Virus record (IMG/VR): IMGVR_UViG_3300031992_000018
Coordinates: 96,001 to 160,000 of that record
Reading direction: 5' to 3' (one strand)
Length of the DNA: 64,000 nt
From: a virus
Taxonomy: Duplodnaviria > Caudoviricetes
In this document: piece by piece, positions 1-64,000 of the stretch
How positions within the stretch are numbered: the stretch's first letter is position 1
How the letters are laid out: each line of letters opens with the position of its first letter
The notes under the pieces: generated by a model
What the model was told of the DNA's origin: nothing
The model's database searches: none
What the model saw: the letters and a program-made list of their open reading frames with translations, nothing else
Position numbers and translations under genes: made by a program

Positions 1-7
1 ATAGAAA

Positions 8-40
8 AAGGAGAGATTAATTAAAACCTCTCCTTTTTTT
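8..40. terminator. Intrinsic terminator hairpin
   Basis: aaggagag...ctctcctt inverted repeat followed by a T-run. Confidence 0.7.
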
Positions 41-127
41 AAGTTATTATAGCATATTTACATATATTTAAAAATAAACTTAAATATTTCTATATTATTA
101 AATATAATAATTATATATTGGATAGTT

Positions 128-634
128 ATGCTTATAGAACAAATGATGAATAAAAGAGATATTGCTACTAATATTTCTGTTATATTTCAGAATATATTTG
201 GTAAAGATATTTCTGGAGTTTTTATGATAGAAGATCTTGAAACACGAAATAATCAAGAGTTTAGAGAGTATATATTAAGTGAAATGTCTAGACTTAATTT
301 AGATATTATGATATTTACTGGTTGGGCATTTACAAAAGATTTATTTCATAAATTAATATCATATAAAAATTTTGAAGAAAATGATCAGTCTACAGAATTA
401 AGAGTACTTATATTTCCAGAAATATTAAGTATTATTGTTTTTAAGAATGTAGATGTAATGAAATCTTCAATTAAGAAGCTTACACAAGAACATAAATTAT
501 GTTCAGATATTAATATTAAGAATATAGTAGAATTAGATAATGGTATTGAAATAAATTATTATACAAATACTGTAACTAAATTATTTGAAGAAAAACCAAA
601 ATCATTACAAGAAATTATTGAAACAGATGAATAA
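128..634 (+). CDS. Hypothetical protein
   Basis: 168-aa ORF downstream of a CTATATT motif (90-96). Confidence 0.6.
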   Translation: MLIEQMMNKRDIATNISVIFQNIFGKDISGVFMIEDLETRNNQEFREYILSEMSRLNLDIMIFTGWAFTKDLFHKLISYKNFEENDQSTELRVLIFPEILSIIVFKNVDVMKSSIKKLTQEHKLCSDINIKNIVELDNGIEINYYTNTVTKLFEEKPKSLQEIIETDE

Positions 635-1436
635 GATACTTATAATACCTGATGTACATGGTCGTTCTTTTTGGAAAGAAGAAGTATATAGAGTAATTGA
701 AAATGAAAAGGATACTCATATAGTTTTTCTTGGTGATTATATTGATCCATATTCTTATGAAGGAATATTTCCAGAAGATGGTATTGCTGCTCTTGAAGAA
801 ATTATTGATTTAAAGATAAAATATAAGGATCAAATAACTCTTCTTCTTGGTAATCATGATTGTGGTTATATTTGGGATAGTGTATGTAGAGCAAGAAGAA
901 GTGTAAAATATTATAAAGATATAAATCATTTATTAGTATCTAATTTATCATTATTTGATTTAGCATATAAAGTAGAATTTGGTAATAAGAAATATCTTTT
1001 TACTCATGCTGGTGTACATAAAGTATGGATAGATAGATTTATTGATTATTTAAATGTTAAAATTGGATATAATGATATTGATTTCTTTTTAAATAATGCT
1101 CTTCATGTAGATACATATTCAGATGCTCTTGAATCTTTTCTTGGTGAGTATTCTTATTTCAGATCATATTTTGGACCAGATTATGGTTCATGTATATGGG
1201 CAGATGTAAGAGAATTATCTGAAGAACTTCCTCATAGAAAAAAAGATAAAGAACTTGGATATTTTCAAATATTTGGTCATACTCAATTAGAAAATGAACC
1301 GATTATTCAAGATGGATTTGCATGTCTTGATGTAAGAAGGTATTTTTATTTAACAGATGAAAATAAACTATTAGATCCTAAACATCCTACATGTGAATGG
1401 GAATATGATTTAAATAATTTAGATAAGAAGCAATAA
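627..1436 (+). CDS. Calcineurin-like metallophosphoesterase
   Basis: DVHG, GDYID, GNHD, HAG and GHT motifs; likely start ATG 627 overlapping the upstream stop. Confidence 0.9.
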   Translation: MNKILIIPDVHGRSFWKEEVYRVIENEKDTHIVFLGDYIDPYSYEGIFPEDGIAALEEIIDLKIKYKDQITLLLGNHDCGYIWDSVCRARRSVKYYKDINHLLVSNLSLFDLAYKVEFGNKKYLFTHAGVHKVWIDRFIDYLNVKIGYNDIDFFLNNALHVDTYSDALESFLGEYSYFRSYFGPDYGSCIWADVRELSEELPHRKKDKELGYFQIFGHTQLENEPIIQDGFACLDVRRYFYLTDENKLLDPKHPTCEWEYDLNNLDKKQ

Positions 1437-1490
1437 TGAATATTGCTTCTATTTTTTTCTATATTATTATATATTTTAGATAGTATAGTT

Positions 1491-3371
1491 ATGATTAGTC
1501 GTCAAGAAGTAGAATATAATGTTAATGATTTTGTATCTAAGAATTTAGATAATTTTTCTTTTAGAGAATATCAAAAAGAAACAATTGTTGATATAATTCT
1601 TAATATACTTAATCATGAACATAAAAATTATATTGTAGAAGCTCCAACAGGAAGTGGTAAATCATTAATTAATATTATATCTGCTTGTGTATTAAGAAAT
1701 TATTATAAAATTACATCATATATACTTGTATCAGATTTGTATCTTTGGGAACAGTATGAAAATTTTTTGAAAAAGAATAAACAATTAAATATTGCTTCTC
1801 TTAAAGGACAGACTGGTAATTATTGTTGTGCTATAAATGGTGAAGATATACGTCATGGTGATTGTAGATTAGCTGGTCTTTCTTGGGCAAGTTTATTTAA
1901 TAAAACAACAATAGAAAGATATGGATATGATTGTGCATATACATGTGAATATGTAAATGCTAGAAGAAAAGCAACTAAATCAGAAATATGTATTATGACA
2001 TATCAGCTTTTCTTATTTATTATGAACAATCCTCAATTTAATAGTGATGGAAAAGGAGGATTTATGTTTCCTCCTCATGATGTATTATTCTGTGATGAGT
2101 GTCATAATATTCCAGGTATTGTTCAAATGGAATATGCTCCTACTATTGTAGAAAATGATTTTGATAAATTATGTTTAATATTTGACAGATATTTTAATAA
2201 GAAATTTAATCTTTTTGAAGATAAACAAAGTGATATATTATTAGATACTTTTCCTTATAAGACATCTTCAGAAATGAAAGAAGATATGATTAAATTTTGG
2301 AATACATGGACTAATCCAGAATCAAGAAAAGATGAGGATTATGAATGTATGAAAAAATATGTCAATATTATTATGAAATTAGGAGAATTTTCTAAGGACA
2401 TTGAATTAGAAATTTCTACTAAGAAACTAAATAAAGAGAATATCACAAAAGAAGATATGAAAATTTATAAAGTTTCTAGTTGGTATGCTAATTATTGGTG
2501 TCATTGGGAAGATTTTCTTGATGCTATAAAAAATACTAGTACAGATTATCTTCTTAAAGATATTACAATAGCAAATGATGATAATCATGTTTCTGTATCA
2601 TTTAAATGTACAAAAGAAGATTATCTTGTTTATAGATATTTATTAAGTAAAGCGAACTATAAAGTATTTTGTTCTGCTACTATTGGTGGTAAAGATGCAT
2701 ATGATGAAAATATGGGATTTAGATATGATGTTGATGAAAATCGTTCTGAAGAATTAAATAAATCAAAATCAGTTAAAGTTCCATCTACATTTGATTTTAC
2801 TAAATCTCCTATTCATTTTTTGAATAAATTTAAAATGTCATTTAAAGATAAAGAAATTTCTTTTTATCATTTAAAGAATGTAATTTATTCAATATGCAAT
2901 ACTAAGTTTAAAGATCAAAAAGGAATGATTCAAACTGGTTCATATTATTTTGCTAAGAAATTATATGATGAAGCTCCTTTTGAAATTAAACAAAGAATGC
3001 TTGTTTATAGTGGTTCTAAAGAAAAGAATACAATGATTCAAATTCATCAGATGAGTACAAATACTATTCTTGTTGGACCAACATTAAATACTGGTATTGA
3101 CCTTCCTGGAGATGAATGTAGATTTATCATTATACTTAAAGTACCATATCCAAGTATGGCTGATAAACTTGTAAAAGAAAAGATTAAGTTATTTCCTCTT
3201 TGGTATAATTCAAGTACAAGTAATGAGATAATCCAAGGTATTGGTCGTGGTGTACGTTATGATGGTGATTGGTGTGTAACTTATATACTTGATGCTTGTT
3301 TCTGGAATTTATATTTAAGTACAAAAGAACAATATCCAGAAGAATTACAAAAAAGAATAAATATAATATAA
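1491..3371 (+). CDS. DinG/Rad3-family ATP-dependent helicase
   Basis: FREYQ Q-motif, APTGSGKS, DECH, SAT, GIDLPGD, QGIGRGVR; Cys cluster; likely start ATG 1491. Confidence 0.88.
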   Translation: MISRQEVEYNVNDFVSKNLDNFSFREYQKETIVDIILNILNHEHKNYIVEAPTGSGKSLINIISACVLRNYYKITSYILVSDLYLWEQYENFLKKNKQLNIASLKGQTGNYCCAINGEDIRHGDCRLAGLSWASLFNKTTIERYGYDCAYTCEYVNARRKATKSEICIMTYQLFLFIMNNPQFNSDGKGGFMFPPHDVLFCDECHNIPGIVQMEYAPTIVENDFDKLCLIFDRYFNKKFNLFEDKQSDILLDTFPYKTSSEMKEDMIKFWNTWTNPESRKDEDYECMKKYVNIIMKLGEFSKDIELEISTKKLNKENITKEDMKIYKVSSWYANYWCHWEDFLDAIKNTSTDYLLKDITIANDDNHVSVSFKCTKEDYLVYRYLLSKANYKVFCSATIGGKDAYDENMGFRYDVDENRSEELNKSKSVKVPSTFDFTKSPIHFLNKFKMSFKDKEISFYHLKNVIYSICNTKFKDQKGMIQTGSYYFAKKLYDEAPFEIKQRMLVYSGSKEKNTMIQIHQMSTNTILVGPTLNTGIDLPGDECRFIIILKVPYPSMADKLVKEKIKLFPLWYNSSTSNEIIQGIGRGVRYDGDWCVTYILDACFWNLYLSTKEQYPEELQKRINII

Positions 3372-3372
3372 T

Positions 3373-3702
3373 ATGGAAAATTTTAATGATATATTACCAG
3401 GACAATATATATGGTTTTCTGATGAAGGAAATGTAGGTCAATATAAAGTTGTTGATATTGATAAAAAGAATAATAAATTAGTTTATAATAATGGTGATAA
3501 AGATATAGAAATTCCATTTGATTATAAATCATCAAAATGTGATAAATTTTATGCAAATGGAAGTGATGCTTTTGATAATGCTAGAGAATATGCAAATAAA
3601 TATTATAAAATATTAAATCCTGGTACTATAAATGCTCATACAGTATATAAATCACCAGAAGAAATATCTATACAAAATGTTAAACAAATGTTATTTGATT
3701 AA
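3373..3702 (+). CDS. Hypothetical protein
   Basis: ORF tightly packed in operon. Confidence 0.6.
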   Translation: MENFNDILPGQYIWFSDEGNVGQYKVVDIDKKNNKLVYNNGDKDIEIPFDYKSSKCDKFYANGSDAFDNAREYANKYYKILNPGTINAHTVYKSPEEISIQNVKQMLFD

Positions 3703-3704
3703 TT

Positions 3705-4238
3705 ATGGATGCAAAAGAATATAAAATTACAATTAAAGAATTAAGAGAACAAAGAGATTTCTATCAAAAAGAAGCAAACAGACTTGCTAAAGAAATGGAT
3801 GAACTTGTAAATTCAATTAATAAAGAAACAGTTAATTGGATGATTGGTAAATATCTTAAGATTGATAGAAGAAATACAGGTGGTTATCTTGAATTCTTTT
3901 ATGTTGATAATATAGATACACGTCCAAGAGGATATACACTTTATGGAAAGGGTTTTGATATAAGTGAGATTGTAATAAAAATAAATGATACATGTACATT
4001 ATTTGTAGAAGATGGGAATCTTGATTGTATTTCAGAAATAACTAAAGATGATTTTTATAAAGCATTTGATGAATATGTTAAATTATTTAGAGAAAAACTA
4101 AATGATATTAAAAATTATAAATCTTTAGGAAATCAATTTGCATTTAAAAATTCTATGATAAGTGCAACATTAGAACTTAAAGATAAAAATTCATTCTCAA
4201 ATAAAATACTTGAAGTATTAAAAATAAATGAAGAATAA
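3705..4238 (+). CDS. Hypothetical protein
   Basis: ORF tightly packed in operon. Confidence 0.6.
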   Translation: MDAKEYKITIKELREQRDFYQKEANRLAKEMDELVNSINKETVNWMIGKYLKIDRRNTGGYLEFFYVDNIDTRPRGYTLYGKGFDISEIVIKINDTCTLFVEDGNLDCISEITKDDFYKAFDEYVKLFREKLNDIKNYKSLGNQFAFKNSMISATLELKDKNSFSNKILEVLKINEE

Positions 4239-4240
4239 TT

Positions 4241-4624
4241 ATGAATCCAATACCTTTGAATAATGAAACCATGGGATTTAACCAAGAAGTTTATTTTGAT
4301 ATTCTAAAACAAAGAGAAACTATATTAAAGACTGAAGAAGAAAATAAAAAGAAAAGAAAAGAATATTTAAAATTAACAGAACCACTTAGAAAAGAACTTG
4401 AAAATCTAAGGAAAGAAGAATTAGAAAAATTAATGTTAAATAAAAAATTTATAAGATATTGTAAAATTGGAAAAGAAAGTGGTTTTTTAACAAAAGATTA
4501 TCATATTCAAAGATCTACGGGTGGTTGTGGATTTGAAGATATTGATTTGATTTATGAATATGGTTCTAAAGAATATAAAAAGAAGGTAAAAGAAATAATT
4601 AATAAGATTAATCAAATTAAATAG
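4241..4624 (+). CDS. Hypothetical protein
   Basis: ORF tightly packed in operon. Confidence 0.55.
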   Translation: MNPIPLNNETMGFNQEVYFDILKQRETILKTEEENKKKRKEYLKLTEPLRKELENLRKEELEKLMLNKKFIRYCKIGKESGFLTKDYHIQRSTGGCGFEDIDLIYEYGSKEYKKKVKEIINKINQIK

Positions 4625-4626
4625 TT

Positions 4627-5016
4627 ATGGTAAGGAAAAAGTCTTATAAAATTTTTGAAATGGATTATCTTAAACATGCAGATTTAACTGAAGATGATCT
4701 TTATTATCTTTTTGAAACTTCAAGTCTTAATTATTCTTTTTTGATTGATGAGTTTAAAAGAACTAACCAAGAAATAACTGATGAAAAAAAGATAATCAAT
4801 CTTGTTAAAAATGATAAAGATTGGATGTATAAGTATTTTTGGACATCTAAGCAAAGAGAAGAATTTGAAAAAGATGTTAAAGAAGCATATATAAATATAA
4901 GACGATGTGGAAAAGAAGAAGCAGAAAGTTCTACACAATTTTGGATTATTATGTATGGACTTACAGATTCTAAATTAAGAAACAATAAAAATATTTCTAA
5001 ATTATGTGATGATTGA
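4627..5016 (+). CDS. Hypothetical protein
   Basis: ORF tightly packed in operon. Confidence 0.6.
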   Translation: MVRKKSYKIFEMDYLKHADLTEDDLYYLFETSSLNYSFLIDEFKRTNQEITDEKKIINLVKNDKDWMYKYFWTSKQREEFEKDVKEAYINIRRCGKEEAESSTQFWIIMYGLTDSKLRNNKNISKLCDD

Positions 5017-5641
5017 TATATATGTTGGAATTGATCCTTCAATAAATTCATCAGGTATTACATGTATGGCATATGAAAATAATACATTAATACGTGAGAT
5101 GTTTTATATTATAAAACCAGATAAATTAACAAAGAAAGAAGATAAAGCTGAACAAGACAATATTAATAGGTTTATGTATGTTATATATAATAAACCAGAA
5201 TATGATAAAGAAAATAATCATGCTGTTGAATATTATAAAACATTAATATTTAAAGAAATACTTAATAATATTGAAGAAGTAATTAAAAAATTTATTATTC
5301 AAGTAACAGATAATAAACCTTATAATTTATATATTTGCCAAGAAGGTATTTCATATGGATCTTCAATAAGAACAAAATCTGTATTTGATTTAGCTGGATT
5401 AAATTTCTTATTAAGAATGATGGTAATAATTAAATTTGATATTACATTCTTTTTAATTGCTACTCCAAGTGAAATAAAAAAGAAAACATCTGGAAATGGT
5501 AATTGCAAAAAAGAAGTAATGATAGATTTATTTAAAGCTTGCAGACCAGATTTTGATTTACCTAAAATTGATGATATTGCTGATTCATTTTGGATGGCAA
5601 ATTATATTAAAAATTTACATGAAGAAGGAATAGTACAATGA
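5006..5641 (+). CDS. RuvC-like Holliday junction resolvase
   Basis: VGIDPS N-terminal motif, catalytic Glu (QEG), PSEIKK..SGNGN..K, DDIADS. Confidence 0.85.
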   Translation: MMIDIYVGIDPSINSSGITCMAYENNTLIREMFYIIKPDKLTKKEDKAEQDNINRFMYVIYNKPEYDKENNHAVEYYKTLIFKEILNNIEEVIKKFIIQVTDNKPYNLYICQEGISYGSSIRTKSVFDLAGLNFLLRMMVIIKFDITFFLIATPSEIKKKTSGNGNCKKEVMIDLFKACRPDFDLPKIDDIADSFWMANYIKNLHEEGIVQ

Positions 5642-6606
5642 AGAAAATACTTATATTAGTAATGTCTTGTAAAGATGAATTTTTTCAAGAACAAGAAAAA
5701 TTTATAGATCAGACCTGGGGTAAAGATGTTTTAGAAGGTAAATATCCTAATATAAAAATCATGAAATATCATGGTGGAGAAGATAAAAATGAAATTACAT
5801 CTACAGAAATGAAATTACATTGTGAAGATGATATAAATAATACTTTTAAAAAGACTTATTTAGCATTTTCATTAGCTAAAAAATATATGAATTATGATTA
5901 TATTTTTAGAGTAAATACTTCTACATATGTAAATATTGACCTTCTTAATAATTTTGTTCAAAATTTAAAAACTGATGATGTTCTTTGGTGTGCAGAACTT
6001 TATTCATTATCAGAATCAATGACTCCATTTCCATTAAATCTTTTTGGACGAGGTAATGCTCTTTTATTTTCAAGTTATCTTATTGATATTATATTATCTC
6101 AAGGATTTTCATATTTATATTTTAATATGACTGATGATAATACAATAGGAAATATTTTAAATTCTTATTGGATGAAAAATAATATGAATTATTTAGATCA
6201 TATTAAGTCATTCCGTCATGGTTGGTTTAGATGTATTGGTAGTGATGTTATTACTAAAAATACAATATGTCAATGGAATAATAGTAATTGTTCTTTTGAT
6301 TTTATGAAAAACTTTATGACAATTCAAATAAAAAGATATTGGGAAAGAGAAAAAGAAAATCAAAATTATATAGATTTATATAATAATTGTTTTAGAGATA
6401 ATAAAGATAATAATATTCAAGAAGCAATAGATTTACAATATGAATATTCAAAAAATCCTAATGTTTTTATCGGTTCAATTCTTGGTTATATATCATATGA
6501 TAAATGGTTAGAAATAGATAAACAATATTTATATAAAACAGAAGTAAATAATAAAAGTATTGATGATATAAATAGAGGTAAAGGTAAAGATTTAATTATA
6601 TTATGA
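5638..6606 (+). CDS. Putative glycosyltransferase (GT31/galactosyltransferase-like)
   Basis: ILILVMSC..., TWGK, KT..AF, YDYIFRVNTSTYVN, DDNTIG pattern. Confidence 0.55.
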   Translation: MKKILILVMSCKDEFFQEQEKFIDQTWGKDVLEGKYPNIKIMKYHGGEDKNEITSTEMKLHCEDDINNTFKKTYLAFSLAKKYMNYDYIFRVNTSTYVNIDLLNNFVQNLKTDDVLWCAELYSLSESMTPFPLNLFGRGNALLFSSYLIDIILSQGFSYLYFNMTDDNTIGNILNSYWMKNNMNYLDHIKSFRHGWFRCIGSDVITKNTICQWNNSNCSFDFMKNFMTIQIKRYWEREKENQNYIDLYNNCFRDNKDNNIQEAIDLQYEYSKNPNVFIGSILGYISYDKWLEIDKQYLYKTEVNNKSIDDINRGKGKDLIIL

Positions 6607-7337
6607 CAGATACAAGTATATATATATTAGCATATGATAAAGTAACATTATTAGATGATTCATTAAAAGTATTATATTGTGGTAAAACAGATAATACTGG
6701 AGATAATATATCTAATAAGAATGAGTATTTTGTTGAGACAACAGGAATTTATTGGATTTGGAAAAATACAAATAGTAAATATATTGGAAATATGCAATAT
6801 AGAAGATTTTTAAGTATTAATCCAAGATATATTGAAAATATACTAAAAGATTATGATATAATATTAGCAAATCCAATTATATTTCCATATTCATTAAGGA
6901 CTCAATACATGTATAAACATAATGTAAATGATATTGATACAATAAAAAATATAATTAAAGATAAATTTCCAAGTTATTTAGATTCTTATGAAAAATATAT
7001 TGAAAATGGAAATGTTCTTTTTTATAGTAATTCATTTATAACTAAAAGGGAGATTTATAATGATTTATGTAATTTTTGTTTTTCTATTTTATTTGAATTC
7101 GAAAAAATATTTAATTTATCAAATAAAGAAGATAGATTAAGACATGCAGCAGAAGCATTAAAATTATATCCTGAACAAAAAGAAGTAAGTCATTCTGGAG
7201 AAGATATTGTATTATATCAATCTAGATTTTGTGGATATTTATTTGAAAGATTATTAACATTATATATATATCATAATAAGTTGAATATATATTTATGTGG
7301 AAATTATATAAAATTAGAAGATAATATGAAAATATAA
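6603..7337 (+). CDS. DUF4422-family polysaccharide biosynthesis protein
   Basis: GDNISNKN.YF.ETTGIYWIWKN, G..QYRRF, R..GYL.ERL. Confidence 0.8.
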   Translation: MTDTSIYILAYDKVTLLDDSLKVLYCGKTDNTGDNISNKNEYFVETTGIYWIWKNTNSKYIGNMQYRRFLSINPRYIENILKDYDIILANPIIFPYSLRTQYMYKHNVNDIDTIKNIIKDKFPSYLDSYEKYIENGNVLFYSNSFITKREIYNDLCNFCFSILFEFEKIFNLSNKEDRLRHAAEALKLYPEQKEVSHSGEDIVLYQSRFCGYLFERLLTLYIYHNKLNIYLCGNYIKLEDNMKI

Positions 7338-7346
7338 GTAAAAATT

Positions 7347-7374
7347 TTGAATTTCCTCATTTTTGTTCTATATT
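7347..7374 (+). promoter_or_regulatory. Putative early promoter TTGAAT-N16-TATATT
   Basis: Same spacing and sequence at 23963, 52686, 58124, 62008. Confidence 0.7.
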
Positions 7375-7401
7375 ATTAATGTAATTAAAACAAACAACAT
7401 T

Positions 7402-8016
7402 ATGAAAAAGAACATCGATATTTTTTCCAAAGATTATCAGAAACAACTTAAAGAACGTTATTCTATTGCTCTTGAGGATGTTTGGAAAAAAGATAGTAAG
7501 ATGATTGATTGGGCAATGAAGCAGATTACATTCATTGCTCCAATTTGTGACGGTAAATATTTAATTGAATTTACAAAACCCAATATTGAAACTGAATTCT
7601 GGTTTGGTGAATCTGATTGTGGACAGGGTTTTTCTCATGATGAGAATAATAAACGTATGAATAAAGTTAGGTTGACTTTGGAAGAATATTTCATTAATAA
7701 GAATATGGAAAGTATTAATAATGAAATTAATACTATCAAAAATATTCTTAATGGAAAATCTTCAAATAAAGCTAAACATTATTTACAGTATTGGAATTCC
7801 CCTGCTGATTCTCCAATTCATGATTTTACTATCGAAAGTCCTTATTATAGAAGTGGAGTAAGTGGTGAAACTTATGATATTTCTAATAAAGATCTGAAAA
7901 TCATTCTTAAAGCTCTTGAGCTTAATAAAGAGAGATTTATGACTCGATTGGTTTCTTATCTTAAGAAATATGGTACTAAAAAAATCCGTGTTAGTTCTTA
8001 CTGGCTTGATAGGTAA
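7402..8016 (+). CDS. Hypothetical protein
   Basis: Likely start ATG 7402 downstream of the promoter. Confidence 0.7.
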   Translation: MKKNIDIFSKDYQKQLKERYSIALEDVWKKDSKMIDWAMKQITFIAPICDGKYLIEFTKPNIETEFWFGESDCGQGFSHDENNKRMNKVRLTLEEYFINKNMESINNEINTIKNILNGKSSNKAKHYLQYWNSPADSPIHDFTIESPYYRSGVSGETYDISNKDLKIILKALELNKERFMTRLVSYLKKYGTKKIRVSSYWLDR

Positions 8017-8017
8017 T

Positions 8018-8479
8018 ATGAATAAATACATGATTATTGCTTTACGTCAACGTGCTAAGCAAACAATAAAGGCATTTTCAAAACGTCTTGAGGAATATAA
8101 TTCTATAACAAATTCAAATATTGATTTTCATACATTTTTTGTAGATGTTTTGAATTATTCTGAAGAAGATTATTTGAATTTACTTACTGTTAAAATTAAA
8201 TTTGAAAAAATAAGAAAAGATAGAGAAACTCCTAAGAAGAAAAAAATAGACCAAAATAAATTAATTGAACATGGAATAGGAGATACAGAAAATCCTGAAT
8301 ATAAAAAATACTGGGATATTTTTACAGACTATAATGAAAATTATCTTGGAGATGAATCTATTAAAGGTAAAAAATGCTTAAAGCAATATTTTATTTATAA
8401 ATATAATTATGATGAAGATAAAGCTTATGCTGAATCTAGAAAAATAACATCTATAATTTTTAAAAAGAAAAAGAAGTAA
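8018..8479 (+). CDS. Hypothetical protein
   Basis: Likely start ATG 8018 just after the upstream stop. Confidence 0.55.
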   Translation: MNKYMIIALRQRAKQTIKAFSKRLEEYNSITNSNIDFHTFFVDVLNYSEEDYLNLLTVKIKFEKIRKDRETPKKKKIDQNKLIEHGIGDTENPEYKKYWDIFTDYNENYLGDESIKGKKCLKQYFIYKYNYDEDKAYAESRKITSIIFKKKKK

Positions 8480-8481
8480 TT

Positions 8482-9105
8482 ATGGATAAGAGAGAATTTA
8501 TTAGTTATCTTGGTGGTATTAGTGATATTGAAATTGGTATTCGTAAAGAAGCTGCAAGTGTTCATGAAAATGTAAATCAACATTATGATGAACATCCTTA
8601 TTTCTATCATCTTAATAAGGTTGCTACTAATGTAATTAAATTTGGTTATGAAATTATTACTAAAAAAGAAGATATTCTCCCTGTTCTTTTCAGCTCATAT
8701 TTTCATGACTCTATTGAAGATGCAAGACTTACTTATAATGATGTAAGGAAAATTGCAGAGAAGTATATGACTGAAGAACAGGCATTTCTTGCTGTCGAGA
8801 TTATATATGCTCTTACTAATGAAAAGGGAAGGAATAGACATGAAAGAGCAAATGATAAATATTACGCAGGTATTCGTGATATTCCTTATGCTCCTCTTGT
8901 AAAAGCATGTGACCGCCTTTCTAATTATAACTTTGCTAAAGAAACAAAGTCTAGAATGGTAAAGATGTATGAAAAAGAAATGGATAATTTTATTAAAGCT
9001 ATTTCACCACAAGATGAATATGAAAAATATCCTGGAGTTGTACCAATCGATAAAAGATTTACTTTAACTGAAGAATTAATCTCAGCTCTTATGAGTACAG
9101 AATAA
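8482..9105 (+). CDS. HD-domain phosphohydrolase, RelA/SpoT hydrolase (SAH/MESH1)-like
   Basis: H..Q.Y..HPY..H, FHDSIED, ALT, VKACDRLSN. Confidence 0.75.
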   Translation: MDKREFISYLGGISDIEIGIRKEAASVHENVNQHYDEHPYFYHLNKVATNVIKFGYEIITKKEDILPVLFSSYFHDSIEDARLTYNDVRKIAEKYMTEEQAFLAVEIIYALTNEKGRNRHERANDKYYAGIRDIPYAPLVKACDRLSNYNFAKETKSRMVKMYEKEMDNFIKAISPQDEYEKYPGVVPIDKRFTLTEELISALMSTE

Positions 9106-9125
9106 TGTTTGTTGTTTTAATTACA

Positions 9126-9155
9126 AAAAAAGAGGTTCATTATTGAACCTCTTTT
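9126..9155. terminator. Bidirectional terminator, copy 1
   Basis: aaaagaggttca-ttat-tgaacctctttt. Confidence 0.8.
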
Positions 9156-9158
9156 AAA

Positions 9159-10046
9159 TTAATCATGATACCATTTAGGAGGATTTTTTTGTAAAGGAGA
9201 TTCTTTAAACATACGTAGCATATTTGTAACATTACTTACATTCCACTTTGATATATCCCCATTAAATTTAGAATTTAAAAACATACAATACATATTAGTA
9301 ACTTTACTTACATCCCAAGATGATATATCTCCATTAAATTCAGTCTTACTAAACATACTTGCCATACTTGTAACATTACTTACATCCCATTTTGATATAT
9401 CACCATTAAATTTAGAATTATAAAACATACTATTCATACCTGTAACATTGCTTACATTCCAAGATGATATATCACTATTAAAATCAGAATCACAAAACAT
9501 TGCCGACATATCAGTAACATTACTTACATCCCAAGAAGATATATCTCCATTAAATGATGAATAATAAAACATCTGTGACATATCAGTAACATTACTTACA
9601 TCCCAAGAAGATATATTTCCATTAAATAATGAATGATAAAACATAGAAATCATATCTTTAACATTACTTACATCCCAAGATGATATATCACCATTAAATT
9701 CAGAACCAGAAAACATTCTTTGCATATTAGTAACATTACTTACATCCCAAGATGATATATTTCCATTAAATTTAGAATTATAGAACATACTATCCATATT
9801 AGTAACATTACTTACATCCCAAGATGATATATTTCCATTAAATTTAGAATTATAGAACATACTATCCATATTAGTAACATTACTTACATCAATATCATTT
9901 AAATCAGCCTTATTTCCTCTTTCTTCAATAAGTTTATCTACTAAAGATTTAAGTTCATCTCTATCTTTAGGTTGATAATTATGTATTGGTTTAATATTTT
10001 TATTAAGATGAAGTTTTTCAAATAAGTAATTATTTAATTCTTTCAT
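9159..10046 (-). CDS. BspA-like DUF285 repeat protein with capsid-targeting-like leader
   Basis: About ten 22-aa repeats FNGDISSWDVSNVTxMxxMF; N-terminus MKELNNYLFEKLHLNKNI. Confidence 0.85.
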   Translation of the reverse strand: MKELNNYLFEKLHLNKNIKPIHNYQPKDRDELKSLVDKLIEERGNKADLNDIDVSNVTNMDSMFYNSKFNGNISSWDVSNVTNMDSMFYNSKFNGNISSWDVSNVTNMQRMFSGSEFNGDISSWDVSNVKDMISMFYHSLFNGNISSWDVSNVTDMSQMFYYSSFNGDISSWDVSNVTDMSAMFCDSDFNSDISSWNVSNVTGMNSMFYNSKFNGDISKWDVSNVTSMASMFSKTEFNGDISSWDVSKVTNMYCMFLNSKFNGDISKWNVSNVTNMLRMFKESPLQKNPPKWYHD

Positions 10047-10078
10047 TATATGTATAATATATTATTATATATAAAAAT

Positions 10079-10108
10079 AAAAAAGAGGTTCATTTATTGA
10101 ACCTCTTT
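10079..10108. terminator. Terminator, copy 2 (near-identical to 9126-9155)
   Basis: aaaagaggttca-tttat-tgaacctcttt. Confidence 0.8.
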
Positions 10109-10127
10109 CTATTTATATTTTAGTAAA

Positions 10128-11405
10128 TTATTTTTCAAGCATTGCAAGTTCTTTAGCTGCTTTATTAAGAAGAGTAATCTTAACAGGATCATTCTTATAT
10201 TGTTCTGCTAAAAGAGCAATCTTCTTTCTTCTTGCTGCGAATGCTGCTTCTTTATCAGCTTCAAGTTGTTCCTTGATTTGCTGATATTTTTCGGGATCAG
10301 CTTTCTTACAATCTTCATTGATTCTATTTTCATAAACTTCTTTAAGATCAATACCTGTTACTTTAATAACATCCTTAAGAGCTTCTACCATAAAATCATA
10401 AGATTTAACTGAAGTACCAGCATTAAGTGAACGGTTAACTGAAAGAACTACATTATTACCTTCGATAATTGTGCAAATTTCACCTGTAGATGTCTGAAGA
10501 ACATTAACATTATCAAGAGCGCGTACATTATCATAAGCTTCAAATACTTCTGCAATAGCACTTGTAACATTCATCCAATTCATCTTTTCATTTAATGACA
10601 TTGGTTTAGAAACTGTATTACAATACTGAATAAAATCAGCTGCATTACTAAAGCTTTCTTTAAGATCACCTTTTGTAAATACAAGACCTTCATCAGTTAA
10701 AGTAAATCTTGCTGTATCTCCATGAGTACCTTTATATTCATAGAAAATAGAATTATCTTCTCTAGAGAAACTTTCAAGAAGAGCATTAATTCTCTTGAAT
10801 TTAATATCATCACAAACAGCTTCAGTAATATTATTTTCTTCATCTCTCTTATAAGTTTTACCAAGAACTGAGAAATAAGAATCTTTCTTATCTTCACTTT
10901 CTGTAACTACTACATAAGAAATAGGAGTTGTAACAACATATGTAGGAGCATGCATTTCATTAAGAGTTGAAGCATAAACATTCTTAAGAATCTGTCTAAA
11001 TTCAGGAATAAATGTAAGGTTCTTCATTGCACCAGCTTTAAGATATGATACAACTTCACTTTCATTCATTTCAAGAAGTTTATCTACTTGTTCAAGTCCC
11101 ATCTTTGAAAGATAACCATAACTTGAATTATTAGCATTGATTGATTCACAAGCTGTTGCAAGTTGCCAAGAAATATTATTTTCTTTAATAAAACTATTAA
11201 CAGATTCTAAAATTCCTACCAAACCTGCATCGAAACTAAATTTAGCTGCTTCTTTAATAAAGCCATTAACGATACCACAGGTAACTGGATTAGAATAAAT
11301 ATATCCTCTGTAGTTTTGTAACATTTCTTTACCTGCTTCGGTAACTGCTTCAGTTCCGTTTATCTTACTTGCGAAGTCCAGGTTTTTTAGTAATTTTATA
11401 TTCAT
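10128..11405 (-). CDS. Hypothetical protein, possibly virion or prohead associated
   Basis: 425-aa ORF; C-terminal coiled coil; located among putative late genes. Confidence 0.6.
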   Translation of the reverse strand: MNIKLLKNLDFASKINGTEAVTEAGKEMLQNYRGYIYSNPVTCGIVNGFIKEAAKFSFDAGLVGILESVNSFIKENNISWQLATACESINANNSSYGYLSKMGLEQVDKLLEMNESEVVSYLKAGAMKNLTFIPEFRQILKNVYASTLNEMHAPTYVVTTPISYVVVTESEDKKDSYFSVLGKTYKRDEENNITEAVCDDIKFKRINALLESFSREDNSIFYEYKGTHGDTARFTLTDEGLVFTKGDLKESFSNAADFIQYCNTVSKPMSLNEKMNWMNVTSAIAEVFEAYDNVRALDNVNVLQTSTGEICTIIEGNNVVLSVNRSLNAGTSVKSYDFMVEALKDVIKVTGIDLKEVYENRINEDCKKADPEKYQQIKEQLEADKEAAFAARRKKIALLAEQYKNDPVKITLLNKAAKELAMLEK

Positions 11406-11499
11406 AGTTTTAATATATTTGGTATATTTATAGAATTTGTAGATTAATTCTACTTTTTATATATAATAATAAAATAATTTTAAAATGTATGATTATTTA

Positions 11500-11721
11500 T
11501 TATATTTTTGTTTTAATATCTTTAATGTCACCAATTTTAATAACAATTGTATTTTCACTACATTTTGCTATTTCCCAATCATCAATTTGATTCCATTCAT
11601 CAAAATCATCATCATCTGGTCTATGCCAAAAGAATTTACCTCTTAAATCAACTTCTAAAATATATCCTTTACCATTATTATTTATATTTTCATTTAAAAG
11701 GAGTTCAACTAAATTTTTCAT
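11500..11721 (-). CDS. Small protein with capsid-targeting-like leader
   Basis: MKNLVELLLNE. Confidence 0.55.
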   Translation of the reverse strand: MKNLVELLLNENINNNGKGYILEVDLRGKFFWHRPDDDDFDEWNQIDDWEIAKCSENTIVIKIGDIKDIKTKI

Positions 11722-11745
11722 AATTATATTATATATTTATTTATT

Positions 11746-12033
11746 TTATACTTTCCAACCAACTGATGTACCAACAGCAGTAAGTATAAGTCTTGATGTA
11801 AATAAACTTCCAAGAGGACCAGTTTCGTTAATACCAAGAGCCTTACAAATTGCTTTCATAACTTTAGGGCCAAATGTAGCACCAGTAATACCACCAACTA
11901 TAGATCCTATAATTCCTTCTTCAATTGGAATATTATTTTCTTTAGCCTCTTGAAGTTTAGCAATTACATTATCATAAGTTAATTCCTCTGTAATAGGAGT
12001 TTCAGTATTTATAAAATCTTCTAATTTTTTCAT
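11746..12033 (-). CDS. Putative head-internal protein with Gly-rich hydrophobic segment
   Basis: MKKLEDFIN...ITE leader; IEE-GIIGSIVGGITG. Confidence 0.6.
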   Translation of the reverse strand: MKKLEDFINTETPITEELTYDNVIAKLQEAKENNIPIEEGIIGSIVGGITGATFGPKVMKAICKALGINETGPLGSLFTSRLILTAVGTSVGWKV

Positions 12034-12038
12034 ATTAA

Positions 12039-12467
12039 TTATTTAATGATTTTATCTATATCAAAATCAAATTCATCTTTATTATCAACTAAATTCTTTA
12101 TAATTTCATCTTTTGTTCCTATAAAAACTTGATTATCTTCTTCAGAATTTCCAGCAATAGCATTTAATCCAGGACGATAAAAAATATAACTTGTTTCATC
12201 ATATATATTTTTAAAAATTAAATCACCAACCTTAGGTTTATTATTACCTTTATCAGCAAAATAATTACTATTATCATATATAAAGTATTCTTCAATAAAT
12301 TCTTTCATAGAAGAACCTTCTTTAAAATCATCATTTGTTAATATATGATAAGGTTCAATCTCTTTAATTAATTTATTTAATTTACTTTGTGCATTGATTT
12401 CTTTATAATCAATTATATAATATATATCTTTTTTTGTTTCTAAAATATAATCTTTTAAACTTTTCAT
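12039..12467 (-). CDS. Putative head-internal protein
   Basis: MKSLKDYILE leader. Confidence 0.6.
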   Translation of the reverse strand: MKSLKDYILETKKDIYYIIDYKEINAQSKLNKLIKEIEPYHILTNDDFKEGSSMKEFIEEYFIYDNSNYFADKGNNKPKVGDLIFKNIYDETSYIFYRPGLNAIAGNSEEDNQVFIGTKDEIIKNLVDNKDEFDFDIDKIIK

Positions 12468-12487
12468 ATTAATTATTTAATAATTTT

Positions 12488-13258
12488 TTATAGTTTTTTA
12501 CCAAGATTATTTATTGGATGAGGAAATTCATTTTTCTTTGCAAGTTCTTCTAAATCTTTTTCATACTTCTCTTTTTCAAAAACAATTGTAAATAAGAAAG
12601 TATAAAGATCATCAAGATTATCAATAGCAACATCAAGTACTTGAGCCCAAGTAATTTCTTTTCTCTTTTCAAGTTTAGTTAAAGTATCTGCTGCATTAAG
12701 TAAAGAATTTTTTATAGAACATTCTTTACCATTAGTACCCATATGTTTAATAGCAAATAATTGAATATCACCATTAGCTCTTAATAAAAGTACAGGTTCT
12801 GATAATTTTTCATCTTTACATATAGATAATATATCATTTCTTAATTTAGGACTCATACACATATTTCCCATATTAGAACATGGTTCATAAAATACAAGTG
12901 GTTCTGAATTGCTTCTTTGATATTCATCATTGAATCTGCATTTATAACTAAATTCTCCATGTGCATTATATAAATCCATTACTTTAGGATAACCTGAAAA
13001 AATCTGTGTATATTTTGTAACAGGATCTAATGGAGTACATGAACTAGGTTCTAAAGTATTTGCACATGGAACGCAAGGATCAACAGTACATGATGCTTCA
13101 CCAGGAATATCACATCCATAAGAGCAACCATCATCACAACATCCACAACATTCAGTTATTTCATATCCTTCAAGATTAGAAAGTTTTTCTACAATATTCT
13201 TATCTAATCCCTTTAAACATATATATTGATTATTTATATATTCAGATAATTTTTTCAT
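12488..13258 (-). CDS. Cys-rich protein with capsid-targeting-like leader
   Basis: MKKLSEYIN; ITE-CCGCCDDGCSYGC. Confidence 0.6.
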   Translation of the reverse strand: MKKLSEYINNQYICLKGLDKNIVEKLSNLEGYEITECCGCCDDGCSYGCDIPGEASCTVDPCVPCANTLEPSSCTPLDPVTKYTQIFSGYPKVMDLYNAHGEFSYKCRFNDEYQRSNSEPLVFYEPCSNMGNMCMSPKLRNDILSICKDEKLSEPVLLLRANGDIQLFAIKHMGTNGKECSIKNSLLNAADTLTKLEKRKEITWAQVLDVAIDNLDDLYTFLFTIVFEKEKYEKDLEELAKKNEFPHPINNLGKKL

Positions 13259-13312
13259 ATCTTAATATTATATAATTTTCTATTAAACTTTAGAAAATGT
13301 AGTAATTCTAAT

Positions 13313-13660
13313 TTATTTTACTAATTCTAATACTTTAGCTATAACCTTTTTAAAGATTTCACCAGCCTTTTCAGGTTCATTTTTAAATAATTGTAAACAA
13401 ACTGCACTATGATAAGCATCATATATTTTATTATTTATTTCTTTATCCCATTTTGGAGATTCAAAATAAACATCTAAAGCATTCATAGCTACATCATGAA
13501 TCTTATTTACATCATCATTATTTTTAACATCTAAATCTTTAACATCATCATATTGAGATGATAATTCATTAACCGATATTGCTTTATTTTCATTTATATT
13601 AAAATCAATATCAATTGTATTTGCACTTGCATTGTTTAAATATTCATTTAAGCTTTTCAT
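13313..13660 (-). CDS. Putative head-internal protein
   Basis: MKSLNEYLN leader. Confidence 0.65.
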   Translation of the reverse strand: MKSLNEYLNNASANTIDIDFNINENKAISVNELSSQYDDVKDLDVKNNDDVNKIHDVAMNALDVYFESPKWDKEINNKIYDAYHSAVCLQLFKNEPEKAGEIFKKVIAKVLELVK

Positions 13661-13677
13661 ATCTTTATATTATTTAT

Positions 13678-13890
13678 TTAATCAAAATATCCACAAGCAT
13701 CCATTTCATCATAAAGTTCTTCTAAAGTTTTGTCTGTAAATGTATCCCACAAAAGATTTAAAATTTCTTCTGTATCTAATTTAGAAAAAGCTTTATTCAT
13801 TTTTTCTTTATAATTATCTCTTTCTGATTGAGACCATTCATTAATTACTTGTTCATCAGTATGATTTAAATATTCATTTAAGTTTTTCAT
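13678..13890 (-). CDS. Putative head-internal protein
   Basis: MKNLNEYLN...VINE leader. Confidence 0.65.
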   Translation of the reverse strand: MKNLNEYLNHTDEQVINEWSQSERDNYKEKMNKAFSKLDTEEILNLLWDTFTDKTLEELYDEMDACGYFD

Positions 13891-13936
13891 ATCTTTATAT
13901 TATTTATTTATATAATTTTCCATTGAGTTTCATAAA

Positions 13937-14416
13937 TTAATCCCAAGCGGCATCATCATATTCTTTTGTTCTTCTTATATTTTTATAACCATTATCAGTA
14001 TATGAAAGTTTAGTATAAAGATTATTTATTAATTCATAAATAAATCCATAAGGTTTTCCAGGATCTTTTCTTTCAGAACATTGATACTGCCAACTGTCTA
14101 GCCATTTTAATATTTGTACCTCTGAAACTTTTTCTTTAGGTTCAGAATATTTAAATGTAGATTTTGCTGCTTCTGATTTTCCATATCTATAACTTATTGC
14201 ACGACGATTACAATTATATAAATCATTTGCAATTGTTTGTTCATCTGCATCATCATACCATTTTATGTATGTTTTAGTAATTTTTGAAAGTAAATCAGAT
14301 TTATTTATAAATAAGTCATGAATATATTTTGCTAATTGATTAATTACTTCATCACTTTCCATAAATGCAGATTCATTAATGAGTGATTCATTTAAATATT
14401 CATTTAAGTTTTTCAT
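13937..14416 (-). CDS. Putative head-internal protein
   Basis: MKNLNEYLNESLINE leader; N..AI.YRY and YQCSE motifs. Confidence 0.65.
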   Translation of the reverse strand: MKNLNEYLNESLINESAFMESDEVINQLAKYIHDLFINKSDLLSKITKTYIKWYDDADEQTIANDLYNCNRRAISYRYGKSEAAKSTFKYSEPKEKVSEVQILKWLDSWQYQCSERKDPGKPYGFIYELINNLYTKLSYTDNGYKNIRRTKEYDDAAWD

Positions 14417-14424
14417 ATCTTATA

Positions 14425-14826
14425 TTATATAATTTTCCATTGAGTTTCAGAAACTGTAGTGATTCTCATATTATCAAGACCTTGTTTAAGATAAAGGTCA
14501 AGAATCTTTTGAAGTTCTGTATTGTTATTAGCATAAAAAGGAACAGGATATTTAAGAGTCTTTATTGTTCCATCTTCCTGTTCTACTTCTTCTGCAAATT
14601 TTACTATAAATACTTTGCATGTTTCTTGATATTCTATATTACCAGCTGGTTTAAGATTCTTCATAAGACATACATCTTCAATCTCTCCTTCACCATTTAA
14701 ATATTTTAATACAGCATATCCTGCTTCTGCAAAATTATTTTGATCACTAAGATAATACTCAGTGATAGGTTTTTCTTTACCTTTAGTGGTTAATATATTT
14801 CTACTTACCTTAACTCTGTACCACAT
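14425..14826 (-). CDS. DUF4494-like protein (Bacteroidetes family)
   Basis: MWY.VKV......GK.K.ITEYYL.D..NFAEA pattern; C-terminal I..VSET. Confidence 0.6.
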   Translation of the reverse strand: MWYRVKVSRNILTTKGKEKPITEYYLSDQNNFAEAGYAVLKYLNGEGEIEDVCLMKNLKPAGNIEYQETCKVFIVKFAEEVEQEDGTIKTLKYPVPFYANNNTELQKILDLYLKQGLDNMRITTVSETQWKII

Positions 14827-14838
14827 AATTATTATATA

Positions 14839-15273
14839 TTATATACTTTCTAAATCTATCCATCCGTATTTGCTACTATCTAATTTATCCTGAATTTTTT
14901 CAATAAAATCAATAAAAGAATAAATTACATAATCTCTTGATGGATCAAATTCATCATCATCACCTTTATAATATTTAATATCATCTAAATCTGGATAAAG
15001 ATTATTTATATATTTTTTAAAAATTTCTATTTCCATTTTTAATTCATCTTCTCTTTCTTTAGATTTATAGTTAGTTTCAAAATCTTCTCTTCTTTGAATA
15101 CTTAAAAACTCTCCAATAGATTTATCATCATTATTTATTATAAAAAATTGTTCACCACTAACACCATTATCGTCATAATGATACTGGAAAACTAATAATT
15201 TAATATCATCTATTTTTATATTTTTATTAAGATGAAGTTTTTCTGAAATTAAATATTCATTTAAAGTTTTCAT
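14839..15273 (-). CDS. Putative head-internal protein
   Basis: MKTLNEYLISEKLHLNKNI leader. Confidence 0.65.
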   Translation of the reverse strand: MKTLNEYLISEKLHLNKNIKIDDIKLLVFQYHYDDNGVSGEQFFIINNDDKSIGEFLSIQRREDFETNYKSKEREDELKMEIEIFKKYINNLYPDLDDIKYYKGDDDEFDPSRDYVIYSFIDFIEKIQDKLDSSKYGWIDLESI

Positions 15274-15280
15274 ATATTAT

Positions 15281-15613
15281 TTATTTATTTATTTCATTAT
15301 ATCTTTCAATTATATCTAATAGTAATTGTTTATTAGATATTGGATAAAACATTCTATCAATATAGATTCCAATAATATCTTTTGGTGCTGCAATATCTAA
15401 TTCTTTATCAATCATATTTATTGTATACCATGAATAATCATTTCCTTCTTTTAAAAGAATTTTAGGTAATTGATCAGAATTACTTTTATTTGCATCATAT
15501 CTATTTGTTCTATCGATTACTTTTTTACATGCTTCATCTTTTTCTAAAATAGATTTTACAAATGCAAAAAAAGAATTTTTTCCTTCAGTTATATATTCAT
15601 TTAAATTCTTCAT
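15281..15613 (-). CDS. Putative head-internal protein
   Basis: MKNLNEYITE leader; TTATTTTTA motif upstream. Confidence 0.65.
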   Translation of the reverse strand: MKNLNEYITEGKNSFFAFVKSILEKDEACKKVIDRTNRYDANKSNSDQLPKILLKEGNDYSWYTINMIDKELDIAAPKDIIGIYIDRMFYPISNKQLLLDIIERYNEINK

Positions 15614-15704
15614 TATATTATATAATCTAATTAAATAAAAATAAAATCTTTTGAATTATATTATCAAAATTATCTATAATACATTATCTAAATTAATTAA
15701 TAAA

Positions 15705-15902
15705 ATGAAAAAAATATTTGTTTTAATTATATCATTACTTTGTTTATTTGGTTGTTCTTCACAAGAAAGAGGTTCTAATGGAATTTCTGTTGAAAAGTTT
15801 ACTTATGAACAACATGACTATTTGATGTTTTACACAATAACTGGTCATTTTACTGGAGTAGAACATGATCCAAATTGTTGGTGTATGAATGATTATGATT
15901 AA
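15705..15902 (+). CDS. Small lipoprotein
   Basis: MKK + hydrophobic stretch + LFGC lipobox; likely start 15705. Confidence 0.6.
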   Translation: MKKIFVLIISLLCLFGCSSQERGSNGISVEKFTYEQHDYLMFYTITGHFTGVEHDPNCWCMNDYD

Positions 15903-15914
15903 ATTTTATATAAT

Positions 15915-16079
15915 ATGAGTAAATATCCTAAAATGACACATTATCCATTACCAACTTCTATTAATGGAGAAATTTTTGAACCAGAAAAATATGAGAAATG
16001 TATTCAAGTAGAAGTCAATAAAGATGGTTCAATAGATACTTATGATTTTAATACATGTAAACATTTAGAAAGATATTAA
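15915..16079 (+). CDS. Small hypothetical protein (54 aa, absent from the ORF track)
   Basis: ATG 15915 to TAA 16079, MSKYPKMTHYPLP..., fills the operon gap. Confidence 0.5.
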   Translation: MSKYPKMTHYPLPTSINGEIFEPEKYEKCIQVEVNKDGSIDTYDFNTCKHLERY

Positions 16080-16080
16080 T

Positions 16081-16725
16081 ATGGAAATTACACTTGTTAC
16101 AACATTTGATTTAAGTCAAGATATTACTCTTGATGCTTATAATGAAGATGAAAAAGTAGGTACTGCTGTTATAAAAAATAGTGAACTTACTTATTATAAT
16201 CTTTTGACTCATACTGATGAAAAGTTTACTGAAGATAATCTTAATGAATTTATAGATTTTGTTTCTGAATTTAATCTTAAATTTAAAAAGGTATGGGATA
16301 GAAAATGGATAAAATATAATCCAAATCCTCAGAATAATAACACTGGTGACTGTTCAATTAGAGCTTATTGTAAAGCTGAAAATCTTGAATGGAATACAGC
16401 ATATGATATGGCCACTAAAGTAGGTAAAGAAATGTCAATGATTTGTGATGACCATAAAGTAGTTGATAAGATACTTACTGAAAAATTTGGTTATACTTAT
16501 TACAAAGGAGATCATTGTTTTGTAAAAGATACTGATGGTAAAGGTAAACTTGAGAAAGGAAAAAAGAAAACAATTAATGAGTTTGCTATTGAACATCCTA
16601 AAGGAAAATATATTCTATGGGTTCATGCTCATGTAGTTACAGTAATTGATGGATATTATTATGACTCTTGGGATAGTGGAAATAAAAAGATAAATGGTTA
16701 TTATACAAAAGAAAAAGAGAGGTAA
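16081..16725 (+). CDS. Phage protein with possible Cys/His/Asp peptidase-like triad
   Basis: NPNP....GDCSIRA, HVVTVIDG.YYDSWD. Confidence 0.55.
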   Translation: MEITLVTTFDLSQDITLDAYNEDEKVGTAVIKNSELTYYNLLTHTDEKFTEDNLNEFIDFVSEFNLKFKKVWDRKWIKYNPNPQNNNTGDCSIRAYCKAENLEWNTAYDMATKVGKEMSMICDDHKVVDKILTEKFGYTYYKGDHCFVKDTDGKGKLEKGKKKTINEFAIEHPKGKYILWVHAHVVTVIDGYYYDSWDSGNKKINGYYTKEKER

Positions 16726-16741
16726 AAACCTCTCTTTTTTA
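16713..16741. terminator. Bidirectional terminator
   Basis: aaaagagagg-taaaaa-cctctctttt between convergent genes. Confidence 0.75.
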
Positions 16742-17152
16742 TTTTAGTAATTTATTAAATTCTGATTTAGAAACTTTAGTAAAATTATCAAAATTTTGTG
16801 CCCAATCATAACAAACCTTTTCATAATTATCACCTGTTAAATCTCCACCTTCTAAAGAAAATGTAAAAGATTTAACATTATCAATAAATACATCCATATC
16901 TTCCCATGAACCTTCACCAAATCCAACTTCGCCATCATATTTATCTAAATATGTATGTAATTTACCAACAATTTCTTGTCCTTTTAATTTACCAAAATTA
17001 AAAATAATTACAGCATCACGCATTGTAACATAATAACATGTATCAGGCCAGTCATAAGTATCTGTATTTTTTAACCATTTATTTATAAATTCAAATACTT
17101 CTTTTTCAGATAATGTTTTTGCTTCTAATAAAAATTCTACTAGATTTTTCAT
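16739..17152 (-). CDS. Putative head-internal protein
   Basis: MKNLVEFLLE leader. Confidence 0.65.
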   Translation of the reverse strand: MKNLVEFLLEAKTLSEKEVFEFINKWLKNTDTYDWPDTCYYVTMRDAVIIFNFGKLKGQEIVGKLHTYLDKYDGEVGFGEGSWEDMDVFIDNVKSFTFSLEGGDLTGDNYEKVCYDWAQNFDNFTKVSKSEFNKLLK

Positions 17153-17173
17153 AATTTATATATATATTTAATA

Positions 17174-17560
17174 TTAATCCAAGTGATCAAAAGCTACTGG
17201 TTCACCATTCCAATAATAACAATATGTATATTTATCTAATTTTACATCTCCAAATTTATTTATTCTTGCTCTCTTTTCTTCTGTTTCTTTTGTATCAAAT
17301 TCATCAGGAATTGGAACTGATTTACCAGCTTGACCATTACCAGATACAATTTTATCTTTTAATTTTCTAAAAGTAAATGTTTTACCACTAATTTTAACTA
17401 TTTTATAAAAATCAATTATAATCATACTATAACTAAAATTAGAATAAATAATATCACCTACTTCCCAATTTTCTGGTTTTGATTTATCTCTTTCTTCAAC
17501 AGTTTCAATATCTTTATTAAGATGTAATTTTTCTATTATATATTTATCTAATTGTTTCAT
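17174..17560 (-). CDS. Putative head-internal protein
   Basis: Likely start 17560, MKQLDKYIIEKLHLNKDI. Confidence 0.65.
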   Translation of the reverse strand: MKQLDKYIIEKLHLNKDIETVEERDKSKPENWEVGDIIYSNFSYSMIIIDFYKIVKISGKTFTFRKLKDKIVSGNGQAGKSVPIPDEFDTKETEEKRARINKFGDVKLDKYTYCYYWNGEPVAFDHLD

Positions 17561-17570
17561 ATTATATATA

Positions 17571-19079
17571 TTAATATTTATGTCCTCCTCTTGCATATTG
17601 AAGTCTCATTTGTTCTTCAATCATTGATTCTGCATCTTCATCAGTAAAATCAGGATCATCATCACAAGCAGTAAATATCTTTGCACAAAGAACAAATGTT
17701 CTTAATGATAATTCCATACTTGATCCTTTTTCATTTAATTCTTTTAAATAATTATAAGCCTTTATTTTTGCTTTAGGCAATAATATTTTATTTTCAATAT
17801 TTGGAAGTAATTTCTTTATAATTGATAAAATCTCATCATTTGAAAAATCAATATCTTGCATAAAACATCTATTTCTTAAAGCTGTATCAAGTTGTCCTGC
17901 ACGATAATTTGTTATAACAATAACACCAGATTTAATTCTACATTTCTTTGGAATTTCTTGACCGTCATCATCAGTAATTTTACCAGCAATTCCATAAGTA
18001 ACAAGTCTTCCTTCTGGAGATGTATCTGAATCAAGAGCTGCTTTAAGAATATTGATACAGTTTTCATCTGCTTGTGGACCTACAAGAGAGTCAGCATCAT
18101 CAATTAAAATAATATCATTACTTTCTCTAAATCCATAAAGAGTAGCATAAAGTCTTCTTGCTGTACATTTGCCTTTTATAGTACAAAGATTTTCTCCTTC
18201 AATATAATTAGATTCTTTAAGTTGTTTCTTTACTCTATATGTTTTACCAACACCAGGAGCTCCACAAAGAATAAGTGCTGGTTGACGACCTTTAATAACT
18301 AAAGAAATATATTTTTCCATTTCTTTAAATATCTGGTCAGGATCTTTTCTATTACTTTGAGCATCTTTAATTTCCTTAGAATCTTCAATTTCAACTCTTT
18401 TACCTTTAGCAATTGATACTTTAATATCTTCTGAACCACCTTCTTTTATATATTTATAAATATCTTTAACATCATTTTCGATATTATTTAAATTAGAGTT
18501 TGAAATTTTACTCTTAGCAATAAATGATTCATGAATTAAATCTTTATCAATTTTAGAAAAAATATAATTTAATTTACCAATATTATATTTAGATTCTTTT
18601 AAATTATCTTCTTTATTAGATAATTTTTTAACATCTTCTTCACTAATAGAATATTTTTTAGAATTTACTATTGTCCATACTACTGGTAATAATTTAGCTA
18701 TATTTGTACCTAAAGTATAAATAGATAAATCTGCTTTTCCTTTACCAGACCAATATACATCTAAATCTTTAAAAAAGTCTATAGAATATACATCTACAGA
18801 ATCATTATCATTAATCCAATTAAATTGAAAAAATGAAGTTTTAGCATAATCTGATTTATCAATAACAATAAATTGTTTTGATGTACATTTTTCACCATCA
18901 ATTGTAGTATCTACAAAACCAATAAGAGGAACAAGACCATTGATATGCTTCTTTAAAATTGATTCAATTTTTTCAATAGCCGCATCAATATCTTTTTCTC
19001 TAAATGATTCATTTAATTTTTCTTTATTTTGTATATCTTGATTACGCTTATTTACGAATTCTAAAAAATTATATCTCAT
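17571..19079 (-). CDS. AAA+ ATPase domain protein
   Basis: GAPGVGKT Walker A, LIDDAD Walker B, VITN, ALRNR. Confidence 0.85.
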   Translation of the reverse strand: MRYNFLEFVNKRNQDIQNKEKLNESFREKDIDAAIEKIESILKKHINGLVPLIGFVDTTIDGEKCTSKQFIVIDKSDYAKTSFFQFNWINDNDSVDVYSIDFFKDLDVYWSGKGKADLSIYTLGTNIAKLLPVVWTIVNSKKYSISEEDVKKLSNKEDNLKESKYNIGKLNYIFSKIDKDLIHESFIAKSKISNSNLNNIENDVKDIYKYIKEGGSEDIKVSIAKGKRVEIEDSKEIKDAQSNRKDPDQIFKEMEKYISLVIKGRQPALILCGAPGVGKTYRVKKQLKESNYIEGENLCTIKGKCTARRLYATLYGFRESNDIILIDDADSLVGPQADENCINILKAALDSDTSPEGRLVTYGIAGKITDDDGQEIPKKCRIKSGVIVITNYRAGQLDTALRNRCFMQDIDFSNDEILSIIKKLLPNIENKILLPKAKIKAYNYLKELNEKGSSMELSLRTFVLCAKIFTACDDDPDFTDEDAESMIEEQMRLQYARGGHKY

Positions 19080-19115
19080 AAATTATAATATTAATTATAT
19101 ATAAAAATAAAATTA

Positions 19116-20810
19116 TTAAATCCATATAATTGTTATAGGATCTATCTTTATAAATGAATTTTTATTTGGTTTATCTGTATAATAGTTAAATCCTCCTCCA
19201 AGTATTGGAATTTCTAATTTTGAATTTAATGATATATTTCCATAATTGTCAAGTCCTGGATTTGTATCACTTTCATAATATATCTTTTTATTTACTAAGT
19301 TATATTGACCATTTATATATTCAAAATTAGAAGTATAATAAAATCCTCTATAAAATGTTTCTTCACTAAGTTCTGATATTATATCTATATCAAATGATTC
19401 AATATCATCATGACAAAGAGAACCAATATTAATTAAATCACTCTTAGCAATAAATTTTGAATCCTCTTTCAAATTCATAAAATAATTACCTAATACAGAT
19501 TTTATAGAATCTTCAATATCTTGTTTAGAATATTGTGATTTTGTTTTAACATAACACATAATAGCAAATCTTCTAATTTCAGGATCTTGGAATTTAAGTG
19601 TTATACCAGCAAATGATTTATTTGAATTCTTAAGAGTATTTTGAATCATTAATTTTTGGTCATTTGTAATTAAAATACCTTGATTATTATTTGCTTTATT
19701 AGTTAATTTATAGTATTCATCTATAGAAGATATATTATTTATTATATTAGATATACATGTAGCATATATAGTCATACTATTTTCTTCACTCCAACAATTT
19801 ACATATCCAACAAATGAGAATCTTTTAAAGAATAATTTAAAGTTTTGTTCAGAAGCAATGACATTACTTCTAGAATTATATCCAATCATATTTCTTACAA
19901 AATCAATTGAATCAGAATTTGTACCACCAGAAATTACTGTATTAAGATTAAGTAATAAATAGTCATCTAAGTTAACTGTATTTCCTTCTGAATCATATCC
20001 ATTATCAACAAATGAAAATTTAGGATTATCACCATATAAAATATTTCCTATAGTTCCTGAATGTGATAAATATAATATTTGTACTACATCACCAGGATTT
20101 GGAATTTTACCATATATACCATTACCAAATATTATATCAAATGTATTTTCATATCCAACAGTAAGAACATATTCTTTACTGTCTTTTGACATATCATATA
20201 AACTTGAAACAGGTTCCCATTCTTCTCCATTTACAAATACTCTTATATAATCTCTGTCAAAAAGACCAGATGATTCAATAGATATTCTTTCAAGAGGTTC
20301 ACCAATACAACCATATTGATAATTATTCCATGTTCCTTGTACAATTTTAAATTCATGAGATGTAAGTGGTTGCTTTGTATAAATTATATATCTATTTGAA
20401 TTCAATATAACAACATAGTTTACACCAGTATTCTTATTGATTATTCTTGTATAATTATTAATATAAATTTTATCAATATCAAGATATGAACCATTATTCA
20501 TTATAACTTTACCAATAATACTTCCACTTGCAGCTGATCCATAATATGGTTCATAACCACTGATTTTAGCTAATGAATAAATACTTTTTCTTCTTGTAGC
20601 AGTTCTGACATTTTGTTCTGTAAGAGCATCTTCAATATAGAACATAGCATTTTGCATGATACCTTTAATACCATCAAAGATAACACCAAAAATTTGGTTA
20701 TGAGTATATTGATAACCAATTGAATTAAATGTTTTTGAAAGATATAGTCTTACTGTTTCATCAAACTGATCATAAGCAGTTTGCATTACTGAAAATAATT
20801 TATTAGCCAT
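19116..20810 (-). CDS. Baseplate wedge subunit (T4 gp6-like)
   Basis: EQNVRTA.RR.SIYSLAK.SGY.P, IIFGNGIYGKIP, GG...DSI. Confidence 0.85.
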   Translation of the reverse strand: MANKLFSVMQTAYDQFDETVRLYLSKTFNSIGYQYTHNQIFGVIFDGIKGIMQNAMFYIEDALTEQNVRTATRRKSIYSLAKISGYEPYYGSAASGSIIGKVIMNNGSYLDIDKIYINNYTRIINKNTGVNYVVILNSNRYIIYTKQPLTSHEFKIVQGTWNNYQYGCIGEPLERISIESSGLFDRDYIRVFVNGEEWEPVSSLYDMSKDSKEYVLTVGYENTFDIIFGNGIYGKIPNPGDVVQILYLSHSGTIGNILYGDNPKFSFVDNGYDSEGNTVNLDDYLLLNLNTVISGGTNSDSIDFVRNMIGYNSRSNVIASEQNFKLFFKRFSFVGYVNCWSEENSMTIYATCISNIINNISSIDEYYKLTNKANNNQGILITNDQKLMIQNTLKNSNKSFAGITLKFQDPEIRRFAIMCYVKTKSQYSKQDIEDSIKSVLGNYFMNLKEDSKFIAKSDLINIGSLCHDDIESFDIDIISELSEETFYRGFYYTSNFEYINGQYNLVNKKIYYESDTNPGLDNYGNISLNSKLEIPILGGGFNYYTDKPNKNSFIKIDPITIIWI

Positions 20811-20816
20811 ATTATA

Positions 20817-21170
20817 TTATTGATATTGATATTCTCTTATTTTTGTTTCTCCAGATTCTTTATCTACTAAAGCAATCTTTATTAAATAAATACTTCTATA
20901 ATCACCTTGAAGAAATGTAGCATTTACATAATATTCCATCTTAGATGCATAATATGTAAGTGTATCTATTTTTTCTCTTATATATTTTTCAATTTCAGAT
21001 GTAGTTGGAGTAAGTGTCCATAAAAATGATTCAAATTCTGTACCATATTGTGGATATCCAATTAATTGTGTATTTTCTGTATTAAGAAGCATATCTATTT
21101 CTTGAAGTGCACAATCTACTTCATTATCTAAAAATACTCTTCCATCTAAAGCTAAATCTAACATAATCAA
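20817..21170 (-). CDS. Baseplate protein (T4 gp25-like)
   Basis: QEI.MLL.T......G.P.YG pattern; adjacent to gp6-like gene. Confidence 0.7.
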   Translation of the reverse strand: MIMLDLALDGRVFLDNEVDCALQEIDMLLNTENTQLIGYPQYGTEFESFLWTLTPTTSEIEKYIREKIDTLTYYASKMEYYVNATFLQGDYRSIYLIKIALVDKESGETKIREYQYQ

Positions 21171-21172
21171 AA

Positions 21173-22996
21173 TTAATTTATATTATAATTTCCATCAGAA
21201 ATATAATCATTGTTTTCATTTACAATGGTATATTTTCCATATAAATTGTTTATATCTGATGAATTTATTGAAAAAATTACATATATATCATTTCTTCCTA
21301 TTTCAATATATTCTTGTTGTTCAATAATCAATTTAAATGTTTCTACTTTTGATAAATATTCACTTAAATCAATACCAATATTCTGAGTAAATCCATTTCT
21401 TAAACTGATATTTTGTAATTCAGATGTTTTATAAAATATTGGTTTATATATTACTCTTGGAGTACTTGATTTTTTAATACTTATATTATTATCATTTTCT
21501 GATGATTTTAAAATTGAACAATTTATTTTATCAATAAATACAAGATTATCTTTATTTATTTCTGTTACTAACATATTTGTTTTATTGTTTAATTTATATA
21601 TCTTATTAAATGTTAATTTATGTATAGATAAATCATTTATTAAATATTTATACCATTCTTTAGATAATATAACTGGATTAGAACGTATAATATTACAATT
21701 TACTTTATCGATAAATGATATTCTATATACAATTAATTCAGGAATATCATCCCAAGTATCAAAAATATCTGCTAATGGTAACATCATATTATCAATTATA
21801 GAATCATTTAAATTGCTACATGATTTATAAAATACTTCATTAAAATATTTATCTGTACTAAATTCTATTAAAAATCCTGTTTTATTTATATTTTCTAAAT
21901 CTTCACCAAATAAATCATTATCTTCTTCTTTATTATTTTCATAATTTATATATTCATTTTTAGTAATATTATTGAAAAATAAATATGATTCTTCTAAAGT
22001 TTTATTATCATAATCTGGATATGAAAATTCATTTACAATAAAAGGAATTCCATAATATTTATTATATAATGTTTGTGATTCAAACTCTTCTTCTTTTAAA
22101 AATTTTATTTTACTTTTTAAAGAGAATGAAACATTTATATTAAATGTATTAGAGTTTTGTAAATTATCAAGATCTTGAACATACATATTATTACTATCAA
22201 CATCAATATATGGTGTTAATATAATATTCAATGTATTATAAAATTGATTATTGATATAATTTATTTTATTATCAAAAATCTTCTTATAAGATACACTACC
22301 ATTTTCTTTAATATCAGATTCAATACTATATGGATAATATAATAAATAAAATGGTACTAAAGAAGTATATTCATTATCATTATTCTTTAAATTAAATTTT
22401 TCTTGAGTATTTCTATTTATACATTCATTATAATCTTCTATATAAATATCTTTATCATATAAAAGTAATTTTAAACAAGGTATATATAATTCTATATATT
22501 CTGAATATGTTATATTATTTATTACTAATTCAGTATTAGATAATCTTGGATAATTTTTACTTAAATCAACTAAATAATGAAATTTTATATCATTTATATA
22601 ATTTTCAATATCTATTATACTATTTAATGTTGTATAAATAGTTGGTATATATATTCTTATTTTATCACACAATATTTCTGTCTCATTAAAACTTGAATTA
22701 TATATCTTATACTTATTATATTCTATATTATCTCTTTTTATCTTATCATTAAAATTTGATGGATCTGTTGAATATCCAAGAGATGTTCCATTTGGAATAG
22801 GGAAACAAGAAATATTTTTATTTGACTCAGGAATAAAAAATATATCTTTATCTACAAAGATACCAGATATAAAGTTTTGATTTTTTAATATGTAAAACTT
22901 TTCATAATGATGCAAATCATTTTTTAAATCAGTCATCGCATCAAAATAATCAATAATATAAGTATAATTACCTAATATTACTTTTTCTCTTATCAT
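21173..22996 (-). CDS. Putative virion structural protein
   Basis: 607-aa ORF heading the baseplate operon; TTATTTTTA motif upstream. Confidence 0.55.
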   Translation of the reverse strand: MIREKVILGNYTYIIDYFDAMTDLKNDLHHYEKFYILKNQNFISGIFVDKDIFFIPESNKNISCFPIPNGTSLGYSTDPSNFNDKIKRDNIEYNKYKIYNSSFNETEILCDKIRIYIPTIYTTLNSIIDIENYINDIKFHYLVDLSKNYPRLSNTELVINNITYSEYIELYIPCLKLLLYDKDIYIEDYNECINRNTQEKFNLKNNDNEYTSLVPFYLLYYPYSIESDIKENGSVSYKKIFDNKINYINNQFYNTLNIILTPYIDVDSNNMYVQDLDNLQNSNTFNINVSFSLKSKIKFLKEEEFESQTLYNKYYGIPFIVNEFSYPDYDNKTLEESYLFFNNITKNEYINYENNKEEDNDLFGEDLENINKTGFLIEFSTDKYFNEVFYKSCSNLNDSIIDNMMLPLADIFDTWDDIPELIVYRISFIDKVNCNIIRSNPVILSKEWYKYLINDLSIHKLTFNKIYKLNNKTNMLVTEINKDNLVFIDKINCSILKSSENDNNISIKKSSTPRVIYKPIFYKTSELQNISLRNGFTQNIGIDLSEYLSKVETFKLIIEQQEYIEIGRNDIYVIFSINSSDINNLYGKYTIVNENNDYISDGNYNIN

Positions 22997-23093
22997 AAAT
23001 TTTACATACTTAATTTAATTAAAAATAAAAATCTACTATAAAAGTTTAAAGATTTGAATGTTATTTTTATATATAAATAGATAATACTAAGAA

Positions 23094-23936
23094 ATGAAAA
23101 CATTTTCAAATTACATTGATAATATAAAATTAATTGATGAAATTTGTTCTTATGAATATAGTGATGTAGTTCTTGAAGGAATATTAAAGAAAATAGCTAA
23201 TTGGTTTGGTAATAAATCAAGAAATATATCTAATAAATTAAATAATTTTTATGATGAATTATATTATTTTCCAGATAATGTAATAAAGACATTTAATGGA
23301 ACATTATCAATTGCAGCAGATGAAACTAATGATTCACAAGAAAATAAAGATATTATAAATAACATTATTAATGATAAACCAGAAAATATACCAGAAAAAG
23401 TTATAAATTATCTTAAAGAACATGAAAATGATAAAGATTTTTATAATTCAATACTTATTGCTTCATTATGTGTATTAGGTATAAATGTAGCAAATGAAAA
23501 TAAAGATCAAAAATCAGTAGATACTATAAAATTATATTTTAATAAAATTAGTGATAAAATAAAGGAAGATACTAAAGATATTTTAAAAAAATCTACAAAT
23601 AATCCAGATAATAATGATAATGATAATGATAATAATCCTTCAGAAGATCTTACTAAAAAAGTTGATGATGTAGTACAAAATGTAGTAGATGATAATCCAG
23701 ATATAGATATTAATAAAGAAAAAGAAAGAGAATTAATAGAAACAATAACTTGGATGATTTTTTATAAATATAATAAAAATAATATGAATTCAGACGAAAT
23801 TGAAGATAATGCCAAGAGACTTGCTAATATATTAATAAATGAATTAGAATTAGATGATGATTTAAAACAGAAATTTAATATAACTTCATTAGATGATTTA
23901 AAACAGAAAATTGAAGATTATAAAAACAATAAATAA
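23094..23936 (+). CDS. Putative head-internal protein
   Basis: MKTFSNYI leader, VVLE-GILKKIANWFG; TTATTTTTA at 23061. Confidence 0.6.
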   Translation: MKTFSNYIDNIKLIDEICSYEYSDVVLEGILKKIANWFGNKSRNISNKLNNFYDELYYFPDNVIKTFNGTLSIAADETNDSQENKDIINNIINDKPENIPEKVINYLKEHENDKDFYNSILIASLCVLGINVANENKDQKSVDTIKLYFNKISDKIKEDTKDILKKSTNNPDNNDNDNDNNPSEDLTKKVDDVVQNVVDDNPDIDINKEKERELIETITWMIFYKYNKNNMNSDEIEDNAKRLANILINELELDDDLKQKFNITSLDDLKQKIEDYKNNK

Positions 23937-23962
23937 AAAGTTGCAATTTTTGCAACTTTTTT

Positions 23963-23990
23963 TTGAATTTCTAGAAATACTTACTATATT
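23963..23990 (+). promoter_or_regulatory. Putative early promoter TTGAAT-N16-TATATT
   Basis: Identical arrangement to 7347, including downstream attaatgtaa. Confidence 0.7.
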
Positions 23991-23996
23991 ATTAAT

Positions 23997-24390
23997 GTAA
24001 TTAATTTAGCTCTTTGAATGCCATTAAAAATACCTAAAAACCAATATTGAAATCGAGGTTATCTTGAAATAAGTTTAGCAGATTTCACATTTTTTGGAGG
24101 ATAAACCAATGTAATAGATAAAATATATAATTAATTTTATTCTAATTTATTTAATCTTAAGAGTAAAAACTAACAAAGAGAGTTAAAGTTTTTCAAAACC
24201 TTTTTCAACGCTCTCGCAACAATAATTAAGGCGTAAGGTGTTTAAAAAACGAACAATACAGACTAGTCATCTGATATTGAAGCCTGAGTGACTTGGAAAG
24301 AAAAGATAATATAATATTTAATACGAATTATTTAATTTAATTATGAATATAAAAATGAGCACCTTTGAGTATCAGGTGCTCTTATTTTTT
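23997..24390 (+). ncRNA. Unidentified structured non-coding RNA (about 380 nt)
   Basis: Promoter, no substantial ORF, several stems and a possible pseudoknot, terminator 24357-24390. Confidence 0.55.
24357..24390. terminator. Intrinsic terminator
   Basis: gagcacct...aggtgctc followed by a T-rich tail. Confidence 0.8.
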
Positions 24391-24392
24391 AA

Positions 24393-24734
24393 TTATTTAT
24401 TTTTAAATTCTATGTCATGTATATATATTGTTGTAAGATCATCTTCATCAAAGGTTATAAAAAAACTATCTATATAATCATTATCAAAAAATTTCTTTTT
24501 TATCTCTTTAATACAACTATGTAAAAAAGATGATGATTTTTCTTTTTTAAATTTTATATATAACCATTTATCATCATCTATAATAAATGTATAATCATCA
24601 TCTTTATATAAAAATTCTCCATCAAAATAAGATTCTAGATCAAATAATAGTTTATCCATATTATCTGATTTTACATTTATATTTTTATTAAGATGTAATT
24701 TTTCTGTTATATATTGACTTAAATTATTCATCAT
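24393..24734 (-). CDS. Putative head-internal protein
   Basis: MNNLSQYITEKLHLNKNI leader. Confidence 0.6.
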   Translation of the reverse strand: MMNNLSQYITEKLHLNKNINVKSDNMDKLLFDLESYFDGEFLYKDDDYTFIIDDDKWLYIKFKKEKSSSFLHSCIKEIKKKFFDNDYIDSFFITFDEDDLTTIYIHDIEFKNK

Positions 24735-24798
24735 TAAAATTTTTCTTTATACAATTAAAAATAATTTTATTTTTATTTAATTATATAACACAGTATTT

Positions 24799-25485
24799 AT
24801 GAAAACAATTAATGAATATATTAGATTTTCAGTTAATAATATAAACTATAATATTATTGACGAAGCATTAGCTCTTGAATCAGAAGGATGGACAATGCAA
24901 GATGTTTATGAGACATTATTTATAACTGATATTTATGATAATGATCAATTAAATGAAGGTTGGATTGGTGATAAACTTAGAAAATTAGCTGGTGCGGCTG
25001 ATACTGCAGAAGATAAAGCAAAAGAAACAATAAATAAAACAAAAGAAGGTATTAAAAATGCTAAAGATGCAGTTGTTGCAAAATTTGATGAATGGTCAAA
25101 TGAAGCAAAAGAAGCATTCAATAATTTAAAGAAATGGGCCGGAAGTAAATGGGATAAAGTTAAAAAAGATATAACTGAAATAATTGGAAAAATTGAAGCA
25201 GCATTTAATAAAATAAAAGATACAATAAAAAATATTGTTGTTTCTATTGGTAAACTTAGTAAAGATATTGTTTTAACAACAGTAGGTCTTTTAATTTTAT
25301 TAGTAAAACAAATAATAGCATTGATTGATAAAGGTTCAGATTTAGTTATGAAATTATTTAATGATGCAAAATTATTTGCTGGTAATGCAATATTTAATTT
25401 AGGTGCTGTTGCCGCTAAGAAAGCTGGTTTATCTCAAGAAGAATTAACAAATGTTTTAACTTTAACATTTTCTTATGCAAAATAA
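24799..25485 (+). CDS. Helical putative head-internal or ejection protein
   Basis: MKTINEYI leader, LNE-GWIG, amphipathic repeats, hydrophobic segment. Confidence 0.6.
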   Translation: MKTINEYIRFSVNNINYNIIDEALALESEGWTMQDVYETLFITDIYDNDQLNEGWIGDKLRKLAGAADTAEDKAKETINKTKEGIKNAKDAVVAKFDEWSNEAKEAFNNLKKWAGSKWDKVKKDITEIIGKIEAAFNKIKDTIKNIVVSIGKLSKDIVLTTVGLLILLVKQIIALIDKGSDLVMKLFNDAKLFAGNAIFNLGAVAAKKAGLSQEELTNVLTLTFSYAK

Positions 25486-25504
25486 TTTAAATATTATAAA
25501 TATA

Positions 25505-25535
25505 AAAAAGAGCTCTTTTTAAAGAGCTCTTTTTT
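25505..25535. terminator. Bidirectional terminator
   Basis: aaaaagagctcttt...aaagagctcttttt between convergent genes. Confidence 0.75.
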
Positions 25536-27196
25536 TATTTTTCTTCTCTACTATGTTTATTGTATTCTGATGAATGAAATTCTTCTTCAAAAGTATGTTT
25601 AGCACCAGGATTAATCATATAAGCCATTTTTGCCATTATATCTCTATTAAGAAGAACTGGTGTTGATTTCTTTCTATTATCAACAAGAGCAAAATCTACA
25701 TTAAGTAATTTTCTTGAACCAATCTGAATACAAGGTACTATTACAGTAACTCTTTCTTCACGTACTTGTCCAACTATAGGGTTTGAAACCCCACTTTTCT
25801 TAAATCTATATGTTTTACCATTTATAACTGCTGATACTTTATCTCCAACTACTTCAACTGATTCACAACCAATTGTAGAAGCTTTAGCGCCATTACCTGT
25901 ATCAAATTTAGCTTCAAGTTCAAATTCTGAATCATTATCCATAATAAACTTCATATTTTCAATATAACCAATTGATTTAGGTGCAAGTACAAGCTCATTA
26001 ATATCATTGATTGCATCAAGAAGTATCTTACAGAAATTTTCTCCAATTACTTCAGAAATACCTTCTGTACCTGGAGAGCAGTTATATTCAAGAACAACAT
26101 TATCTCCAATCTCTGGATTAGAACCTTTTACAAGAGGCATAATATCAACAGCACACCAAGGCATACCTGAAATCTTTGCTACATTTAATGCAATATCTTC
26201 TTGTTCTTTAGTAATTTCAACTTTTTCAGCTTCTGCACCAAGAGATACATTACTTCTGAAATCACCACCAAGTTTCTTTCTCTTCATACATGCAAGAATT
26301 GTTTGTTTTGTTCTGCTTGTAAGAACATGCACTCTGATATCACCACCATCAGCTTCTTCTTTCTTTTGAAGAAGTAATTCTCTTTCAGGGTCAATAGCAA
26401 ATATTGCTTGAAGAATTGCAAGAATACCTTTACCTGTTGTCATGAATACACCTGTTCCACCATGACCATCAAGAATCTTTACAACATATTCTCTCTTTTC
26501 ATCTTCTTCTTTATTTTCACCTACTTCTTTATAAATAAGTTTAAGTTTCTTCTGAAGAGATTCTTCACCTTTAGATACATCTTTTGAAGAAAGAAGACAG
26601 AATTTTGGTTGTGGAATATCATATCTTTTCATAAGAACAGCTGAAGCATATTTATTACTTGCTCTTTTAGCTGCTTGAATTGGATTAAGAACAAAAAGAC
26701 CCCAATCTTGAAGTTCTTTAATACATTCCATACATTCTTCACTATCTTGTGCACCAAGACGTGCAATAACTATTGTATCTATATTTGATTGATCTGTTAT
26801 AGTAAATTTCTCTTTAGAATCTTTAATTTCAATTTTCTTATCATCTGCACTATAATCAACTTCTTCAGAAACAAATGTTATAAGATTTACATCTGTATTT
26901 TTAAGTGCATCTTGAAGGTTTTTAAGAGTTTTATTTTTTGAAGCATCTCTTTCATTTGTAAAGAAGATAATATTCTTAAAGAAATATTCTTCATTTCTTT
27001 TTATTTTTTCAGCATTCTGTACAGTATCATTTTTTGCACCTAATTGTTCAGCTGCTTGATCAACTGCTTGGTCTTCTGAACCAGGTTTTTCTGGATTTTT
27101 TTCTGCACCAGTATTTTCTTCTGCTTCTAAAATAGATTCTACTTCATCTATTGATTTAATAAATTTTGATTCTAAAAGTTCAGTTAAAGTTTTCAT
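25535..27196 (-). CDS. RimK-family ATP-grasp ligase fused to a RimB-like (retropepsin-like) peptidase
   Basis: VVK..DGHGG.GV, DIRV, FRSNVSLG, AVDIM, VLEYNCSPG; C-terminal AKFDTGNG, LLNRD; leader MKTLTELLE. Confidence 0.85.
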   Translation of the reverse strand: MKTLTELLESKFIKSIDEVESILEAEENTGAEKNPEKPGSEDQAVDQAAEQLGAKNDTVQNAEKIKRNEEYFFKNIIFFTNERDASKNKTLKNLQDALKNTDVNLITFVSEEVDYSADDKKIEIKDSKEKFTITDQSNIDTIVIARLGAQDSEECMECIKELQDWGLFVLNPIQAAKRASNKYASAVLMKRYDIPQPKFCLLSSKDVSKGEESLQKKLKLIYKEVGENKEEDEKREYVVKILDGHGGTGVFMTTGKGILAILQAIFAIDPERELLLQKKEEADGGDIRVHVLTSRTKQTILACMKRKKLGGDFRSNVSLGAEAEKVEITKEQEDIALNVAKISGMPWCAVDIMPLVKGSNPEIGDNVVLEYNCSPGTEGISEVIGENFCKILLDAINDINELVLAPKSIGYIENMKFIMDNDSEFELEAKFDTGNGAKASTIGCESVEVVGDKVSAVINGKTYRFKKSGVSNPIVGQVREERVTVIVPCIQIGSRKLLNVDFALVDNRKKSTPVLLNRDIMAKMAYMINPGAKHTFEEEFHSSEYNKHSREEK

Positions 27197-27285
27197 ATAT
27201 ATTTTATAAAAAATTTATCTATATAAAAATAAAAGATAAAAGAATAAATATCTATATTATATAAGAAATATATTTAAGATAATGA

Positions 27286-27855
27286 ATGATAAATTCAAAG
27301 TTAAATGATTATTTATATAATATAGATAATTTAAGAAATATTGACCGTTATCAAATAGCTCATAAGATTACAAAAGAAACAGTTGCTGAACATTCTTTTT
27401 TTGTTGCTTCTTATATATTAAAACTTCATGATTATTATAATTTTAATTTAGAGAAGGCACTTACTATGGGTTTACTTCATGATTTTAGTGAAGTATTTAT
27501 TAGTGATGTACCTCATCCAATTAAGATGGCTTTTCCTGATATAAATAAACAATTAGAAAAAGCTGAATATGATATGAATAGTAAATATATATCTAAGGAT
27601 TTTGCTGATAATCTTGAAGAATTTAATAATCTTACGACTGTTGAAGGTAAAATTGTAAATGTAGCTGATATTCTTTCAGTTATATCATATTCTAAATATG
27701 AAATATCTCTTGGAAATTCTCAATATATGAAAGATGTTCTTAATAGAGGATTAATGAGAATTAAAGATGCTCTTGATTTAATTGAAGATAATATAAAACC
27801 AGAATATAAAACATTTGATATATTATCTGAAATTATTGATTTTTCAAAACGATAA
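27286..27855 (+). CDS. HD-domain 5'-deoxynucleotidase (YfbR-like)
   Basis: R.I.RY, ETVAEHSF, LLHDFSE...SDVPHP.K, ADILS. Confidence 0.85.
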   Translation: MINSKLNDYLYNIDNLRNIDRYQIAHKITKETVAEHSFFVASYILKLHDYYNFNLEKALTMGLLHDFSEVFISDVPHPIKMAFPDINKQLEKAEYDMNSKYISKDFADNLEEFNNLTTVEGKIVNVADILSVISYSKYEISLGNSQYMKDVLNRGLMRIKDALDLIEDNIKPEYKTFDILSEIIDFSKR

Positions 27856-27927
27856 TTATATATTAGATTATATGGAGAAATATAGTCTATATAATCTATG
27901 TTTTAAAATATATTACAAATTAAATAT

Positions 27928-30900
27928 ATGAGTAAAAGAAAAGATCTTAAAAAGATTATGGTCATAGGTAGTGGTCCAATTGTAATTGGTCAAGCTGCCG
28001 AATTTGATTATGCTGGTACACAAGCATGTCTTGCACTTAAAGAAGAAGGATATGAAGTTATTCTTGTAAATTCTAATCCAGCAACAATTATGACAGATAC
28101 TAATATTGCTGATAAGGTTTATATGGAACCTTTGACTTTTGATTATGTATCTAAAATTATTTATAAAGAACGTCCAGATGGTATTGTACCAGGTCTTGGT
28201 GGTCAGACAGGATTAAATCTTGTAACAGAACTTTCACAAAAAGGTGTTCTTGATGAATGTGGTGTAGAAGTTCTTGGTACATCATTTGAAAGTATAAATA
28301 TTGCTGAAGACAGAGAAAAATTTAAAAACTTTTGTATTGATAATAATATTCCTGTAATTCCTTCGGAGATTGTACATGATATTCAAGGTGCTATTAATGC
28401 AGCATCTTCAATTGGATATCCTGTTGTTCTTCGTCCAGCATTCACTCTTGGTGGAACAGGTGGTGGATTTGCTTATAATGAAGATGAATTAAAGGAACAT
28501 ATGATAAATGCTCTTAATCTTTCACCTATTCATCAGGTACTTATAGAAAAGAGTGTAAAAGGTTATCGTGAGATTGAATTTGAAGTAATGAGAGATAACA
28601 ATAACAATGCTATATGTATTTGTGGAATGGAAAATGTTGATCCTGTTGGAATTCATACAGGTGATTCAATTGTTGTTGCTCCATGTATAACAGTTTGTAA
28701 AAATGATTATGAAAGGTTAAAAAATGATGCTTTAAAGATTATTAAGAAATTACAAATTGCTGGTGGATGTAATGTACAGTTTGCTCTTTCTCAAGAAGAT
28801 GAAGATAAATATTATATTATTGAAATTAATCCTCGTGTATCTCGTTCATCAGCTCTTGCATCAAAAGCATCTGGTTATCCTATTGCAAGAGTAACTGCTA
28901 AGATTGCTGTTGGTTATAATCTTAATGAAATAAATCTTGATGATCATACAGCATTGTTTGAACCTTGTCTTGATTATATAATTGCTAAATTCCCAAGATT
29001 TCCATTTGATAAATTTGAAGAAGCTAAAGATGAACTTTCAACTCAGATGAAAGCAACTGGTGAAGTTATGTCAATTGGTAAAACTCTTGAAGAAGCTTTC
29101 TTAAAGGGTCTTAGAAGTCTTGAAACAAAAACATATCATTTATATAATTCTAAATTTGATCATTTTAAGAAACAAGAACTTATTGAATATATTTCAACTG
29201 ATGCATATGATAAGATTTTTGCTATAGCACAACTTCTTAGGATTGGTGTATCTGTAAAAGAAATATTTAATAAGACAATGATATGTGAAGATTTTTTAGT
29301 AGCATTTAGAAATATTGTTGAATTTGAAGAGAAGGTAGAACATTATGGCAAAGATGAAAATGCTGATTTTGGTGATATAATTTATAGAGCAAAGTTATTA
29401 GGTTTTTCTGATGAAGAAATAGCTCATCTTATAGATACAGATCCTTATGAAATTACTAAATATCGTTTAGATAATGGTTATGTACCAAAATATAGAATAG
29501 TTGATTGTTATTGTTATAGATATTCTATTGATATAAATGGTAAAGAATATGAACATAAGAGATCAATTCCTTATTTCTATTCAACATATAATGATCTTGT
29601 AGAAAATGAATCAGTAAGAAGTAATAAAAAGAAAATCATAGTTCTTGGTTCTGGTCCTATACGTATTGGTCAAGGTGTAGAATTTGACTATTCTACAGTA
29701 CATGCAATATGGGCTATCAAGAATATGGGTTATGAAGCTATTATCATTAATAACAATCCTGAAACAGTTTCAACAGACTACACTATTTCTGATAAACTTT
29801 ATTTTGAACCTCTTACTGTTGAGGATGTAATGAATGTAATTAATTTTGAAAAACCTGATGGAGTAATTGTATCTCTTGGTGGACAAACAGCAGTAAATCT
29901 TGCTAATCCTCTTTCTAAGTTCAATATTCCAATTATAGGTACTGGAATTGAAGCAATTAATAATGCTGAAGATAGAAAGATTTTTGAAAGCATTCTTGAA
30001 GAACTTAATATTCCTCAACCAAAAGCTATTGCTGTAACAAATATTGAAGATGGTTTAAAAGCTGCTAATGAAATTGGTTATCCAGTACTTGTTCGTCCAA
30101 GTTTTGTTCTTGGTGGTCGTGCAATGATGATTGTTGGTAATGATGATACTCTTAAGCATTATCTTGCTAATGCTGTTGCTCTTGATGAAAAATCTCCAGT
30201 TCTTATTGATAAATATATACAAGGTATTGAGTGTGAAGTAGATGCAATATGTGATGGAGAAACAGTACTTATTCCAGGTATAATGGAACATATTGAAAGA
30301 ACTGGTGTTCATTCTGGAGACTCTATAAGTATATATCCTTCAGTTAAATTAACTGATATAAATAAACAAAGGATTATTGAATATACAAAGAAACTTGGTG
30401 TAAGAATTGGTATTAAAGGATTATTTAATATTCAATATATTGCTAATGGTGATGATATTTATGTTATTGAGGTAAATCCAAGAAGTTCTAGAACAATTCC
30501 ATTCTTAAGTAAGTCTACTAATATTCCTATGGCAAAAATTGCTACAGAAATAATGTTAGGTAAGAAATTAGTTGATTATGGATATCCTGAATATATTCCT
30601 GAAAAGAATTCATATTTTATCAAAACTCCTGTATTTTCATTTAATAAACTTATAGGTGTTGAGTCATATTTGTCACCAGAGATGAAATCTACAGGTGAGG
30701 CGATAGGTATTGATAAAACTTTCACAAAAGCTCTCCAGAAGAGTTTGTGCGCCTCTGGATTAAAGATTAAAGACCATGGTACGATATTCGTAAGTGTATA
30801 TGATGATGATCGTGAAGAAGTATTACCTATTATAAAGAGATTTTATGATTTAGGATTTAATATTGAATCTATAAATGGTACAGCTACTTTCTTAAAAGAA

Positions 30901-31149
30901 CATGGTATACATACTAAGACTCTTAAGAATCTTTCATATTATGATCTTATTAGAAATGGACACTTTACATATATAATCAATAGGATTAATGTAAATCAGC
31001 ATTCATCTCATCTTGATGATTATGGTATTCGTCACGTTGCTACTGAATGTAATGTACCAGTATTTACATGTCTTGATACAGTAAATGCACTTCTTGATGT
31101 TATTGAAGATATAACATTAAACGTTAATGATATTACTAAATTCAATTAA
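27928..31149 (+). CDS. carB: Carbamoyl-phosphate synthase large subunit
   Basis: 1073 aa; IGSGPIVIGQAAEFDYAGTQA, duplicated ATP-grasp halves (EINPRVSRS, EVNPRSSRT), GSGPIRIGQGVEFDY, C-terminal MGS-like domain. Confidence 0.97.
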   Translation: MSKRKDLKKIMVIGSGPIVIGQAAEFDYAGTQACLALKEEGYEVILVNSNPATIMTDTNIADKVYMEPLTFDYVSKIIYKERPDGIVPGLGGQTGLNLVTELSQKGVLDECGVEVLGTSFESINIAEDREKFKNFCIDNNIPVIPSEIVHDIQGAINAASSIGYPVVLRPAFTLGGTGGGFAYNEDELKEHMINALNLSPIHQVLIEKSVKGYREIEFEVMRDNNNNAICICGMENVDPVGIHTGDSIVVAPCITVCKNDYERLKNDALKIIKKLQIAGGCNVQFALSQEDEDKYYIIEINPRVSRSSALASKASGYPIARVTAKIAVGYNLNEINLDDHTALFEPCLDYIIAKFPRFPFDKFEEAKDELSTQMKATGEVMSIGKTLEEAFLKGLRSLETKTYHLYNSKFDHFKKQELIEYISTDAYDKIFAIAQLLRIGVSVKEIFNKTMICEDFLVAFRNIVEFEEKVEHYGKDENADFGDIIYRAKLLGFSDEEIAHLIDTDPYEITKYRLDNGYVPKYRIVDCYCYRYSIDINGKEYEHKRSIPYFYSTYNDLVENESVRSNKKKIIVLGSGPIRIGQGVEFDYSTVHAIWAIKNMGYEAIIINNNPETVSTDYTISDKLYFEPLTVEDVMNVINFEKPDGVIVSLGGQTAVNLANPLSKFNIPIIGTGIEAINNAEDRKIFESILEELNIPQPKAIAVTNIEDGLKAANEIGYPVLVRPSFVLGGRAMMIVGNDDTLKHYLANAVALDEKSPVLIDKYIQGIECEVDAICDGETVLIPGIMEHIERTGVHSGDSISIYPSVKLTDINKQRIIEYTKKLGVRIGIKGLFNIQYIANGDDIYVIEVNPRSSRTIPFLSKSTNIPMAKIATEIMLGKKLVDYGYPEYIPEKNSYFIKTPVFSFNKLIGVESYLSPEMKSTGEAIGIDKTFTKALQKSLCASGLKIKDHGTIFVSVYDDDREEVLPIIKRFYDLGFNIESINGTATFLKEHGIHTKTLKNLSYYDLIRNGHFTYIINRINVNQHSSHLDDYGIRHVATECNVPVFTCLDTVNALLDVIEDITLNVNDITKFN

Positions 31150-31192
31150 TAAAAATTACTATATTAAATAAAATTAAAATAATTTATATAAT

Positions 31193-32971
31193 ATGAAGAG
31201 TTTACTTTTAACACTTGGACATAATTCATCCGCAATTTTTGTAGAAGATGGTAAAACACCTATTGGTTATGAAGAAGAAAGATTAACAGGTATTAAATCT
31301 GATTCACAGTTTCCTACTGATGCAATTCATGAAATTGCTAGAAATGTAGGTATTAAGAATATGAAAGGTTGTAAGATATTTATTTCACATTGGTTTGATT
31401 TTATTCCTAATGTAATACCTAATAAATATATTACTCAGACTGATATTGACAATCTTAAAGAAATTTCTGATGATATTACCTTTGTATCTCCAGAATTTAC
31501 ACATCATGATGCTCATGCTTATGCTGGTAAGAGTTTCTTTGATTATCATTTCTCAAAGTTAAATACTGATCCTTATTGTGATGTTTCTCTTAAACTTCAG
31601 CAGAATAAAGATATTTATGTTATTGTAGCTGATGGTTTTGGTAATAATGGTGAGGTTCTTTCAGTTTATAAAATTAATGATTATTTAAATAATAGATTTA
31701 GTAATCTTAATCTTGAACATAGAGTTTATGGATATAAGAATTCTATTGGTCTTATGTATCAGTATGCAACTTCTTATGTTGGTATGAAAGAAAATCAAGA
31801 TGAGTATAAATTCCTTGGATATGAAGCTCATATTGATGAATATCTTAATAAATATAAGATTGATATTCTTGATGCATATATCAAAGAACTTGTAAATACT
31901 CTTTGGGAAGGATTTGAAAGAGATACTAATACTAATGTATATAAAAAGTGTGAATATTTAATTAATTTTGATTCACTTAAAGAAACTAAAGAATATTTCC
32001 ATAATATCTTTAGAGAAGCATATGAGACAGTATGGAAAGCTGATGATAAAGCAAAATATTCAAAAGAAGATAATGAATTTATTCAGAGAAGTATTGTAGC
32101 ATATTATCTTCAGCAGACAGTAGAACAATTCTTTGGTAAGGTTGTTGAAAAGTTTAATATACAGAATGTAGTTGTAGTTGGTGGTTCATTCTATAATGTA
32201 AAACTTAATAATTATATTTTTGAACATACTAATGGTGTATATTGTGCAATGCCTCTTGCAGGTGACCAAGGTGCTGCTATAGGTCTTTATTACTATTATA
32301 CTGGTGAACAATTCAATTTTGAAACACTTTGTATTGGTAAGAGAAATTTCTATGGTGCTGAAAAGGTATTTAAGAAGAATTTCTATAGAGAAGCTACTGA
32401 TGAACTTGCAAAAGAAATAGCAAGAAAGATTGCTGATGGATATATTGTAGATCTTGTACATGGTTCTATGGAATTTGGTCCTCGTGCTCTTATGCATACA
32501 TCAAGTTTATTTATTCCTACAGTAGAGAATACTGCTCAGAATAATTCAAATAATCTTAGAAATGAAGTAATGCCTTGTGCGCCAGTTCTAACAAAAAAGA
32601 ATGCTGAATTTTTATTTGGTAAAGAAAGTATTAATCGTGTTGTTGGTAGTGATGAATTTATGATTCTTACACATACTTATAAGAGAGGATATTCAGAACT
32701 TTATGGTGGTGTAATGCATAAGATTGTCCTTAAAGATGGTTATTCTGGTCGTCCACAAATTGTAAGAGAAGGAACATTTGAAGAGAAGATTCTTAAATAT
32801 GTTGAAGAACTTGCAGATATTAAATGTCTTGTCAACACATCTTATAACAAGCATGGTACACCTATTCTTTATTCAATGAAGCAAATTAAAGATGACTACA
32901 ATTTCCAAGTTGAACATTCACAAATGAATGGTTACAAGAAGTCTCCTTTACTTTATGTAGTTGAAGATTAA
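31193..32971 (+). CDS. Carbamoyltransferase, NodU/CmcH family (putative 5-hydroxymethylcytosine carbamoyltransferase)
   Basis: EEERL..IK, HHDAHA, DGFG, EYKFLG, GDQGAAIG, EFGPRAL, NTSYN.HG.P. Confidence 0.92.
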   Translation: MKSLLLTLGHNSSAIFVEDGKTPIGYEEERLTGIKSDSQFPTDAIHEIARNVGIKNMKGCKIFISHWFDFIPNVIPNKYITQTDIDNLKEISDDITFVSPEFTHHDAHAYAGKSFFDYHFSKLNTDPYCDVSLKLQQNKDIYVIVADGFGNNGEVLSVYKINDYLNNRFSNLNLEHRVYGYKNSIGLMYQYATSYVGMKENQDEYKFLGYEAHIDEYLNKYKIDILDAYIKELVNTLWEGFERDTNTNVYKKCEYLINFDSLKETKEYFHNIFREAYETVWKADDKAKYSKEDNEFIQRSIVAYYLQQTVEQFFGKVVEKFNIQNVVVVGGSFYNVKLNNYIFEHTNGVYCAMPLAGDQGAAIGLYYYYTGEQFNFETLCIGKRNFYGAEKVFKKNFYREATDELAKEIARKIADGYIVDLVHGSMEFGPRALMHTSSLFIPTVENTAQNNSNNLRNEVMPCAPVLTKKNAEFLFGKESINRVVGSDEFMILTHTYKRGYSELYGGVMHKIVLKDGYSGRPQIVREGTFEEKILKYVEELADIKCLVNTSYNKHGTPILYSMKQIKDDYNFQVEHSQMNGYKKSPLLYVVED

Positions 32972-32975
32972 TTTA

Positions 32976-33008
32976 AAAAAGCCTCTAAATTATTAGAGGC
33001 TATTTTTC
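32976..33008 (+). terminator. Intrinsic terminator
   Basis: agcctctaa-a-ttattagaggct inverted repeat plus T-run. Confidence 0.65.
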
Positions 33009-33040
33009 TATATTAATATATATTAAATTATAGAATAGTT

Positions 33041-33673
33041 ATGAATTGTCCAAAGGTTTTAGTATTTACAGGTGGTTGTTATTCAGGTAAAACAACTTCA
33101 ATGCAAGTTATAAAAGAAATACTTGAAGAAAAAGGTAAAAATGTTATATTTCTTGATGAACTTATTCGTCGTCATAAGATAGGTTCTATTGATGAGATTC
33201 GTCGTGATCCTAATAAATATATGGAATTACAGAATGATATCATTAGAGGTAAAATGGATAGTGAAAAATATTCATATAAAAACTTTAATGAAAATACTGT
33301 TATTCTTGTTGATAGAAGTGTAACAGATTCATTGTTCTATTTAACATTTTATGTTGATAAGAATTCATTAGATATTGAACATCAAAAGCAATTTATAACT
33401 TTATTTAATGATTTAAATGATTATCTTGATACAGTATCAGATATATATACTTATATATTTGAATTTACTCCTTTAAAAGAAGTAATTGAAAATGATAATT
33501 TTAGACCACAAAATCTAAAAGATTTACAAAACATAGAATATAAAATGATTAAGAAATATAATCTTTTATATTTTCATAATCATAGTGGATATATGAGTAT
33601 TGATTTAAATAATGTATCTAAAGATAATATGAAAGAATATTGGAAAAATTTACTTGATTGGATGAATATATGA
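33041..33673 (+). CDS. P-loop nucleotide kinase-like protein (AAA_28/thymidylate kinase-like)
   Basis: TGGCYSGKTT, LVDRSVTDSLFY. Confidence 0.75.
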   Translation: MNCPKVLVFTGGCYSGKTTSMQVIKEILEEKGKNVIFLDELIRRHKIGSIDEIRRDPNKYMELQNDIIRGKMDSEKYSYKNFNENTVILVDRSVTDSLFYLTFYVDKNSLDIEHQKQFITLFNDLNDYLDTVSDIYTYIFEFTPLKEVIENDNFRPQNLKDLQNIEYKMIKKYNLLYFHNHSGYMSIDLNNVSKDNMKEYWKNLLDWMNI

Positions 33674-34446
33674 TATTTCCAGATATAGAATATTTACATT
33701 TAACTAATAATTGGAAAAGAATATTTGAAGATTTTAGTTATAAATGTGAAATATATAAAGATTATTATGAATGTTTAAACTATTCATATAAAATATCTCC
33801 AATGATTGATTATTGCATGAGTTATTTTACTAATCTATTTGATTTAGATAAAGCAAAAGCAATATATAATTGGTATAGAAATCATGATTCAAGAGATCAT
33901 TCTATTGAAGAATATTTTGATGAATATAAAAGATGTACAGATGAAACTCATTTAGATTTTAATTCTAATTATGGGTTATATGCTTATTCTCCAGAAGGTC
34001 TTGATAAATGTATAAAACGTCTTGGAGAAAATAATGATACTCGTCAAGCAATGTTTTGTATAAATAACAATGAAGCAATGTCTGATAGAAGTATAGATAA
34101 ACTTTGTACTAATACTGTTCAATTTTATATAAGAAGAAATAAATTAATTATGGTAGTACAAATGAGAGCAAGTAATATGATTACTCTTTTACCATATGAT
34201 TCATTTATGTTTTGTTATTGGTATTTTTATGTATTTAATAAATTATATAATGAATATGATTTAAAAAATCTTGAACTTAATTATATTTATATTAATGTAT
34301 CAAGTATTCATTACTATATAGATAATTTAGAAAAGATTAATAAGGATAATAAAGACGTTAAATTTATCAATGATTTATTTGATGATTATAAAGATCCTGA
34401 TTTTATAAATATATTTGATAAAAAGATAAATGGACAATACAGTTGA
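33658..34446 (+). CDS. Divergent thymidylate-synthase-fold / dCMP hydroxymethylase paralogue
   Basis: NSNYG, DTRQA, KLCTNTVQFYIR, QMRASN, LPYD, SSIHYY. Confidence 0.8.
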   Translation: MDEYMIFPDIEYLHLTNNWKRIFEDFSYKCEIYKDYYECLNYSYKISPMIDYCMSYFTNLFDLDKAKAIYNWYRNHDSRDHSIEEYFDEYKRCTDETHLDFNSNYGLYAYSPEGLDKCIKRLGENNDTRQAMFCINNNEAMSDRSIDKLCTNTVQFYIRRNKLIMVVQMRASNMITLLPYDSFMFCYWYFYVFNKLYNEYDLKNLELNYIYINVSSIHYYIDNLEKINKDNKDVKFINDLFDDYKDPDFINIFDKKINGQYS

Positions 34447-35137
34447 TATTTTAAATCAATTTAAAGAAAAGTATAAAAATGGTGAATTCAGATATATTAA
34501 TGGAACTACAAAAACAGTAGAAATTCAAAATGCACATTTTATATGTGATAAAGATTATATTTTAAGAGAACCAAATTATGAATATGCTAGAAGAGAGATT
34601 GCATGGTATGATACAATGTCTTTATATGTAAAAGATATTCCTGATAAGATACCAGTAATTTGGCAGAATGTTTCTGATATAAATGGTAAGATTAATTCAA
34701 ATTATGGTTGGTGTATTTATTCAGAAGAAAATGGTTCACAATATAAAAATTGTTTATATAATTTAATTCATGATACTTGTTCAAGACAAGCAGTAATGAT
34801 ATATACTAGACCATCAATGCATAATGATGCTAATAAAAACCATATGCATGATTTTATGTGTACATTTGCAACACAGTGTTTTTTAAACAAAGTTGAAGAT
34901 GGTTATTCTTTAAAGTATATAGTTTATCAAAGAAGTAGTGATGCTGTATTTGGTTTTAATAATGATCATCTTTGGCATAAAGAAGTACAAAAAAGATTAG
35001 CTGATGATTTAGAGAAAGAATTTAATAAAATAAAAAATGAAAGTGATGAACATATCCATGTACATTGTGAACCAATAGAATTTAATTGTGGATCAATTCA
35101 TGTTTATGAAAGACATTTTCAATATTTGGAGGATTAA
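34430..35137 (+). CDS. dCMP hydroxymethylase (T4 gp42-like)
   Basis: YARREIAWY, INSNYGW, DFMCT, QRSSDAVFGFNND (Asp at the dCMP-specificity position), GSIHVYERHF. Confidence 0.88.
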   Translation: MDNTVDILNQFKEKYKNGEFRYINGTTKTVEIQNAHFICDKDYILREPNYEYARREIAWYDTMSLYVKDIPDKIPVIWQNVSDINGKINSNYGWCIYSEENGSQYKNCLYNLIHDTCSRQAVMIYTRPSMHNDANKNHMHDFMCTFATQCFLNKVEDGYSLKYIVYQRSSDAVFGFNNDHLWHKEVQKRLADDLEKEFNKIKNESDEHIHVHCEPIEFNCGSIHVYERHFQYLED

Positions 35138-35140
35138 TTT

Positions 35141-35659
35141 ATGAGAAATTTTGATTATCAATATCTTAGAATTGCTAAAATTTGGAGTGAGAATTCTTAT
35201 TCAAGAAGAAATAAAGTAGGTGCTATTATAGTAAAAGATGGTATGATTATTTCTGATGGTTATAATGGTACACCAGCAGGATTTGATAATAATTGTGAAA
35301 ATGAAGTAAAATGTGATGTTGATTGGGATGAACTTATTTCTGCATTAGATAATGGATCTTCTGTATGTGCTGCATATAATAGAGATTGTAATAAATGTCC
35401 TCATCATTATCTTGTTACAAAACCAGAAGTACTTCATGCAGAAGCTAATGCTATTACAAAAGTAGCAAAATCTACTAATTCTTCAGATGGAAGTACATTA
35501 TATGTAACATTATCTCCTTGTATTGAATGTGCAAAACTTATTATTCAAGCAGGTATTAAAAGAGTTGTATATAATGATGTTTATAGAAATACTGACGGTC
35601 TTGAATTACTTAAGAAAGCAGGTATTGAATTAGTACAAATAAAAGATATAAATGATTAA
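35141..35659 (+). CDS. dCMP deaminase
   Basis: KVGAIIVKD, GYNGTP, HAEANAI, SPCIECAK. Confidence 0.93.
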   Translation: MRNFDYQYLRIAKIWSENSYSRRNKVGAIIVKDGMIISDGYNGTPAGFDNNCENEVKCDVDWDELISALDNGSSVCAAYNRDCNKCPHHYLVTKPEVLHAEANAITKVAKSTNSSDGSTLYVTLSPCIECAKLIIQAGIKRVVYNDVYRNTDGLELLKKAGIELVQIKDIND

Positions 35660-35661
35660 TT

Positions 35662-35844
35662 ATGTTAAGTAAAAATGATTTAATATTTTTAGGAGCATCT
35701 ATAATTATAGGAGCAGATGTAAATAGAAATGGTGTTCAATTTAGTACAAATAATAGTATATCAAAAGCTATTGAATTATCATCAAAATTATTTGATAATA
35801 TATTTAAAGATGATAATAGTAAAGATGAAATGATTTTAGAATAA
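35662..35844 (+). CDS. Small hypothetical protein
   Basis: 60-aa ORF in operon. Confidence 0.45.
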   Translation: MLSKNDLIFLGASIIIGADVNRNGVQFSTNNSISKAIELSSKLFDNIFKDDNSKDEMILE

Positions 35845-35885
35845 TTCTATATTAATATAATGTAACGTTTACAAAAAGAAAGAAT

Positions 35886-36989
35886 ATGATGAAGAAAATT
35901 TTAAGTATTATTATCGCATTTGTAATGATGATTACACTTGCAAATGCTCAGACGGTTGAACATTCACGTCTTTTTGAAAACACTTATGTAACCCTTGTCG
36001 GTGGTGGTATTACAACCCAGCATACAGGTGGTCAGACTTTCTTCTGGGCCGGAGCACAGAATATCGTTAATGGTATTCGTCCTTTTGCAGGTCTTGAGAT
36101 TGGAAAATATGTAACTCCTGTTGTTGGTTTTGGAATCGAAGGTCTTGCAATGTTTAATACTACTGGTTCAAATACTGTTGTTGATCAGTCAAATGTTGTA
36201 GGTAACTTGAAACTTAATCTTTCCAATTGGTTTGGAGGATATAAGGGAGAGCCTCGTAGAGTAGAGGTAGTTTTGGTTCCTGGACTTGGTTGGGGTCATG
36301 ATTATGGTAATGTTTATAATGATAGAAATTATTTAACTTATAATATTGGCGCAGAATTAAATATTAATCTTGGCAAGGCTCGTGCTTGGCAAATTAATGT
36401 TAAACCTGTTGTAATGTGGAACAATTATAATAATGTTCTTACTCCTAGACGTGCCAATATGCAAGGTAGAATTCAGTTTGGTTTAACATATAAGTTCGGT
36501 TCAAGAAGTAAGAAGAGCCATAACTTTGTTCTTTGTCCTTATAGTGTAACTGCAGCTGATTATGAAGCAGCACATGCAAGAATTGCTGAACTTGAAGCAA
36601 GAGAACCTAAGACTGTTGAAAAGGTTGTAGAAAAGGTAGTTGAGAAGCAGGTTATTATTGAAAAGGTTGTTTCTCATGATCCTGCACTTCAAACAGTTAT
36701 TACATTCAATATTGGAAGTACTAAGCTTTCAAGTGTTGAAAGAGCTAAGCTTGGTGTTCTTGCTAAGGTAGTTAGAGCTGATGAAAAAGTTTATCTTGTA
36801 GGTAGTGCTGATAGCGCTACTGGTACTGAAAAGAGAAATACAGAACTTGCAAATGGAAGAGCTAATACAGTTAAAGATATTCTTGTAAAGGAATATGGTA
36901 TTAGTGAAGACAGAATATTTATCAGAACAGCTTTTGATACAAATTCAGATGCTGAAGCAAGTAGAGCTGTTGTTATTACTCTTGAATAA
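35886..36989 (+). CDS. OmpA-family outer membrane protein (Bacteroidetes type)
   Basis: Signal peptide; beta-barrel ending GLTYKFG; NLSNWFGGY; C-terminal GSADSATG...N..LA..RA. Confidence 0.88.
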   Translation: MMKKILSIIIAFVMMITLANAQTVEHSRLFENTYVTLVGGGITTQHTGGQTFFWAGAQNIVNGIRPFAGLEIGKYVTPVVGFGIEGLAMFNTTGSNTVVDQSNVVGNLKLNLSNWFGGYKGEPRRVEVVLVPGLGWGHDYGNVYNDRNYLTYNIGAELNINLGKARAWQINVKPVVMWNNYNNVLTPRRANMQGRIQFGLTYKFGSRSKKSHNFVLCPYSVTAADYEAAHARIAELEAREPKTVEKVVEKVVEKQVIIEKVVSHDPALQTVITFNIGSTKLSSVERAKLGVLAKVVRADEKVYLVGSADSATGTEKRNTELANGRANTVKDILVKEYGISEDRIFIRTAFDTNSDAEASRAVVITLE

Positions 36990-37017
36990 AATAATTTAAT
37001 TTAAACGTTACAAAATT

Positions 37018-37047
37018 AAAGTCTCCTAAAATAAGGAGACTTTTTTT
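37018..37047 (+). terminator. Intrinsic terminator
   Basis: aaagtctcct...aggagacttt plus T-run. Confidence 0.75.
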
Positions 37048-37105
37048 ATTTTTAAATATATTAATAAGTAATTACTATATTAATATATAATATATTTTAA
37101 ATATT

Positions 37106-37552
37106 ATGGAACAAAAAAAAGTAGTACAAAAAGTTGTAAAGAAGTCAGTTAATAAAAATGAAAATAATTTATTAGATAAACTAAAAAAGAATTGGAAGAA
37201 TATATTACTTATTCTTTTAATAATTTTTAGTATGAGTAAATGTACAAGTTCTTGTTCAAGAGGAAGAGAAATTAATAGACTTAATGTTCAAATTGAACAA
37301 TTAGATTCTATAGTAGTTGCTAAAGGAATTGAATATGATAAACAAAGTATTGAATTACAAGGAGTAAAAACAAGTATAGATTCTTATAAAGGAATTGCTA
37401 CTGGTAATCAAAAAGAACTTGTTGATAAAGTTACTTCATTAACAGAAGAAAATAGAAACTTAACAAATAAAGTTAATTCATTAAATAAAGAAAATAAAAA
37501 ACTAAAAGAAAAAATTGATGAATTAGAAAAACAAAAAGAAGATATGAATTAA
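37106..37552 (+). CDS. Membrane-anchored coiled-coil protein (spanin-like architecture)
   Basis: One TM helix followed by a coiled coil. Confidence 0.5.
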   Translation: MEQKKVVQKVVKKSVNKNENNLLDKLKKNWKNILLILLIIFSMSKCTSSCSRGREINRLNVQIEQLDSIVVAKGIEYDKQSIELQGVKTSIDSYKGIATGNQKELVDKVTSLTEENRNLTNKVNSLNKENKKLKEKIDELEKQKEDMN

Positions 37553-37579
37553 TATCTTCTTTTTTTTATTTTTAAATAT

Positions 37580-38335
37580 ATGAATATACTTATAACAGGA
37601 AACAGAGGATTTATTGGTGGACATTTATCTAAATATTTAAAGGATAAAGGTCATAATATTATAGGTATAGATAGAAAAGATGGTAATGAAGTATTAGATA
37701 TTAATGAAGATACTTTAAAAGATATTGATATTATAATCCATTTAGCAGCACAAACATCAGTTTGGAATACTAATATTGAATTAATAGAAAATGATAATAT
37801 AAAATCTTTTATTCATATATTTAATTTATGTAAAAAACTTAATAAAAGATTTATATATGCAAGCAGTTCATGTTCGATAAATATAACATCGATGTATGGA
37901 TTAAGTAAATATTTTGATGATTTATATTTTGAAATTTATAAATGGGATAAATGTATTGGATTAAGATTTCATAATGTATATGGTAAAGATTCAAGAGAAG
38001 ATACATTATTAGGAATTTGTTTAAATAATTCAGAAATTACATTATATAATAATGGACTTAATTATAGACATTTTACTTATATAGATGATGTATGTAAAAG
38101 TATAGAAATGTCTTTTAATTTAAAATCTTGTATATATAATGTATTTAATCCTCAAGAAAATTCAGTATTAGAATTTGTCAATGAAGTTTTAAAATATAAA
38201 GATTTAAAAATTAATTTAATTGATTCTATAAGAGAACTTGATAAAGAAAAACAGCTTATAGATGATACTAAAATAAATTTAATAGAAAATAATTATAAAA
38301 ATATAAAAATAGGCATAAATGAGATATTTAGGTAA
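37580..38335 (+). CDS. NAD-dependent epimerase/dehydratase
   Basis: ITGNRGFIG, HLAA, YASS, YGLSK, LRFHNVYG, RHFTYIDDV. Confidence 0.9.
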   Translation: MNILITGNRGFIGGHLSKYLKDKGHNIIGIDRKDGNEVLDINEDTLKDIDIIIHLAAQTSVWNTNIELIENDNIKSFIHIFNLCKKLNKRFIYASSSCSINITSMYGLSKYFDDLYFEIYKWDKCIGLRFHNVYGKDSREDTLLGICLNNSEITLYNNGLNYRHFTYIDDVCKSIEMSFNLKSCIYNVFNPQENSVLEFVNEVLKYKDLKINLIDSIRELDKEKQLIDDTKINLIENNYKNIKIGINEIFR

Positions 38336-39242
38336 ATTTACTTCAGAAACTGAAATACAAAATGCATTAGATAATAATGAATTATTAAATCCTTATATTG
38401 CATTATATAATAATGCATTAAATATAGATATTAATACAAAAACACCACATGATTATTCTCAAGATTATTTAACATTTGTTATTTTATCTGGTTTAGGAGA
38501 GATTTCTCCACAATATGATGGAATTGAATTTTCTAAGGATAATGGAGAATCATGGCAAGATTGGACTATAAGTGGTGAACAAGGAGATAGAATTTTAGTA
38601 AGAGGAAATTTTAAAAATGGAAGTGCAACTAATGGATTTTTTAATATAGTAGATTCACATTTTTATGCAATTCCAGAAGATTTTACATATAATGTAGAAG
38701 GTAATATATTATCAATATATGATTCAGAAAATTTTAGAACATTAACTGAAATTGAAAATACTACTTTTGAAGGATTTTTTTTTAATTTAGATGGTTTAAT
38801 TTCAGCAAAAAATCTTATATTACCATTAACAACTTTAACACAAGATTGTTATAAATTAATGTTTAAAGGTTGTGTAAATCTTACTACTGCGCCTGAACTT
38901 CCTGCTACTGTATTATCAAATGATTGTTATTTAGAAATGTTTGATGGTTGTGTAAATTTAAATTATATTAAATGTCTTGCTTTAAATATATCTACTAGTA
39001 TTTATTTTGGTTTACAAGAATATAGTTCAGGTTCAGGTTCAGGTTCAGGTTCAGGTTCAGGTTCAGGTTCTGGTTCAGGTTCAGGTTCTGGTTCAGGTTC
39101 TGGATCAAGTTCTGAAACAGGTTCAATATCTAAAACATTTATTATAAATAATAATTTTGATGGTAATCCATATGACTTGTTTAATATACCATATTCATGG
39201 AATGTATATTATGAAAATGGTACACAATATATTAATGAATAA
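38319..39242 (+). CDS. Putative fibre or surface protein with LRR-like repeats and (SG)n tract
   Basis: CY..MF.GC..L.TAPELPAT repeats; (SG)13 tract. Confidence 0.65.
   Translation: MRYLGKFTSETEIQNALDNNELLNPYIALYNNALNIDINTKTPHDYSQDYLTFVILSGLGEISPQYDGIEFSKDNGESWQDWTISGEQGDRILVRGNFKNGSATNGFFNIVDSHFYAIPEDFTYNVEGNILSIYDSENFRTLTEIENTTFEGFFFNLDGLISAKNLILPLTTLTQDCYKLMFKGCVNLTTAPELPATVLSNDCYLEMFDGCVNLNYIKCLALNISTSIYFGLQEYSSGSGSGSGSGSGSGSGSGSGSGSGSGSSSETGSISKTFIINNNFDGNPYDLFNIPYSWNVYYENGTQYINE
39027..39106 (+). repeat. (TCAGGT/TCTGGT)n hexamer repeat encoding Ser-Gly
   Basis: Directly visible tandem hexamers. Confidence 0.95.
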
Positions 39243-39265
39243 AGAAATATAATAATAATATATAT

Positions 39266-41554
39266 ATGGGAAAACATTTAGCTAAATTTAATACTAAGAC
39301 AGAAATACAAAATGCTTTAAATAGTTTTACATTATTAAAACCTTATGTTGCGATATATAATAACAAAACTAATATTGATTATAATTCATTTAATATAAAG
39401 TATCGTAATTTTGATTTTGATTCTGTTATAAAAATAAATACAGAAAATGATACATCATATGCTATAACATTAACAAAACAAATAGTAAATAATATAGAAA
39501 CAACAAATACATGGATTAATATAACATTAACTGATGTATTAGATAATAGTACTGATAATTGGACTCATTATCCAACTATTATAACTATACCAGATTCTGG
39601 TTCTGGTTCTGGATCTGGATCTGGTTCTGATTCTGACTCTGGTTCTGATTCTGACTCTGGTTCTGGATCTGGTTCTGGTTCTGGTTCTGGCTCTGGTTCT
39701 AGTTCTAATTTTGAAAAGATATTAGAAGTTAATTCAATGCTTATAAAAAATAATGAATTATATTTAAGATTAACTAATAATTTATATTATAAAGATAGTG
39801 CTAAATTATGTGCTAATGCATTTAAAATTAATTTAGATACTCAATTAGTAACACCAGTTATAATTAATGATTATAATGATAACTATTATATTGATAGTAT
39901 TATATATTGTGAAACTGAGAATAATAATATAATAGCAAAATCATTAACATCTAATATAATTAATATATTAACTTCTAATACAAATGTAAGTGAAAAATAT
40001 ATACCAATAGAATCAACAATTATTGTTATTAATGATGAAGTAGCATATTATATAACAGATATTAAATTAAAGACTAATAATCTTTATTTACGATTAAATA
40101 ATATTATATATGATAATAATTGTAATATAGATTTTAACGCATTTTCATTATATTTAACACATGGTTTAATAGAAAAAATTATATCTACAAATGAAATAAG
40201 TAATATTAATTCAGTAATTATAAAATATGATTGTATTTATGAAAGACCTGAAAATGTATTTAATGTAATTATAGATGCTAATGATGAATCAAATGAAGAA
40301 GCAAATGAATTAAATGGATATTATTGTGTAGATATTTTAAATCCAGAATATGGTGATGATGGTTGTATATATACATCTAAATATCAACTAAATAATTATA
40401 TTAATGATAATATAACATATGTGGATAATGATAATATATCTATTAAACTTGCACAATATACATATAAATTATTAACTAGTGATGAGAATAATTATTATGT
40501 ACCATTTGTTCAATCAAATGAAAATGTACTTACATATACTAATGATAATAATTATGTTTTAACTGAAGTAACAGGAGAATTACAAACAATAATTTATGGT
40601 ATAAAAAATAATACATTATCACAAACAGAATTTAATGTTAATATATCAATATCTGATGACAATAATAATACATATAATATTGAAAAAATAGAATATGTTA
40701 GTGGAGATTGTGGTAAACTTATATTATATAAATATGTTAAGCCTGATATAGACTATGATTATTATAATCAGACTAATGGTTGGATAGATGGATATACATT
40801 AACTATTAACACTAACTCTGTATGGTCTTATTATGACGACAAAATAATTGGTTTATGTAAAATAGAAGAAGATAATAATGTACCAGACATTTTAGATAGT
40901 AAATATATAATGCAGCCATTAGCAAATAATACTGAATATCAAGGAATATATGTATTAAATACTACATTAGATGGATCTACAAATAATCCTTATGTTGTAG
41001 GAATAATTCCACAAATTAAAAATGTAAATACATCAAATAATATATCAATTGAAAATTTATCTATTTATAATGATGTTGTATATTATATAAAAGATGGAGT
41101 TGATGATTATGATTTATTTGGATCTAGATGTTATTATATGAAGAATAATAATATAACATATATTATATCTGAAAAATTATTATCAGAAAATTATTCTAAT
41201 GTTTATTTTACTATAAATTCATCAGGTGTAATATCAAATGAAGGAAATTTATTATGTACAATATCATCTAATGGAGATAATGCTTATGTAAAGTTCAGTG
41301 AATTATATGAAGCAGTACATAATCCAAAAACTTTAGTTGATATAGATAGTTCTGATGGTTTATATCAAGCTATATATAATGGAGGTCATTTATATATAAT
41401 TAGAAATCATACTACTACATCTGGTGTCGTACCAACTGGTGGTTATGTAGAAATAAGTACTGACTTTACATCATTACATGATATAACAAATTTAGATGTT
41501 AACTTTGAAACTATTGAAGAAGAAAATGAATTTATTACAAATTTAACATCATAA
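39266..41554 (+). CDS. Putative fibre or surface protein with SG/SD repeat tract
   Basis: N-terminus shared with 38319 (KF...TEIQNAL....LL.PY.A.YNN..NID.N); [10 protein letters not shown] tract. Confidence 0.6.
39596..39706 (+). repeat. Hexamer repeat encoding Ser-Gly/Ser-Asp
   Basis: Directly visible tandem hexamers. Confidence 0.95.
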
Positions 41555-41557
41555 TAT

Positions 41558-42478
41558 ATGAAATGTTGTATAATTGCCATAGCAAAAAAAGAAAATAAGT
41601 ATATTCAAGAATGGGTTAATTATCATCTTAATTTAGGATTTGATAATATAATAATTTGTGATAATAATGATACAGGTGATGAAAAAATATCAGATGTAAT
41701 TAATGATGATAAGGTAATTATTTTAAATTATTTTAACTTTAAAAATATACAACCAACTGCATATACAAAATGTTTTTTAAAATATAAAGATACATATGAT
41801 TGGCTGGCATTTATAGATATAGATGAATTTATTATATTAGATAAAAAATACGATAATAATATAAAGAATTTTTTATCAGATAATATATTTAAAAATGCAG
41901 ATATTATAAGATTATGTTATAAGTTTTTTACTGGTGGAAATAAGTTAGATGTTGAAAATAATGACTATTCTTTAATGAGTAGATTTACTGAAGAATTTGA
42001 TACTATAGAAAATACATGGGGTAAATCAATTATTAAAAACACAATTAAATATATTCCTAATACTAGATTTTATGGGCACGGGTATGCAACTAATAAAAAT
42101 AATGTAGCTTATTCGGCTGATGGAAATATATGTAAAAATGATTGGATTATTGTAAGTGAAGAACCTATATATGTTAATGCTTGGATAAATCATTATCCAA
42201 CAAAAACAATTGGAGAATATGTAAGACAAAAATATTTTCGTGGTGGTCCAAATAATAACAACAATAAATATAAATCATTAAATTATTTTTTCAGATATAA
42301 TAAAAAAACAGATAAATTATTTAAATATGGTATTAAATTAATTAATTCATATAAACAAGAAATAGAGAAGAAAAAAATCAAAACTAATAAACAAGAAATA
42401 GAGAAGAAAAAAATCAAAACTAAAATTAATACTTTAGTTATTTCTAATAATTTATTAATAAGTAAAGAGATTGATTAA
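41558..42478 (+). CDS. Glycosyltransferase (GT2-like/GT92, DUF23 type)
   Basis: E..YI.EWV.YHL.LGFD.I.I.DN, WLAFIDIDEF, KSII, NHY.TK. Confidence 0.85.
   Translation: MKCCIIAIAKKENKYIQEWVNYHLNLGFDNIIICDNNDTGDEKISDVINDDKVIILNYFNFKNIQPTAYTKCFLKYKDTYDWLAFIDIDEFIILDKKYDNNIKNFLSDNIFKNADIIRLCYKFFTGGNKLDVENNDYSLMSRFTEEFDTIENTWGKSIIKNTIKYIPNTRFYGHGYATNKNNVAYSADGNICKNDWIIVSEEPIYVNAWINHYPTKTIGEYVRQKYFRGGPNNNNNKYKSLNYFFRYNKKTDKLFKYGIKLINSYKQEIEKKKIKTNKQEIEKKKIKTKINTLVISNNLLISKEID
42351..42422 (+). repeat. 36-bp perfect tandem duplication (KQEIEKKKIKT x2)
   Basis: 42351-42386 equals 42387-42422. Confidence 0.9.
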
Positions 42479-42532
42479 TTCAATCTCTTTTTTCTATATT
42501 AATATATATATATAATTTTTACTTTTATAAAT

Positions 42533-43171
42533 ATGATAAATAAAGAATTTATAAATAATTATTTAAATAATAATGAAATTACAAAATTACAATTAGGTTG
42601 TGGTATATTTACAATTAATAATTGGTTAAATACTGATAAAGATACATATAAAATAAATAATAATATAATATATTTAGATGTAACTAAACAATTTGAATTA
42701 CCTGATAATTCATTTAATTATATATATTCTGAACATCTTTTTGAGCATTTAACATATTTTGAAGGTTTAAATATGCTAAAAGAATGTTATAGAATTTTAA
42801 AGCCTGGTGGAATAATTAGAATAGCTACACCAAATTTAGAATTTCTTATTGATTTATATTTTCATCCAGAGAAGGAGATAAATAAATTATATATAGAATT
42901 TGATGGTAAAAGAACAAATCAACCTAATGATGCAATATATGCTATAAGTCATTTTCATACTGATTGGGGTCATAAAATTATATATGATTATAAATCATTA
43001 AAAACTTTTTTAGAAAATGTTGGTTTTAAAAACATTATACAATGTGAAGTTAGTAAAAGCTCACATCCAGAATTAAATGACATTGAGCAACACCCAAAAC
43101 ATTTCAAAAGAATGGAAGTTAAATATGATTTTAATTCTTTACAAACAATGGTTTTAGAGGCTGAAAAATAA
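42533..43171 (+). CDS. Class I SAM-dependent methyltransferase
   Basis: LQLGCG, IYSEHLFEHL, ECYRILKPGG..RIATP. Confidence 0.88.
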   Translation: MINKEFINNYLNNNEITKLQLGCGIFTINNWLNTDKDTYKINNNIIYLDVTKQFELPDNSFNYIYSEHLFEHLTYFEGLNMLKECYRILKPGGIIRIATPNLEFLIDLYFHPEKEINKLYIEFDGKRTNQPNDAIYAISHFHTDWGHKIIYDYKSLKTFLENVGFKNIIQCEVSKSSHPELNDIEQHPKHFKRMEVKYDFNSLQTMVLEAEK

Positions 43172-43234
43172 ATCTCATTGAATAAAATCAATGAGGTTTT
43201 CTATTTTATAATAGTAATAGTAAATAGTTTAATT

Positions 43235-44068
43235 ATGAGTACAGGTTTAGGAAAAACAACACCAGCTAAGAAAGAAAAAATTACAAAGATTTCTGATTTT
43301 GAAGAAACATGTATGTGGATGAGTTATCGATATGCAATAGGTAGACATACTATTGCTTCATCTATGCATGCTAATGATATTGCAACTCATTTTTTCTATC
43401 GTCTTTCAAATGATAGAAAGGAATTTACTGCATTTGATATAGCAAGAGAAATTGATAATATACTTAGATGGCAATTTAATTTATTTATTGAATATCCTAA
43501 TAAAAATATAAATTATAGACCTTATGAAATTCTTATGGATTTCATTAAGAAATATAATATTAAAGATTTAGATGAATTCAATAAGTTTGATAGAATTGAT
43601 TATGATTGTTCAACAAAAGAATTTAAAGTAAGATATGTTTCTTCTTATATTGACTCTTATCATTCATCTCCAATAGGTGATGAACAAAAAGAGATATATG
43701 ATAAGAAAAGAAATTATAATACAATGGATCTTGAAGATTTACTTCATTGGCAAATGCTTTCTGCTTGTTTTGATGTTAAAAGACTTAAAGTAGTTAAGAC
43801 ATTATATGAAGGAAAAGAAGAAGAACATATTTGTTTTAAATCTTATTTCTTACAATATGGTCATACAACTGAAATTAGTAAAATTAATGGTGAACCTTAT
43901 GAAGTAAATGACCTACATAATATTTGGTGGGATGAACACTGGATTCCTCTAGATAGATATTTAAGCGGTATTGAAGATGGCTATATTGCAGATGAATATA
44001 TTACAGATGTAAGAGATATTACCGATGAAGAATGTAGACAATTTGAAGGATTTAATAAAGGAAAATAA
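43235..44068 (+). CDS. Hypothetical protein
   Basis: Likely start 43235; SYRYAIGR motif. Confidence 0.65.
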   Translation: MSTGLGKTTPAKKEKITKISDFEETCMWMSYRYAIGRHTIASSMHANDIATHFFYRLSNDRKEFTAFDIAREIDNILRWQFNLFIEYPNKNINYRPYEILMDFIKKYNIKDLDEFNKFDRIDYDCSTKEFKVRYVSSYIDSYHSSPIGDEQKEIYDKKRNYNTMDLEDLLHWQMLSACFDVKRLKVVKTLYEGKEEEHICFKSYFLQYGHTTEISKINGEPYEVNDLHNIWWDEHWIPLDRYLSGIEDGYIADEYITDVRDITDEECRQFEGFNKGK

Positions 44069-44259
44069 ATTACCTTTAATTAATGGTTTTGATGGAACAA
44101 CAAGTAAAATAACTGATGATAAATGGCTAATTTGTATACATCAATTTGAACATTGTAAATACCAAGCTTCTGTTGGAGATGGAGCATGTTTAATATGTAC
44201 AAATTATCCAGAATGTTTAAAAGAAGGATGTTTTATTGAAGAAAAATAATAAAATAATT

Positions 44260-44544
44260 ATGATTAGATTAGTTGAATTTGATAATATAAATTTTCTTAA
44301 AGATAATCCTAGTTACATTAAAAGGGTTTATGAACACAGATATAAAGATACCAATTATGCAATTATTCAAGAAGGTAAAAATACTTGGGTAATATATATA
44401 ATTGATGATAACCTTGGTGTATTTGAATTATTTGAAGGATATTGGACTAAAAAGAAAGCTATTGAAGAAATAGAGAGTGGAAATCTTAAAAGAAAGCTTT
44501 TTGAACAAAAAATTTTATATGATAAAATAGTTGAAGTATTATGA
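44260..44544 (+). CDS. Hypothetical protein
   Basis: ORF in operon overlapping the mgsA start. Confidence 0.5.
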   Translation: MIRLVEFDNINFLKDNPSYIKRVYEHRYKDTNYAIIQEGKNTWVIYIIDDNLGVFELFEGYWTKKKAIEEIESGNLKRKLFEQKILYDKIVEVL

Positions 44545-45044
44545 ATATAGCATTAGTTGCCCATGATGGGCGTAAAAAAGAGTTAATGGAATGGGTAAAG
44601 TATAACTGGGAAACCCTTTCACAACATAATTTATTTGCAACAGGTACAACTGGAAAACTTGTTATACAGACTCTTACTGAATCACATTTAGATATGATTG
44701 GACTTGGTAATTATCCTGATTTTTATCCAAGTAAATTACATGATACATATTCAAATAAGGTAACTTGTTTATTAAGTGGTCCTCTTGGTGGTGATCAGCA
44801 AATTGGAGCAATGATAGCAGAAGGAAAAATTGATGTACTTATTTTCTTCTGTGATAATCTTATTATGCAAGGCCATCAAAATGATGTATCAGCACTTACA
44901 AGACTTGCATCTTTGTATAATATTGCATTTGCAACAAATCGTACAACTGCAGATATGATATTAACATCACCATTATTTAAAGATCCTAATTATAAAAGAA
45001 TTCTTCCACAAGCAATCGAAAATTATAAAAATAGAAGTATATAA
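44541..45044 (+). CDS. mgsA: Methylglyoxal synthase
   Basis: IALVAHD.RK, ATGTTG, SGPLGGDQQIGA, GH..DVSAL.RLA, ATN..TAD. Confidence 0.93.
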   Translation: MNIALVAHDGRKKELMEWVKYNWETLSQHNLFATGTTGKLVIQTLTESHLDMIGLGNYPDFYPSKLHDTYSNKVTCLLSGPLGGDQQIGAMIAEGKIDVLIFFCDNLIMQGHQNDVSALTRLASLYNIAFATNRTTADMILTSPLFKDPNYKRILPQAIENYKNRSI

Positions 45045-45046
45045 TT

Positions 45047-45451
45047 ATGTATGGAGAAAAACCAAACTATAATAGAAGGAAAATAAAAGAAAACTTATAT
45101 AAATTAAAGTTTAGATTAGGTGAAGAATATGATGAAATAGACTTTACTGAAATAATTAATTGGTGTTCTAAGGTTATTGCTAAGTCAAAAGATTTAAATA
45201 AGAAACTTATAATTGATATTTGCTGTGAAGATGAAGATAGTGGAGGATGCGATTATCGTAAAGATGTTATTATGTTAATTCCTTTTTATGAAAGAGAAGA
45301 AACTGATACAGAATATAATAAACGTATTGCTGAAGAAGAAAAAGAATATAATGAGTATCTTCAAGTAAAGAAATTAGAAAGAGAGCAAAATGCAGAATAT
45401 TTAAAAGACTTAGAAGAATACCGTAGAATAAAGAATAAATATCATTTTTAA
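45047..45451 (+). CDS. Hypothetical protein
   Basis: ORF in operon. Confidence 0.55.
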   Translation: MYGEKPNYNRRKIKENLYKLKFRLGEEYDEIDFTEIINWCSKVIAKSKDLNKKLIIDICCEDEDSGGCDYRKDVIMLIPFYEREETDTEYNKRIAEEEKEYNEYLQVKKLEREQNAEYLKDLEEYRRIKNKYHF

Positions 45452-45454
45452 AAT

Positions 45455-46423
45455 ATGAAAATATTAGTAACTGGAGCAAATGGACAATTAGGTAGATGTA
45501 TTTATGATATTATGCATGAAACATTTACTTACAAAAATAATGAATATATTTTTGCTTCTCATTCAGAATTTGATATTACTGATATCGGAAGTATGGAAAA
45601 ATATTTTTTCTATAATCCGGATATAAAATGTATTATCAATTGTGCTGCATATACTAATGTAGATGGTGCTGAAAAAGATCAATATACAGCATTTTATGTA
45701 AATTCAAGAGGTGTACAAAATCTTGTACAACTTTGTGAAAAATATGATATAATGTTATTCCATATTTCTACTGATTATGTATATAAAGACTATCAATCAT
45801 TAGATAGTTTATGTAGTGAAGATTCAGAAATTGAACCAATTAATATCTATGGACAATCAAAAAGAGATGGAGAATTACATATAATTAATTCTAATTTAAA
45901 GAATTGGTATATTTTTAGAACATCTTGGTTATATTCTGAATATCCTGGAAATTTCTTTACAAAGATTTTAGAAAAAGCAAAAAATAGTTATTCATTAGGT
46001 GTTGTTACAGATGAAGTTGGATGTCCTACTTATGCAAAAGATTTAGCATCAATGTTAATATGCATTATAGAACATGAATATTATAAAACAATATTAGAAA
46101 GTGGTATTTATAATTATAGTGGTCTTGGTTTTACTTCAAGATATGATTTTGCTTCTTCAATAATTGCAGCTGGATATAATATTAAAGTTAATGATAAAAA
46201 AATTGGAATTCATATACCAATCTATCCTATAAAACAAAAAGATTTAAATTTACCAGCTAAAAGATCACAATTTGTTGTTTTAAATAATCAAAAAATTTCA
46301 AAAATACCTGTTTTTAGAGATAATTGGATATTTGATTTACAATCATGTATAAATAATTATGAAAAGAAATTAAATAAAGAAAATAATGATTATAGAATAA
46401 TGTATGGAAAAGACTTATATTGA
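45455..46423 (+). CDS. rfbD: dTDP-4-dehydrorhamnose reductase
   Basis: LVTGANGQLG, INCAAYTNVD.AE, HISTDYV, YGQSK..GE, RTSWLY, G.PT. Confidence 0.92.
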   Translation: MKILVTGANGQLGRCIYDIMHETFTYKNNEYIFASHSEFDITDIGSMEKYFFYNPDIKCIINCAAYTNVDGAEKDQYTAFYVNSRGVQNLVQLCEKYDIMLFHISTDYVYKDYQSLDSLCSEDSEIEPINIYGQSKRDGELHIINSNLKNWYIFRTSWLYSEYPGNFFTKILEKAKNSYSLGVVTDEVGCPTYAKDLASMLICIIEHEYYKTILESGIYNYSGLGFTSRYDFASSIIAAGYNIKVNDKKIGIHIPIYPIKQKDLNLPAKRSQFVVLNNQKISKIPVFRDNWIFDLQSCINNYEKKLNKENNDYRIMYGKDLY

Positions 46424-46979
46424 ACCATTTAGAATTACAAATGAAGTATTTAATGATGTAAGAGGTGGATTTTCTCCATTTAATTTTGCTAAAGATTTTA
46501 GTGATTTTAATATATATCAATTAAATACAGTTACTACAAAAGAACCATATACATTTAGAGGTATGCATTGGCAAGAGCCTCCTTATGCACAGGGTAAACT
46601 TATTCGTTGTACACTTGGAAAGATAATTGATTTTGCTGTAGATATTAGATGTGGAAGTCCTAATTTTGGTAAAAGTTATGGTTTTGTACTTTCAAATCCA
46701 CAAGAATGGGTATTTATTCCAAGATGTTTTGCTCATGGTTATTTAACTCTTCCTCATAATCTTGGAAATACTTATCCAACAACTGTTGAGTATCTTGTTG
46801 ATAATCATTATAATCCTCAAAGTGAAAGAGGAATGTTTATGACTAAAGAGATTAATGATTGTATAAATGCAGAACTTCCAAATGGTATAACAAATATAAT
46901 TTTTAATGAACGTGACCTTAATTGGCCTACAATAAGTGAAATAGAAACAAATTTTAGATATGAACCAGAAGAACAATAA
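46404..46979 (+). CDS. rfbC: dTDP-4-dehydrorhamnose 3,5-epimerase
   Basis: F.D.RG.F, RGMHWQ.PP.AQGKL, AVDIR.GSPNFG, FAHG. Confidence 0.92.
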   Translation: MEKTYIEPFRITNEVFNDVRGGFSPFNFAKDFSDFNIYQLNTVTTKEPYTFRGMHWQEPPYAQGKLIRCTLGKIIDFAVDIRCGSPNFGKSYGFVLSNPQEWVFIPRCFAHGYLTLPHNLGNTYPTTVEYLVDNHYNPQSERGMFMTKEINDCINAELPNGITNIIFNERDLNWPTISEIETNFRYEPEEQ

Positions 46980-47307
46980 TAATGAAGAAAATATTTTAGA
47001 TGTTGATAAATTATATAATATAGCATCTAGATTAAAAGAAGCACAAAGTAATAGAATAAGTGCAAAAAATATACTTGCAAAGAATCCAAGTTCTACAATT
47101 AATAAAAGATATATTGATGCTAAAGAAGAATATGGAAAAGCTTTAAATGATTTTAATAACTTTGTTAATAATTATATTGAAATTAATCCTGATGGTATTA
47201 ATCAAATAATATTTAATAAAGATGTAAATGATGAAACTGTTATTAGAATAATTAAAAAGGTTAAAGAAGAATTAGAAAAAATAGTTAAAAAAGAATTAGA
47301 AAAATAA
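46960..47307 (+). CDS. Hypothetical protein
   Basis: ORF ending at the convergent terminator 47306-47336. Confidence 0.55.
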   Translation: MNQKNNNNEENILDVDKLYNIASRLKEAQSNRISAKNILAKNPSSTINKRYIDAKEEYGKALNDFNNFVNNYIEINPDGINQIIFNKDVNDETVIRIIKKVKEELEKIVKKELEK

Positions 47308-47317
47308 AAGGAGAGAA

Positions 47318-47734
47318 TTAATTCTCTCCTTTTTTGTCATTTTCTTGTCCCATTGGTGGAGTATCTACTTCTGTATTAGGAATGCCATTTAATGCATGTT
47401 GATAATCATAAGATACTTTATTAAATAAGTTAAAGTTTGTAATAAAATGTTCAATTATCTTAGTAAATAAATAAATATAATCTACACTAATTGCTTCATC
47501 TCTTTTTACATCTTCATCAAAGAAATCTACAAACTTTTTAATTTTAAACTTAGGATTTTCTGCTAAAAATTTTTCAACATCATCTTTTTGAACAAGTTTT
47601 CTTTGTCCACATATAGTTATAAAATTTAACATTGGTTTTAAATATTCTTTATCATTTTTAAACCATACATCAAATTTATAAGCGAAATTATCTACATCAA
47701 GACATTCTTTTATATATTCTTTAATATTCTTCAT
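47318..47734 (-). CDS. Putative head-internal protein
   Basis: MKNIKEYIKE leader. Confidence 0.65.
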   Translation of the reverse strand: MKNIKEYIKECLDVDNFAYKFDVWFKNDKEYLKPMLNFITICGQRKLVQKDDVEKFLAENPKFKIKKFVDFFDEDVKRDEAISVDYIYLFTKIIEHFITNFNLFNKVSYDYQHALNGIPNTEVDTPPMGQENDKKGEN

Positions 47735-47736
47735 AA

Positions 47737-48348
47737 TTAAATACTATAATATCCTTTTAAATTTTCTACAGATTTTATTGTAATTTCATTACTCTTTAAT
47801 TGAGATATTAAACGTTTATCTTTTATTAAGATATCACTGTTTATTTCTTTTAATGCAGATACAATATCACCATAATTAATAACATATTTATAAACAGTTA
47901 AATCTTCAAATAAAAATACTACAGGAACATCTTTTGCATTTTCATCAGTATATGTAATACCAATCAATGTACAAGATTCTGTTAATTCATCAGTTTTAAA
48001 TACTGATGTCAACCATGTATATTTATCATTTATTTCTCCATGTTCAGGATGAGTTTTTAGATCTTCTTTTACTTTATAAAAACCAACCTTTTGATTATCA
48101 TCATTTTGAGAATTAGATATAATCTTTTTTAAGATTTTTGTATTTTCAACAGGTTTAATAATTACATTATCAGAAGTAAACTTATTTATATACTTAACTT
48201 TTTCTTTTTCATTATAATCAGAAGAAGTTGCATCATATTCCTTCTTATTTGATTTACCTGTTAACCATTCCCAAAAACCTTTAAACCAATCACTTATAAC
48301 TCCTTCTTCAACTAATTGTTCTTGAATGTATTCATTTAAATGTTTCAT
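47737..48348 (-). CDS. Putative head-internal protein
   Basis: MKHLNEYIQE leader; VEE-GVISDWFKGFW. Confidence 0.65.
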   Translation of the reverse strand: MKHLNEYIQEQLVEEGVISDWFKGFWEWLTGKSNKKEYDATSSDYNEKEKVKYINKFTSDNVIIKPVENTKILKKIISNSQNDDNQKVGFYKVKEDLKTHPEHGEINDKYTWLTSVFKTDELTESCTLIGITYTDENAKDVPVVFLFEDLTVYKYVINYGDIVSALKEINSDILIKDKRLISQLKSNEITIKSVENLKGYYSI

Positions 48349-48980
48349 ATATTATATATTAATATTTCTTTATTTTCTTGTGATGTTTTAAATTTAAGTT
48401 TATTTAAATTTCCTTTTAATTTTGGATGTAAATTTTTTGCAGTAAAACCTTTTATATTACTATTTTCTTTTTTACATATATCAATATATTGTTTTAATAT
48501 TGTTTCATTTACTTCTGTTGGATTATCTACAATAAGATTAGATTCAATATCTACAATATGTCTATAATTTTCTATATATGTAGAAGTATTATCAACCATT
48601 AATAAAGCAATAGAATAAGTTCTTTTTCCATCCTCATCTTGAGAAAAAAATGTATAAACTAATGGATCTATTGGATTATTATTTATATCAACTAATAACT
48701 TTTTTTGGTTATTTATAATATTTGTAGCAACAACATATCCTAATTTATTATGTTTCCATTCATTTAAAGTATCATTATCAATTTCACTGAATTTTACTGG
48801 TTCTTTTGCAAATTTTATAGTTTTAGTATTAACTTCATACATTTCAACATTATTACCATTTAATCTTGATTGTTGACTTTTAAATACCTTTTTAAAAAAT
48901 GCTTTAAACCAATCTAATAAACCCTCATTTAAATATTTATTTTCAGCAAAATTATAATAATATTCTTTAATTTGTTTCAT
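48345..48980 (-). CDS. Putative head-internal protein
   Basis: MKQIKEYY leader; LNE-GLLDWFKAFFKKVF; TTATTTTTA upstream. Confidence 0.65.
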   Translation of the reverse strand: MKQIKEYYYNFAENKYLNEGLLDWFKAFFKKVFKSQQSRLNGNNVEMYEVNTKTIKFAKEPVKFSEIDNDTLNEWKHNKLGYVVATNIINNQKKLLVDINNNPIDPLVYTFFSQDEDGKRTYSIALLMVDNTSTYIENYRHIVDIESNLIVDNPTEVNETILKQYIDICKKENSNIKGFTAKNLHPKLKGNLNKLKFKTSQENKEILIYNI

Positions 48981-49068
48981 ATAATATTTTATATAATAAT
49001 CTATATAAAAATAAAATTAAATATTATTACATTTCTATATTAAAATAGAAATATATCTATTTATATGC

Positions 49069-50067
49069 ATGAATCTTATTCATACTGATTTTGAAATTCT
49101 AGAACAAGAACCTGGTTTAAAAGGCATATATAAAGCAGCAGAATATCCTGGAAGAATATGTTATGGTAGTACTGATAAAATAACTGAAGATAGTGCACAA
49201 CCATTTGTAGAAAATACTTTAATGAAATCAGATCATGGTGCACCTCTTGAGCATGCTGCAGTTTATCTTAAATGTCCAGAAAATGTATATCAAAAATATG
49301 TAAATAATAAATATTCAAGAACTAATTATCATAAAACAGAAAATAATAATGGTCCTATTACTTGGTTAGATACTGAATCAAGATTTGGTTATTTAAGTGA
49401 TACTGTTGAATATTATGTATCAACAAATCTTAGAGTTCTTTATGATAATAAATGGTTAGATGATTTAAAATATATTTGTGAATTAACACAGTATCATACA
49501 AGAAGAGTTACAGTTAAATTTACTTGTGATATTGGAGTAAGTAGAGAATATAATCGTCATCGTAATGATTCACCTAATGAAGAAAGTACAAGATATTGTA
49601 ATTATTCTAAAGATAAGTTCGGTGGTTCAATAAATATTATAGAGCCTTGTTGGTTATATGATAGACATGATGAACTTCAGAAGAAAGTAGATACTCTTGA
49701 TTTTATTACTTATATTAAATGGATTGCTGCCGGTCAAGATGAATTATTTAATGATATTGATTATTGGCTTTTTGGATCACTTTCCTCAGAATGGTGTTAC
49801 ATGAATCTTGTAAATAAATGTGGATGGAAACAACAACAAGCAAGAACTAAACTTGAACTTGATACAAAGACTACATTAGTACATACAGCATTTGTAGATG
49901 ATTGGGTGCACTTCTTTAATTTACGAGCCCTTGGTACTACTGGTGCACCTCATCCACAAGCTAAAGAATTAGCAGAACCACTTTTGGAAGAATTTATAAA
50001 TAGAGGATATTTAAATAATGAACTTAAAAACAGACTTGGTAAAAAACAACGAGAATACAATAGTTAA
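49069..50067 (+). CDS. thyX: FAD-dependent thymidylate synthase
   Basis: GRICY.S, H..PLEH, SREYNRHR..S.NEESTRY, FFNLRA...APHPQ. Confidence 0.9.
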   Translation: MNLIHTDFEILEQEPGLKGIYKAAEYPGRICYGSTDKITEDSAQPFVENTLMKSDHGAPLEHAAVYLKCPENVYQKYVNNKYSRTNYHKTENNNGPITWLDTESRFGYLSDTVEYYVSTNLRVLYDNKWLDDLKYICELTQYHTRRVTVKFTCDIGVSREYNRHRNDSPNEESTRYCNYSKDKFGGSINIIEPCWLYDRHDELQKKVDTLDFITYIKWIAAGQDELFNDIDYWLFGSLSSEWCYMNLVNKCGWKQQQARTKLELDTKTTLVHTAFVDDWVHFFNLRALGTTGAPHPQAKELAEPLLEEFINRGYLNNELKNRLGKKQREYNS

Positions 50068-50234
50068 ATTTAATTTTATTACAATAATATTAATTTTTAT
50101 TGTATTATGTCTTGAAACTACTTTATTCTTATCTGTACCTCTTGGTATTATATTTACAGTAATTTCATTAGGTTATATAATATTTATAATTATAGTAAAA
50201 GATAAATTATTGAAAATAAATAAAGAAAAAGGAG

Positions 50235-50456
50235 ATGAAAAACTTTCTTGATGGATTAATGAAAATGTTTGTAATGATAGGAATGTTTATATTTCTAATT
50301 TTAGGCACAATAATTATGTTTTGGCCATTCATTGCAACTATATTAATATTCTGCGTATTATTTTGGATATTTCTTCCAGTTATTGGTTGGATATTATTTA
50401 GTATATTAACACTTGCAATATTACTATATATAATATTAAATATCTTTTTTAATTAA
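50235..50456 (+). CDS. Small membrane protein
   Basis: Almost entirely hydrophobic 73 aa. Confidence 0.5.
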   Translation: MKNFLDGLMKMFVMIGMFIFLILGTIIMFWPFIATILIFCVLFWIFLPVIGWILFSILTLAILLYIILNIFFN

Positions 50457-50530
50457 TGAATTTTTTAAATAAGAATTTCTATTTTATAGTAAGTGATAAA
50501 AAATATATTAATTTTTAAACAATTTTAGTT

Positions 50531-51145
50531 ATGAGTAATTCTATTTTTGACCTTTTAGGTATTGATTTAAATGCTACACTTGAAAAGCTTGTTGATTTAA
50601 AAGATGAATTAACAAATATTTATAATAATAAGGTAGATGAAATAAAGGAAAGTATTAAGAAATATGATCTTGATACAGAAGAAGGTTATGAAGCTTTTAT
50701 TAAGGAAGCTGCAAATATTAGAACTGAACTTGTTAAGAGTGATTCAATATTTTCAGATAAACTTATTGATTTACTTGATTCTGCTGTAGAAAGAGCTATG
50801 AAGAATCATTCAGAAAAAATGGCAAATAAAAATCTTTCTAAGGTTAAAGAAAATAAAGTAAATGATCTTGTAGATGCTGAGGTTAATCGTAGTAAGAATG
50901 AAAATCATAAAAAGATTAATACAGGTAAGGGTGTTACTGAAAATGTAAATGAAGATGAAATTGATTGGCCATCTAATAAACTTACTATTAAGCAGAAAAA
51001 GAATATTATTAAACTTGTTGATGAATATATGAATACCATGGTTTTACCTTATATCAATGATGATATTGATGAAGATACTGTACATGATATGGCAAGTGGA
51101 TTATTTGAATTCGCCGCTTGGATTCTTACAAAAGAAGAAGACTAA
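50531..51145 (+). CDS. Hypothetical protein
   Basis: 204-aa ORF with promoter-like motif upstream. Confidence 0.65.
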   Translation: MSNSIFDLLGIDLNATLEKLVDLKDELTNIYNNKVDEIKESIKKYDLDTEEGYEAFIKEAANIRTELVKSDSIFSDKLIDLLDSAVERAMKNHSEKMANKNLSKVKENKVNDLVDAEVNRSKNENHKKINTGKGVTENVNEDEIDWPSNKLTIKQKKNIIKLVDEYMNTMVLPYINDDIDEDTVHDMASGLFEFAAWILTKEED

Positions 51146-51194
51146 AGCGTTAATATATATTAAATTTTATAAATAAATTAAAAAACAAAAAAGT

Positions 51195-51833
51195 ATGAAG
51201 AAATTATTTGTAATTTTGGCAAGCATTCTTCTTATGATTGGAGTAAGTTCTTGCAATTCATGTACAAATCGTTCAACAGAACCTGTTTTTGCTGATGTTG
51301 AAACCGTAGATTCTCTTTATGTAGAGCATACTGTTGCAGTAGATAGACAGGCAATGTTTGCTAAGGGCATTGATAATGATTACAGATGGTATGAAACAAA
51401 TATTCGTCTTGTAAATTTCCTTGATGAGGAATATGCAGGTATTGACGAAGTTGTTAATGTATTCCAAACTGTAGAAAGTAGAGATGAACATAGTTTTGAT
51501 ACTGTTGTTTATAAGTTCCAGCACACAGCTGAAGGAACAGTAGAAGGTTCTACACCTGGTTTCTGGGTTGAAGATTATCCTCTTAACAATGAACAGATTA
51601 TTGTAACATTTGCACAAGCTCTTGAGAAGGTAAATGAAGTTAATCTTCCTAAGCCACATTCAAGATATGCTGTTCTTAGAAAGCAGGTTGGTCCTGTAGA
51701 TGCAAATCCTCAGTGGATTTTTGGAAATGTAAGAGCACAGCTTTATGTTGATGCAGTTACTGGTGAAGTTTCAACAGAAAATCCTGCATTTAAGGGACTT
51801 AATCTTGGTACACCTCTTGGAGAATGGCCTTAA
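51195..51833 (+). CDS. Lipoprotein with PepSY-like C-terminus
   Basis: MKK + hydrophobic stretch + VSSC lipobox; YVDAVTGEV. Confidence 0.7.
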   Translation: MKKLFVILASILLMIGVSSCNSCTNRSTEPVFADVETVDSLYVEHTVAVDRQAMFAKGIDNDYRWYETNIRLVNFLDEEYAGIDEVVNVFQTVESRDEHSFDTVVYKFQHTAEGTVEGSTPGFWVEDYPLNNEQIIVTFAQALEKVNEVNLPKPHSRYAVLRKQVGPVDANPQWIFGNVRAQLYVDAVTGEVSTENPAFKGLNLGTPLGEWP

Positions 51834-51973
51834 TAGTTAAATATTAAATTCGTATGGTTAATTTACAGAACACTCGCCTAGATTTTTATATGAGTATAAA
51901 AGTTGATAATGGAGAAATAATAGGAGTGAAAAACCTTCAGTAGAAATCTGACGTTAAAATTTTACGATAAAAT

Positions 51974-52005
51974 AAAGAGAACCAATTATTTGGTTCTCTT
52001 TTTTT
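51974..52005. terminator. Bidirectional terminator
   Basis: aaagagaaccaa...ttggttctcttt. Confidence 0.8.
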
Positions 52006-52006
52006 A

Positions 52007-52351
52007 TTACATTACGCCAAGAACATTTGGTAATTTACCAGCAAGAGGATTTGCAACATTTAAAGTTCCTCCTGGATTAACAACAGCTGTTTGTGTTACT
52101 GGTGAACCTGTTGTAAGAATATTTCCATATATACACATTGATTTTACATATTGATCTATAATATCAGCAATTCTTTCTGCAAGCGCATCTGATACCATAT
52201 CATCAAATTTTTCAGCAAAATCAGAACACATTTCTTTTGTTTTATCTGTCATTTCTACAAATGTACCTCTCATACATATTTCAATTGCTGGAGGTATTAT
52301 TTGAGAAAATGTATTTTTTAAATCATCTTTTAATTGTGAAGGATTTAACAT
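52007..52351 (-). CDS. Hypothetical protein, possibly structural
   Basis: TTATTTTTA motif upstream; TTGSP.TQT. Confidence 0.55.
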   Translation of the reverse strand: MLNPSQLKDDLKNTFSQIIPPAIEICMRGTFVEMTDKTKEMCSDFAEKFDDMVSDALAERIADIIDQYVKSMCIYGNILTTGSPVTQTAVVNPGGTLNVANPLAGKLPNVLGVM

Positions 52352-52401
52352 ATTACTTCTATATTATATTATATATAAAAATAATTTTTAATATTGAATT
52401 T

Positions 52402-52689
52402 ATGATTCTTTATATAGTATTTTCATGTAATAAAAAAAGTAATGATTATTATGACAATGATAGAACAGTTGAATATATTTCTCAAGATAAACAAAAAGCA
52501 ATTGATTTTTTAAATTCAGAAAGAGAAAGATATTTTAATACTTGTATTGGAGAAATTACAAGAGATGAAAAATATCATTTTTGTTTATGTGATTGTTATA
52601 ATTGGGATTATGAATATTGGATAGAAAAATTTACAACAGATATTAATATTAGAAAATGGTTATTAGAAAAAAATAATAGTGAACTTTGA
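52402..52689 (+). CDS. Hypothetical protein
   Basis: Likely start 52402 after CTATATT motif. Confidence 0.5.
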   Translation: MILYIVFSCNKKSNDYYDNDRTVEYISQDKQKAIDFLNSERERYFNTCIGEITRDEKYHFCLCDCYNWDYEYWIEKFTTDINIRKWLLEKNNSEL

Positions 52690-52713
52690 ATTTTAAAATA
52701 ATAATACTATATT
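52686..52713 (+). promoter_or_regulatory. Putative early promoter TTGAAT-N16-TATATT
   Basis: Matches the recurrent motif. Confidence 0.7.
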
Positions 52714-52808
52714 ATAATTGGTTGCCGATTGACCATAATAATCGGTGGTGGTGGACCTTCAAGAAAATATCTTGATTGTAAAGTTAAATAAATTTATTAG
52801 TTTACAAA

Positions 52809-53747
52809 ATGAAGACACAGACTTACACAAAAATTAACACACTTTACAAGAGGTATCAGAACCTTGGTAAGGTAGAACTTCCTAACAAGGCTTGGATGGC
52901 TTTCCAGAACAAGATTATCATTGGTGATTTCTCTGATGATTATATGGAATATATCAAGGGTCTAAAGTTCGACTGTTTCTCTAAGATTGACGGTACTAAT
53001 TCTAAGATTGTTTATCTTCCTTCTACTGGTGAATGTTTCGCTGGTGGTAAGACTGATAATGCTGATATTGTCGGTACTGGTCAGAAAGCTATGCTTGATG
53101 ATATTATTGCTCGTATCAAGCCTATTCTTGCAGAGCTTTTCCCTCCTGAGTGTGCAAAGTTCGCTCCTAAGATGAATGACAAGAATCAGCCTATTATGTA
53201 TGAATTTGATAGTGCAGAGGGTTACTATCCTGATTCTCCTATTGAAAAGCCTACATCAGCAGATGTATATGTTGTAGAATATGAGGAAGTTCCTATCTAC
53301 ATCTATGGAGAGTTCTTCGGTAAGAAGATTCAGGCTGGTGGAAACTATGATAAGGATAAGAACCGTTTCTCTATCTTTGACATTTGTATGCAAGGTTGGT
53401 GGGTTCCTATTGACATGCTCAATGACTATGCTACAAAGCTTGGTCTTGATGTAGCTCCTTACATTGGTCAGATGACTATTGAGGAAGCTGAAAAGATGGT
53501 TATGAATGGATTCAAGACTCGTGTACCAAATGTATCTAATCCTGATTATCTTGAGGAAGGTATTGTAGCTCGTCCTATTGTTCCTATCAAGGATCCTCGT
53601 GGACGCCGTATCATTGTCAAGATTAAGACTTGTGACTACAATGATCTTAAGGTTGCTGTTGATAAGGTTGGTGAGGATGAGTATAAGAAGTTCAAGAAGT
53701 GGTATGAGGATAATAGGGAGATGATTGAGAATTCAGTCAAAAAGTAA
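52809..53747 (+). CDS. RNA ligase (Rnl2-like nucleotidyltransferase)
   Basis: KIDGTN (motif I), YGEFFG (III), FDI (IIIa), EGIV.RP (IV), VKIK (V). Confidence 0.85.
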   Translation: MKTQTYTKINTLYKRYQNLGKVELPNKAWMAFQNKIIIGDFSDDYMEYIKGLKFDCFSKIDGTNSKIVYLPSTGECFAGGKTDNADIVGTGQKAMLDDIIARIKPILAELFPPECAKFAPKMNDKNQPIMYEFDSAEGYYPDSPIEKPTSADVYVVEYEEVPIYIYGEFFGKKIQAGGNYDKDKNRFSIFDICMQGWWVPIDMLNDYATKLGLDVAPYIGQMTIEEAEKMVMNGFKTRVPNVSNPDYLEEGIVARPIVPIKDPRGRRIIVKIKTCDYNDLKVAVDKVGEDEYKKFKKWYEDNREMIENSVKK

Positions 53748-53841
53748 AGATATAAAATTAAAATGGGTTAAACAAAAATAGGGATGTTGTGAAATATCCC
53801 TATTTTATTTTCTATATTAAATTATAAATAGGTAATTAAAT

Positions 53842-54222
53842 ATGATTTATATTTTTATATTAATGTTATTTTGTCATATTATTGATGACTTTGTATTACA
53901 ACCAGTTTGTTTAAGTAATTTAAAACAAAAACACTGGTGGGATGAACATTGTTATGGAAAACAATATAAGAATGATTATAAAATGGCATTACTCATTCAT
54001 TCTTTAAGTTGGAGTATAATGATACATCTACCATTAATGTATAATATGTTCTATATGTTTCCTGAAATATTGATATTATTAAGCATTATTATAAACGCAA
54101 TAATTCATTATATTGTTGATGATTTAAAGGCAAACAAATATAAAATTAATTTAATTATTGATCAAAGTATACATTTTGTACAAATTATTTTAACATTTAT
54201 TTTATTCTTTATAATTTTATGA
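53842..54222 (+). CDS. DUF3307-family membrane protein
   Basis: H.I.DF.LQ, H..., HYIVD, DQSIH. Confidence 0.8.
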   Translation: MIYIFILMLFCHIIDDFVLQPVCLSNLKQKHWWDEHCYGKQYKNDYKMALLIHSLSWSIMIHLPLMYNMFYMFPEILILLSIIINAIIHYIVDDLKANKYKINLIIDQSIHFVQIILTFILFFIIL

Positions 54223-54482
54223 ATGAAGATACTATAAATATATTAGAAGAATATAAAAAGTCTTTATTAGATGAACTTCAAGTATATGTAGATTTAGTAG
54301 CTAAATCAGCTAAATGGCGTCTTGATTTTTGGAAGAAACATAAGAAAGATCTTGAAGGTGTTCAACAATATGATCTTGTATCAACATTTGATTTGCCAGC
54401 ATACTATGCATATGGTAATGCAAAAGATATTGTAAAAGAAAAGTTTAATGAAATATTAAGTAAATATGAAAGTACAGATTAG
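54219..54482 (+). CDS. Hypothetical protein
   Basis: ORF in operon. Confidence 0.55.
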   Translation: MNEDTINILEEYKKSLLDELQVYVDLVAKSAKWRLDFWKKHKKDLEGVQQYDLVSTFDLPAYYAYGNAKDIVKEKFNEILSKYESTD

Positions 54483-55161
54483 ACAAAGTTGTTTTGAAAC
54501 AAATAGTAGCAGTATGCATGCTATTGTTATTACAAAGAATAAACCAGAAAATATTTATACTGGATATGCATGCGAATTTAAAGTAGGAGAATTCGGATGG
54601 GAACATAGAAGATATATGGATTTCATGGATAAAGCTTCATATCTTTGGACTATTATTGTAAATAGTTGTTTAAAGACTGTTTATGAAGGTACTTTTTATA
54701 CATCTAATTATGATGGTAAAGAATATGAAAAGTATCATTATGAATTAGATACTGAGAATGAAGATTATAAGAAAATAAAGAAAGCGATTACAGATACTCT
54801 TATTAGTGTTGGATTTGAAGATGATGGTTGGAGTATTAGGTTTCAAGAAGAATTTACTAAAACAGATTGGGGATTAGAAACTGGTTATGTTGATCATACT
54901 CCTGGTCTTGGTTTTGTAAAAGAAATTGTTTTTAATAGAGATAGACTAATTAGATTTCTTTTTAATCCTACTTCATTTATTGAAACATGGAATGACAATG
55001 AATGGGAACTTGATCCAAGAATTGAAGAAGAGCTTGAAAAGAAATATTGGGATGAAGAAAAACAAGATTATAAAGATGGATATTGGGAAGCAGAAGATTG
55101 GGCATATTTTAGAATGCCTCGTGAAGAAGATATTGAATGGAAATATTTAAAAGGAAATTAA
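54466..55161 (+). CDS. FETNSS-motif protein, type A
   Basis: MKVQIRQSCFETNSSSMH, GEFGWE, KASYL, GYVDH. Confidence 0.75.
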   Translation: MKVQIRQSCFETNSSSMHAIVITKNKPENIYTGYACEFKVGEFGWEHRRYMDFMDKASYLWTIIVNSCLKTVYEGTFYTSNYDGKEYEKYHYELDTENEDYKKIKKAITDTLISVGFEDDGWSIRFQEEFTKTDWGLETGYVDHTPGLGFVKEIVFNRDRLIRFLFNPTSFIETWNDNEWELDPRIEEELEKKYWDEEKQDYKDGYWEAEDWAYFRMPREEDIEWKYLKGN

Positions 55162-55162
55162 T

Positions 55163-55777
55163 ATGAAAATACAAATTAGACGAAACGTTTTTGAGACAAA
55201 TTCAAGTCATGAACATTCTATTTCAATTGTCAAAGAGGATGATTGGGTAAAGTGGCTTAATGGTGAAATTCTTGGTAGAGTTGTAAAGAAGAAAAGAGAA
55301 GCTGGATGGGGTAATTTTGATAGTGAAATTTTTGAGTGGGAATTTTCTTCAGACTTTGATAGATGTAAAAGAGATAATGAAATTCTTATAAATGAAATTA
55401 AAAATAAAGGTCTTGCTAAGCAAGAAGAATATAAGAATGAGTGTCTTAATCATAAGAAGCTTGTTGAAAGGGAATTAACTCCTAAAGAATTTGAGGCTTT
55501 ATCAGATAAAGAACAAGACAAGTATGAAGATGACCTTTATATGGATAGACTTTATACATTTGATGAAGATGATTATAATTATTGGAAAGATATTTATAAT
55601 AATATGTCTTTAGATAATCCTAGTAGTCTTCAATATGTTTCAAGAGTTCTTGATGGTTTTTGGATTACTTATGATCAATATAAAGAAGATTGGCTTGATA
55701 TAGATTGTGTATCTCCTTGGGACCATAAGAATGAAAATCTTGGTGTACATGTATTTGGTAAATATTTTCACAGTTAA
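55163..55777 (+). CDS. FETNSS-motif protein, type B
   Basis: MKIQIRRNVFETNSSHEH, W.NGE, C-terminal FGKY. Confidence 0.75.
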   Translation: MKIQIRRNVFETNSSHEHSISIVKEDDWVKWLNGEILGRVVKKKREAGWGNFDSEIFEWEFSSDFDRCKRDNEILINEIKNKGLAKQEEYKNECLNHKKLVERELTPKEFEALSDKEQDKYEDDLYMDRLYTFDEDDYNYWKDIYNNMSLDNPSSLQYVSRVLDGFWITYDQYKEDWLDIDCVSPWDHKNENLGVHVFGKYFHS

Positions 55778-55782
55778 AGATT

Positions 55783-56088
55783 ATGATTGGTAAAATTTTA
55801 ATAATATTACTTTTTATACTTCTATATATAGTCATTTCATGTGGGCTATGTTATACAGTAATTGGAGTGCATAATCCTATACATAAATTTAATACTGAAA
55901 AAGATCCTTGGGATGATAGTAAATCTATATTGATTTGTAATACAGATGATAAATTTTCATTTTTCTTACTATTTCTTATTTGGCCATTATTAGTATTATT
56001 TTATTGGATTCCGCTTGGTATATATCATATATTTAAATTCCTGATTGAATTTTTAGCTTGGTCTATTGCAAAATTATTTAAGCTTTAA
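55783..56088 (+). CDS. Membrane protein
   Basis: Two hydrophobic segments. Confidence 0.55.
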   Translation: MIGKILIILLFILLYIVISCGLCYTVIGVHNPIHKFNTEKDPWDDSKSILICNTDDKFSFFLLFLIWPLLVLFYWIPLGIYHIFKFLIEFLAWSIAKLFKL

Positions 56089-56089
56089 T

Positions 56090-56500
56090 ATGAAAATTAA
56101 TTTAAGAAAGGGTTTATTTGAAACATCATCATCAAGTGAAGATTCATTAAGTGTATATCAAGATATGAAACTTTATATACTTCCTAAGGATGTATATAAT
56201 AGATTTATTAATGGTGAAGTATATATAAGATTTGGTGAAAATATCAGACCAGATTGGAGTGATGATGAAAATGTCATTGAAGAAGCAAATAAAGAACCTA
56301 TTAAGAAGTATAATCTTGTTGGTAGGAATTCAGGATATAAGTTTTCTGTCGGACATTTATATTATTACTTTGATAAATTTTATATAGATTATGAATCATA
56401 TATAGGAGAATTATATTATCATTTTTCAGACTATCAATTATTTAATTATGAAGATGGAGATAATATGATTTTTGGATTTTATGCATATACAGAAGATTAA
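56090..56500 (+). CDS. FETNSS-motif protein, type B (variant)
   Basis: Likely start 56090, MKINLRKGLFETSSSSED, F.NGE, C-terminal FGFY. Confidence 0.7.
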   Translation: MKINLRKGLFETSSSSEDSLSVYQDMKLYILPKDVYNRFINGEVYIRFGENIRPDWSDDENVIEEANKEPIKKYNLVGRNSGYKFSVGHLYYYFDKFYIDYESYIGELYYHFSDYQLFNYEDGDNMIFGFYAYTED

Positions 56501-56502
56501 TT

Positions 56503-56700
56503 ATGATACCACCATATAAAATATATAGCGACGGAAGCATAGAATCTGATGGATATATGTTTCGAGATAAGTATGAATTTTGTAATTATTGCGATTATAA
56601 AGAAGCTTGTGATGATTATTGGAGACACCAAGAAGAAATGGAACAAGAAGAAAGAGAATATAGATTACAAGAATTAGATAGACTTTTAGTAGAATTATAA
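56503..56700 (+). CDS. Small CxxC protein
   Basis: FCNYCDYKEAC. Confidence 0.55.
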   Translation: MIPPYKIYSDGSIESDGYMFRDKYEFCNYCDYKEACDDYWRHQEEMEQEEREYRLQELDRLLVEL

Positions 56701-56712
56701 AAAAATATTTAT

Positions 56713-57186
56713 ATGAAAACACAAATTAGAAAAGGAGCATTTGAAACTAATAGTAGTTCTACACATGCTATTAATATTTTTAGAGGATATGATGAAAAAA
56801 ATATTCCAGAAAGTATAGTTGTAAAACCAGGAGAATTTGGATGGGAATGTGATACTTATTATGATTATGATAGTAAGCTTTCTTATCTTTATACTTGGTG
56901 TCTTAGTGTAATGAGTATAGATGAAGCTGAATATAAAATTAAAGAAGCACTTACAAATCTTGGTGTTAAAGAAGTAGAATTTGAAGAATGTAGTGGTTGG
57001 TATGAAGAAGGATATATTGACCATTCTGAAGATTTATATAGAGGAGATCTTGATAAAATATTTGAAAATTACTTTGCTGATTTTATATTTGGAAATTCTT
57101 CATATATAGAGACAGGTAATGATAATGATGATATTGATGTATGTGAAGATTATAGAGCAGACTTCAGCATATATAAGAGTAATTAA
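56713..57186 (+). CDS. FETNSS-motif protein, type A
   Basis: MKTQIRKGAFETNSSSTH, GEFGWE, KLSYL, GYIDH, IETGNDN. Confidence 0.75.
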   Translation: MKTQIRKGAFETNSSSTHAINIFRGYDEKNIPESIVVKPGEFGWECDTYYDYDSKLSYLYTWCLSVMSIDEAEYKIKEALTNLGVKEVEFEECSGWYEEGYIDHSEDLYRGDLDKIFENYFADFIFGNSSYIETGNDNDDIDVCEDYRADFSIYKSN

Positions 57187-57188
57187 TT

Positions 57189-57461
57189 ATGAAACAAAAT
57201 ATATATTATAATATTGAAAATATTTCTCCTTCATCTATATGTAATAAAGAAATTTATTTCTATATTAATAAAGAGGTTTGGTGTGATAAATATAAAAATT
57301 ATATTATAAAAGTTTTATATGAAACACCAGTTTATTTAATAATTGATAGAAATAAAGGAGAAAAATTATTAATATTAGTAATTACTAATGTATCAGAATT
57401 TAAAGAAAATTTTAAATTAATTGAAACTTCAATCAATTATGAAAAAAGAACTAATAGTTAG
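57189..57461 (+). CDS. Hypothetical protein
   Basis: ORF in operon. Confidence 0.45.
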   Translation: MKQNIYYNIENISPSSICNKEIYFYINKEVWCDKYKNYIIKVLYETPVYLIIDRNKGEKLLILVITNVSEFKENFKLIETSINYEKRTNS

Positions 57462-57717
57462 AAGAAATATATATAATGGTAAAGAACATAAATTAATATG
57501 GTCTGGTACAGGTAAATTATATGAATTCAAACCAGCAGAAGAATGGATGCCTGTTTATCTTAATTATTGGAATGATGAAGAACATGGTACAAGAACTATT
57601 GAATCTTTAGATAGTGATGGATTTGGATTTCCTCTTTGTGTTGGTGATATTGTAGATGATATGGAAGTTGCTGCAATATTAGAAGTAGATGATAAAATAT
57701 GTGTAATGTTTAAATAA
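57439..57717 (+). CDS. Hypothetical protein
   Basis: Likely start 57439. Confidence 0.55.
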   Translation: MKKELIVRRNIYNGKEHKLIWSGTGKLYEFKPAEEWMPVYLNYWNDEEHGTRTIESLDSDGFGFPLCVGDIVDDMEVAAILEVDDKICVMFK

Positions 57718-57731
57718 AAATTAATTAAGTT

Positions 57732-58106
57732 ATGAGTACATTTGAAATTTTGTTTTTAATTTTAGTAACAATTTTTGTAGGTTCAAGTCTTTATTTTGCT
57801 ATTACTGGTAGAATTAGGATGATTGCTGCTGAAGCAAAAGATGATGAAAGGTATATAAATCAAACTCAGTGGGAAGATCAGATTAAAGTTCTTACAGTTA
57901 GAATGGGTGAAATAACTTCAGAAAATCAACGTCTTAATGGTGTTGTAAGAGAGTGGATGAATGCAGCTAATACATATAAAGTTGAAATTGATAAACTTAA
58001 TAAGTCATTAGAAGAGTGGCAAAAACAATCTGAAGAATATAAAGCAAAATATTTTGAAGTTGATAAAGAACTAAAGAAATTTACAACAGCAAAAGGTAAT
58101 GAATAA
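57732..58106 (+). CDS. Membrane-anchored coiled-coil protein
   Basis: N-terminal TM helix plus coiled coil. Confidence 0.6.
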   Translation: MSTFEILFLILVTIFVGSSLYFAITGRIRMIAAEAKDDERYINQTQWEDQIKVLTVRMGEITSENQRLNGVVREWMNAANTYKVEIDKLNKSLEEWQKQSEEYKAKYFEVDKELKKFTTAKGNE

Positions 58107-58123
58107 TTTAAATTCCAGAAATA

Positions 58124-58151
58124 TTGAATTTCTGGAATTTTTTTCTATATT
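58124..58151 (+). promoter_or_regulatory. Putative early promoter TTGAAT-N16-TATATT overlapping a hairpin
   Basis: Matches the recurrent motif; inverted repeat 58110-58140. Confidence 0.65.
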
Positions 58152-58178
58152 TATATTGTAATTTAAAAAACAAACATT

Positions 58179-58508
58179 ATGAGTCATTACAATTTCAAAT
58201 TCGGTCAGTACATTGTTAAGAAAATGCGTCCGGTTAATGACATTACTCCTATTCCTATGATGGGAATGTTTATGTATTCTCGTAGTGATACTCCTATTTA
58301 TGGTGTGTTCCGTGTTGATCCTTATATCAGAGGAGACTATGAAGCTCCATTTGAATACAAAGTTATTCTTACTCCTGTTGGTAAGTCTGCTGAAATTTTT
58401 CTTGATGATGATTTTTATACTTCTGATTTGAGAGATATCAAGGATGAAATGATTTTTGATGATATGAATCTGGCTGAGAAGTTTGTTGAAGAATTTTTGA
58501 TTGATTAA
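58179..58508 (+). CDS. Hypothetical protein
   Basis: First gene after the promoter. Confidence 0.65.
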   Translation: MSHYNFKFGQYIVKKMRPVNDITPIPMMGMFMYSRSDTPIYGVFRVDPYIRGDYEAPFEYKVILTPVGKSAEIFLDDDFYTSDLRDIKDEMIFDDMNLAEKFVEEFLID

Positions 58509-58511
58509 ATT

Positions 58512-58769
58512 ATGTATATTCTTTTTACACCAGAAATGAATATTGATAATATTCTTGGTGCTCTTCATAATAAGGGTCTTAAAGATAGTCATTATGGTCC
58601 AGATAAAGAGCATGCAATTGGTGTATGTACTACATTTGTTACAAAACACTATACTTTCTTGTGTGAACCAATGCTTTCTAAGAATCCACATGTTAGTTGG
58701 ATTCATTGTAGAAAGAAATATGAAACTGAAGAAGAATTTATTAATGCTGTGAATAATGAAACCTTCTAA
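58512..58769 (+). CDS. Hypothetical protein
   Basis: ORF in operon. Confidence 0.55.
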   Translation: MYILFTPEMNIDNILGALHNKGLKDSHYGPDKEHAIGVCTTFVTKHYTFLCEPMLSKNPHVSWIHCRKKYETEEEFINAVNNETF

Positions 58770-58944
58770 AAGAAGAATATATCATCATGAAGGTCATTGC
58801 TGTGACTGTTTATGGGGACCAATATATGATTGTTATAATAAAACAAGAAATTGGTGTTCGGAACATAAAAGGGAAATAGAAGATCCCCAAACTGAAAGAT
58901 GTAATCAATTTTATAGAGCTGATTGTAAAAGAAATAAGAAGTAA
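58756..58944 (+). CDS. Small Cys-rich protein
   Basis: CCDC...WC..H...C motif. Confidence 0.5.
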   Translation: MKPSKRRIYHHEGHCCDCLWGPIYDCYNKTRNWCSEHKREIEDPQTERCNQFYRADCKRNKK

Positions 58945-58945
58945 T

Positions 58946-60058
58946 ATGTCTACTAAGATAGAAGAAATAATGGATAAGAAGCTTCTCGATGAAATGATTG
59001 AGAAGAAGTATGTTAATGTTCAGAAGCTTGACACTGGAGATCCTACTACTGATCTTTGGCTGCTTAATTATTCTAAGTCTTGTCAGATTGAACATGTTTG
59101 GAATGAAGTAACTACTCAGTGCCGTGGCCTTATCATTAATATGTTTGGAACTATCAAGGCTCGTCCTTTTGTTAAGTTCTATAACTATGAAGAGCTTGAA
59201 GGTCTTGGTATTACTGTTCCTAATCTTCCATTTGATGCTTATGAGAAGATGGATGGTTCACTTGGTATTATGTACTGGGTGAATGATGTACCTTATCTTG
59301 CAACTCGTGGTTCATTCAACTCAGAACAGTGTAAGCATGGTACTGAACTCCTTCATACTAAGTATAAGGATATGTGGGACCGTTTTGACAGAAATAAAAC
59401 CTATCTTTTTGAAATCATTTATCCTGAGGATAAGCATTGTATTGTCTATGGTCCTGAGGTTGATGACATATTCCTTCTTGCAGTAATTGATACTGATACT
59501 GGAGAAGAGACTGATTCTATTGATAACTATCGTGATGTATTGTCTGTAACAAAGCATTATGATGGTATTAAGGATTGGAAGAATATTCGTGAACAGTTTG
59601 ATGGTGATAACCGTGAAGGATTTGTTATCCGTTTCTCCAATGGATTTAGAATGAAGCTTAAGTATGAACAGTACTTTAAGATTCATTTCCTTAGGTCTAT
59701 GCTTTCTAAGAAGTATATTCTTGAGTGTCTTGCTGATGATAAGATTTCTAATATAGAAGATTATATTGGTCAGCTTGATGAAGAGAACCAGATTTATTAC
59801 CGTGCTAAGATGCAGGAAATAAAGGATAGATATACAGAAATTGAGAATAAGATGCTTGATATGTATATCTCTCCTGAGTGTTTTAAGACTCAGAAGGAAT
59901 ATGCTGAATGGGTATTTGGAAATCCTGCTCATAAGGGATTTACTGGTATGATGTTCTCTAAGGCAAAGGGTGCAGATTATTCTAAGATAATTTGGAAAAT
60001 GATTAGAGAAGAAATTCGTGAAGAAAATAGAAATGAATTAAATTCTGATGATGAATAA
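58946..60058 (+). CDS. RNA ligase (T4 Rnl1/RnlA-like)
   Basis: CRGLI, RPF.KFYN, EKMDGSL, ATRGSF, FEII.P, EGFV, KLK. Confidence 0.88.
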   Translation: MSTKIEEIMDKKLLDEMIEKKYVNVQKLDTGDPTTDLWLLNYSKSCQIEHVWNEVTTQCRGLIINMFGTIKARPFVKFYNYEELEGLGITVPNLPFDAYEKMDGSLGIMYWVNDVPYLATRGSFNSEQCKHGTELLHTKYKDMWDRFDRNKTYLFEIIYPEDKHCIVYGPEVDDIFLLAVIDTDTGEETDSIDNYRDVLSVTKHYDGIKDWKNIREQFDGDNREGFVIRFSNGFRMKLKYEQYFKIHFLRSMLSKKYILECLADDKISNIEDYIGQLDEENQIYYRAKMQEIKDRYTEIENKMLDMYISPECFKTQKEYAEWVFGNPAHKGFTGMMFSKAKGADYSKIIWKMIREEIREENRNELNSDDE

Positions 60059-60179
60059 ACAGTTATATGGTAGAACTTTTAGTTCTAAAAAGGAATTCCT
60101 TAAATGGTTTGAAGAACATGAAGATGACATCGATTGGGATTATGATGTTGAATTATCTTGGTATTATAAAGATGAATAG
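60051..60179 (+). CDS. Small hypothetical protein (absent from the ORF track)
   Basis: MNKQLYGRTFSSKKEF..., overlaps the upstream stop. Confidence 0.45.
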   Translation: MNKQLYGRTFSSKKEFLKWFEEHEDDIDWDYDVELSWYYKDE

Positions 60180-60181
60180 AT

Positions 60182-60334
60182 ATGACACAAGAAGAAAAAG
60201 ATAAACTTATCAATAAAGCAGCTAATTGGTTATATGAACATTTAGCTAATTCAGATAGATTACCTATGGCTAATTGGAATAAAGAATTCTGGAAAACAGC
60301 ATTTATAGGTTATATGAATGATAATAAAGAATAA
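60182..60334 (+). CDS. Small hypothetical protein (absent from the ORF track)
   Basis: MTQEEKDKLINKAANWL..., same MTQEEK start as 60546. Confidence 0.45.
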   Translation: MTQEEKDKLINKAANWLYEHLANSDRLPMANWNKEFWKTAFIGYMNDNKE

Positions 60335-60345
60335 TTTCATTATAT

Positions 60346-60549
60346 ATGGCACCAGATAAGATTTACATTGCTGAAACTCCGAATAAACTCATTGAGATTT
60401 GGAGCGACGAACCGATAGAACAAAAATCGTATATAACAGAACATGAATATATTCGCAAGGACGCTTTATTGAAGTGGATAGATGAATATAAAAATTATTC
60501 ATCTGGTCCTTCATGGGAATTGTTAAAAATACACATTGAGACGCTATGA
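60346..60549 (+). CDS. Hypothetical phage protein
   Basis: APDKIYI...EYIRKD pattern. Confidence 0.6.
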   Translation: MAPDKIYIAETPNKLIEIWSDEPIEQKSYITEHEYIRKDALLKWIDEYKNYSSGPSWELLKIHIETL

Positions 60550-60881
60550 CACAAGAAGAAAAACAATTACTACTCAAGGATCTTTGTGCTAGATTAGCGC
60601 ATGGTATTACATATTACTATGATACAGATAATGTTGTCATACCTAAACAGATTTTAGGTCTCACAGAAATAAACAATATTCTCCTTGGAATAGGTGATAA
60701 TATTAAACCTTATCTTAGACCTATGTCAAGTATGACTGATGAAGAAAAGGATGAATTATCTTGTTACGAAAACTGTATACAAAGAGTAGATTTCTATTAC
60801 TCACATCATATTGATTGTAGATTTATGATAGAGAAAGGTCTTGCTATTGAAGCAGAAGAAGGAATGTATAAAATTAAATAG
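60546..60881 (+). CDS. Hypothetical phage protein
   Basis: LLLKDLCARL, KPYLRPMSSMT.EE, H.D.R..IEKGLA. Confidence 0.65.
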   Translation: MTQEEKQLLLKDLCARLAHGITYYYDTDNVVIPKQILGLTEINNILLGIGDNIKPYLRPMSSMTDEEKDELSCYENCIQRVDFYYSHHIDCRFMIEKGLAIEAEEGMYKIK

Positions 60882-60897
60882 ATTATAAAGATTAATT

Positions 60898-61266
60898 ATG
60901 ATAACATATCATTTAATAGACCTTGAAAATATTCCAGTAAAATGGACTTCATTAATTAAACCAAATTATGAAGATCATATTTTAATATTTAGACTTGAAA
61001 ATCCAAATGATAAAAATTATATATCACTTGATGATTTTGTTAAATTTGCAAATTTGAATTTACATATAACTATTATTCAATGTAAAAATGGTAAACCAAA
61101 AATGAATGCTCTTGATTTTCAATTGTCTTCATATTTTGGTTATCTTATTGGAACAAATGTAGATAATTCATTTATCATTTATTCTAATGATACTGGTTTT
61201 GATCCAGTAATAGAATTTTGGTCTGCTAAAGGAATAAATATTAAAAGAGTAGAAGAAAATGAATAA
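60898..61266 (+). CDS. PIN/NYN-like domain protein
   Basis: LID.EN, NALDFQL..Y.G, IYSNDTGFD. Confidence 0.75.
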   Translation: MITYHLIDLENIPVKWTSLIKPNYEDHILIFRLENPNDKNYISLDDFVKFANLNLHITIIQCKNGKPKMNALDFQLSSYFGYLIGTNVDNSFIIYSNDTGFDPVIEFWSAKGINIKRVEENE

Positions 61267-61462
61267 TTTTATATCTACAATAAATTGGCAAAATGCTGAT
61301 ATTTATATACCTGAAGAAAGTAATGAAGGTATTATATATTGTACAGTAAATAATAAAATTGGTACATTTAATGATATTAAAAATATAAATCATTGGAATT
61401 TTTTGAAAGATAAGTATCATATTAAATGGTGGTGCTATCAATGGAAAATATTACCTAATTAA
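61259..61462 (+). CDS. Hypothetical protein
   Basis: ORF in operon. Confidence 0.5.
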   Translation: MNNFISTINWQNADIYIPEESNEGIIYCTVNNKIGTFNDIKNINHWNFLKDKYHIKWWCYQWKILPN

Positions 61463-61473
61463 ATTTAATAATT

Positions 61474-61770
61474 ATGGCTAAAGAAAGAAAAACTAAAGAA
61501 GTTATTAAAGTAGAATATAAAGAAAAAGAAATTGATAATAGTGATATTTATGATACCGCTATTGATAGAGCTTCTACTGGTTTTGCAGAATATATTGCAA
61601 GAGAAAAAAATGTAACGCGTTTACATTGTCCTGGTATTGATTTTGGTGTACGTATGCTTGCAAGAAGTTTGGTAAAAAATAATATTGTTGATGCTGTAAA
61701 ACTTTTTAATTATTTAAAACAAAATAGTTATCGTTCATATGACGATATTATTAAAGAATGGTGGAAATAA
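61474..61770 (+). CDS. Hypothetical protein
   Basis: ORF in operon. Confidence 0.55.
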   Translation: MAKERKTKEVIKVEYKEKEIDNSDIYDTAIDRASTGFAEYIAREKNVTRLHCPGIDFGVRMLARSLVKNNIVDAVKLFNYLKQNSYRSYDDIIKEWWK

Positions 61771-61777
61771 TAAATAT

Positions 61778-61981
61778 ATGTTAAAATTAAATTCAAATAT
61801 ATTTAAAATTAAAATTGGAGATACTGTAAAATGCGGACGTACGGTTTATACAATTGTAGCTACATTTGAAGATGAAGGTAGTATATACTATGTAGGTAAG
61901 TATATTAATAAAGATAATATACCATATTATTCTAATATTTTAACATATATTGGAGAACATATATTATTTAAACATGTATAA
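61778..61981 (+). CDS. Small protein, paralogue of 62058
   Basis: MLKL.S...K.K.GDTV.CG...YSNILTY..EH.LFKHV. Confidence 0.65.
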   Translation: MLKLNSNIFKIKIGDTVKCGRTVYTIVATFEDEGSIYYVGKYINKDNIPYYSNILTYIGEHILFKHV

Positions 61982-62007
61982 AAATATTAAATTAATATCA
62001 ATAATTT

Positions 62008-62035
62008 TTGAATTTTTTTAATATTATTCTATATT
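62008..62035 (+). promoter_or_regulatory. Putative early promoter TTGAAT-N16-TATATT
   Basis: Matches the recurrent motif. Confidence 0.7.
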
Positions 62036-62057
62036 ATAATGTGATTATATAAATAAT

Positions 62058-62264
62058 ATGTTAAAATTACGTTCAGATGTACTTAAAGTTAAAGTAGGAG
62101 ATACAGTTCAATGCGGTCTCATACGTTATATTGTAGTAAGTATATTTGAAGATAATGGAAGAACATTTTATGTATGTAAGTATACTAAAAAGAATGATAA
62201 TGTTACTTCTTATTCTAATATTTTAACATATAATAAAGAACATAAATTATTCAAACATGTATAA
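62058..62264 (+). CDS. Small protein, paralogue of 61778
   Basis: Alignable end to end with 61778. Confidence 0.65.
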   Translation: MLKLRSDVLKVKVGDTVQCGLIRYIVVSIFEDNGRTFYVCKYTKKNDNVTSYSNILTYNKEHKLFKHV

Positions 62265-62868
62265 GTTCGTAAAAATTCGTCCTAAGGATCAGTCAGAAAA
62301 GAAAGGTTATTGGTATTTTGTACCTAATTCTATTGAACAGGTTCAGGAACATTTTACTAAAATTTTTGGACAGGAAATCAGTGCTGGTGTAAAGGATAAG
62401 TTTAGTTCTATAACAAAGTATAAACATCCTGAAACTGCTTGGAGATTTGGTGTTGATACTCTTAATAGATTTAGTGGAAATCCCTGGGTAGTAGATGCTG
62501 TTAATCTTGAGAATCAAGTTCTACATAGTCGTATTGATGATTTTCTCAAGTATGGAAAAATTTATCTTGCTGATGGCGTTCAGCAGTTTATGTATCGTGA
62601 TGATCTTTTTGAGATTGTTGAAGAGGTAGATTCTGAAATTCTTTCTTATCCTAGAGAAGCACAAGTTCATATTGAAGAAGTAAGGTATATGCAATGGGAA
62701 GTTCCTGGTTATCCTAAAGGTGAACATTGGTATGCTAAGATTGGTAATATGGATGTTCGAGATAAAGAAGGAAATATGAAGTGGAATACCAAGGAAGAGG
62801 CTATAAAGGCTGCTGAATGGTTTTGTCAAGAATTGAATTGGAAAACGTATTTTGGTTCTAAAAAATAA
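62257..62868 (+). CDS. Hypothetical protein
   Basis: 203-aa ORF; GEHWYAKIG motif. Confidence 0.7.
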   Translation: MYKFVKIRPKDQSEKKGYWYFVPNSIEQVQEHFTKIFGQEISAGVKDKFSSITKYKHPETAWRFGVDTLNRFSGNPWVVDAVNLENQVLHSRIDDFLKYGKIYLADGVQQFMYRDDLFEIVEEVDSEILSYPREAQVHIEEVRYMQWEVPGYPKGEHWYAKIGNMDVRDKEGNMKWNTKEEAIKAAEWFCQELNWKTYFGSKK

Positions 62869-62943
62869 TATAAAAGATTAGTAAGCATATTGGTATTATA
62901 AACTAATATTCTTACAAATGAACGTAAGAAAAGAGGACTAATA

Positions 62944-64000
62944 TTAGTCCTCTTTATTTATTATGTTTTCTAAACTTTTTTCTAATTCTTTACTCCAACC
63001 ATCAACACTATTACAAACAAATTTTATATTAGGATTTTCTATAGCATTTTTAAATTCATTTTTATAAATATTATTACTCCAAATTCCAAGTCTTATCGTT
63101 GAATCTAAAACAGGTTCTTCATGTTTAAAGTAATTAAAGTATATATCTTCTAATACATAACTTTCATTTCTCATATTAAACCTGTCCAAAATTTCTTTTA
63201 ACTTGTTAAATTCAAAATAGCAAGGATAATGAGTTGTATAATTAACATGTGGTAAATTATATTTATCTAATAATTGTCGTGTTTTCCACTTATCATGATT
63301 CCAAAAATTTATAGGGGCTTTTTTATCTCCGGTAAAACTTAATGAATGATAATGAATTGTAGTAATATCTTCTAAACTAAAAGGCTTTATGGCATAATTA
63401 TCATCAACCATCCATATAAAACCATCGTACATCTTATCATACTTTTTCATTACAATATTAAACTTATTCTGCATATCAAGATGCGGATTATACTGATTTT
63501 CTATTTTTACTATTGTTGGACAATATATAAATTCAACCCAATGAAAATCATTTTTTAATGATTTATCAAATTCACCAATAACAACAAAATGATATTTAAA
63601 CTGGCAAAACATTTTCCACCCACTTAAAGCCAATCTAATTTCATTACCTTGTGAACTACTTTGTTTATATGGTAATATAACTAATATCTCTTTTTTTAAG
63701 TCGTTCAATAGTTGTTGTTTAAGATGAAGCATATCTGGATTTATTTTAAAAAATACATCAATAGTTCTGGCATAACCCATAAAATAACCTCTTTTCCTTT
63801 TATTAATATATTCTTCCCAAGATTTTGTCATATAATGTTTAATGTATATTCTATCATATACAATCTTTGTTCTTATATTACTAAAATCTGTTCTACACCA
63901 TTTACATTTGTCTGTTGGTTGGTGTGCATCTTTAAATTTTGTTTCATTAAAACTACTTAATTTATAACACGTTTTTGTTGTCCACTCTAACCTATCATGT
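62944..64000 (-). CDS. Two-domain glycosyltransferase-like protein, 5' end outside the window
   Basis: Frame stays open from 63831 to the window end (...IKHYMTKSWEEY..KRG, like NHY.TK in 41558); second domain has FIWMVDD. Confidence 0.6.
   Translation of the reverse strand, partial: HDRLEWTTKTCYKLSSFNETKFKDAHQPTDKCKWCRTDFSNIRTKIVYDRIYIKHYMTKSWEEYINKRKRGYFMGYARTIDVFFKINPDMLHLKQQLLNDLKKEILVILPYKQSSSQGNEIRLALSGWKMFCQFKYHFVVIGEFDKSLKNDFHWVEFIYCPTIVKIENQYNPHLDMQNKFNIVMKKYDKMYDGFIWMVDDNYAIKPFSLEDITTIHYHSLSFTGDKKAPINFWNHDKWKTRQLLDKYNLPHVNYTTHYPCYFEFNKLKEILDRFNMRNESYVLEDIYFNYFKHEEPVLDSTIRLGIWSNNIYKNEFKNAIENPNIKFVCNSVDGWSKELEKSLENIINKED

Follow-up and report, generated by a model that had tools for sequence, protein, structure and literature searches.

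[quoted passage not shown] The leader of T4 IPII and IPIII is MKTYQEFIAE, IPI begins with MKTFKEF and has a longer propeptide, gp24 has the 10-residue propeptide MAKINELLRE, and all of these are removed by the prohead protease gp21. In phiKZ-like giant phages (SPN3US, 201phi2-1), tens of differing head-internal proteins, among them ejection/inner-body proteins, are targeted by N-terminal propeptides that a gp21-related prohead protease cuts after Glu at the motif (S/A/G)-x-E; these propeptides are mostly 80-160 residues long and have no single shared decapeptide (PMC5694885). As outlined in PMC2839356 and PMC4122927, mobile promoter/terminator cassettes termed PeSLs shuffle genes in the hyperplastic regions of T4-type genomes. 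Here we compare with these systems a group of N-termini encoded in a 64,000-nt stretch (the window) of a 168-kb contig from an uncultured giant T4-related phage (CheckV completeness 59%).

The 19 window ORFs originally predicted to carry a T4-like leader were all located (Table 1), and each opens with the consensus M-K-x-(L/I/F)-x-(E/Q/D/N/T)-(Y/F/L)-(I/L)-x-E once two starts are corrected; the leader lies at Met13 of the 17174 ORF and at Met2 of the 24393 ORF, so the likely starts are 17560 and 24731, respectively. Glu is found exactly at position 10 in only 9 of the 19 leaders, at position 9 or 11 in four (three of them with I or L three residues earlier), and at none of these positions in six; the ten leaders lacking Glu exactly at 10 count against a capsid-targeting reading. 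Contig-wide, Glu occupies position 10 in 26 of 38 leaders, and all 26 have I or L at P3, which is the (L/I)-x-E pattern of T4. On the basis of a crude call of the whole contig (n = 217 ORFs), the regular expression for the leader matched the start of 35 ORFs and a position weight matrix (PWM) scored 38 above 5 bits, or about one gene in six. The pattern followed an internal Met in 0 of 801 cases and was present at 0.15% of internal positions generally. For Tenacibaculum phage PTm1, a related jumbo phage (30% GC) with the same portal type, 0 of 311 ORFs matched the regular expression and none exceeded 8 bits by PWM. Relatives showed 30 leader-type N-termini among about 320 ORFs.

Table 1. Leader ORFs, leaderless array genes, and promoter-like motifs in the window.
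Feature	Coordinates	Strand	Remarks
Leader ORF, 295 aa, DUF285 repeat cargo	9159..10046	-	MKELNNYLFE+KLHLNKNI; PWM 17.9 bits; Pfam DUF285 3e-121; two same-leader paralogues elsewhere on contig
Promoter-like motif TTATTTTTAT	10071..10080	-	34 nt before DUF285 gene; overlaps repeated terminator-like hairpin (family D9)
Conserved 425-aa protein, no leader	10128..11405	-	Fixed anchor ending variable array; Pfam/PHROG no match
Leader ORF, 73 aa	11500..11721	-	MKNLVELLLNE; PWM 15.3 bits; Pfam/PHROG no match
Leader ORF, 95 aa	11746..12033	-	MKKLEDFINTE; PWM 10.4 bits; Gly-rich hydrophobic C-terminal half
Leader ORF, 142 aa	12039..12467	-	MKSLKDYILE; PWM 17.5 bits; no family match (Pfam, PHROG)
Leader ORF, 256 aa, Cys-rich region	12488..13258	-	MKKLSEYINN, no Glu at 10; PWM 18.6 bits; no family match (Pfam, PHROG)
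Leader ORF, 115 aa	13313..13660	-	MKSLNEYLNN; PWM 18.6 bits; spacer + leader DNA recurs at next cassette (repeat families D2, D3)
Leader ORF, 70 aa	13678..13890	-	MKNLNEYLNH; PWM 20.0 bits; shares its junction repeat with 13313 ORF (82-88% identity)
Leader ORF, 159 aa	13937..14416	-	MKNLNEYLNE; PWM 22.1 bits
Leader ORF, 144 aa	14839..15273	-	MKTLNEYLISE+KLHLNKNI; PWM 17.6 bits; leader-plus-extension DNA repeat D4
Leader ORF, 110 aa, first gene of array's unit	15281..15613	-	MKNLNEYITE; PWM 22.7 bits; promoter-like motif 31 nt upstream
Promoter-like motif	15635..15644	-	Heads array from 15613 down to about 10128
Leader ORF, 137 aa	16739..17152	-	MKNLVEFLLE; PWM 19.4 bits
Leader ORF, 128 aa from Met13 of listed ORF	17174..17560	-	MKQLDKYIIE+KLHLNKDI; PWM 15.9 bits at internal Met; phrog_37844 (unknown function), 3e-10
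502-aa AAA ATPase, no leader	17571..19079	-	Conserved beside array; Pfam AAA 3.2e-9
Promoter-like motif	19101..19110	-	Precedes AAA ATPase gene and leader ORFs 17174, 16739
Promoter-like motif	23019..23028	-	Precedes 607-aa, gp25-like, gp6-like baseplate genes (structural comparison)
Promoter-like motif	23061..23070	+	Precedes leader ORF 23094
Leader ORF, 280 aa	23094..23936	+	MKTFSNYIDN, no Glu at 10; PWM 12.3 bits; promoter-like motif 33 nt upstream
Leader ORF, 112 aa from Met2	24393..24731	-	MNNLSQYITE+KLHLNKNI; PWM 19.1 bits; promoter-like motif 30 nt upstream
Promoter-like motif	24755..24764	-	Precedes leader ORF 24393
Promoter-like motif	24767..24776	+	Precedes leader ORF 24799
Leader ORF, 228 aa	24799..25485	+	MKTINEYIRF; PWM 15.4 bits; promoter-like motif 32 nt upstream; helical, hydrophobic C-terminal part; PHROG tape-measure families down to 5e-10
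Leader ORF, 553 aa, RimK-like ATP-grasp ligase + beta-rich C-terminal domain	25535..27196	-	MKTLTELLES; PWM 11.0 bits; Pfam RimK 1.9e-20
Promoter-like motif	27223..27232	-	Precedes RimK-like leader ORF
Leader ORF, 138 aa	47318..47734	-	MKNIKEYIKE; PWM 18.1 bits
Leader ORF, 203 aa	47737..48348	-	MKHLNEYIQE; PWM 23.0 bits
Leader ORF, 211 aa, weak leader	48345..48980	-	MKQIKEYYYN; PWM 10.7 bits; promoter-like motif 34 nt upstream
Promoter-like motif	49005..49014	-	Heads unit of three leader ORFs, from 48980 to 47318

The resemblance to T4 was quantified with a PWM trained only on the leaders of this contig and scored on all 264 T4 N-termini. The proteins gp24 (cleaved by gp21 in T4), IPII, IPIII, and IPI took places 2-5 (hypergeometric P about 5e-6; annotations checked), so the T4-like character first proposed from the letters now has quantitative and cross-validated backing. 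Place 1 went to gp61.1, whose annotation does not name a head protein, and this counts against a capsid-targeting reading. Like the T4 sequences, the leaders comprise about 10 residues at the extreme N-terminus, end in (L/I)-x-E, precede unrelated cargo at polymorphic loci, and occur together with a gp20-type portal (PMC3012670, PMC5694885); the matching positions are K2, hydrophobic 4, E/Q 6, aromatic 7, I/L 8, and E 10. Whereas 5 of 264 T4 N-termini were PWM-positive (above about 2.5 bits), the contig yielded 38 of 217 above 5 bits. Also unlike T4, the predicted cargo has large enzymes among its members and an acidic average charge; a further conserved block, (E)KLHLNK(N/D)I, is present in about one quarter of the leaders; another type of leader, MKSLVESLFD, occurs in the complete relative G002; and protease and capsid genes were not found in contigs of the phage's own lineage. 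In comparison to the phiKZ-like propeptides, the putative tag here is 10 residues long, shared, and has I/L at P3.

For the RimK-like 553-aa ORF, the AF2 model contains a helix at residues 4-12, disorder over residues 18-68, and a folded body from residue 72, for which the top Foldseek matches were RimK 7qys and 5zk6. An alignment of its orthologs (53 representatives out of 120) likewise shows a conserved leader, a hypervariable acidic linker (the disordered linker is about 55 residues), and a conserved body from near residue 72, and solved structures of RimK homologues begin at the fold, without such a leader. Alignment and model support the leader acting as a detachable N-terminal tag.

The sequence TTATTTTTAW occurs 22 times in the window versus 11.4 expected, a count reached by 0 of 100 shuffles. 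Nine copies lie 24-46 nt (about 30) upstream of the first gene in every unit that holds the 19 ORFs, which bears out the claim that these ORFs fall in transcription units carrying the motif TTATTTTTA. At the same 24-46 nt spacing, TTATTTTTAW precedes the portal, baseplate, and tail genes and 12 leader-gene unit heads; one of the baseplate genes has a gp6-like product, with matches to the baseplate wedge of PTm1 and to gene 6 of T4. The strand of the structural genes carries 22 of the 38 leader genes versus 30 of the 179 others (P = 6e-7). On the other strand, 14-16 leader genes are located among small genes, some without the exact promoter motif, and this counts against a capsid-targeting reading.

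The portal of the phage is of the T4 gp20 type. Both G002 and PTm1 encode a gp21-type protease fused to scaffold, with repeated (I/V)-x-E-E motifs in the scaffold part of the G002 fusion, plus a gp23-type capsid protein. Searches with Pfam models, a single protein, and a six-sequence profile found neither gene on the contig (59% complete) nor on that of G001, its closest large relative (83% complete); both genes were detected only in the more distant G002 and in PTm1, and the sole protease trace on the searched contigs was a 115-aa ORF that aligns with the central part of the protease over 45 columns, the catalytic His not being aligned. The missing protease and capsid genes count against a capsid-targeting reading. 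They also favor an alternative that we regard as unlikely, in which the leader helix docks on something other than the prohead core (candidate partners are the AAA ATPase next to the array, a chaperone, a membrane assembly site, and a host target) and the tagged proteins act, unpackaged, in the infected cell. A tag-linker-body layout suits any address tag, the AAA ATPase is conserved next to arrays (homologues 46% identical at the same position in L157 and L159), the top T4 match is not a known head protein, and some tagged proteins are of types with no obvious need for packaging; those in relatives include weak sigma-70 region 2 and RNA-ligase matches, which are not obvious cargo and count against packaging. 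The alternative is opposed by the PWM singling out gp21-processed T4 head proteins, by the I/L-x-E protease pattern in every Glu-10 leader, and by the promoter-like motif and strand that leader genes have in common with structural genes.

In four relatives, the position flanked by the baseplate/AAA genes and by the 425-aa anchor (homologues in G002 at 33% identity, in G001, in PTm1 as ORF-242, and, at about 55% identity, in L155-L159) is filled by leader genes that differ and are not homologous, and the portal flanks in relatives likewise hold differing ones; this turnover parallels that at T-even internal-protein loci (PMC3012670). Of the array members, only the 11746 ORF is conserved in relatives (51-64% identity), where it is usually directly upstream of the 425-aa protein. 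The 47737 ORF has only seven homologue clusters among 5.8 billion proteins; of six seen, five retain the leader, which is degenerate in the sixth (35% identity). Junction DNA (spacer plus leader) is repeated between neighboring cassettes at 82-88% identity, with footprints of the 3' end of the upstream gene. As with PeSLs in the accounts cited above, variable genes sit between conserved late genes, with repeated promoter-like, hairpin, and junction sequences at their boundaries; unlike PeSLs as described there, the repeated junction runs into the coding region and encodes a conserved peptide.

These repeats, the shuffling cassettes known from T4-type phages (as outlined in PMC2839356 and PMC4122927), and the use of TTA for Leu at leader position 4 (83% vs 54% in the genome) would also suit a conserved start that is a nucleic-acid feature, either a translation-initiation region or a recombination hook, with a functionless peptide. 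We consider this improbable, as leader positions 3, 5, and 9 are free but positions 2, 4, 7, 8, and 10 hold their residue class through several codons, pooled codon use is not significantly off that of the genome (P = 0.056), and PTm1 has no leaders despite its 30% GC. Because codons at the conserved leader residues vary about as in the whole genome and relatives of 35-41% GC keep the peptide through other codons (AAG, CTT/CTA, TAC, ATC/TTG), selection appears to act on the leader at the protein level. Recombination at the leader is compatible with capsid targeting, and the two do not compete.

The cargo bodies (first 20 residues removed; BLASTP, E<=1e-3) formed 36 clusters from 38 proteins, in agreement with their earlier description as unrelated; the exceptions are a DUF285 trio, with one member in the window, and the neighboring 47737 and 48345 ORFs, distant paralogues with 24% identity. 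That the proteins are one old paralogous family, with bodies diverged past recognition and the N-terminus as the last conserved remnant of a common fold, is scarcely credible despite these exceptions, given this clustering, contig-wide body lengths of 70 to 1331 aa, unrelated folds (DUF285 repeats, RimK-type ATP-grasp, a Zeta-toxin-like P-loop domain, and a methyltransferase-containing giant), and the leaderless RimK structures. The recognizable cargo among the 19 window ORFs consists of the DUF285/BspA-type repeat protein, the RimK-like ligase, and the tape-measure-like helical protein; 0 of the 19 matched Pfam/PHROG families annotated as internal virion or anti-restriction. The anti-defense role suggested in the original prediction, especially against modification-dependent nucleases, is purely conjectural. 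With a median charge per residue of -0.041 vs -0.023 for other proteins (P = 0.053), the cargo is slightly on the acidic side of them, whereas T4 IPII and IPIII are basic, and this counts against a capsid-targeting reading.

We conclude that the N-terminus common to these proteins most likely serves as a capsid-targeting sequence of the T4 type, with core docking, protease removal, and spread by cassettes. The leader would form a short amphipathic helix, with K2, E6, and E10 on one face and L4, Y7, and I/L8 on the other, through which newly made late proteins would attach to the scaffolding core during prohead assembly. Cleavage by a prohead protease of the gp21 family, after the Glu of the (I/L)-x-E site, would next remove the leader, and the clipped cargo would stay inside the head and exit with the DNA; we infer docking, cleavage, packaging, and ejection alike. 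On this reading, about 10-17% of the genes in this lineage have come to carry the tag; they form cassettes among late structural genes and are exchanged by recombination at the spacer-plus-leader junction. Since a leader closely like the T4 head-loading tag is found on many unrelated genes, this phage probably loads its head with an unusually large complement of proteins.

All 19 window ORFs that the original prediction had grouped by a common N-terminus are present with starts as described; the starts of two were corrected (ORF 17174 to Met13 and ORF 24393 to Met2). The leader, a stretch of about ten residues of the form M-K-x-(L/I/F)-x-(E/Q/D/N/T)-(Y/F/L)-(I/L)-x-E, reaches well past the window. 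Among the 217 ORFs of a crude call over the whole contig (G000), 35 matched the pattern as a regular expression and 38 scored above 5 bits with a position weight matrix for residues 2-10 that was built from the leaders of this contig. At internal positions the pattern occurred at a rate of 0.15%, and it followed none of 801 internal Met residues. The information content sits at K2, L/I4, E/Q/T6, Y/F7, I/L8, and E10, positions 3, 5, and 9 are free, and about 10 of the 38 leaders continue into a second block, KLHLNK(N/D)I. When drawn as a helix, the leader would carry its hydrophobic residues on one side and K2, E6, and E10 on the opposite one. The individual features referred to in this analysis are collected in the table.

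Features of the G000 contig, its relatives, and T4 (window coordinates unless another record is named; L-numbers are loci of relatives or contigs)
Position	Strand	Feature	Observation
9118-9161 and 10072-10115		Terminator-like hairpin (AAAGAGGTTCAT..TTGAACCTCTTT)	Nearly identical copies on both sides of the DUF285 cassette; the upstream copy overlaps the promoter-like motif
10128..11405	-	Anchor, conserved leaderless protein, 425 aa	End of the variable leader-gene array
17571-19079	-	AAA ATPase, 502 aa	Pfam AAA 3e-9; under the TTATTTTTAW motif; kept beside leader arrays of relatives
25535-27196		RimK-like protein	Leader-bearing
27286-35659	+	Nucleotide-modification cluster	HD hydrolase, full-length CarB-like carbamoyl-phosphate synthase, carbamoyltransferase-like, kinase-like, dCMP deaminase; two thymidylate-synthase-family genes, one 45% identical to T4 gene 42 (dCMP hydroxymethylase)
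38319-41554	+	Two adjacent proteins, 307 and 762 aa	Alike in an N-terminal block (F.T.TEIQNAL....LL.PY.A.YNN), both with long Ser-Gly/Ser-Asp repeats; probable fibres or receptor-binding proteins
52007-52351	-	ORF, 114 aa	TTATTTTTAT motif 24 nt upstream (52375-52384); the ORF call had taken an overlapping plus-strand ORF instead; probably another late gene
54466-57186	+	Four adjacent ORFs, 231, 204, about 136, and 157 aa	Different common start, MK(I/V/T)Q(I)R...FETNSS..H, which looks like a second family-like shared start
Contig 24904-25251 (L089:1366-1713)		ORF, 115 aa	After the DNA polymerase gene; 45 columns match mid-protease (hhalign 87%), including an LLxTPxGKIxQ stretch, catalytic His not aligned; may be a protease-fold remnant or paralogue
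Contig 24904-28004		Candidate hidden protease-scaffold-capsid module	Rejected: only the 45-column protease-like stretch, no catalytic His, no Pfam support
Contig 161717-162622 (L007:3718-4623)		Leader protein, 301 aa	MKKLLDFIFE start; Zeta-toxin-like P-loop kinase domain (Pfam 3e-7)
G002 76100-77482 (L094:16100-17482)		Leader protein, 460 aa	Match to Sigma-70 region 2 close to the threshold (E 5e-5); possibly a sigma-like factor with a tag
G002, e.g. L093:16204-17186, L101:12402-13519		Second leader type, MK(S/T)L(V/A)ESLFD	On >12 other unrelated proteins, beside the MKHLxxYIxE type
G002 L096:17993-19756, L102:13028-13687; G001 L113:11041-11232		ATPLNTLGMGNP in the gp23-type capsid protein of G002 (N-terminal region)	Near-identical motif TPxNTxGMGNP immediately behind the leader in two proteins, one of G002 (219 aa) and one of G001 (63 aa); no copy of this type of motif on the G000 contig
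T4 NC_000866 18966-19130		Gene 61.1, 54-aa hypothetical protein	Outscores IPI-III and gp24; may be an unrecognised CTS-bearing protein, or the motif may not be exclusive to head proteins

The G000 contig (168,026 bp, 25% GC, CheckV completeness 59%), of which bases 96001-160000 form the window, encodes a large terminase, a T4 gp20-type portal, baseplate hub and wedge proteins, a family B DNA polymerase, and head-completion proteins resembling T4 gp2 and gp4. The portal matches phrog_213 at 3e-71, with 2196 T4-type phage records matched, and its nearest named matches, at 30-39% identity, are Sphingomonas phage PAU, Tenacibaculum PTm1/PTm5, Chryseobacterium MA9V, and the Prevotella Lak phages. 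A megablast search of the region against cultured phages gave no match; closer uncultured relatives are numerous in IMG/VR, and the contigs bearing orthologs of one window protein are 270-450 kb long. On the basis of these contig sizes and the portal matches, the phage is a member of an uncultured giant-phage clade that is distantly T4-like.

Leaders were also found in two relatives, with 30 among 323 ORFs in G002 (complete, 239.8 kb, 37% GC) and 30 among 317 ORFs in G001 (236 kb, 26% GC). For the Tenacibaculum phage PTm1, which has the same portal type and 30% GC, none of 311 ORFs matched the regular expression and none scored above 8 bits. When leaders above 8 bits were counted around the portal in 80 related loci, their share dropped with falling portal identity to the G000 phage: 17 of 163 ORFs at identities of at least 78%, 15 of 191 at 64-67%, 19 of 126 at 54-57%, 7 of 109 at 48-50%, and 7 of 647 at about 40%. 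Because the four groups from at least 78% to 48-50% cover 24-41% GC, the leader expansion is a trait of one clade. Neighbouring cassettes have spacer-plus-leader DNA in common (82-88% identity), and the 3' end of the upstream DUF4494 gene is copied there as well. The cassette junctions have thus truly undergone recombination or duplication, but this does not explain the conservation of the leader in divergent, GC-richer relatives. The codons used at the conserved residues vary (AAA/AAG; TTA/CTT/CTA/ATT/ATA; TAT/TAC/TTT; ATA/ATT/TTA; GAA/GAG) to about the extent of genome codon usage (major codons 154 versus 142 expected, P=0.056), and the synonymous variety is greater still in the leaders of G002. 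Chance due to AT-richness is ruled out by the low internal rate of the pattern, by its lack in PTm1, and by retention of the motif in relatives of 35-41% GC.

The proteins behind the leader had been described as unrelated, and they are: after removal of the first 20 residues, the 38 cargo bodies formed 36 BLASTP clusters, and the leader slots hold different genes among relatives. In four loci with anchors about 55% identical to that of G000 (L155, L157, L158, and L159), the slot running from the gp6-like baseplate gene or the AAA ATPase to the anchor is filled by other leader genes, which showed no BLAST similarity to those of G000 except for the 95-aa ORF 11746, the only array member kept. 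Similarly, the portal is followed by a leader gene in G000, by three different leader genes in G002, and by a non-leader gene in G001. Recognisable cargo in the window comprises a DUF285/BspA-type repeat protein, the RimK-like ligase, and a tape-measure-like helical protein, and elsewhere on the contig the leader is borne by the Zeta-toxin-like P-loop protein and by a 1331-aa protein with a methyltransferase match; the remaining leader-bearing proteins are orphans. For the 203-aa ORF 47737, seven homologue clusters were found among 5.8 billion proteins, all within the clade of G000. The cargo on G000 is somewhat acidic.

The RimK-like protein, with >2500 homologues, allowed the boundary between leader and body to be located. 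Among its best 120 homologues (65-95% identity), most start with MK(T/K)(L/F)x(Q/E)(L/F)(L/I)E and about one-fifth have other N-termini. Two of the orthologs, P0043 and P0045, are encoded on contigs of 283 and 274 kb. The conserved body of the orthologs begins at YFFKNI, near residue 72, and is preceded by an acidic linker that is very variable in length and sequence. An AlphaFold2 model from 34 sequences has a helix at residues 4-12, pLDDT below 50 at 18-68, and a confident fold from residue 72, for which RimK structures were the best solved matches (TM up to 0.76 on the target). This helix-linker-body layout indicates that the leader is an add-on joined through a flexible linker and separate from the RimK-like enzyme.

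The likeness to the T4 capsid-targeting sequence (CTS) was examined by scoring the N-termini of 264 T4 ORFs with the matrix trained on G000 leaders alone. The translations of T4 IPII and IPIII begin with MKTYQEFIAE followed by Ala. Ranks 1-5 were taken by gp61.1 (MKTFKEFIKE, 14.3 bits), gp24 (MAKINELLRE, 7.3 bits), IPII and IPIII (6.3 bits each), and IPI (2.7 bits), which the T4 record annotates as 61.1, the capsid vertex protein 'cleaved by gp21' (gp24), and internal virion proteins. The presence of 4 of the about ten known gp21 substrates within the top five of 264 corresponds to a hypergeometric P of 5e-6. Propeptides of 10-20 residues (CTS) occur on the internal proteins and gp24 of T4 and are removed by gp21 (PMC5694885). 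Glu is found at position 10 in 26 of the 38 leaders, each of which carries I or L at P3, as in the T4 pattern. Of the 19 window leaders, 9 fit the (L/I)-x-E site exactly, 3 have the Glu shifted by one residue, and 7 do not fit, six having no Glu there and 11746 having Glu-11 but N at P3. The claim of a T4-like leader is thus upheld both by the fit of the extreme N-terminus, about ten residues long, to the CTS pattern and by the placement of gp24, IPII, IPIII, and IPI at 2-5 of 264. The head propeptides of phiKZ and SPN3US are about 80-160 aa long with (S/A/G)-x-E sites (PMC5694885), whereas the G000 leader has 10 residues and I/L at P3, which rules out a propeptide of that type. A RiPP (graspetide) precursor system was rejected because the leader-bearing proteins are unrelated and of 70-553 aa rather than short precursors, and the ATP-grasp protein was rejected as a graspetide ligase because it bears the leader itself and is closest to RimK. 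An amphipathic, net acidic peptide of 10 residues, without any hydrophobic stretch that might serve as an h-region, is not a Sec, Tat, or lipoprotein signal peptide.

Neither a gp21-family protease (Peptidase_S77) nor a gp23-type capsid protein was found on G000 or G001 (83% complete) when these contigs and six other fragments were searched with Pfam PF03420 and PF07068; the lack of a protease holds for G000, G001, and five other fragments. Neither the G002 protease sequence by itself nor its six-sequence profile detected a protease in contigs of the G000 lineage, and scans of IMG/VR with protease and capsid alignments and of 5.8 billion proteins with the protease domain returned only G002-like sequences or nothing. 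The 369-aa ORF beside the portal, considered as a capsid protein, is TelA-like instead. The complete G002 encodes both a gp23-type capsid protein and a gp21-type protease (E 5e-9; L088:436-1914, protease domain in the first ~170 residues). The protease is fused at its C-terminal side to a scaffold-like part in which (I/V)-x-E-E recurs; an adjoining Lys/Glu-rich ORF of 436 aa starts with MDLKEYLID. In PTm1 the annotated portal, protease-scaffold, and capsid genes follow the T4 order; its GenBank annotation, examined for virion evidence, has no proteomic labels. By bracketing, the G000 lineage should have protease and capsid genes in the missing ~40% of the genome.

The window ORFs had also been assigned to transcription units with a shared motif, and all 19 lie in units headed by a TTATTTTTAW site. 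Of 42 copies of this motif on the contig, 27 have a same-strand start codon 14-62 nt downstream (mode 31-35). Behind these copies come the portal gene, two baseplate genes (gp25-like and 607-aa), several large genes of the tail region, and the gene for a 2096-aa protein, as well as twelve heads of leader-gene units; some leader genes on G000 are without the motif. Leader genes are enriched on the strand of the structural genes (odds ratio 6.8, P=6e-7). TTATTTTTAW may be a late promoter. The hairpins flanking the DUF285 cassette resemble the promoter/stem-loop cassettes of T4-type phages.

When the 19 window ORFs were compared with Pfam and PHROG (E<=0.01), no family annotated as internal virion or anti-restriction was matched, and no sequence similarity to IPI or other known anti-restriction proteins was found in the cargo. 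This leaves the analogy with T4 IPI and the hydroxymethylase/carbamoyl cluster as what points to a possible anti-defence role.

From these sequence comparisons, we consider it reasonably probable that the leader is a tag for capsid targeting and cleavage of the T4 type, greatly expanded in one clade. In T4, a ten-residue tag suffices to load any protein into the phage head, and what happens in the first minutes of infection is decided by cargo of this kind (IPI, Alt). A more speculative extension, which we put forward tentatively, is that in this clade the head-loading tag of T4 has become a general address label, directing dozens of proteins to the capsid so that the virion delivers a large, rapidly exchanged 'first-minute' proteome with the DNA. 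The packaged enzymes would then include the RimK-like glutamate ligase, the Zeta-toxin-like kinase, and a giant protein resembling restriction-modification enzymes. Loading might be aided by the AAA ATPase that is conserved next to the arrays; one review speculates that jumbo-phage AAA (BCS1-like) proteins may carry folded proteins into heads (PMC7824862). The CTS concept is already known from T4; new are its scale, the phage lineage, and the enzymes among the cargo. In the literature collection searched, no paper connected capsid-targeting sequences with uncultured huge phages. If true, with 1/10 to 1/6 of the genes tagged in a clade of giant gut phages that is widespread, virion-delivered proteins would have a far larger place in the strategies of phages than is apparent from the few models studied, candidate injected effectors of uncultured phages could be listed from sequence only, and the leaders would provide tag variants of natural origin for protein packaging.

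Follow-up and report, generated by a model that had tools for sequence, protein, structure and literature searches.

Short repeated junctions and the turnover of small ORFan genes behind a DUF4494 gene in an uncultured jumbo phage

The IP loci of T-even phages are reportedly polymorphic (Repoila et al. 1994, EMBO J). The internal proteins of T4 carry the capsid-targeting signal (CTS) MKTYQEFIAE, and across T-even phages these proteins form a highly diverse set whose sole common feature is this signal (PMC8442874, PMC9026906, PMC3012670). Variable regions of T4-type phages also exchange small genes by means of short modules. ORFans flanked by PeSL in RB49 are replaced by a single PeSL in phi1, and mini-circles have been detected (Arbiol et al. 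2010, PMC2839356; Comeau et al. 2014, PMC4122927).

Here, we analysed a locus that bears on both systems. It belongs to an uncultured jumbo phage represented by a 168-kb fragment (25% GC, 59% complete according to CheckV), from which a stretch of 64,000 nt, hereafter the window, was studied. Searches of 30 large ORFs against PHROGs recognised a terminase large subunit, a DNA polymerase, a helicase, a baseplate wedge and a carbamoyltransferase, and no capsid, portal or protease. The region from 11400 to 16000 had no blastn match in the GenBank phage collection. Scans of IMG/VR with genes D, A, C and B found no relatives, and the scan with DUF4494 found only two distant loci (48%), placed in another context behind a RecA-like gene. 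The relatives discussed below are designated by locus numbers (L003 and so on).

A cassette region with repeated junctions

The locus is a hyperplastic cassette region. Its backbone genes follow the order f1, DUF4494, D, a 95-aa gene and a 425-aa gene, and the slots between them hold small ORFans, nearly all of which start with a common leader of about 10 residues, MKxLxEY[IL]xE (Table 1). The block is co-oriented; its first gene, f1, lies downstream of a promoter-like TTTTATTTTTAT motif and has homologues in L003-L005, L009, L011 and L018. At the other limit, f3 has 79-84% identity to its counterparts in L005, L009 and L011, and a TATAAATA-containing motif upstream of it is conserved.

Table 1. 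Features of the cassette region (positions in the window)
Feature	Position	Strand	Description
f1	15281..15613	-	backbone, 110 aa, leader MKNLNEYITE
144-aa variable cassette	14839..15273	-	slot between f1 and DUF4494; leader MKTLNEYLISEKLHLNK
Anchor gene, DUF4494 family	14425..14826	-	133 aa, without leader
Spacer S8	14417..14424	-	TATAAGAT, from DUF4494 stop to start of gene A
Cassette A	13937..14416	-	159-aa ORFan, leader MKNLNEYLNE
E copy 1	13908..13936	-	29 nt of DUF4494 3' end, non-coding, directly behind A stop
Junction unit copy 1	13865..13910	-	TAA stop, 17-nt spacer ATAAATAATATAAAGAT, first 26 nt of B leader
Cassette B	13678..13890	-	70-aa ORFan, leader MKNLNEYLNH
Junction unit copy 2	13635..13680	-	B stop, 17-nt spacer as in copy 1, C leader
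Cassette C	13313..13660	-	115-aa ORFan, leader MKSLNEYLNN
E copy 2	13259..13312	-	decayed last ~46-49 nt of DUF4494 plus 9-nt S8-type spacer TATTAAGAT, before D
Backbone gene D	12488..13258	-	256 aa, Cys-rich, leader MKKLSEYINN
142-aa variable cassette	12039..12467	-	slot between D and 95-aa gene; leader MKSLKDYILE
f5	11746..12033	-	backbone, 95 aa, leader MKKLEDFINTE; 77-78% identity in L005, L009, L011
f3	10128..11405	-	backbone, 425 aa, without leader; right-hand limit of variable block

DUF4494 is the only gene of the region that matched a named family when all cassettes were searched with Pfam. Its score against PF14902 is 26.4 bits for a cut-off of 27 (E 7e-6, profile positions 1-132 of 139), and precomputed annotation assigns PF14902 to most of its 72 homologues. 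Its AlphaFold model (pLDDT 94) had no match in the PDB at E <= 0.001; weak eL20-like matches (TM 0.24-0.33, rmsd about 15) are not meaningful. The few PHROG matches of the cassettes are weak and concern families of unknown function, and the ESM Atlas returned no usable match for A.

The last 29-50 nt of the anchor gene form a repeated piece, E. Positions 13908-13932 are identical to 14425-14449 (25/25), and the match extends to 28/29 between 13908-13936 and 14425-14453. The second copy, in front of D, was found by repeat search over 48 nt at 83% and by local alignment over about 49 nt, with a score of 53 against 35 for the best shuffled query; about 10 of its 49 positions have decayed. The junction unit at 13635-13680 matches 13865-13910 over 46 nt with 1 mismatch, thereby flanking gene B, and 13864-13895 equals 14390-14421 (32/32). 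Such repeats far exceed what chance would give: when ten random genomes of 168 kb were generated with a first-order Markov model, none had a repeated 25-mer, and the other long exact repeats of the real genome lie nearly all within repeat-protein genes. Hence, the 25-nt exact copy, the longer decayed copy at 13259-13312 and the 46-nt unit described in an initial annotation of the window all hold.

That annotation had also held that the genes between the repeats are unrelated, and our comparisons agree that they are independent cassettes. Once the leaders were removed, the bodies of A, B, C and D gave Smith-Waterman z < 4 in 36/36 pairs, the best being A-C with z 3.7 and a raw score of 48. This bears on the idea that A, B and C are tandem duplicates diverged past recognition, the repeats being what is left of the duplicated unit. 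The genes do have leader and orientation in common, and the A-C value is borderline. Yet no pair of bodies is significantly similar, lengths range over 159, 70 and 115 aa, and homologues of A and B (79-93%) occur elsewhere in other combinations and slots. Divergence after duplication cannot yield a pattern in which unrelated bodies sit beside identical or almost identical repeats. We rejected this origin for want of significant body similarity and give it a negligible probability.

Could the junctions simply have been kept alike by selection, as a translation-initiation region or promoter, the cassettes differing for unrelated reasons? In all copies the remnant is best kept close to the following start codon, over GAAAA[T/A]TAT[A/T]TAA and the spacer. 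There are also TATAA-type motifs in the spacers, and an upstream region tied to its gene would account for surviving remnants of at least 29 nt. But the 20 nt upstream of the 33 leader genes of the fragment are otherwise unrelated (mean 8.8/20 identical), the outliers being B-C (20/20) and the pair 12039/11746 (19/20). Among 528 pairs of these 33 genes, leader DNA is on average identical at 17.4 positions, and the three top pairs are A-B (27/27), B-C (25/27) and A-C (25/27). All three lie within the array, so the identity of the junctions is local and recent rather than imposed across the genome; synonymous leader positions are likewise identical only inside this array. Moreover, the remnant before D has decayed, as has the one behind A in L019, L030 and L018. 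Together with the comparison to a near-identical relative given below, these points make selection a quite improbable source of the repeats.

Empty, refilled and shuffled sites in relatives

One relative, L003, corresponds to the window minus about 747 nt, i.e. minus A and B, with about 99% identity on both flanks and one copy of the junction. The indel is bounded exactly by the repeats, which argues against resemblance maintained by selection, and junction unit copy 1 of the window is the single DUF4494-to-C junction of L003, identical as far as the leader. Cassette C follows DUF4494 directly in L003 and in a 28-kb relative with gene order DUF4494, 115, 256, 142, 95, 73, 425 and 295 aa, which also lacks A; none of the other loci has a homologue of C. 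An independent sample shows DUF4494, the 159-aa gene and then a gene starting 46 nt later, and the short form of the array occurs in two further samples, so the arrangement is not an assembly artefact. The reading of the repeats as recombination scars stands on comparative data, whatever effect the remnant may have on expression.

Other relatives have the site filled differently. In L004 the DUF4494 protein is 99% identical, a different cassette lies downstream, the 144-aa gene is missing so that f1 abuts DUF4494, and f1 is only 58% identical; L004 is a mosaic with breakpoints at gene boundaries. The 144-aa cassette is kept in L003 and other genes take its place in L009, L018 and L005. More distant loci (L005, L009, L011, L018 and L019) keep the backbone and have different leader-bearing ORFans in every slot. 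Their D homologues (36-64% identity) always lie 2-6 variable genes downstream of DUF4494. The initial annotation had anticipated that the DUF4494 and D homologues would be adjacent in some relatives and separated by variable cassettes in others. The relatives bear this out: variable content lies between the two in every one examined, and near relatives have the site empty (L003) or otherwise filled (L004).

Cassettes also change slots. The first cassette of L009 is the last one before D in L018 (73%), and a 90-aa gene located after D in L009 is found before D in L018 (69%). The only homologue of B (90%) lies directly after f1 in another contig, upstream of the place of DUF4494, and thus in a different slot. 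In the slot between D and the 95-aa gene, the 142-aa cassette lies between two direct copies of a 48-nt sequence, at 12011-12058 and 12445-12492, which are 85% identical and share an exact core of 21 nt. We found no homologue of this cassette in relatives; in L011, D abuts the 95-aa gene.

Cassette A can be followed furthest. Its homologues (79-93% identity) occur in five contexts, each time followed by a DUF4494-end remnant, which in L018 is only probable. In L022 this association persists in another context, where the 760-aa gene downstream of the A homologue has no homologue in the 168-kb fragment. The left boundary of the remnant is shared by the window, L019-21, L022, L030 and probably L018. 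Outside the window the remnant is decayed everywhere; in the window, a TTTAT/TTTCT mismatch is followed on its right side by an exact match. The remnant travelling with A thus looks refreshed by a crossover in the window. L018 also carries a 125-aa cassette followed by a 44-nt copy of the DUF4494 end with the ...ATTATTTAA allele of other lineages instead of its own ...ATTATATAA, therefore a truncated DUF4494-to-A junction from another phage. As for L030, it is a single metagenomic contig of 1,511 nt whose ends overlap by 38 nt, giving a unit of 1,473 nt with DUF4494, A, and genes of 95 aa and 71 aa. Its order is DUF4494, A, the remnant, a 17-nt spacer, the cassette found upstream of DUF4494 in L009, and DUF4494 again; spacer S8 lies 3' of DUF4494 both here and in L009. 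L030 could be a 1.47-kb circle, a tandem duplication, or an artefact in which assembly joined strains into a cycle. In the first two cases it would be a product of non-allelic junction recombination.

How cassettes could be captured and moved

The two arrays with two copies of the DUF4494 end are those of the window and L018. In each, the proximal copy is nearly exact and the distal one has decayed, in agreement with the polarity noted at the outset. This polarity recalls site-specific capture of the integron type, with the 3' end of DUF4494 acting like attI, cassettes carrying an attC-like 3' copy, and a recombinase acting in trans to insert circles by the anchor. Copies of the anchor end do lie behind A and C here and behind the 125-aa cassette and A in L018, the fresher one proximal. 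The copy stays with A even in L022, every boundary is at most 50 nt from the stop codon, L030 is circle-like, and since the fragment is 59% complete a recombinase could sit in the missing part. Yet the copies have no fixed crossover point, as their left boundaries lie at -29 for the one after A, -44 for that of L018 and about -49 for the one after C. The four junctions folded as DNA (on both strands for two of them, 13864-13940 and 14390-14470) show no stable hairpin, with z from -0.2 to -1.1 relative to shuffles. Gene B is flanked by spacer and leader only, without any anchor-end copy; the cassettes of L005, L009 and L011 are equally variable, yet without such copies; and turnover also affects slots away from DUF4494. 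Finally, the tyrosine and serine recombinase families Phage_integrase (PF00589; control positive in 14/14 genomes) and Resolvase (PF00239; control positive) had no match in the 168-kb record, which extends to the whole fragment the earlier remark that no recombinase is visible in the window. We regard integron-type capture as very improbable.

The same observations speak against what the initial annotation had made of the array, namely genes inserted one after another at one site, as in integrons or CRISPR arrays, each insertion duplicating the end of the upstream gene. Serial insertion at one site is at odds with the internal position of B, the variation of all backbone slots and the cassettes that change slot. 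Integron-like duplication of the gene end is at odds with the differing left boundaries, the lack of a hairpin and the variable relatives free of copies.

We think it probable that the cassettes move by unequal recombination driven by homology between portable junction modules, which would make the process a variant of PeSL-mediated shuffling. The DNA at each gene start forms such a module, with the stop codon or final 29-50 nt of the gene before it, an AT-rich spacer of 8-17 nt and the 27-nt leader, and carries portable homology over 30-90 nt. Through unequal (non-allelic) homologous recombination between modules, whole cassettes would be inserted, deleted or relocated, with the module left duplicated on either side of the insert. 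Co-infecting relatives, sister genomes or excised circles could be the partners of exchange.

Events of this kind would account for the array of the window. A would have arrived by recombination between the remnant behind A in a donor and the true DUF4494 end of the recipient. This would account for the exact match on the right-hand side of the TTTAT/TTTCT mismatch here, when the copy behind A is decayed elsewhere. B may have arrived by exchange within the spacer and leader unit. The decayed copy before D would be the scar of an older event, when D stood directly behind DUF4494. The intact gene end offers homology to the remnants, so that additions would tend to take place next to DUF4494, hence the polarity.

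Such exchanges would need no dedicated recombinase, as the general recombination system of the phage or the host would suffice. A Pfam search for RecA found no RecA/UvsX-type gene in the 59%-complete fragment. Against a homology-driven process stands the length of the homologies, since 25-46 nt is little for general recombination to work efficiently. Furthermore, although the DUF4494 gene is 402 nt long, all three independent left boundaries lie in its final 50 nt. This is tighter than random illegitimate joins, which suggests that selection, trimming or some targeting contributes.

The leader and the comparison with known systems

The leader pattern M[KNMI]x[LIFV]xx[YF][ILV] is matched by 33 ORFs in 168 kb. 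Glu10 is found in 23/33 of them against 13/222 other ORFs; it is present in A, and the leaders of B, C and D finish with N-H or N-N. A role of the leader as capsid-targeting signal is plausible by its resemblance to the T4 CTS, on which the proposal of the initial annotation that the array varies the capsid-loaded proteins would depend. Searches for the T4 prohead protease and gp23 (PF03420, PF07068) had no match in the fragment or in the record of L001, but the controls were equally silent and the result is uninformative. One might speculate further that the leader is at once a capsid-targeting peptide and a recombination joint at the DNA level. With the DUF4494 end it would then make up a recombinase-free, homology-driven 'integron', in which new cassettes are added next to the anchor, circles like that of L030 serve as transfer intermediates and the packaged and injected set of proteins is swapped. 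We hold this to be rather unlikely.

The locus provides a clean, dated example of ORFan acquisition by giant phages, with states before and after in genomes about 99% identical, scars of different ages and one cassette followed through five contexts. It suggests that a partly coding junction, made of a gene end, a spacer and an N-terminal leader, can fill the role of the promoter-terminator cassettes of T4-type phages. If the leader is a packaging signal, then the same few dozen nucleotides would give a gene its expression context, its virion address and its recombinational mobility. This would explain the large and fast-changing sets of leader-tagged proteins in uncultured jumbo phages, and the cassettes would be candidate injected proteins for host takeover or anti-defence.

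Like the internal proteins of T4, otherwise unrelated small proteins here have a leader of about 10 residues of the form M-K-x-hydrophobic-x-E/Q-aromatic-I/L-x-E. Yet about 33 leader genes occur in 168 kb, against three internal-protein genes in T4, and B, C and D have no Glu10. Integrative elements with att sites in tRNA or protein genes, which duplicate the 3' end of the gene they target, also keep the end intact and displace a non-coding copy distally. Here, however, the inserts comprise one tiny ORF each, bring no integrase with them and leave a copy whose length varies by event. With integron arrays (attI x attC, IntI) the locus shares an array of cassettes without promoters, each a single gene and all oriented alike behind a fixed anchor, and an anchor-related copy at the 3' side of some cassettes, the newest being proximal. 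It differs from them in that no integrase and no attC-like imperfect palindrome were found, boundaries vary, insertion also takes place at internal and other slots, and the repeat is plain identity to the end of the neighbouring gene.

The comparison with PeSL shuffling in T4-type phages leads further. The fragment has no recognisable T4 core genes. A PeSL combines a sigma70-like early promoter with a stem-loop terminator, whereas here the folds gave no stable hairpin and the region from 11400 to 15800 had no terminator-like site and promoter-like matches below shuffle expectation. The module is a partly coding junction of stop, spacer and start (the 27-nt leader, sometimes with the last 29-50 nt of the upstream gene) of 30-90 nt instead of about 100 nt. 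Yet in both systems small ORFans of variable regions are flanked by a short conserved intergenic module, and a near-identical relative has one module in place of the ORFan, as in the window and L003. The mechanism here would likewise be homologous exchange between modules, with mini-circles as possible intermediates, and in both systems insertions land at 'acceptable' intergenic points. Hence, this is a real and fast-evolving region, closer in its working to the modular shuffling of T4-type phages than to an integron.

Junction repeats in the cassette locus

The window covers bases 96001-160000 of an IMG/VR record of 168,026 bp (25% GC), which is classed as linear and has a CheckV completeness of about 59%. 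Proteins assigned by PHROGs include the large terminase, a DNA polymerase, a helicase and a baseplate wedge protein. Neither PHROGs nor sequence comparison of the locus gave a close match to cultured phages. Since relatives of the locus sit on metagenomic contigs of 283-420 kb, the source is an uncultured jumbo phage. The locus is a run of co-oriented genes, in which three ORFan cassettes sharing an N-terminal leader of about 10 residues (27 nt of DNA) lie between the anchor gene DUF4494 and the backbone gene D. DUF4494 is predicted to fold into two tandem strand-strand-helix-strand units (pLDDT 94), a fold with no significant match among solved structures.

Genes of the cassette locus, in window coordinates
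Gene	Position	Strand	Description
f1	15281-15613	minus	backbone, 110 aa
144-aa gene	14839-15273	minus	
DUF4494	14425-14826	minus	anchor, 133 aa
A	13937-14416	minus	leader-bearing ORFan cassette
B	13678-13890	minus	leader-bearing ORFan cassette
C	13313-13660	minus	leader-bearing ORFan cassette
D	12488-13258	minus	Cys-rich backbone, 256 aa
142-aa gene	12039-12467	minus	
95-aa gene	11746-12033	minus	backbone
73-aa gene	11500-11721	minus	
425-aa gene	10128-11405	minus	backbone

The initial annotation had described repeats of the DUF4494 end and of the leader junction, and all of them are present where it placed them. At 13908-13932 there is an exact second copy of the terminal 25 nt of DUF4494 (28/29 when extended to 29 nt). 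A 46-nt unit, in which the stop TAA is followed by the 17-nt spacer ATAAATAATATAAAGAT and the first 26 nt of the leader, is shared by 13865-13910 and 13635-13680 but for one mismatch, and 32 nt of leader and partial spacer are identical between 13864-13895 and 14390-14421. Further on, the final ~46-49 nt of DUF4494 reappear in decayed form at 13259-13312, together with a spacer of the 8-nt type that follows this gene. No repeated 25-mers arose in ten Markov-random genomes. A similar signature, absent from that annotation, surrounds the 142-aa gene, where 12011-12058 and 12445-12492 are copies of a 48-nt repeat (85% identity, with an exact core of 21 nt).

One might ascribe the identity of the junctions to a shared functional motif. 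Yet leader DNA identity averages 17.4/27 among the 33 leader genes of the 168-kb fragment, whose upstream sequences are otherwise unrelated, which argues against this explanation. The three most similar pairs are precisely A-B (27/27), B-C (25/27) and A-C (25/27). Identity in the array thus points to recent exchange. At the protein level, Glu10 is strongly enriched in leader ORFs (23/33 versus 13/222 of the other ORFs) and is lacking in B, C and D. Eight ORFs add a second conserved block after the leader, Y-I-x-EKLHLNK(N/D)IK, among them window 9159-10046, 14839-15273 and 17174-17596 and, on G000, 7427-8420, 28248-28562 and 162630-163491. Several of these encode DUF285-like repeat proteins (SSWDVSNVTNM units), and the block is also found in the relatives L005, L009 and L011 as EKLKINKDS.

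Gene content of the locus in relatives

The DUF4494 protein has 72 homologues (49-100% identity), whose contigs allowed a comparison of the locus. The contig L003 is ~99% identical to the window on either side of an indel; in it, only the 17-nt spacer separates the DUF4494 stop from C, and the difference of ~747 nt is exactly A and B with their duplicated junctions. On a 28-kb contig carrying the same DUF4494, the genes run in the order 133, 115, 256, 142, 95, 73, 425 and 295 aa. L004 encodes a 99% identical DUF4494 protein but a third kind of downstream gene (MKNLVDFLTE...), lacks the 144-aa gene upstream, and carries an f1 of just 58% identity. Distant relatives (L005-8, L009, L011, L018, L019-21) keep f1, DUF4494, D, the 95-aa gene and the 425-aa gene, with differing leader-bearing ORFans in all slots between them. 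Hence, gene content here is not fixed, in line with the variable cassettes that the initial annotation predicted. Nor are A, B and C diverged tandem duplicates, as the bodies of A, B, C and D showed no relatedness once the leader was removed.

Several other features were observed in these genomes. In two distant IMG/VR phages (L001:4900-6396, L002:4931-6396) a RecA-like gene immediately precedes DUF4494 (48% identical). The two phages are nearly identical apart from the next gene, which is not the same in both, and the position behind DUF4494 thus varies in them as well. The 99-aa cassette of L005 is split into 30 + 58 aa in the near-identical L006 (L006:7410-7710), and the 425-aa gene into 333 + 87 aa in a near-identical relative (L008:8657-9915); gene decay or sequencing errors may account for these splits. 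A nearly invariant motif, CTATAAATATACCAAATATAT(T)AAAACT, lies upstream of the 425-aa gene in the window (11406-11450) and in relatives (L005:8612-8656, L009:4386-4430, L011:5931-5975), and is kept where the coding sequence is merely 79-84% identical. It contains TATAAATA, the T4 late-promoter consensus. A second motif, TTTTATTTTTAT(A/T)TA, is a candidate phage promoter that lies ahead of the genes opening several co-oriented blocks, f1 and the gene of a 295-aa repeat protein among them (window 15614-15660, 10047-10095, 23050-23093, 24755-24798; G000 7380-7426, 26735-26780). Elsewhere in the window, a 1073-aa protein (phrog_29784, full length) adjoins a Nol/NodU-like carbamoyltransferase (phrog_1601, E 5e-54) at 27928-32971, and hexanucleotide tandem repeats of GGTTCA and TCTGGT types (39025-39100, 39620-39650) fall within ORFs of 307 aa (38319-39242) and 762 aa (39266-41554).

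Capture at one site or shuffling at junctions

The initial annotation interpreted the array as integron-like capture of successive genes at one site, a reading that the comparison did not support. Cassettes change slots: the first after DUF4494 in L009 matches the last before D in L018, the gene after D in L009 matches one before D in L018, and the sole homologue of B sits directly after f1. Copies of the DUF4494 end are limited to the lineages of the window, L018, L019-21, L022 and L030, with none in L005, L009 or L011, and their left boundaries vary (-29, -44, about -49). At the junctions, neither terminators nor any secondary structure exceeding that of shuffled sequences were seen, and the 168-kb fragment, ~59% complete, encodes no tyrosine or serine recombinase. 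Together, these observations argue against a single site with a dedicated recombinase. The sequences fit best with a mechanism in which homology drives the shuffling at junction modules made of gene end, AT-rich spacer and leader DNA.

The copies themselves can be traced. Behind a 125-aa cassette of L018 come 44 nt of DUF4494 end, then a short spacer and A. This copy bears the ...ATTATTTAA allele, as in L004, L019 and L030, whereas L018's own DUF4494 terminates in ...ATTATATAA. Because the alleles differ, the copy is a truncated DUF4494-to-A junction that comes from another lineage and now has a new first cassette in front of it. A non-coding remnant of the DUF4494 end with a common boundary (TAA-TTT...) lies behind A in the window, L019-21, L022, L030 and probably L018. 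As these contexts include L022, where the genomic surroundings differ and no DUF4494 precedes A, the joint between A and remnant arose a single time and moves as a unit. The remnant is decayed in all except the window, where all of it right of a single TTTAT/TTTCT mismatch is exact, and where the 17-nt spacer that comes next is identical to that after DUF4494 in L003. In the simplest account, a donor's remnant behind A would have crossed over with the genuine end of DUF4494 in a recipient similar to L003, by unequal homologous recombination. This would also explain the position of fresh copies next to the anchor.

The 1,511-nt metagenomic contig L030 (L030:1-1511) reads DUF4494, A, remnant, spacer, a 95-aa cassette found upstream of DUF4494 in L009, a 71-aa gene and DUF4494 again. 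Both ends lie inside DUF4494 and overlap exactly by 38 nt, giving a unit of 1,473 nt with DUF4494, A and the genes of 95 and 71 aa. A tandem duplication, a 1.47-kb (mini-)circle or an assembly cycle could each account for such a contig; with the caveat that it is single and short, L030 would illustrate the same process of junction recombination in a different way.

Comparison with known systems

The locus does not belong with integrons, as the 168-kb fragment encodes no recombinase and both attC structure and a fixed crossover point are lacking. The leader is similar to MKTYQEFIAE, the capsid targeting sequence of T4 (PMC8442874), and T-even internal proteins have been described as a diverse set with only this targeting sequence in common (PMC3012670). 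Among documented systems, the nearest is the PeSL-mediated modular shuffling of T4-type phages, where ORFans of RB49 are flanked by a conserved ~100-bp promoter/stem-loop cassette, phi1 has a single cassette instead, and mini-circles have been detected (PMC2839356, PMC4122927). The module of the window carries neither promoter nor terminator and is partly coding, yet the locus follows the same logic.

Follow-up and report, generated by a model that had tools for sequence, protein, structure and literature searches.

A promoter-to-terminator unit between convergent genes

The convergent genes ORF280 and ORF113 are separated by a gap of 456 nt (23937-24392), which is occupied by a promoter, an ORF-free body and a terminator, together called the unit hereafter (Table 1). 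Positions refer to the window, i.e., the whole stretch of 64,000 nt that was analysed (G000:C1:96001-160000), unless they are given for a contig. The contig, a 168-kb IMG/VR virus, has 25% GC and is estimated to be 59% complete. It has the appearance of a giant myovirus of the T4 type, with genes for a baseplate wedge homologue, a RimK-like ATP-grasp protein and an AAA ATPase and with T4-type TATAAATA late promoters. A cluster of CarB, carbamoyltransferase and HD-nucleotidase genes is also present.

Coding density in this genome is high. The standard genetic code fits, with TAA, TAG and TGA all in use, and ORFs of at least 150 aa cover 81% of the window. Only three ORF-free gaps of at least 300 nt (no ORF of at least 45 aa) occur in the contig, and that of the unit is the second largest. 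The largest lies outside the window (G000:C1:22505-23128, 624 nt); it has more GC than its surroundings, a strong hairpin terminator closes it, and an early-type promoter comes next. Its fold z score is -0.69, Rfam has no match for it at E <= 0.1, and it is another candidate RNA element.

Table 1. Features at the locus of the unit and copies of the early promoter class.
Feature	Position	Strand	Description
ORF280	23094-23936	+	Upstream neighbour
Terminator T1	23935-23961	bidirectional	12-pair hairpin between an A-run and a T-run; the scan detects it on both strands
Promoter	23963-24004	+	-35 TTGAAT at 23963-23968; 16-nt spacer; -10 TATATT at 23985-23990; downstream block ATTAATGTAATTAA
Transcript body (predicted)	23998-24357	+	~360 nt, ORF-free; 42% A, 34% T, 13% G, 11% C
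Terminator T2	24358-24390	bidirectional	8-pair GC-rich stem, 9-nt loop, T-run downstream, A-run upstream
ORF113	24393-24734	-	Convergent neighbour; stop at 24393
Early-class promoter copies	window 7347, 23963, 58124; contig 11354, 72602, 76079, 77409, 158008, 160550, 161331
Early-class promoter copies in G001	L023-L043		Over 25 sites

Terminators lie on both sides of the unit. T1 ends ORF280 and insulates the unit from upstream transcription. At the other end, the T2 hairpin (GAGCACCT(N9)AGGTGCTC followed by a T-run) folds at -12.7 kcal/mol (z = -3.9 against shuffles), classifies as a Rho-independent terminator and is invariant in three strains. The strong terminator reported by the initial annotation is thus present, but it does not belong to the unit alone, being bidirectional and common to the unit and ORF113. 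Because it also ends ORF113, it provides no independent evidence for an RNA gene.

The proteins encoded beside the unit have no Pfam or PHROG match; ORF113 bears a leader of the capsid-targeting type. A late promoter of the T4 type, TATATATAAATAG, is found ~13 nt before the ATG of ORF280 (23070-23093), so that the putatively early unit adjoins at least one late gene. No late promoter was found inside the unit.

The promoter belongs to a class found in two large phages

The initial annotation described an exact TTGAAT-N16-TATATT promoter, and both hexamers and the spacer are present at the predicted place (Table 1). The sequence said to be common with the site at 7347 is also confirmed: the site at 7369 has the same 20 nt, TATATTATTAATGTAATTAA. 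A bare match to the hexamers nevertheless means little, because such pairs are no commoner in this AT-rich DNA than in shuffled sequence (31 found, 36.8 expected). The promoter would be credible only through an extended, recurring consensus. We found such a consensus: the + strand of the contig has further copies of the motif TTGAATTTC...CTATATTATTAATGTAATTAA, the site at 7347 included, with ~13 copies of the class in the contig and ~25-35 in G001, a related 410-kb phage contig that was reached through the RimK-like neighbour of the unit (66% identical). Almost all copies are intergenic and lie on one strand.

We trained a position matrix solely on 25 sites of G001 and scanned both strands of the 168-kb contig with it. 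The promoter at 23963 scores 34.6 bits, which ranks first on both strands of the 168 kb, and the top 15 matches in the contig are all on the + strand. The promoter of the unit thus fits a sigma-70-like early class with the consensus TTGAATTT-N-CTATATTATNANTGTAATTAA. The class consensus can also be written as ATTGAATTTTT-N-TTACTATATTATtAaTGTAATTAa, and it is common to the two large phage genomes, with nearly all copies on a single strand. Several copies have their -35 hexamer within the loop or the 3' arm of the preceding terminator hairpin (e.g., GAGAAATTCttTTGAATTTCTC), which makes compact terminator-promoter modules.

What usually follows these promoters is a gene. The two genomes together have 40 matches to the pattern, a few of which are weak, and in 38 of these an ORF opened by ATG starts within ~10-175 nt, usually at a distance of 10-35 nt and after an A/C-rich leader that ends in ATTATG. 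The two exceptions, which have no ORF start nearby, are the unit and the promoter at 16103 of G001; the latter drives a 12-tRNA operon after a leader of ~270 nt, so this class of promoters does drive genes for stable RNAs. The promoter of the unit is intergenic and preceded by T1, and no gene follows it, a trait that it has in common only with this tRNA-operon promoter; it is the only one of the 40 matches with neither a gene nor a tRNA behind it. Its leader also differs from the A/C-rich leaders ending in AACATTATG of the true early genes. Transcription would start at ~23997-24000. That the unit is early, as proposed initially, is plausible, in that, in G001, promoters of the same class stand before many small ORFs and before the tRNA operon, nearly always on one strand.

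The body of the unit is non-coding

As the initial annotation had it, the unit contains no substantial ORF: neither strand of 23937-24392 holds one longer than 29 aa, and each frame is interrupted by TAA, TAG and TGA. An altered genetic code was considered and ruled out for this reason, and because each of the three also ends long ORFs. The only longer ORF in the vicinity (44 aa, 24343-24477) begins at the 3' end of the unit, reads through the terminator and is frame-shifted in one of the strains (L021).

Two smaller arrangements are a 10-codon ATG frame at 24018-24050 and a GGAGG-N8-ATG-TAA at 24097-24116, both probably without meaning. We consider it very improbable that the unit works through micro-peptides made from the 10-aa frame, from the ATG-TAA at 24111-24116 behind GGAGG, or from the 44-aa frame, even though the ATG at 24018 stands at the canonical spacing from the promoter and the ATG at 24111 has GGAGG 8 nt ahead of it. 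The strains differ from the window by indels of 1-2 nt in homopolymer runs (L021 and L022), and in L021 a 2-nt indel leads the 10-codon frame to an unrelated 18-codon end, while a 1-nt indel breaks the 44-aa frame. Such indels in the body indicate that it is under no coding constraint. Furthermore, this phage has no Shine-Dalgarno signal upstream of the starts of 184 long ORFs (just one GGAGG), so that GGAGG is not a ribosome-binding signal here. The base profile from -30 to -1 of these starts has G at ~0.1 throughout, with T favoured at -1 and A at -3, which suggests that the host initiates translation without Shine-Dalgarno pairing.

Traces of former coding were sought as well. We compared the unit by tblastx with ~600 kb of related phage DNA, made up of the remaining contig, G001 and the syntenic loci; the best E was 0.031, with stops inside the alignments. 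By our estimate, stops interrupt the frame of the ATG at 24018 11 times in ~115 codons, against ~10 expected at random for this composition. The three-base periodicity of G in this frame is weak (0.19, 0.11, 0.09), with a chi-square p of ~0.07 by our own estimate and not from a dedicated tool.

The unit resembles no known RNA family and folds like shuffled sequence

The initial annotation proposed a structured RNA. The minimum free energy of the + strand is -61.2 kcal/mol, against -59.65 +/- 4.68 for shuffles (z = -0.33), which does not support it; the - strand has a z score of -1.94. The short pairings listed in the annotation are all present at the positions given for them, but the corresponding sub-regions have z scores of -1.35, +0.25, -0.63, +0.78 and +0.19, not beyond chance, and the proposed H-type pseudoknot rests on 5-nt complements in DNA of 25% GC. 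The sole significant fold in the unit is the terminator hairpin. Covariation, which had been suggested as a check, gave an RNAalifold term of -0.11, and 0 of 101 pairs are compensatory, in a test that has no power with three sequences that are 97% identical. Two substitutions between strains fall inside predicted stems and are both wobble-compatible, too few to count.

Known families give no assignment either. The initial annotation saw no hallmarks of tmRNA, RNase P or tRNA, which agrees with our searches: Rfam 15, whose families also cover 6S, riboswitches and group I/II introns, has no match at the gathering threshold in the whole window, and ARAGORN finds nothing. At E <= 10, the region 23800-24500 has six chance-level Rfam matches of 11-22 bits, all far below threshold. 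Type III antitoxin RNAs like ToxI consist of tandem direct repeats of ~34-36 nt beside an endoribonuclease toxin gene. An antitoxin mimic of this type, also raised initially, would need tandem repeats, and no direct-repeat family or tandem array of that period exists here; more generally, a search of the unit for direct repeats, iterons and tandem arrays found none. A scan for RNA-RNA duplexes against 255 gene starts, made without a shuffled control, was uninformative and gave only long, loop-ridden, AT-rich duplexes.

The contig does carry a match to another RNA family. At its start, outside the window (G000:C1:11-429), the full model of GOLLD (RF02032) scores 88.7 bits (gathering threshold 150; E 8.8e-23), a sub-threshold but highly significant match that adjoins a tRNA-Thr(tgt) gene at 918-991.

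The unit was inserted in a region of rapid turnover

Relatives of the locus are rare. Among 5.8 billion proteins, ORF280 has homologues in only three other clusters (53-57% identity), and in every contig that encodes them a convergent gene on the opposite strand lies 33 nt downstream, the gap consisting of one bidirectional terminator. The syntenic relatives, at ~55% protein identity, thus lack the unit and have a 33-nt shared terminator at its site. One of these contigs (L018/L019) is syntenic through the RimK-like, HD and CarB genes and has four small genes on the - strand in place of the unit, ORF113 and ORF228. Since relatives have the same site without the unit, the unit is an insertion in a hypervariable stretch. 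The stretch from ORF280 to the RimK-like gene (23937-27196, compared with L018/L019:1358-4769 and L021) is a hot spot of cassette exchange. A remnant of the relatives' convergent gene was ruled out as the source of the body, as tblastn matches only the N-terminal leader that this gene has in common with ORF113.

The unit is retained among close relatives: all five contigs with an ORF280 of at least 90% identity have a gap of 448-461 nt at this place despite differing neighbouring cassettes. Three strain-level relatives are ~97% identical, one known by gene layout only and two with DNA (L021 and L022); one 97%-identical strain has an extra 228-aa gene nearby.

Beyond these strains, no homologue of the body was detected. 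Sensitive blastn ('distant' setting) against 50,697 GenBank phages found none, and blastn of the unit against its own contig, G001 and G002 matched just the promoter and the terminator-like ends. A profile of the three strains gave nothing at E <= 10 with nhmmer against G000 (own site masked), G001 and the syntenic loci, and exact and gapped pattern scans of viral, metagenome and GTDB genome contigs revealed no relative of the body beyond the 97%-identical strains. Four 16-mer matches in the viral-contig scan were discarded as chance, being in unrelated contigs of 43-47% GC. Scans of viral contigs with ORF280 and ORF113 found nothing, and the search with the RimK-like neighbour gave G001 and G002, in which the downstream synteny is absent.

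We also rejected a likeness to an element near tRNA genes in G001, which has GCTCTTTGA and GAGGTTATC in common with the unit, because the local alignment scores are within the distribution of shuffles. That contig carries 32 tRNAs and a tmRNA (23125-23452), and an element of ~70 nt, GATCTTTGACATATTCAATTnAAAAGAATTGAGGTyATCAAAGAATT(A)GATCTTTGACATATTGGTACAAC, occurs in it twice, both times beside tRNA genes (C1:16170-16240 and 409277-409345; L023, L043).

Does the body evolve under constraint? In the two strain comparisons, the unit has 0.66 and 1.1 substitutions per 100 nt, ORF280 has 0.83 and 2.5, and ORF113 has 5-9. ORF280 is nearly neutral (pN about equal to pS), and since this comparator itself has pN ~ pS, constraint on the body cannot be shown. 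The divergence jumps at the terminator, from ~1% in the unit to 5-9% in ORF113.

These patterns bear on the reading that the unit is a dead remnant, i.e., that an early cassette made up of a promoter, a small ORFan gene and a terminator lost its ORF, or that recombination between promoter/terminator modules left a promoter facing spacer DNA, so that any transcript is a by-product with no function. We regard this as somewhat unlikely, although several observations speak for it. One is the hypervariable stretch from ORF280 to the RimK-like gene, with four different small genes in relatives and the extra 228-aa gene in one 97% strain. The body has no structure signal, homologues or demonstrable constraint, and the ATG 17 nt after the conserved GTAA, a spacing typical of the class, opens only 10 codons (18 in L021), in the same frame that shows the weak periodicity of G. 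On the other hand, a stop density near random places any coding in the distant past, yet the promoter is the top-scoring one and the terminator is perfect, which is unexpected under uniform neutral decay. Nor did tblastx recover a protein-level remnant of this phage, G001 or the syntenic loci; the leader is unlike those of true early genes, and the genome otherwise tolerates almost no non-coding DNA.

A possible early non-coding transcript

To judge from its sequence, the unit is probably transcribed as a non-coding RNA. Our preferred reading, which we hold tentatively, is an early non-coding transcript that is lineage-specific, maintained by selection, and acts through accessible single-stranded sequence. 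The unit would be a cassette (near-consensus promoter, body of ~360 nt and terminator) inserted between ORF280 and ORF113, in a region of fast turnover. Soon after infection, an RNA polymerase reading this class of promoters would start near 23997-24000 and stop at the hairpin at 24358-24390. The product would be an A-rich RNA of ~365-395 nt in which the 3' terminator hairpin is the only clearly stable structure; it may pair with, or titrate, a partner of the host or the phage and would not act through an elaborate fold.

We take transcription to be maintained by selection because the unit has the contig's best copy of the promoter, whereas stops in its body are as dense as in random sequence. 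A function is further supported by the scarcity of non-coding DNA in this genome and by the presence of another large RNA element in it (the GOLLD-like match). Against the preferred reading count the fold, which is like that of shuffles, the lack of covariation, the lack of homologues beyond the 97% strains and the syntenic relatives without the unit. The substitution rate of the unit, indistinguishable from that of the nearly neutral ORF280, also counts against it, as does a terminator that ORF113 needs anyway.

A more specific version is unlikely in our opinion, namely that the unit makes an abundant immediate-early RNA of ~380 nt, lineage-specific and with no relatives, that acts in host takeover or counter-defence. 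Such an RNA might titrate an RNA-binding protein or a nuclease of the host, or pair with a host transcript. Part of this version is that the promoter appears as strong as the tRNA-operon promoter of this group of phages.

The unit is a predicted orphan early transcription unit, lineage-specific and of a kind already known. Its promoter is better supported than a reading of the sequence by itself could show, whereas a structured RNA with a pseudoknot is unsupported. If transcribed and functional, the unit would add to the poorly charted early ncRNAs of giant T4-like phages from uncultivated hosts, and deleting or expressing it would be easy, given its clean boundaries at promoter and terminator. 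What is well supported goes no further than a promoter and a terminator on either side of non-coding DNA, and this opens no long-standing question; the more useful by-product is the extended early promoter class of two large phages, which can be used to annotate the early units of the group.

Comparison with known systems

The origins of replication of T4 provide one precedent. oriE, oriF and oriG lie in the GC-skew trough at the strand switch, and oriE uses an early-mode promoter (PMC3016281). The unit is like them in that untranslated A+T-rich DNA comes after a promoter, at a place in a T4-like genome where both the transcribed strand and the skew change. It could accordingly be imagined as an origin of this style, at which, as at oriF and oriG, the transcript from the early promoter would stay bound to A+T-rich DNA further downstream as a lasting R-loop and prime leading-strand synthesis, but our analysis makes this improbable. 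The phage is T4-like (baseplate wedge homologue, late promoters), the unit lies in a trough of the cumulative GC skew where gene orientation switches from - to + (contig 119-123 kb), and a stretch of 15-17% GC lies at 24100-24179, 100-180 nt downstream. However, the first 100 nt after the start have 24-29% GC, near the genome mean of 25%, so there is no unusually A+T-rich element at the start as in T4, and the AT-rich stretch is only at the 8th percentile among windows of 100 nt. Gene orientation by itself accounts for the skew trough, the unit has no iterons or direct repeats, and the same strand switch in the syntenic relatives lacks it. Its strong terminator is not a feature of T4 origins.

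GOLLD and ROOL (Rfam) are, like the unit, large ORF-free RNAs of phages, and the same contig has the GOLLD-like match. The unit matches neither at E <= 10 and differs from them in being AT-rich and in giving no fold signal.

In its layout, the unit resembles phage 'morons' and the early-gene cassettes in the hyperplastic regions of T4: it comes with a near-consensus promoter and a terminator of its own, stands as an insert between resident genes, is missing from the site in relatives and has neighbours that vary by strain. It differs from them in being non-coding in six frames and in having frame-shifting indels between strains.

The remaining comparison is with the intergenic ncRNAs reported for lytic and jumbo phages. 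These reports include a dRNA-seq transcriptome map of phiKZ (PMC8244752) and a transcriptome map of PA5oct from which four ncRNAs are reported to have been annotated (PMC7318152). Those ncRNAs were defined by RNA-seq, whereas transcription of the unit is predicted, and no sequence relation between them is expected. In kind the unit appears to be like them, a promoter-bounded, ORF-free unit of a large lytic phage with no assigned family.

What the first reader, a model, noticed from the sequence alone, without database searches (positions are those of the whole stretch)
27286..35659. Self-sufficient carbamoyl-cytosine DNA modification cluster with a phage-encoded carbamoyl-phosphate synthase
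Seen: seven co-oriented genes, namely a YfbR-like HD nucleotidase, full-length CarB, a NodU/CmcH carbamoyltransferase, a P-loop kinase, two thymidylate-synthase-fold genes and dCMP deaminase. Established: T4 gp42-type enzymes make 5hm-dCMP; NodU-family enzymes transfer carbamoyl from carbamoyl phosphate and ATP to hydroxyls; phage carbamoyltransferases acting on 5hmC to give 5-carbamoyloxymethylcytosine have been reported. Inference: dCMP goes to 5hm-dCMP, is phosphorylated and carbamoylated at nucleotide or DNA level, while the HD enzyme and deaminase drain unmodified dC nucleotides. The unusual parts are a 3.2-kb carB directly upstream of the transferase, implying a dedicated donor supply for genome-wide anti-restriction modification rather than a pyrimidine/arginine auxiliary gene, and a second TS paralogue. 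ThyX at 49069 covers dTMP synthesis, freeing both TS-fold genes for modification.
Basis: partly seen in the sequence, partly recalled or inferred. Interest (0 to 1): 0.88.

Follow-up and report, generated by a model that had tools for sequence, protein, structure and literature searches.

The report
Phage cytosine-carbamoylation cluster with captured CarB
A T4-like giant phage of gut/rumen Bacteroidales carries the known gene set for carbamoylating modified cytosine in its DNA, plus its own captured carbamoyl-phosphate synthase and a second, rewired thymidylate-synthase-like enzyme, so the published two-enzyme route may be incomplete.

Summary
In detail: all seven genes are intact, co-oriented and at the stated coordinates. 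The core idea was published in 2021: a gp42-type dCMP hydroxymethylase plus a NodU-type carbamoyltransferase (CT) gives 5-carbamoyloxymethylcytosine.

Three things go beyond that paper.
1. **carB is a real phage gene.** It was captured once from Bacteroidales. Its catalytic sites are intact, its UMP/IMP site is remodelled, and no carA was found. It lies about 45 nt upstream of the CT in seven related contigs (an eighth is truncated). More distant CT-bearing phages lack it, so it is an accessory donor supply, not a requirement.
2. **The second TS gene (TS1) is not a duplicate.** It keeps the cysteine, the phosphate-binding residues and Asp177, but has lost Glu58 and Trp80 and carries D169N. D169N was proposed in 2026 as diagnostic of flavin/O2-dependent 5-hydroxy-dCMP synthases.
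3. **CT, a thymidylate-kinase-fold kinase and TS1 form a fixed triad.** The triad defines a CT clade that has never been assayed.

The final base is therefore uncertain: 5cmC is most likely, and a 5-hydroxycytosine carbamate is possible. The scan has noted similar clusters before on other DNA. Verdict: new variant of a known kind.

The parts
27251..27263 (+). Variant of the recurrent promoter-like motif (TCTATATTATATA), 23 nt upstream of the HD start codon
   Evidence: Read. The consensus TCTATATTAATAT is enriched 20 vs 2.9 expected in the window.
27286..27855 (+). HD-domain phosphohydrolase, YfbR/OxsA-like (189 aa). Candidate (d)NMP/(d)NTP hydrolase; its substrate is unknown.
   Evidence: PF12917 76.8 bits. 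PHROG 7076 'dATP triphosphohydrolase' 1.4e-22. PDB 3mzo, 1xx7, YfbR and OxsA. NCBIfam 5'-deoxynucleotidase 51.7 bits, below the 122 cut-off. Present only in the window, L065 and L066. dN/dS 0.07-0.26.
27928..31149 (+). CarB, carbamoyl-phosphate synthase large subunit (1073 aa), captured from Bacteroidales. Catalytic sites are intact and the UMP/IMP effector site is remodelled.
   Evidence: equivalog cut-offs passed; a phage clade at 82-100% identity, then Bacteroidales at 64-65%; monophyletic, support 1.0; all 14 catalytic residues checked are kept; T974I/V, K993N, T1016R and a 5-aa deletion; dN/dS 0.12-0.21.
31193..32971 (+). NodU/CmcH/TobZ-type O-carbamoyltransferase (592 aa), member of a phage clade that has not been assayed
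   Evidence: PF02543 plus PF16861. PHROG 1601. PDB NovN-like, GdmN and TobZ. Tree. Distant from the characterised enzyme. dN/dS about 0.2.
32980..33001 (+). Stem-loop just after the CT stop codon. The structure is kept while the stem sequence differs in six relatives. Probable terminator or attenuator separating two units.
   Evidence: 9-bp stem. (different stems at the same place in L065, L061/L074, L068, L067 and L063).
33007..33019 (+). Promoter-like motif TCTATATTAATAT, 21 nt upstream of the kinase start codon
   Evidence: exact copies also lie before the OmpA-like gene (35846) and the methyltransferase (42493), and a one-mismatch copy before ThyX (49034). The motif is conserved in relatives.
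33041..33673 (+). P-loop nucleotide kinase of thymidylate-kinase/NadR-RNK/dNK fold (210 aa). Probable kinase for the modified dCMP.
   Evidence: AAA_28. AF2 pLDDT 91 with Foldseek top hits to thymidylate kinases, NadR and dNK. Always follows the CT in the 29-member clade. Natural kinase-TS1 fusion P0246.
33658..34446 (+). TS1: diverged thymidylate-synthase-fold enzyme (262 aa). It keeps Cys146, Tyr94, Arg126, Arg166, His207, Tyr209 and Asp177. It has Glu58->Ile, Trp80->Tyr, Ser167->Ala and Asp169->Asn.
   Evidence: AF2 pLDDT 91.3; Foldseek to T4 dCH, MilA and HY126 AfhB. dN/dS 0.15-0.45.
34430..35137 (+). TS2: gp42-type dCMP hydroxymethylase (235 aa)
   Evidence: E 2.6e-51 to T4 dCH 1b49. 45% identity to T4 gp42 over 209 aa. 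Glu58, Trp80, L143D, Cys146, Asp169 and N177D all present.
35141..35659 (+). dCMP deaminase (172 aa)
   Evidence: PF00383 83.6 bits. PHROG 174 2.3e-55.
35662..35844 (+). 60-aa ORF of unknown function, last gene of the second unit; conserved in L065
49069..50067 (+). ThyX (flavin-dependent thymidylate synthase) behind the same promoter-like motif; supplies dTMP
   Evidence: PF02511 65.4 bits. Motif at 49034.
25535..27196 (-). RimK-family ATP-grasp ligase (553 aa), divergently transcribed. It is a conserved neighbour of the cluster in the jumbo clade, and it is unproven whether it belongs to the pathway.
   Evidence: Conserved upstream in L065, L061, L074, L076, L067 and the P0027 locus.

Best explanation
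This is a two-unit cytosine hypermodification cluster of a T4-like jumbo phage that infects Bacteroidales. Unit 2 (kinase, TS1, TS2, dCMP deaminase) works at the nucleotide level. TS2 converts dCMP to 5-hydroxymethyl-dCMP. The deaminase sends the remaining dCMP to dUMP, and ThyX makes dTMP for a genome that is 75% A+T. The thymidylate-kinase-fold kinase phosphorylates modified dCMP so that it can be polymerised. TS1 acts on a cytosine nucleotide by covalent Cys catalysis without folate and makes a second product, not yet identified. Unit 1 (HD, CarB, CT) does the carbamoylation. The NodU-type CT uses carbamoyl phosphate and ATP to O-carbamoylate the C5 hydroxymethyl group, and possibly a C5 hydroxyl group, on the triphosphate or on newly made DNA. 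This most likely gives 5-carbamoyloxymethylcytosine throughout the genome. CarB, captured from the host lineage and altered at its UMP/IMP site, makes the carbamoyl phosphate on site, probably from ammonia or with the host CarA. The modification would then not depend on a host enzyme that pyrimidines shut down. What is shown: gene identities, active-site residues, synteny, single capture and purifying selection. What is inferred: substrates, the order of steps, loss of feedback control, and the final base.
For: - **TS2:** it has every gp42 determinant.
- **CT chemistry:** a homologous phage CT needs carbamoyl phosphate, ATP and 5hmC, and acts on ssDNA and 5hmdCTP (PMC8670742). The same Pfam co-occurrence it reports (TS, dCMP deaminase) is seen here.
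- **carB-CT linkage:** carB sits 43-46 nt upstream of the CT in the window, L065, L066, L061, L068, L074 and L075, and in truncated L076. This was found starting from the CT and starting from CarB.
- **CarB origin:** 13 phage CarB clusters are monophyletic (support 1.0) and sister to Bacteroidales CarB at 64-65% identity.
- **Tree pattern:** on the CT tree carB marks one 5-member subclade.
- **CarB integrity:** the catalytic residues are intact and dN/dS is 0.12-0.21. The effector residues T974, K993 and T1016, kept in Bacteroidales, are replaced in all five phage copies examined, which also share a 5-aa deletion. The domain is still under purifying selection.
- **No other user of carbamoyl phosphate:** no aspartate or ornithine carbamoyltransferase was found in the 168-kb record.
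- **Kinase:** it has the nucleotide-kinase fold, and natural kinase-TS1 and kinase-TS fusions exist.
- **Shared control:** both units and ThyX carry the same promoter-like motif.
Against: - There are no chemical data on any member of this CT clade. On a 60-aa motif the assayed enzyme groups with the clade that has only a gp42-type TS (73% to L053 vs 44% to the window).
- carB is missing from L067, L063, the P0027 locus and 49 other CT-bearing virus records, so host supply normally suffices.
- No carA or GATase is in the record, and the record is only about 59% complete.
- TS1's role is unexplained by the simple 5cmC route, yet TS1 is the gene most tightly linked to the CT.
- Loss of UMP control is inferred from residue changes alone.
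- No MazG-type dCTPase was found, so full replacement of C is not assured.
Confidence: 0.6

Rival explanations
1. The CT of this clade acts mainly on the product of TS1, not on 5hmC. TS1 would be a 5-hydroxy-dCMP synthase or a maker of another new modified dCMP, the adjacent kinase would activate that product, and the CT would carbamoylate it. The result would be, for example, 5-carbamoyloxycytosine, with 5hmC from TS2 as a parallel or separate modification.
For: - TS1 has D169N with N177D, Cys146 and L143D. D169N was proposed as diagnostic, and all nine further naturally occurring D169N homologues tested made 5hodC in vivo (PMC13326640).
- PDB 9IQC/9IQU (HY126 AfhB hydroxylase) shows the same Asn-to-Asp spacing and matches the TS1 model at TMt 0.70.
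- The D169N mutant of TS cannot open the folate ring (PDB 1BJG title).
- Verified 5hodCMP synthases also have a thymidylate-kinase-like gene in the same cluster.
- CT-kinase-TS1 is an invariant adjacent triad in a 29-member CT clade (SH-aLRT 100), while TS2 lies further away in the 50-kb phages.
- A natural kinase-TS1 fusion lies next to a CT.
- This CT clade has not been assayed.
Against: - Verified 5hodCMP synthases use a flavin and molecular O2. The hosts here are inferred to be strict anaerobes: Bacteroidales for CarB, and Bacteroides fragilis for the cultured relatives.
- TS1 lacks Glu58, which RB69 gp48 keeps.
- Within the TS1 family position 169 is Asn in 19, Asp in about 5 and His in 3 of about 27 cluster representatives, so it is not the family's defining residue.
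- TS1 is only 27% identical to gp48 and 32% to gp42.
- Every genome of the clade with enough flank still keeps a gp42-type TS.
Confidence: 0.2
2. carB is a general auxiliary metabolic gene that boosts host UMP or arginine synthesis during infection, which is the published reading of viral carB. On this view its position next to the CT is an accident of where it inserted.
For: - Viral carB has been catalogued as a new AMG of UMP synthesis in marine viruses (PMC11360552).
- The phage invests heavily in nucleotide metabolism: ThyX, dCMP deaminase and a dUTPase-family gene here, and NrdD, NDK and IMPDH in relatives.
- Most CT-bearing phages manage without carB.
Against: - The position immediately upstream of the CT is kept in all 7-8 contigs examined, despite dS of 0.5-1.1 and rearranged flanks: HD present or absent, a 288-aa ORF instead, and RimK present or absent.
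- No ATCase, OTCase or other pyrimidine de novo gene was found in the record.
- The UMP/IMP site, which defines pyrimidine-pathway control, is the part that changed.
- carB shares a transcription unit with the CT.
Confidence: 0.12
3. The carbamoyltransferase modifies something other than nucleic acid, such as a sugar, a glycan or a virion protein, as most NodU/CmcH/TobZ enzymes do. The TS genes beside it would then serve plain hmC synthesis.
For: - The closest solved relatives carbamoylate small molecules: novobiocin, geldanamycin and tobramycin.
- A sugar-nucleotide and glycosyltransferase set lies 6-14 kb downstream: RmlC, RmlD, an epimerase, GT2/GT92 and a methyltransferase.
Against: - Across 57 viral loci and the close clade, the CT's constant neighbours are TS-fold genes, a nucleotide kinase and dCMP deaminase, not sugar genes.
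- A member of the same phage CT group is proven to act on 5hmC.
- The sugar genes are separate units behind their own promoter motifs.
Confidence: 0.07

Closest known systems
5-hydroxymethylcytosine carbamoyltransferase / 5cmdC pathway of uncultured sewage phages (Yang et al. 2021, eLife 10:e70021; PMC8670742)
   Same: A two-domain NodU-type CT next to an Asp177 TS homologue and a dCMP deaminase in a phage. The donor chemistry (carbamoyl phosphate plus ATP) is expected to be the same.
   Different: The assayed enzyme lies in another CT clade that has only a gp42-type TS. Here there are also a dedicated CarB, an HD hydrolase, a thymidylate-kinase-fold kinase and the TS1 paralogue. The PRA-PH/MazG gene reported there as co-occurring is absent.
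T4 gp42 dCMP hydroxymethylase pathway (gp42, gp1, gp56, cd)
   Same: TS2 is 45% identical to gp42 with all determinants. dCMP deaminase is present, and the phage backbone is T4-like.
   Different: No gp1-type dNMP kinase or gp56-type dCTPase was found in the 59% of the genome in hand. Carbamoylation replaces glucosylation. dTMP comes from ThyX.
Flavin/O2-dependent 5-hydroxy-dCMP synthases (RB69 gp48, DLP3 gp80, HY126 AfhB; Lee et al. 2026, PMC13326640; PDB 9IQC/9IQU)
   Same: TS1 shares D169N, N177D, L143D/E and Cys146, loss of Trp80, a thymidylate-kinase-like gene in the cluster, and the same fold.
   Different: TS1 has lost Glu58, which gp48 keeps, and is only 27% identical. The hosts are probably anaerobes. 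The downstream transferase is a carbamoyltransferase, not a glycosyltransferase. Residue 169 varies within the TS1 family.
Bacterial CarAB carbamoyl-phosphate synthetase (E. coli, Bacteroidales)
   Same: Full four-domain large subunit with both ATP sites intact, passing equivalog thresholds.
   Different: It is encoded by a phage, without carA. The UMP/IMP contact residues are replaced and a loop is shortened. The oligomerisation and allosteric domains diverge most from the donor lineage (0.40 and 0.50 identity vs 0.72 and 0.71 for the catalytic domains).
5-hmdU DNA kinase plus glycosylase-fold enzymes of thymidine hypermodification (SP10 gp186, ViI, M6; Lee et al. 2018, PMC5889632)
   Same: A P-loop kinase tied to a TS-family hydroxymethylase. 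In some CT loci the kinase is fused to a UDG-superfamily domain, which recalls the SP10 kinase-glycosylase-fold fusion.
   Different: The window's kinase stands alone and has a small-molecule nucleotide-kinase fold. The base is cytosine. No UDG-family gene is in the record.

Membership tests
Phage 5hmC carbamoyltransferase (Yang et al. 2021) | Two-domain NodU/CmcH architecture (Carbam_trans_N plus Carbam_trans_C) | tested here: met
   PF02543 73 bits and PF16861 79 bits, both over their cut-offs.
Phage 5hmC carbamoyltransferase (Yang et al. 2021) | Encoded beside an Asp177 TS homologue and dCMP deaminase in a phage | tested here: met
   TS2 has Asp177 and Dcd is adjacent. The same holds in 57 viral loci.
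Phage 5hmC carbamoyltransferase (Yang et al. 2021) | Close kinship to the assayed enzyme | tested here: not met
   A 60-aa motif of the assayed enzyme is 73% identical to L053 (clade with only a gp42-type TS) and 44% to the window CT. The window lies in a separate 29-member clade. This was a motif-only comparison.
Phage 5hmC carbamoyltransferase (Yang et al. 2021) | Carbamoyl phosphate- and ATP-dependent carbamoylation of 5hmC in DNA or dNTP | not testable with these tools
   Needs an enzyme assay or LC-MS.
T4 gp42-type dCMP hydroxymethylase (TS2) | Catalytic Cys148, Asp179 (Ec N177D), Glu60, acidic residue at Ec L143, and folate-contact residues Trp80 and Asp169 | tested here: met
   All are present. 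E 2.6e-51 to PDB 1b49.
5-hydroxy-dCMP synthase (D169N TS homologues) (TS1) | D169N together with N177D and Cys146 | tested here: met
   TS1 reads MRASN...PYD, with the same spacing as 9IQU.
5-hydroxy-dCMP synthase (D169N TS homologues) (TS1) | Rest of the active site as in verified members (Glu58 kept in RB69 gp48) | tested here: not met
   TS1 has Ile at position 58 and gp48 has Glu. An earlier alignment had placed Phe there for gp48 and is superseded.
5-hydroxy-dCMP synthase (D169N TS homologues) (TS1) | Flavin cofactor and O2-dependent hydroxylation | not testable with these tools
   The fold matches AfhB, T4 dCH and MilA about equally (TM 0.6-0.7). The inferred anaerobic host argues against O2 chemistry.
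[quoted passage not shown] | Full domain set and both ATP-grasp catalytic residue sets | tested here: met
   NF003671 1397 bits (cut-off 599) and TIGR01369 1360 bits (cut-off 1027). The 14 residues checked are identical to E. coli.
[quoted passage not shown] | Partner small subunit CarA (glutaminase) | tested here: not met
   No PF00988 or PF00117 in the 168-kb record, and none in the flanks of seven relatives. The record is about 59% complete.
[quoted passage not shown] | UMP/IMP allosteric site residues (Ec K954, T974, T977, K993, N1015, T1016, T1017; the residue list is from my own knowledge of the E. coli structures) | tested here: not met
   T974I/V, K993N, T1016R and K954R in four of five copies, plus a 5-aa deletion. 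Bacteroidales CarB keeps T974, K993 and T1016.
YfbR-type 5'-deoxynucleotidase (HD) | Family-level HMM match and the equivalog threshold | tested here: inconclusive
   Pfam YfbR-like 76.8 bits, over its cut-off. NCBIfam equivalog 51.7 bits, under the 122 cut-off. Substrate unknown.
Nucleoside monophosphate/nucleoside kinase (thymidylate-kinase fold) | P-loop plus the thymidylate-kinase/dNK/NadR-RNK fold | tested here: met
   The motif GGCYSGKTT, an invariant Gly-Lys-Thr and a DR motif. Foldseek top hits are thymidylate kinases, NadR and dNK, TM 0.5-0.64. Substrate not testable.

The most novel reading that the evidence does not exclude
The invariant triad of CT, thymidylate-kinase-fold kinase and TS1 makes a DNA base not yet described. 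TS1, a folate-independent TS-fold enzyme with the D169N signature, would install a C5 hydroxyl or another new group on dCMP. The kinase would activate that nucleotide, and this unassayed CT clade would carbamoylate it, giving for example 5-carbamoyloxycytosine. A subclade of megaphages would then have captured and deregulated a host CarB to fuel the reaction. If the hosts are strict anaerobes, TS1 would also have to carry out this chemistry without O2, which would be a new reaction for the TS fold.
Probability: 0.2. Interest if true: 0.85.

Novelty: new variant of a known kind. Interest (0 to 1): 0.66.

Why it matters
Carbamoylated cytosine is a recently found anti-restriction DNA modification, known from one enzyme assay on a metagenomic gene. 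This locus adds three things.

- **The real pathway is larger than published.** In a large clade that includes cultured Bacteroides phages, the pathway carries a conserved nucleotide kinase and a folate-site-less TS paralogue. The published two-enzyme scheme is therefore incomplete, or the base is different.
- **A phage captured a precursor enzyme for a DNA adduct.** The phage took a 3.2-kb central-metabolism enzyme, placed it directly in front of the CT and changed its feedback site. This fits donor supply limiting genome-wide DNA modification better than the general nucleotide-boosting role assumed for viral carB in AMG catalogues.
- **It is testable.** Bacteroides fragilis phages of the same CT clade are in culture, so LC-MS of their DNA could settle the identity of the base.

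Tried and rejected
- **Isolate phages.** Near-identity search of the cluster against isolate phages found nothing. tblastn of CarB against isolate-phage records gave mostly small unannotated fragments or host-like sequence at 40-62%, judged contamination and not phage carB.
- **IMG/VR.** Pattern search with CarB found nothing (that tool finds only close relatives).
- **Promoters.** The sigma-70 scan was at chance level (81 vs 82.6 expected).
- **Kinase kinship.** The kinase showed no BLAST-level similarity to the RB69p045 nucleotide kinase; only the fold class agrees.
- **TS1 fold.** Foldseek on the TS1 model could not separate hydroxymethylase from hydroxylase.
- **The 288-aa ORF.** It overlaps carB in the L061 lineage and was tested as a possible CarA substitute. 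It has no family and no similarity to window ORFs.
- **Withdrawn reading.** RB69 gp48 lacking Glu58 was withdrawn after a dedicated alignment.
- **Not run.** A TS1/TS2 heterodimer and a CT/TS1 complex were considered, but no complex prediction was made. Paralogues of a homodimeric fold tend to pass by likeness, and no binding claim is made here.
- **Not done.** A residue-by-residue comparison with TobZ (W408, G421, R423 of Yang et al.), because no TobZ alignment could be obtained within the limits.

Full report
**1. Observation**

All are on the + strand and tightly packed, with gaps of 72, 43, 69, -16, -17 and 3 nt.
- Pfam names six of them: YfbR-like HD; a complete CarB of 1073 aa with both ATP-grasp halves, the oligomerisation domain and the MGS-like domain; a two-domain NodU/CmcH carbamoyltransferase (CT); an AAA_28 P-loop protein; a thymidylate-synthase domain (34430-35137); and dCMP deaminase.
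- The seventh, 33658-34446 (TS1), has no Pfam hit. It is TS-fold by PHROG 160, by sequence matches to T4 dCMP hydroxymethylase, and by a confident AF2 model of pLDDT 91.3.
- ThyX at 49069 is real.
- The window is part of a 168-kb IMG/VR virus record, about 59% complete. It has about 25% GC throughout, carB included, and T4-like baseplate, RnlA/gp63-like and helicase genes.

**2. What was already known**

Yang et al. 2021 (PMC8670742) showed three things. Phage NodU-type CTs co-occur with Asp177 TS homologues, PRA-PH and dCMP deaminase on cytosine-modified contigs. One such enzyme converts 5hmC to 5-carbamoyloxymethylcytosine on ssDNA, more weakly on dsDNA, and on 5hmdCTP. The reaction strictly needs carbamoyl phosphate and ATP.

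**3. TS2**

TS2 (34430-35137) matches T4 gp42 at E 2.6e-51 and is 45% identical over 209 residues. It keeps Glu58/60, Trp80, the acidic residue at L143, Cys146/148, Asp169/171 and Asp at 177/179. It is a dCMP hydroxymethylase by every sequence criterion.

**4. carB**

*It is a phage gene, captured once.*
- A search of 5.8 billion proteins gives 13 clusters at 82-100% identity, on contigs up to 465 kb. There is then a clean drop to 64-65% for Bacteroidales, Alistipes and Rikenellaceae CarB.
- In a tree the 13 are monophyletic (support 1.0, stem length 0.34) and sister to the 36 sampled Bacteroidales sequences.

*Linkage to the CT.* I tested this from both sides.
- From CT homologues of 68-95% identity: carB lies directly upstream of the CT in L065 (CT 86% identical), L066 (78%), L061 (77%, 397-kb contig) and L068 (74%). 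It is absent within 10 kb of the CT in L067 (72%), the P0027 locus (70%, 232 kb) and L063 (69%, 181 kb, with a Gp23 capsid gene).
- From phage-clade CarB proteins: L074 (295 kb) and L075 (104 kb) again have the CT about 45 nt downstream. L076 ends just after an ORF starts at that position.
- On the CT tree, carB marks one 5-member subclade (SH-aLRT 90), and the HD gene marks a nested 3-member subclade (100).
- None of 49 more distant CT-bearing virus records has a CarB (one 14-bit hit is noise).

*State of the enzyme.*
- It passes NCBIfam equivalog cut-offs.
- All 14 catalytic residues I checked in the two ATP sites equal those of E. coli in all five phage copies.
- dN/dS is 0.12-0.21.
- Against the Bacteroidales relatives, the catalytic domains keep 0.71-0.72 identity. 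The oligomerisation domain keeps 0.40 and the allosteric domain 0.50.
- The UMP/IMP contact residues T974, K993 and T1016, which Bacteroidales keep, are replaced by I/V, N and R, and a 5-residue loop is deleted.
- These changes are shared by all five copies examined. The domain is 84% identical among them and under purifying selection (dN 0.13, dS about 1.0). It is remodelled, not decaying. An earlier scan note spoke of 'erosion'; my data refine that.
- No carA, GATase, ATCase or OTCase is in the record.

*Inference.* CarB runs on ammonia, which the isolated large subunit of the E. coli enzyme is known to do, or it borrows the host CarA. It has probably escaped UMP feedback. It feeds the only carbamoyl-phosphate user in sight, the CT. 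As a rough scale, a genome of about 285 kb at 25% GC holds about 70,000 cytosines. A burst of 100 would then need several million carbamoyl phosphates (my estimate).

*The published alternative.* Viral carB has been listed as a UMP-synthesis AMG in marine viruses (PMC11360552). That fits the fixed position before the CT, and the altered pyrimidine-effector site, less well.

**5. TS1 is a family of its own**

*Signature.* Aligned with E. coli ThyA, T4 gp42 and RB69 gp48, TS1 and all its orthologues keep Tyr94, Arg126, Cys146, Arg166, His207, Tyr209 and Asp177. They have a hydrophobic residue at Glu58, Tyr at Trp80, and mostly Asn at Asp169.

*Extent.* A profile search of 1.84 billion cluster representatives finds about 27 representatives with this signature, scoring 182-362 bits. 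Position 169 is Asn in 19, Asp in about 5 and His in 3. The signature then switches sharply to the canonical gp42 type.

*Why it matters.*
- Glu58, Trp80 and Asp169 are the folate-side catalytic and contact residues, and the D169N mutant of TS cannot open the cofactor ring (PDB 1BJG title). TS1 should therefore not be a hydroxymethylase.
- Lee et al. 2026 (PMC13326640) showed that D169N TS homologues (RB69 gp48, DLP3 gp80, RL38J1 and others; HY126 AfhB is PDB 9IQC/9IQU) are flavin- and O2-dependent 5-hydroxy-dCMP synthases. They proposed D169N as diagnostic, and each has a thymidylate-kinase-like gene in its cluster.
- TS1 shares D169N, N177D, L143D and Cys146, with the same Asn-to-Asp spacing as 9IQU.
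- Its model matches AfhB (TMt 0.70), T4 dCH and MilA about equally well.

*Against membership.*
- TS1 lacks Glu58, which gp48 keeps (this corrects).
- It is only 27% identical to gp48.
- Residue 169 is not fixed within the family.
- The hosts are probably strict anaerobes, whereas the known enzymes need O2.

**6. The triad and the kinase**

- In the CT tree, one clade of 29 (SH-aLRT 100) joins the jumbo phages with about 50-kb phages that include cultured Bacteroides fragilis phages (CT 47-48% identical). Every member with enough flank has CT, kinase and TS1 adjacent, plus a gp42-type TS nearby.
- CTs outside this clade go with a gp42-type TS alone, or with a further Q58/E169 variant.
- By a 60-residue motif, the enzyme assayed in 2021 groups with the gp42-only clade (73% to L053, 44% to the window). 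The acceptor of this clade is therefore untested.
- The kinase model (pLDDT 91) matches thymidylate kinases, the NadR ribosylnicotinamide kinase and deoxynucleoside kinases.
- A natural kinase-TS1 fusion sits beside a CT, a dUTPase and a second TS. This argues that the kinase phosphorylates the TS1 product.
- In three lineages without TS1, the kinase is instead fused to a UDG-superfamily domain. This recalls the SP10 kinase-glycosylase-fold fusion and leaves a DNA-level role open. The window's record has no UDG gene.

**7. Anatomy**

- A stem-loop directly after the CT stop codon (32980-33001) is kept in six relatives with different stem sequences. It is followed by the motif TCTATATTAATAT.
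- That motif occurs 20 times in the window against 2.9 expected. It lies upstream of the start codons of the kinase, the OmpA-like gene, a methyltransferase and ThyX, and a variant precedes the HD gene.
- The cluster is thus two units, HD-CarB-CT and kinase-TS1-TS2-Dcd-orf60, under one promoter class.
- The boundary is also a recombination seam. Against L065, dS is 0.40-0.55 on the left and 0.07-0.14 on the right.

**8. The HD gene and exclusion of dC**

The HD protein is YfbR/OxsA-like and lies below the equivalog threshold. It is present in only three genomes. In the L061 lineage its slot holds a 288-aa ORF of no known family that overlaps carB by 4 nt. No MazG-type dCTPase or gp1-type kinase was found in the partial record, only a divergent dUTPase-family gene. 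A 'drain' role for the HD enzyme is possible but unsupported.

**9. Verdict**

- The best reading is a cytosine C5 O-carbamoylation pathway with a captured, deregulated CarB as donor supply (0.6).
- The most interesting open possibility is that TS1 and the kinase feed the CT a different acceptor, giving a new base (0.2).
- The rivals, carB as a general AMG (0.12) and a non-nucleic-acid acceptor (0.07), fit the synteny poorly.
- Earlier scan notes on other genomes had already flagged CT operons with a second folate-less TS gene and, once, a phage CPS. I treated these as leads only.
- New here: the two-sided linkage test; the single Bacteroidales origin of carB and its effector-site remodelling; the link between TS1 and the D169N signature together with its limits; the definition of the CT clade; the kinase fold and fusions; and the two-unit anatomy.

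Noticed in passing
window 33007-33019, 35846-35858, 42493-42505, 49034-49046, 37074-37086 and others: The motif TCTATATTAATAT occurs 20 times (up to one mismatch) against 2.9 expected. Plus-strand copies lie roughly 20-30 nt upstream of start codons. It is probably a promoter class of this phage.
   Followed up: partly
L020:11739-13022, L021, L026:11876-13144, L027:11532-12860: In CT loci that lack TS1, the AAA_28 kinase is fused to a C-terminal uracil-DNA-glycosylase-superfamily domain. This hints that some members act on bases in DNA, as in the SP10 kinase-glycosylase-fold fusion.
   Followed up: partly
L077:2147-3562 (protein P0246): A natural in-frame fusion of the kinase and TS1 (471 aa). 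It sits between a CT and a dUTPase, followed by a second TS gene.
   Followed up: yes
L061:5898-6764, L074:6138-7004, L075:6133-6999, L076:6135-7004: A 288-289-aa ORF with no detectable family abuts or overlaps the start of carB (by 4 nt in three of the four contigs) in the lineage that lacks the HD gene. Its function is unknown.
   Followed up: partly
window 25535-27196 (-): A RimK-family ATP-grasp ligase of 553 aa is divergently transcribed and conserved next to the cluster in most jumbo-clade relatives, including those without carB. Below-threshold matches include cofactor alpha-L-glutamate ligases (MptN, CofF).
   Followed up: no
window 37580-46979: A sugar-related set lies downstream: an epimerase, a GT2/GT92 glycosyltransferase (41558-42478), a methyltransferase (42533-43171), an MGS-like domain protein (44541-45044), RmlD (45455-46423) and RmlC (46404-46979). 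A 762-aa protein with a short serglycin-like stretch is among them (39266-41554). The target could be the virion, the host surface or DNA.
   Followed up: no
window 32509-33108 versus L065: Nucleotide identity to the closest relative dips to 0.73-0.80 at the CT/kinase boundary. dS is 0.40-0.55 for HD, CarB and CT but 0.07-0.14 for kinase, TS1 and TS2. The two units therefore have different histories, which indicates recombination.
   Followed up: partly
L028, L029, L031, L033, L049 (TS ORFs about 9.2-10.0 kb; L049 7806-8840): A third TS variant, with Gln at position 58 and Glu at 169 while keeping Trp80, Cys146 and Asp177, accompanies a CT and a kinase in another viral clade.
   Followed up: no
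G000:C1:85717-86415 (L069:1123-1821): A 232-aa protein whose C-terminal half is a divergent trimeric dUTPase domain behind an N-terminal extension of about 120 aa. No MazG/PRA-PH dCTPase was found in the record.
   Followed up: partly
L066:5812-6819 and L063:117-1511: A DUF7487 protein is inserted between the CT and the kinase in L066. A larger DUF7487 protein with a faint Mom-like hit lies near the capsid gene in L063.
   Followed up: no
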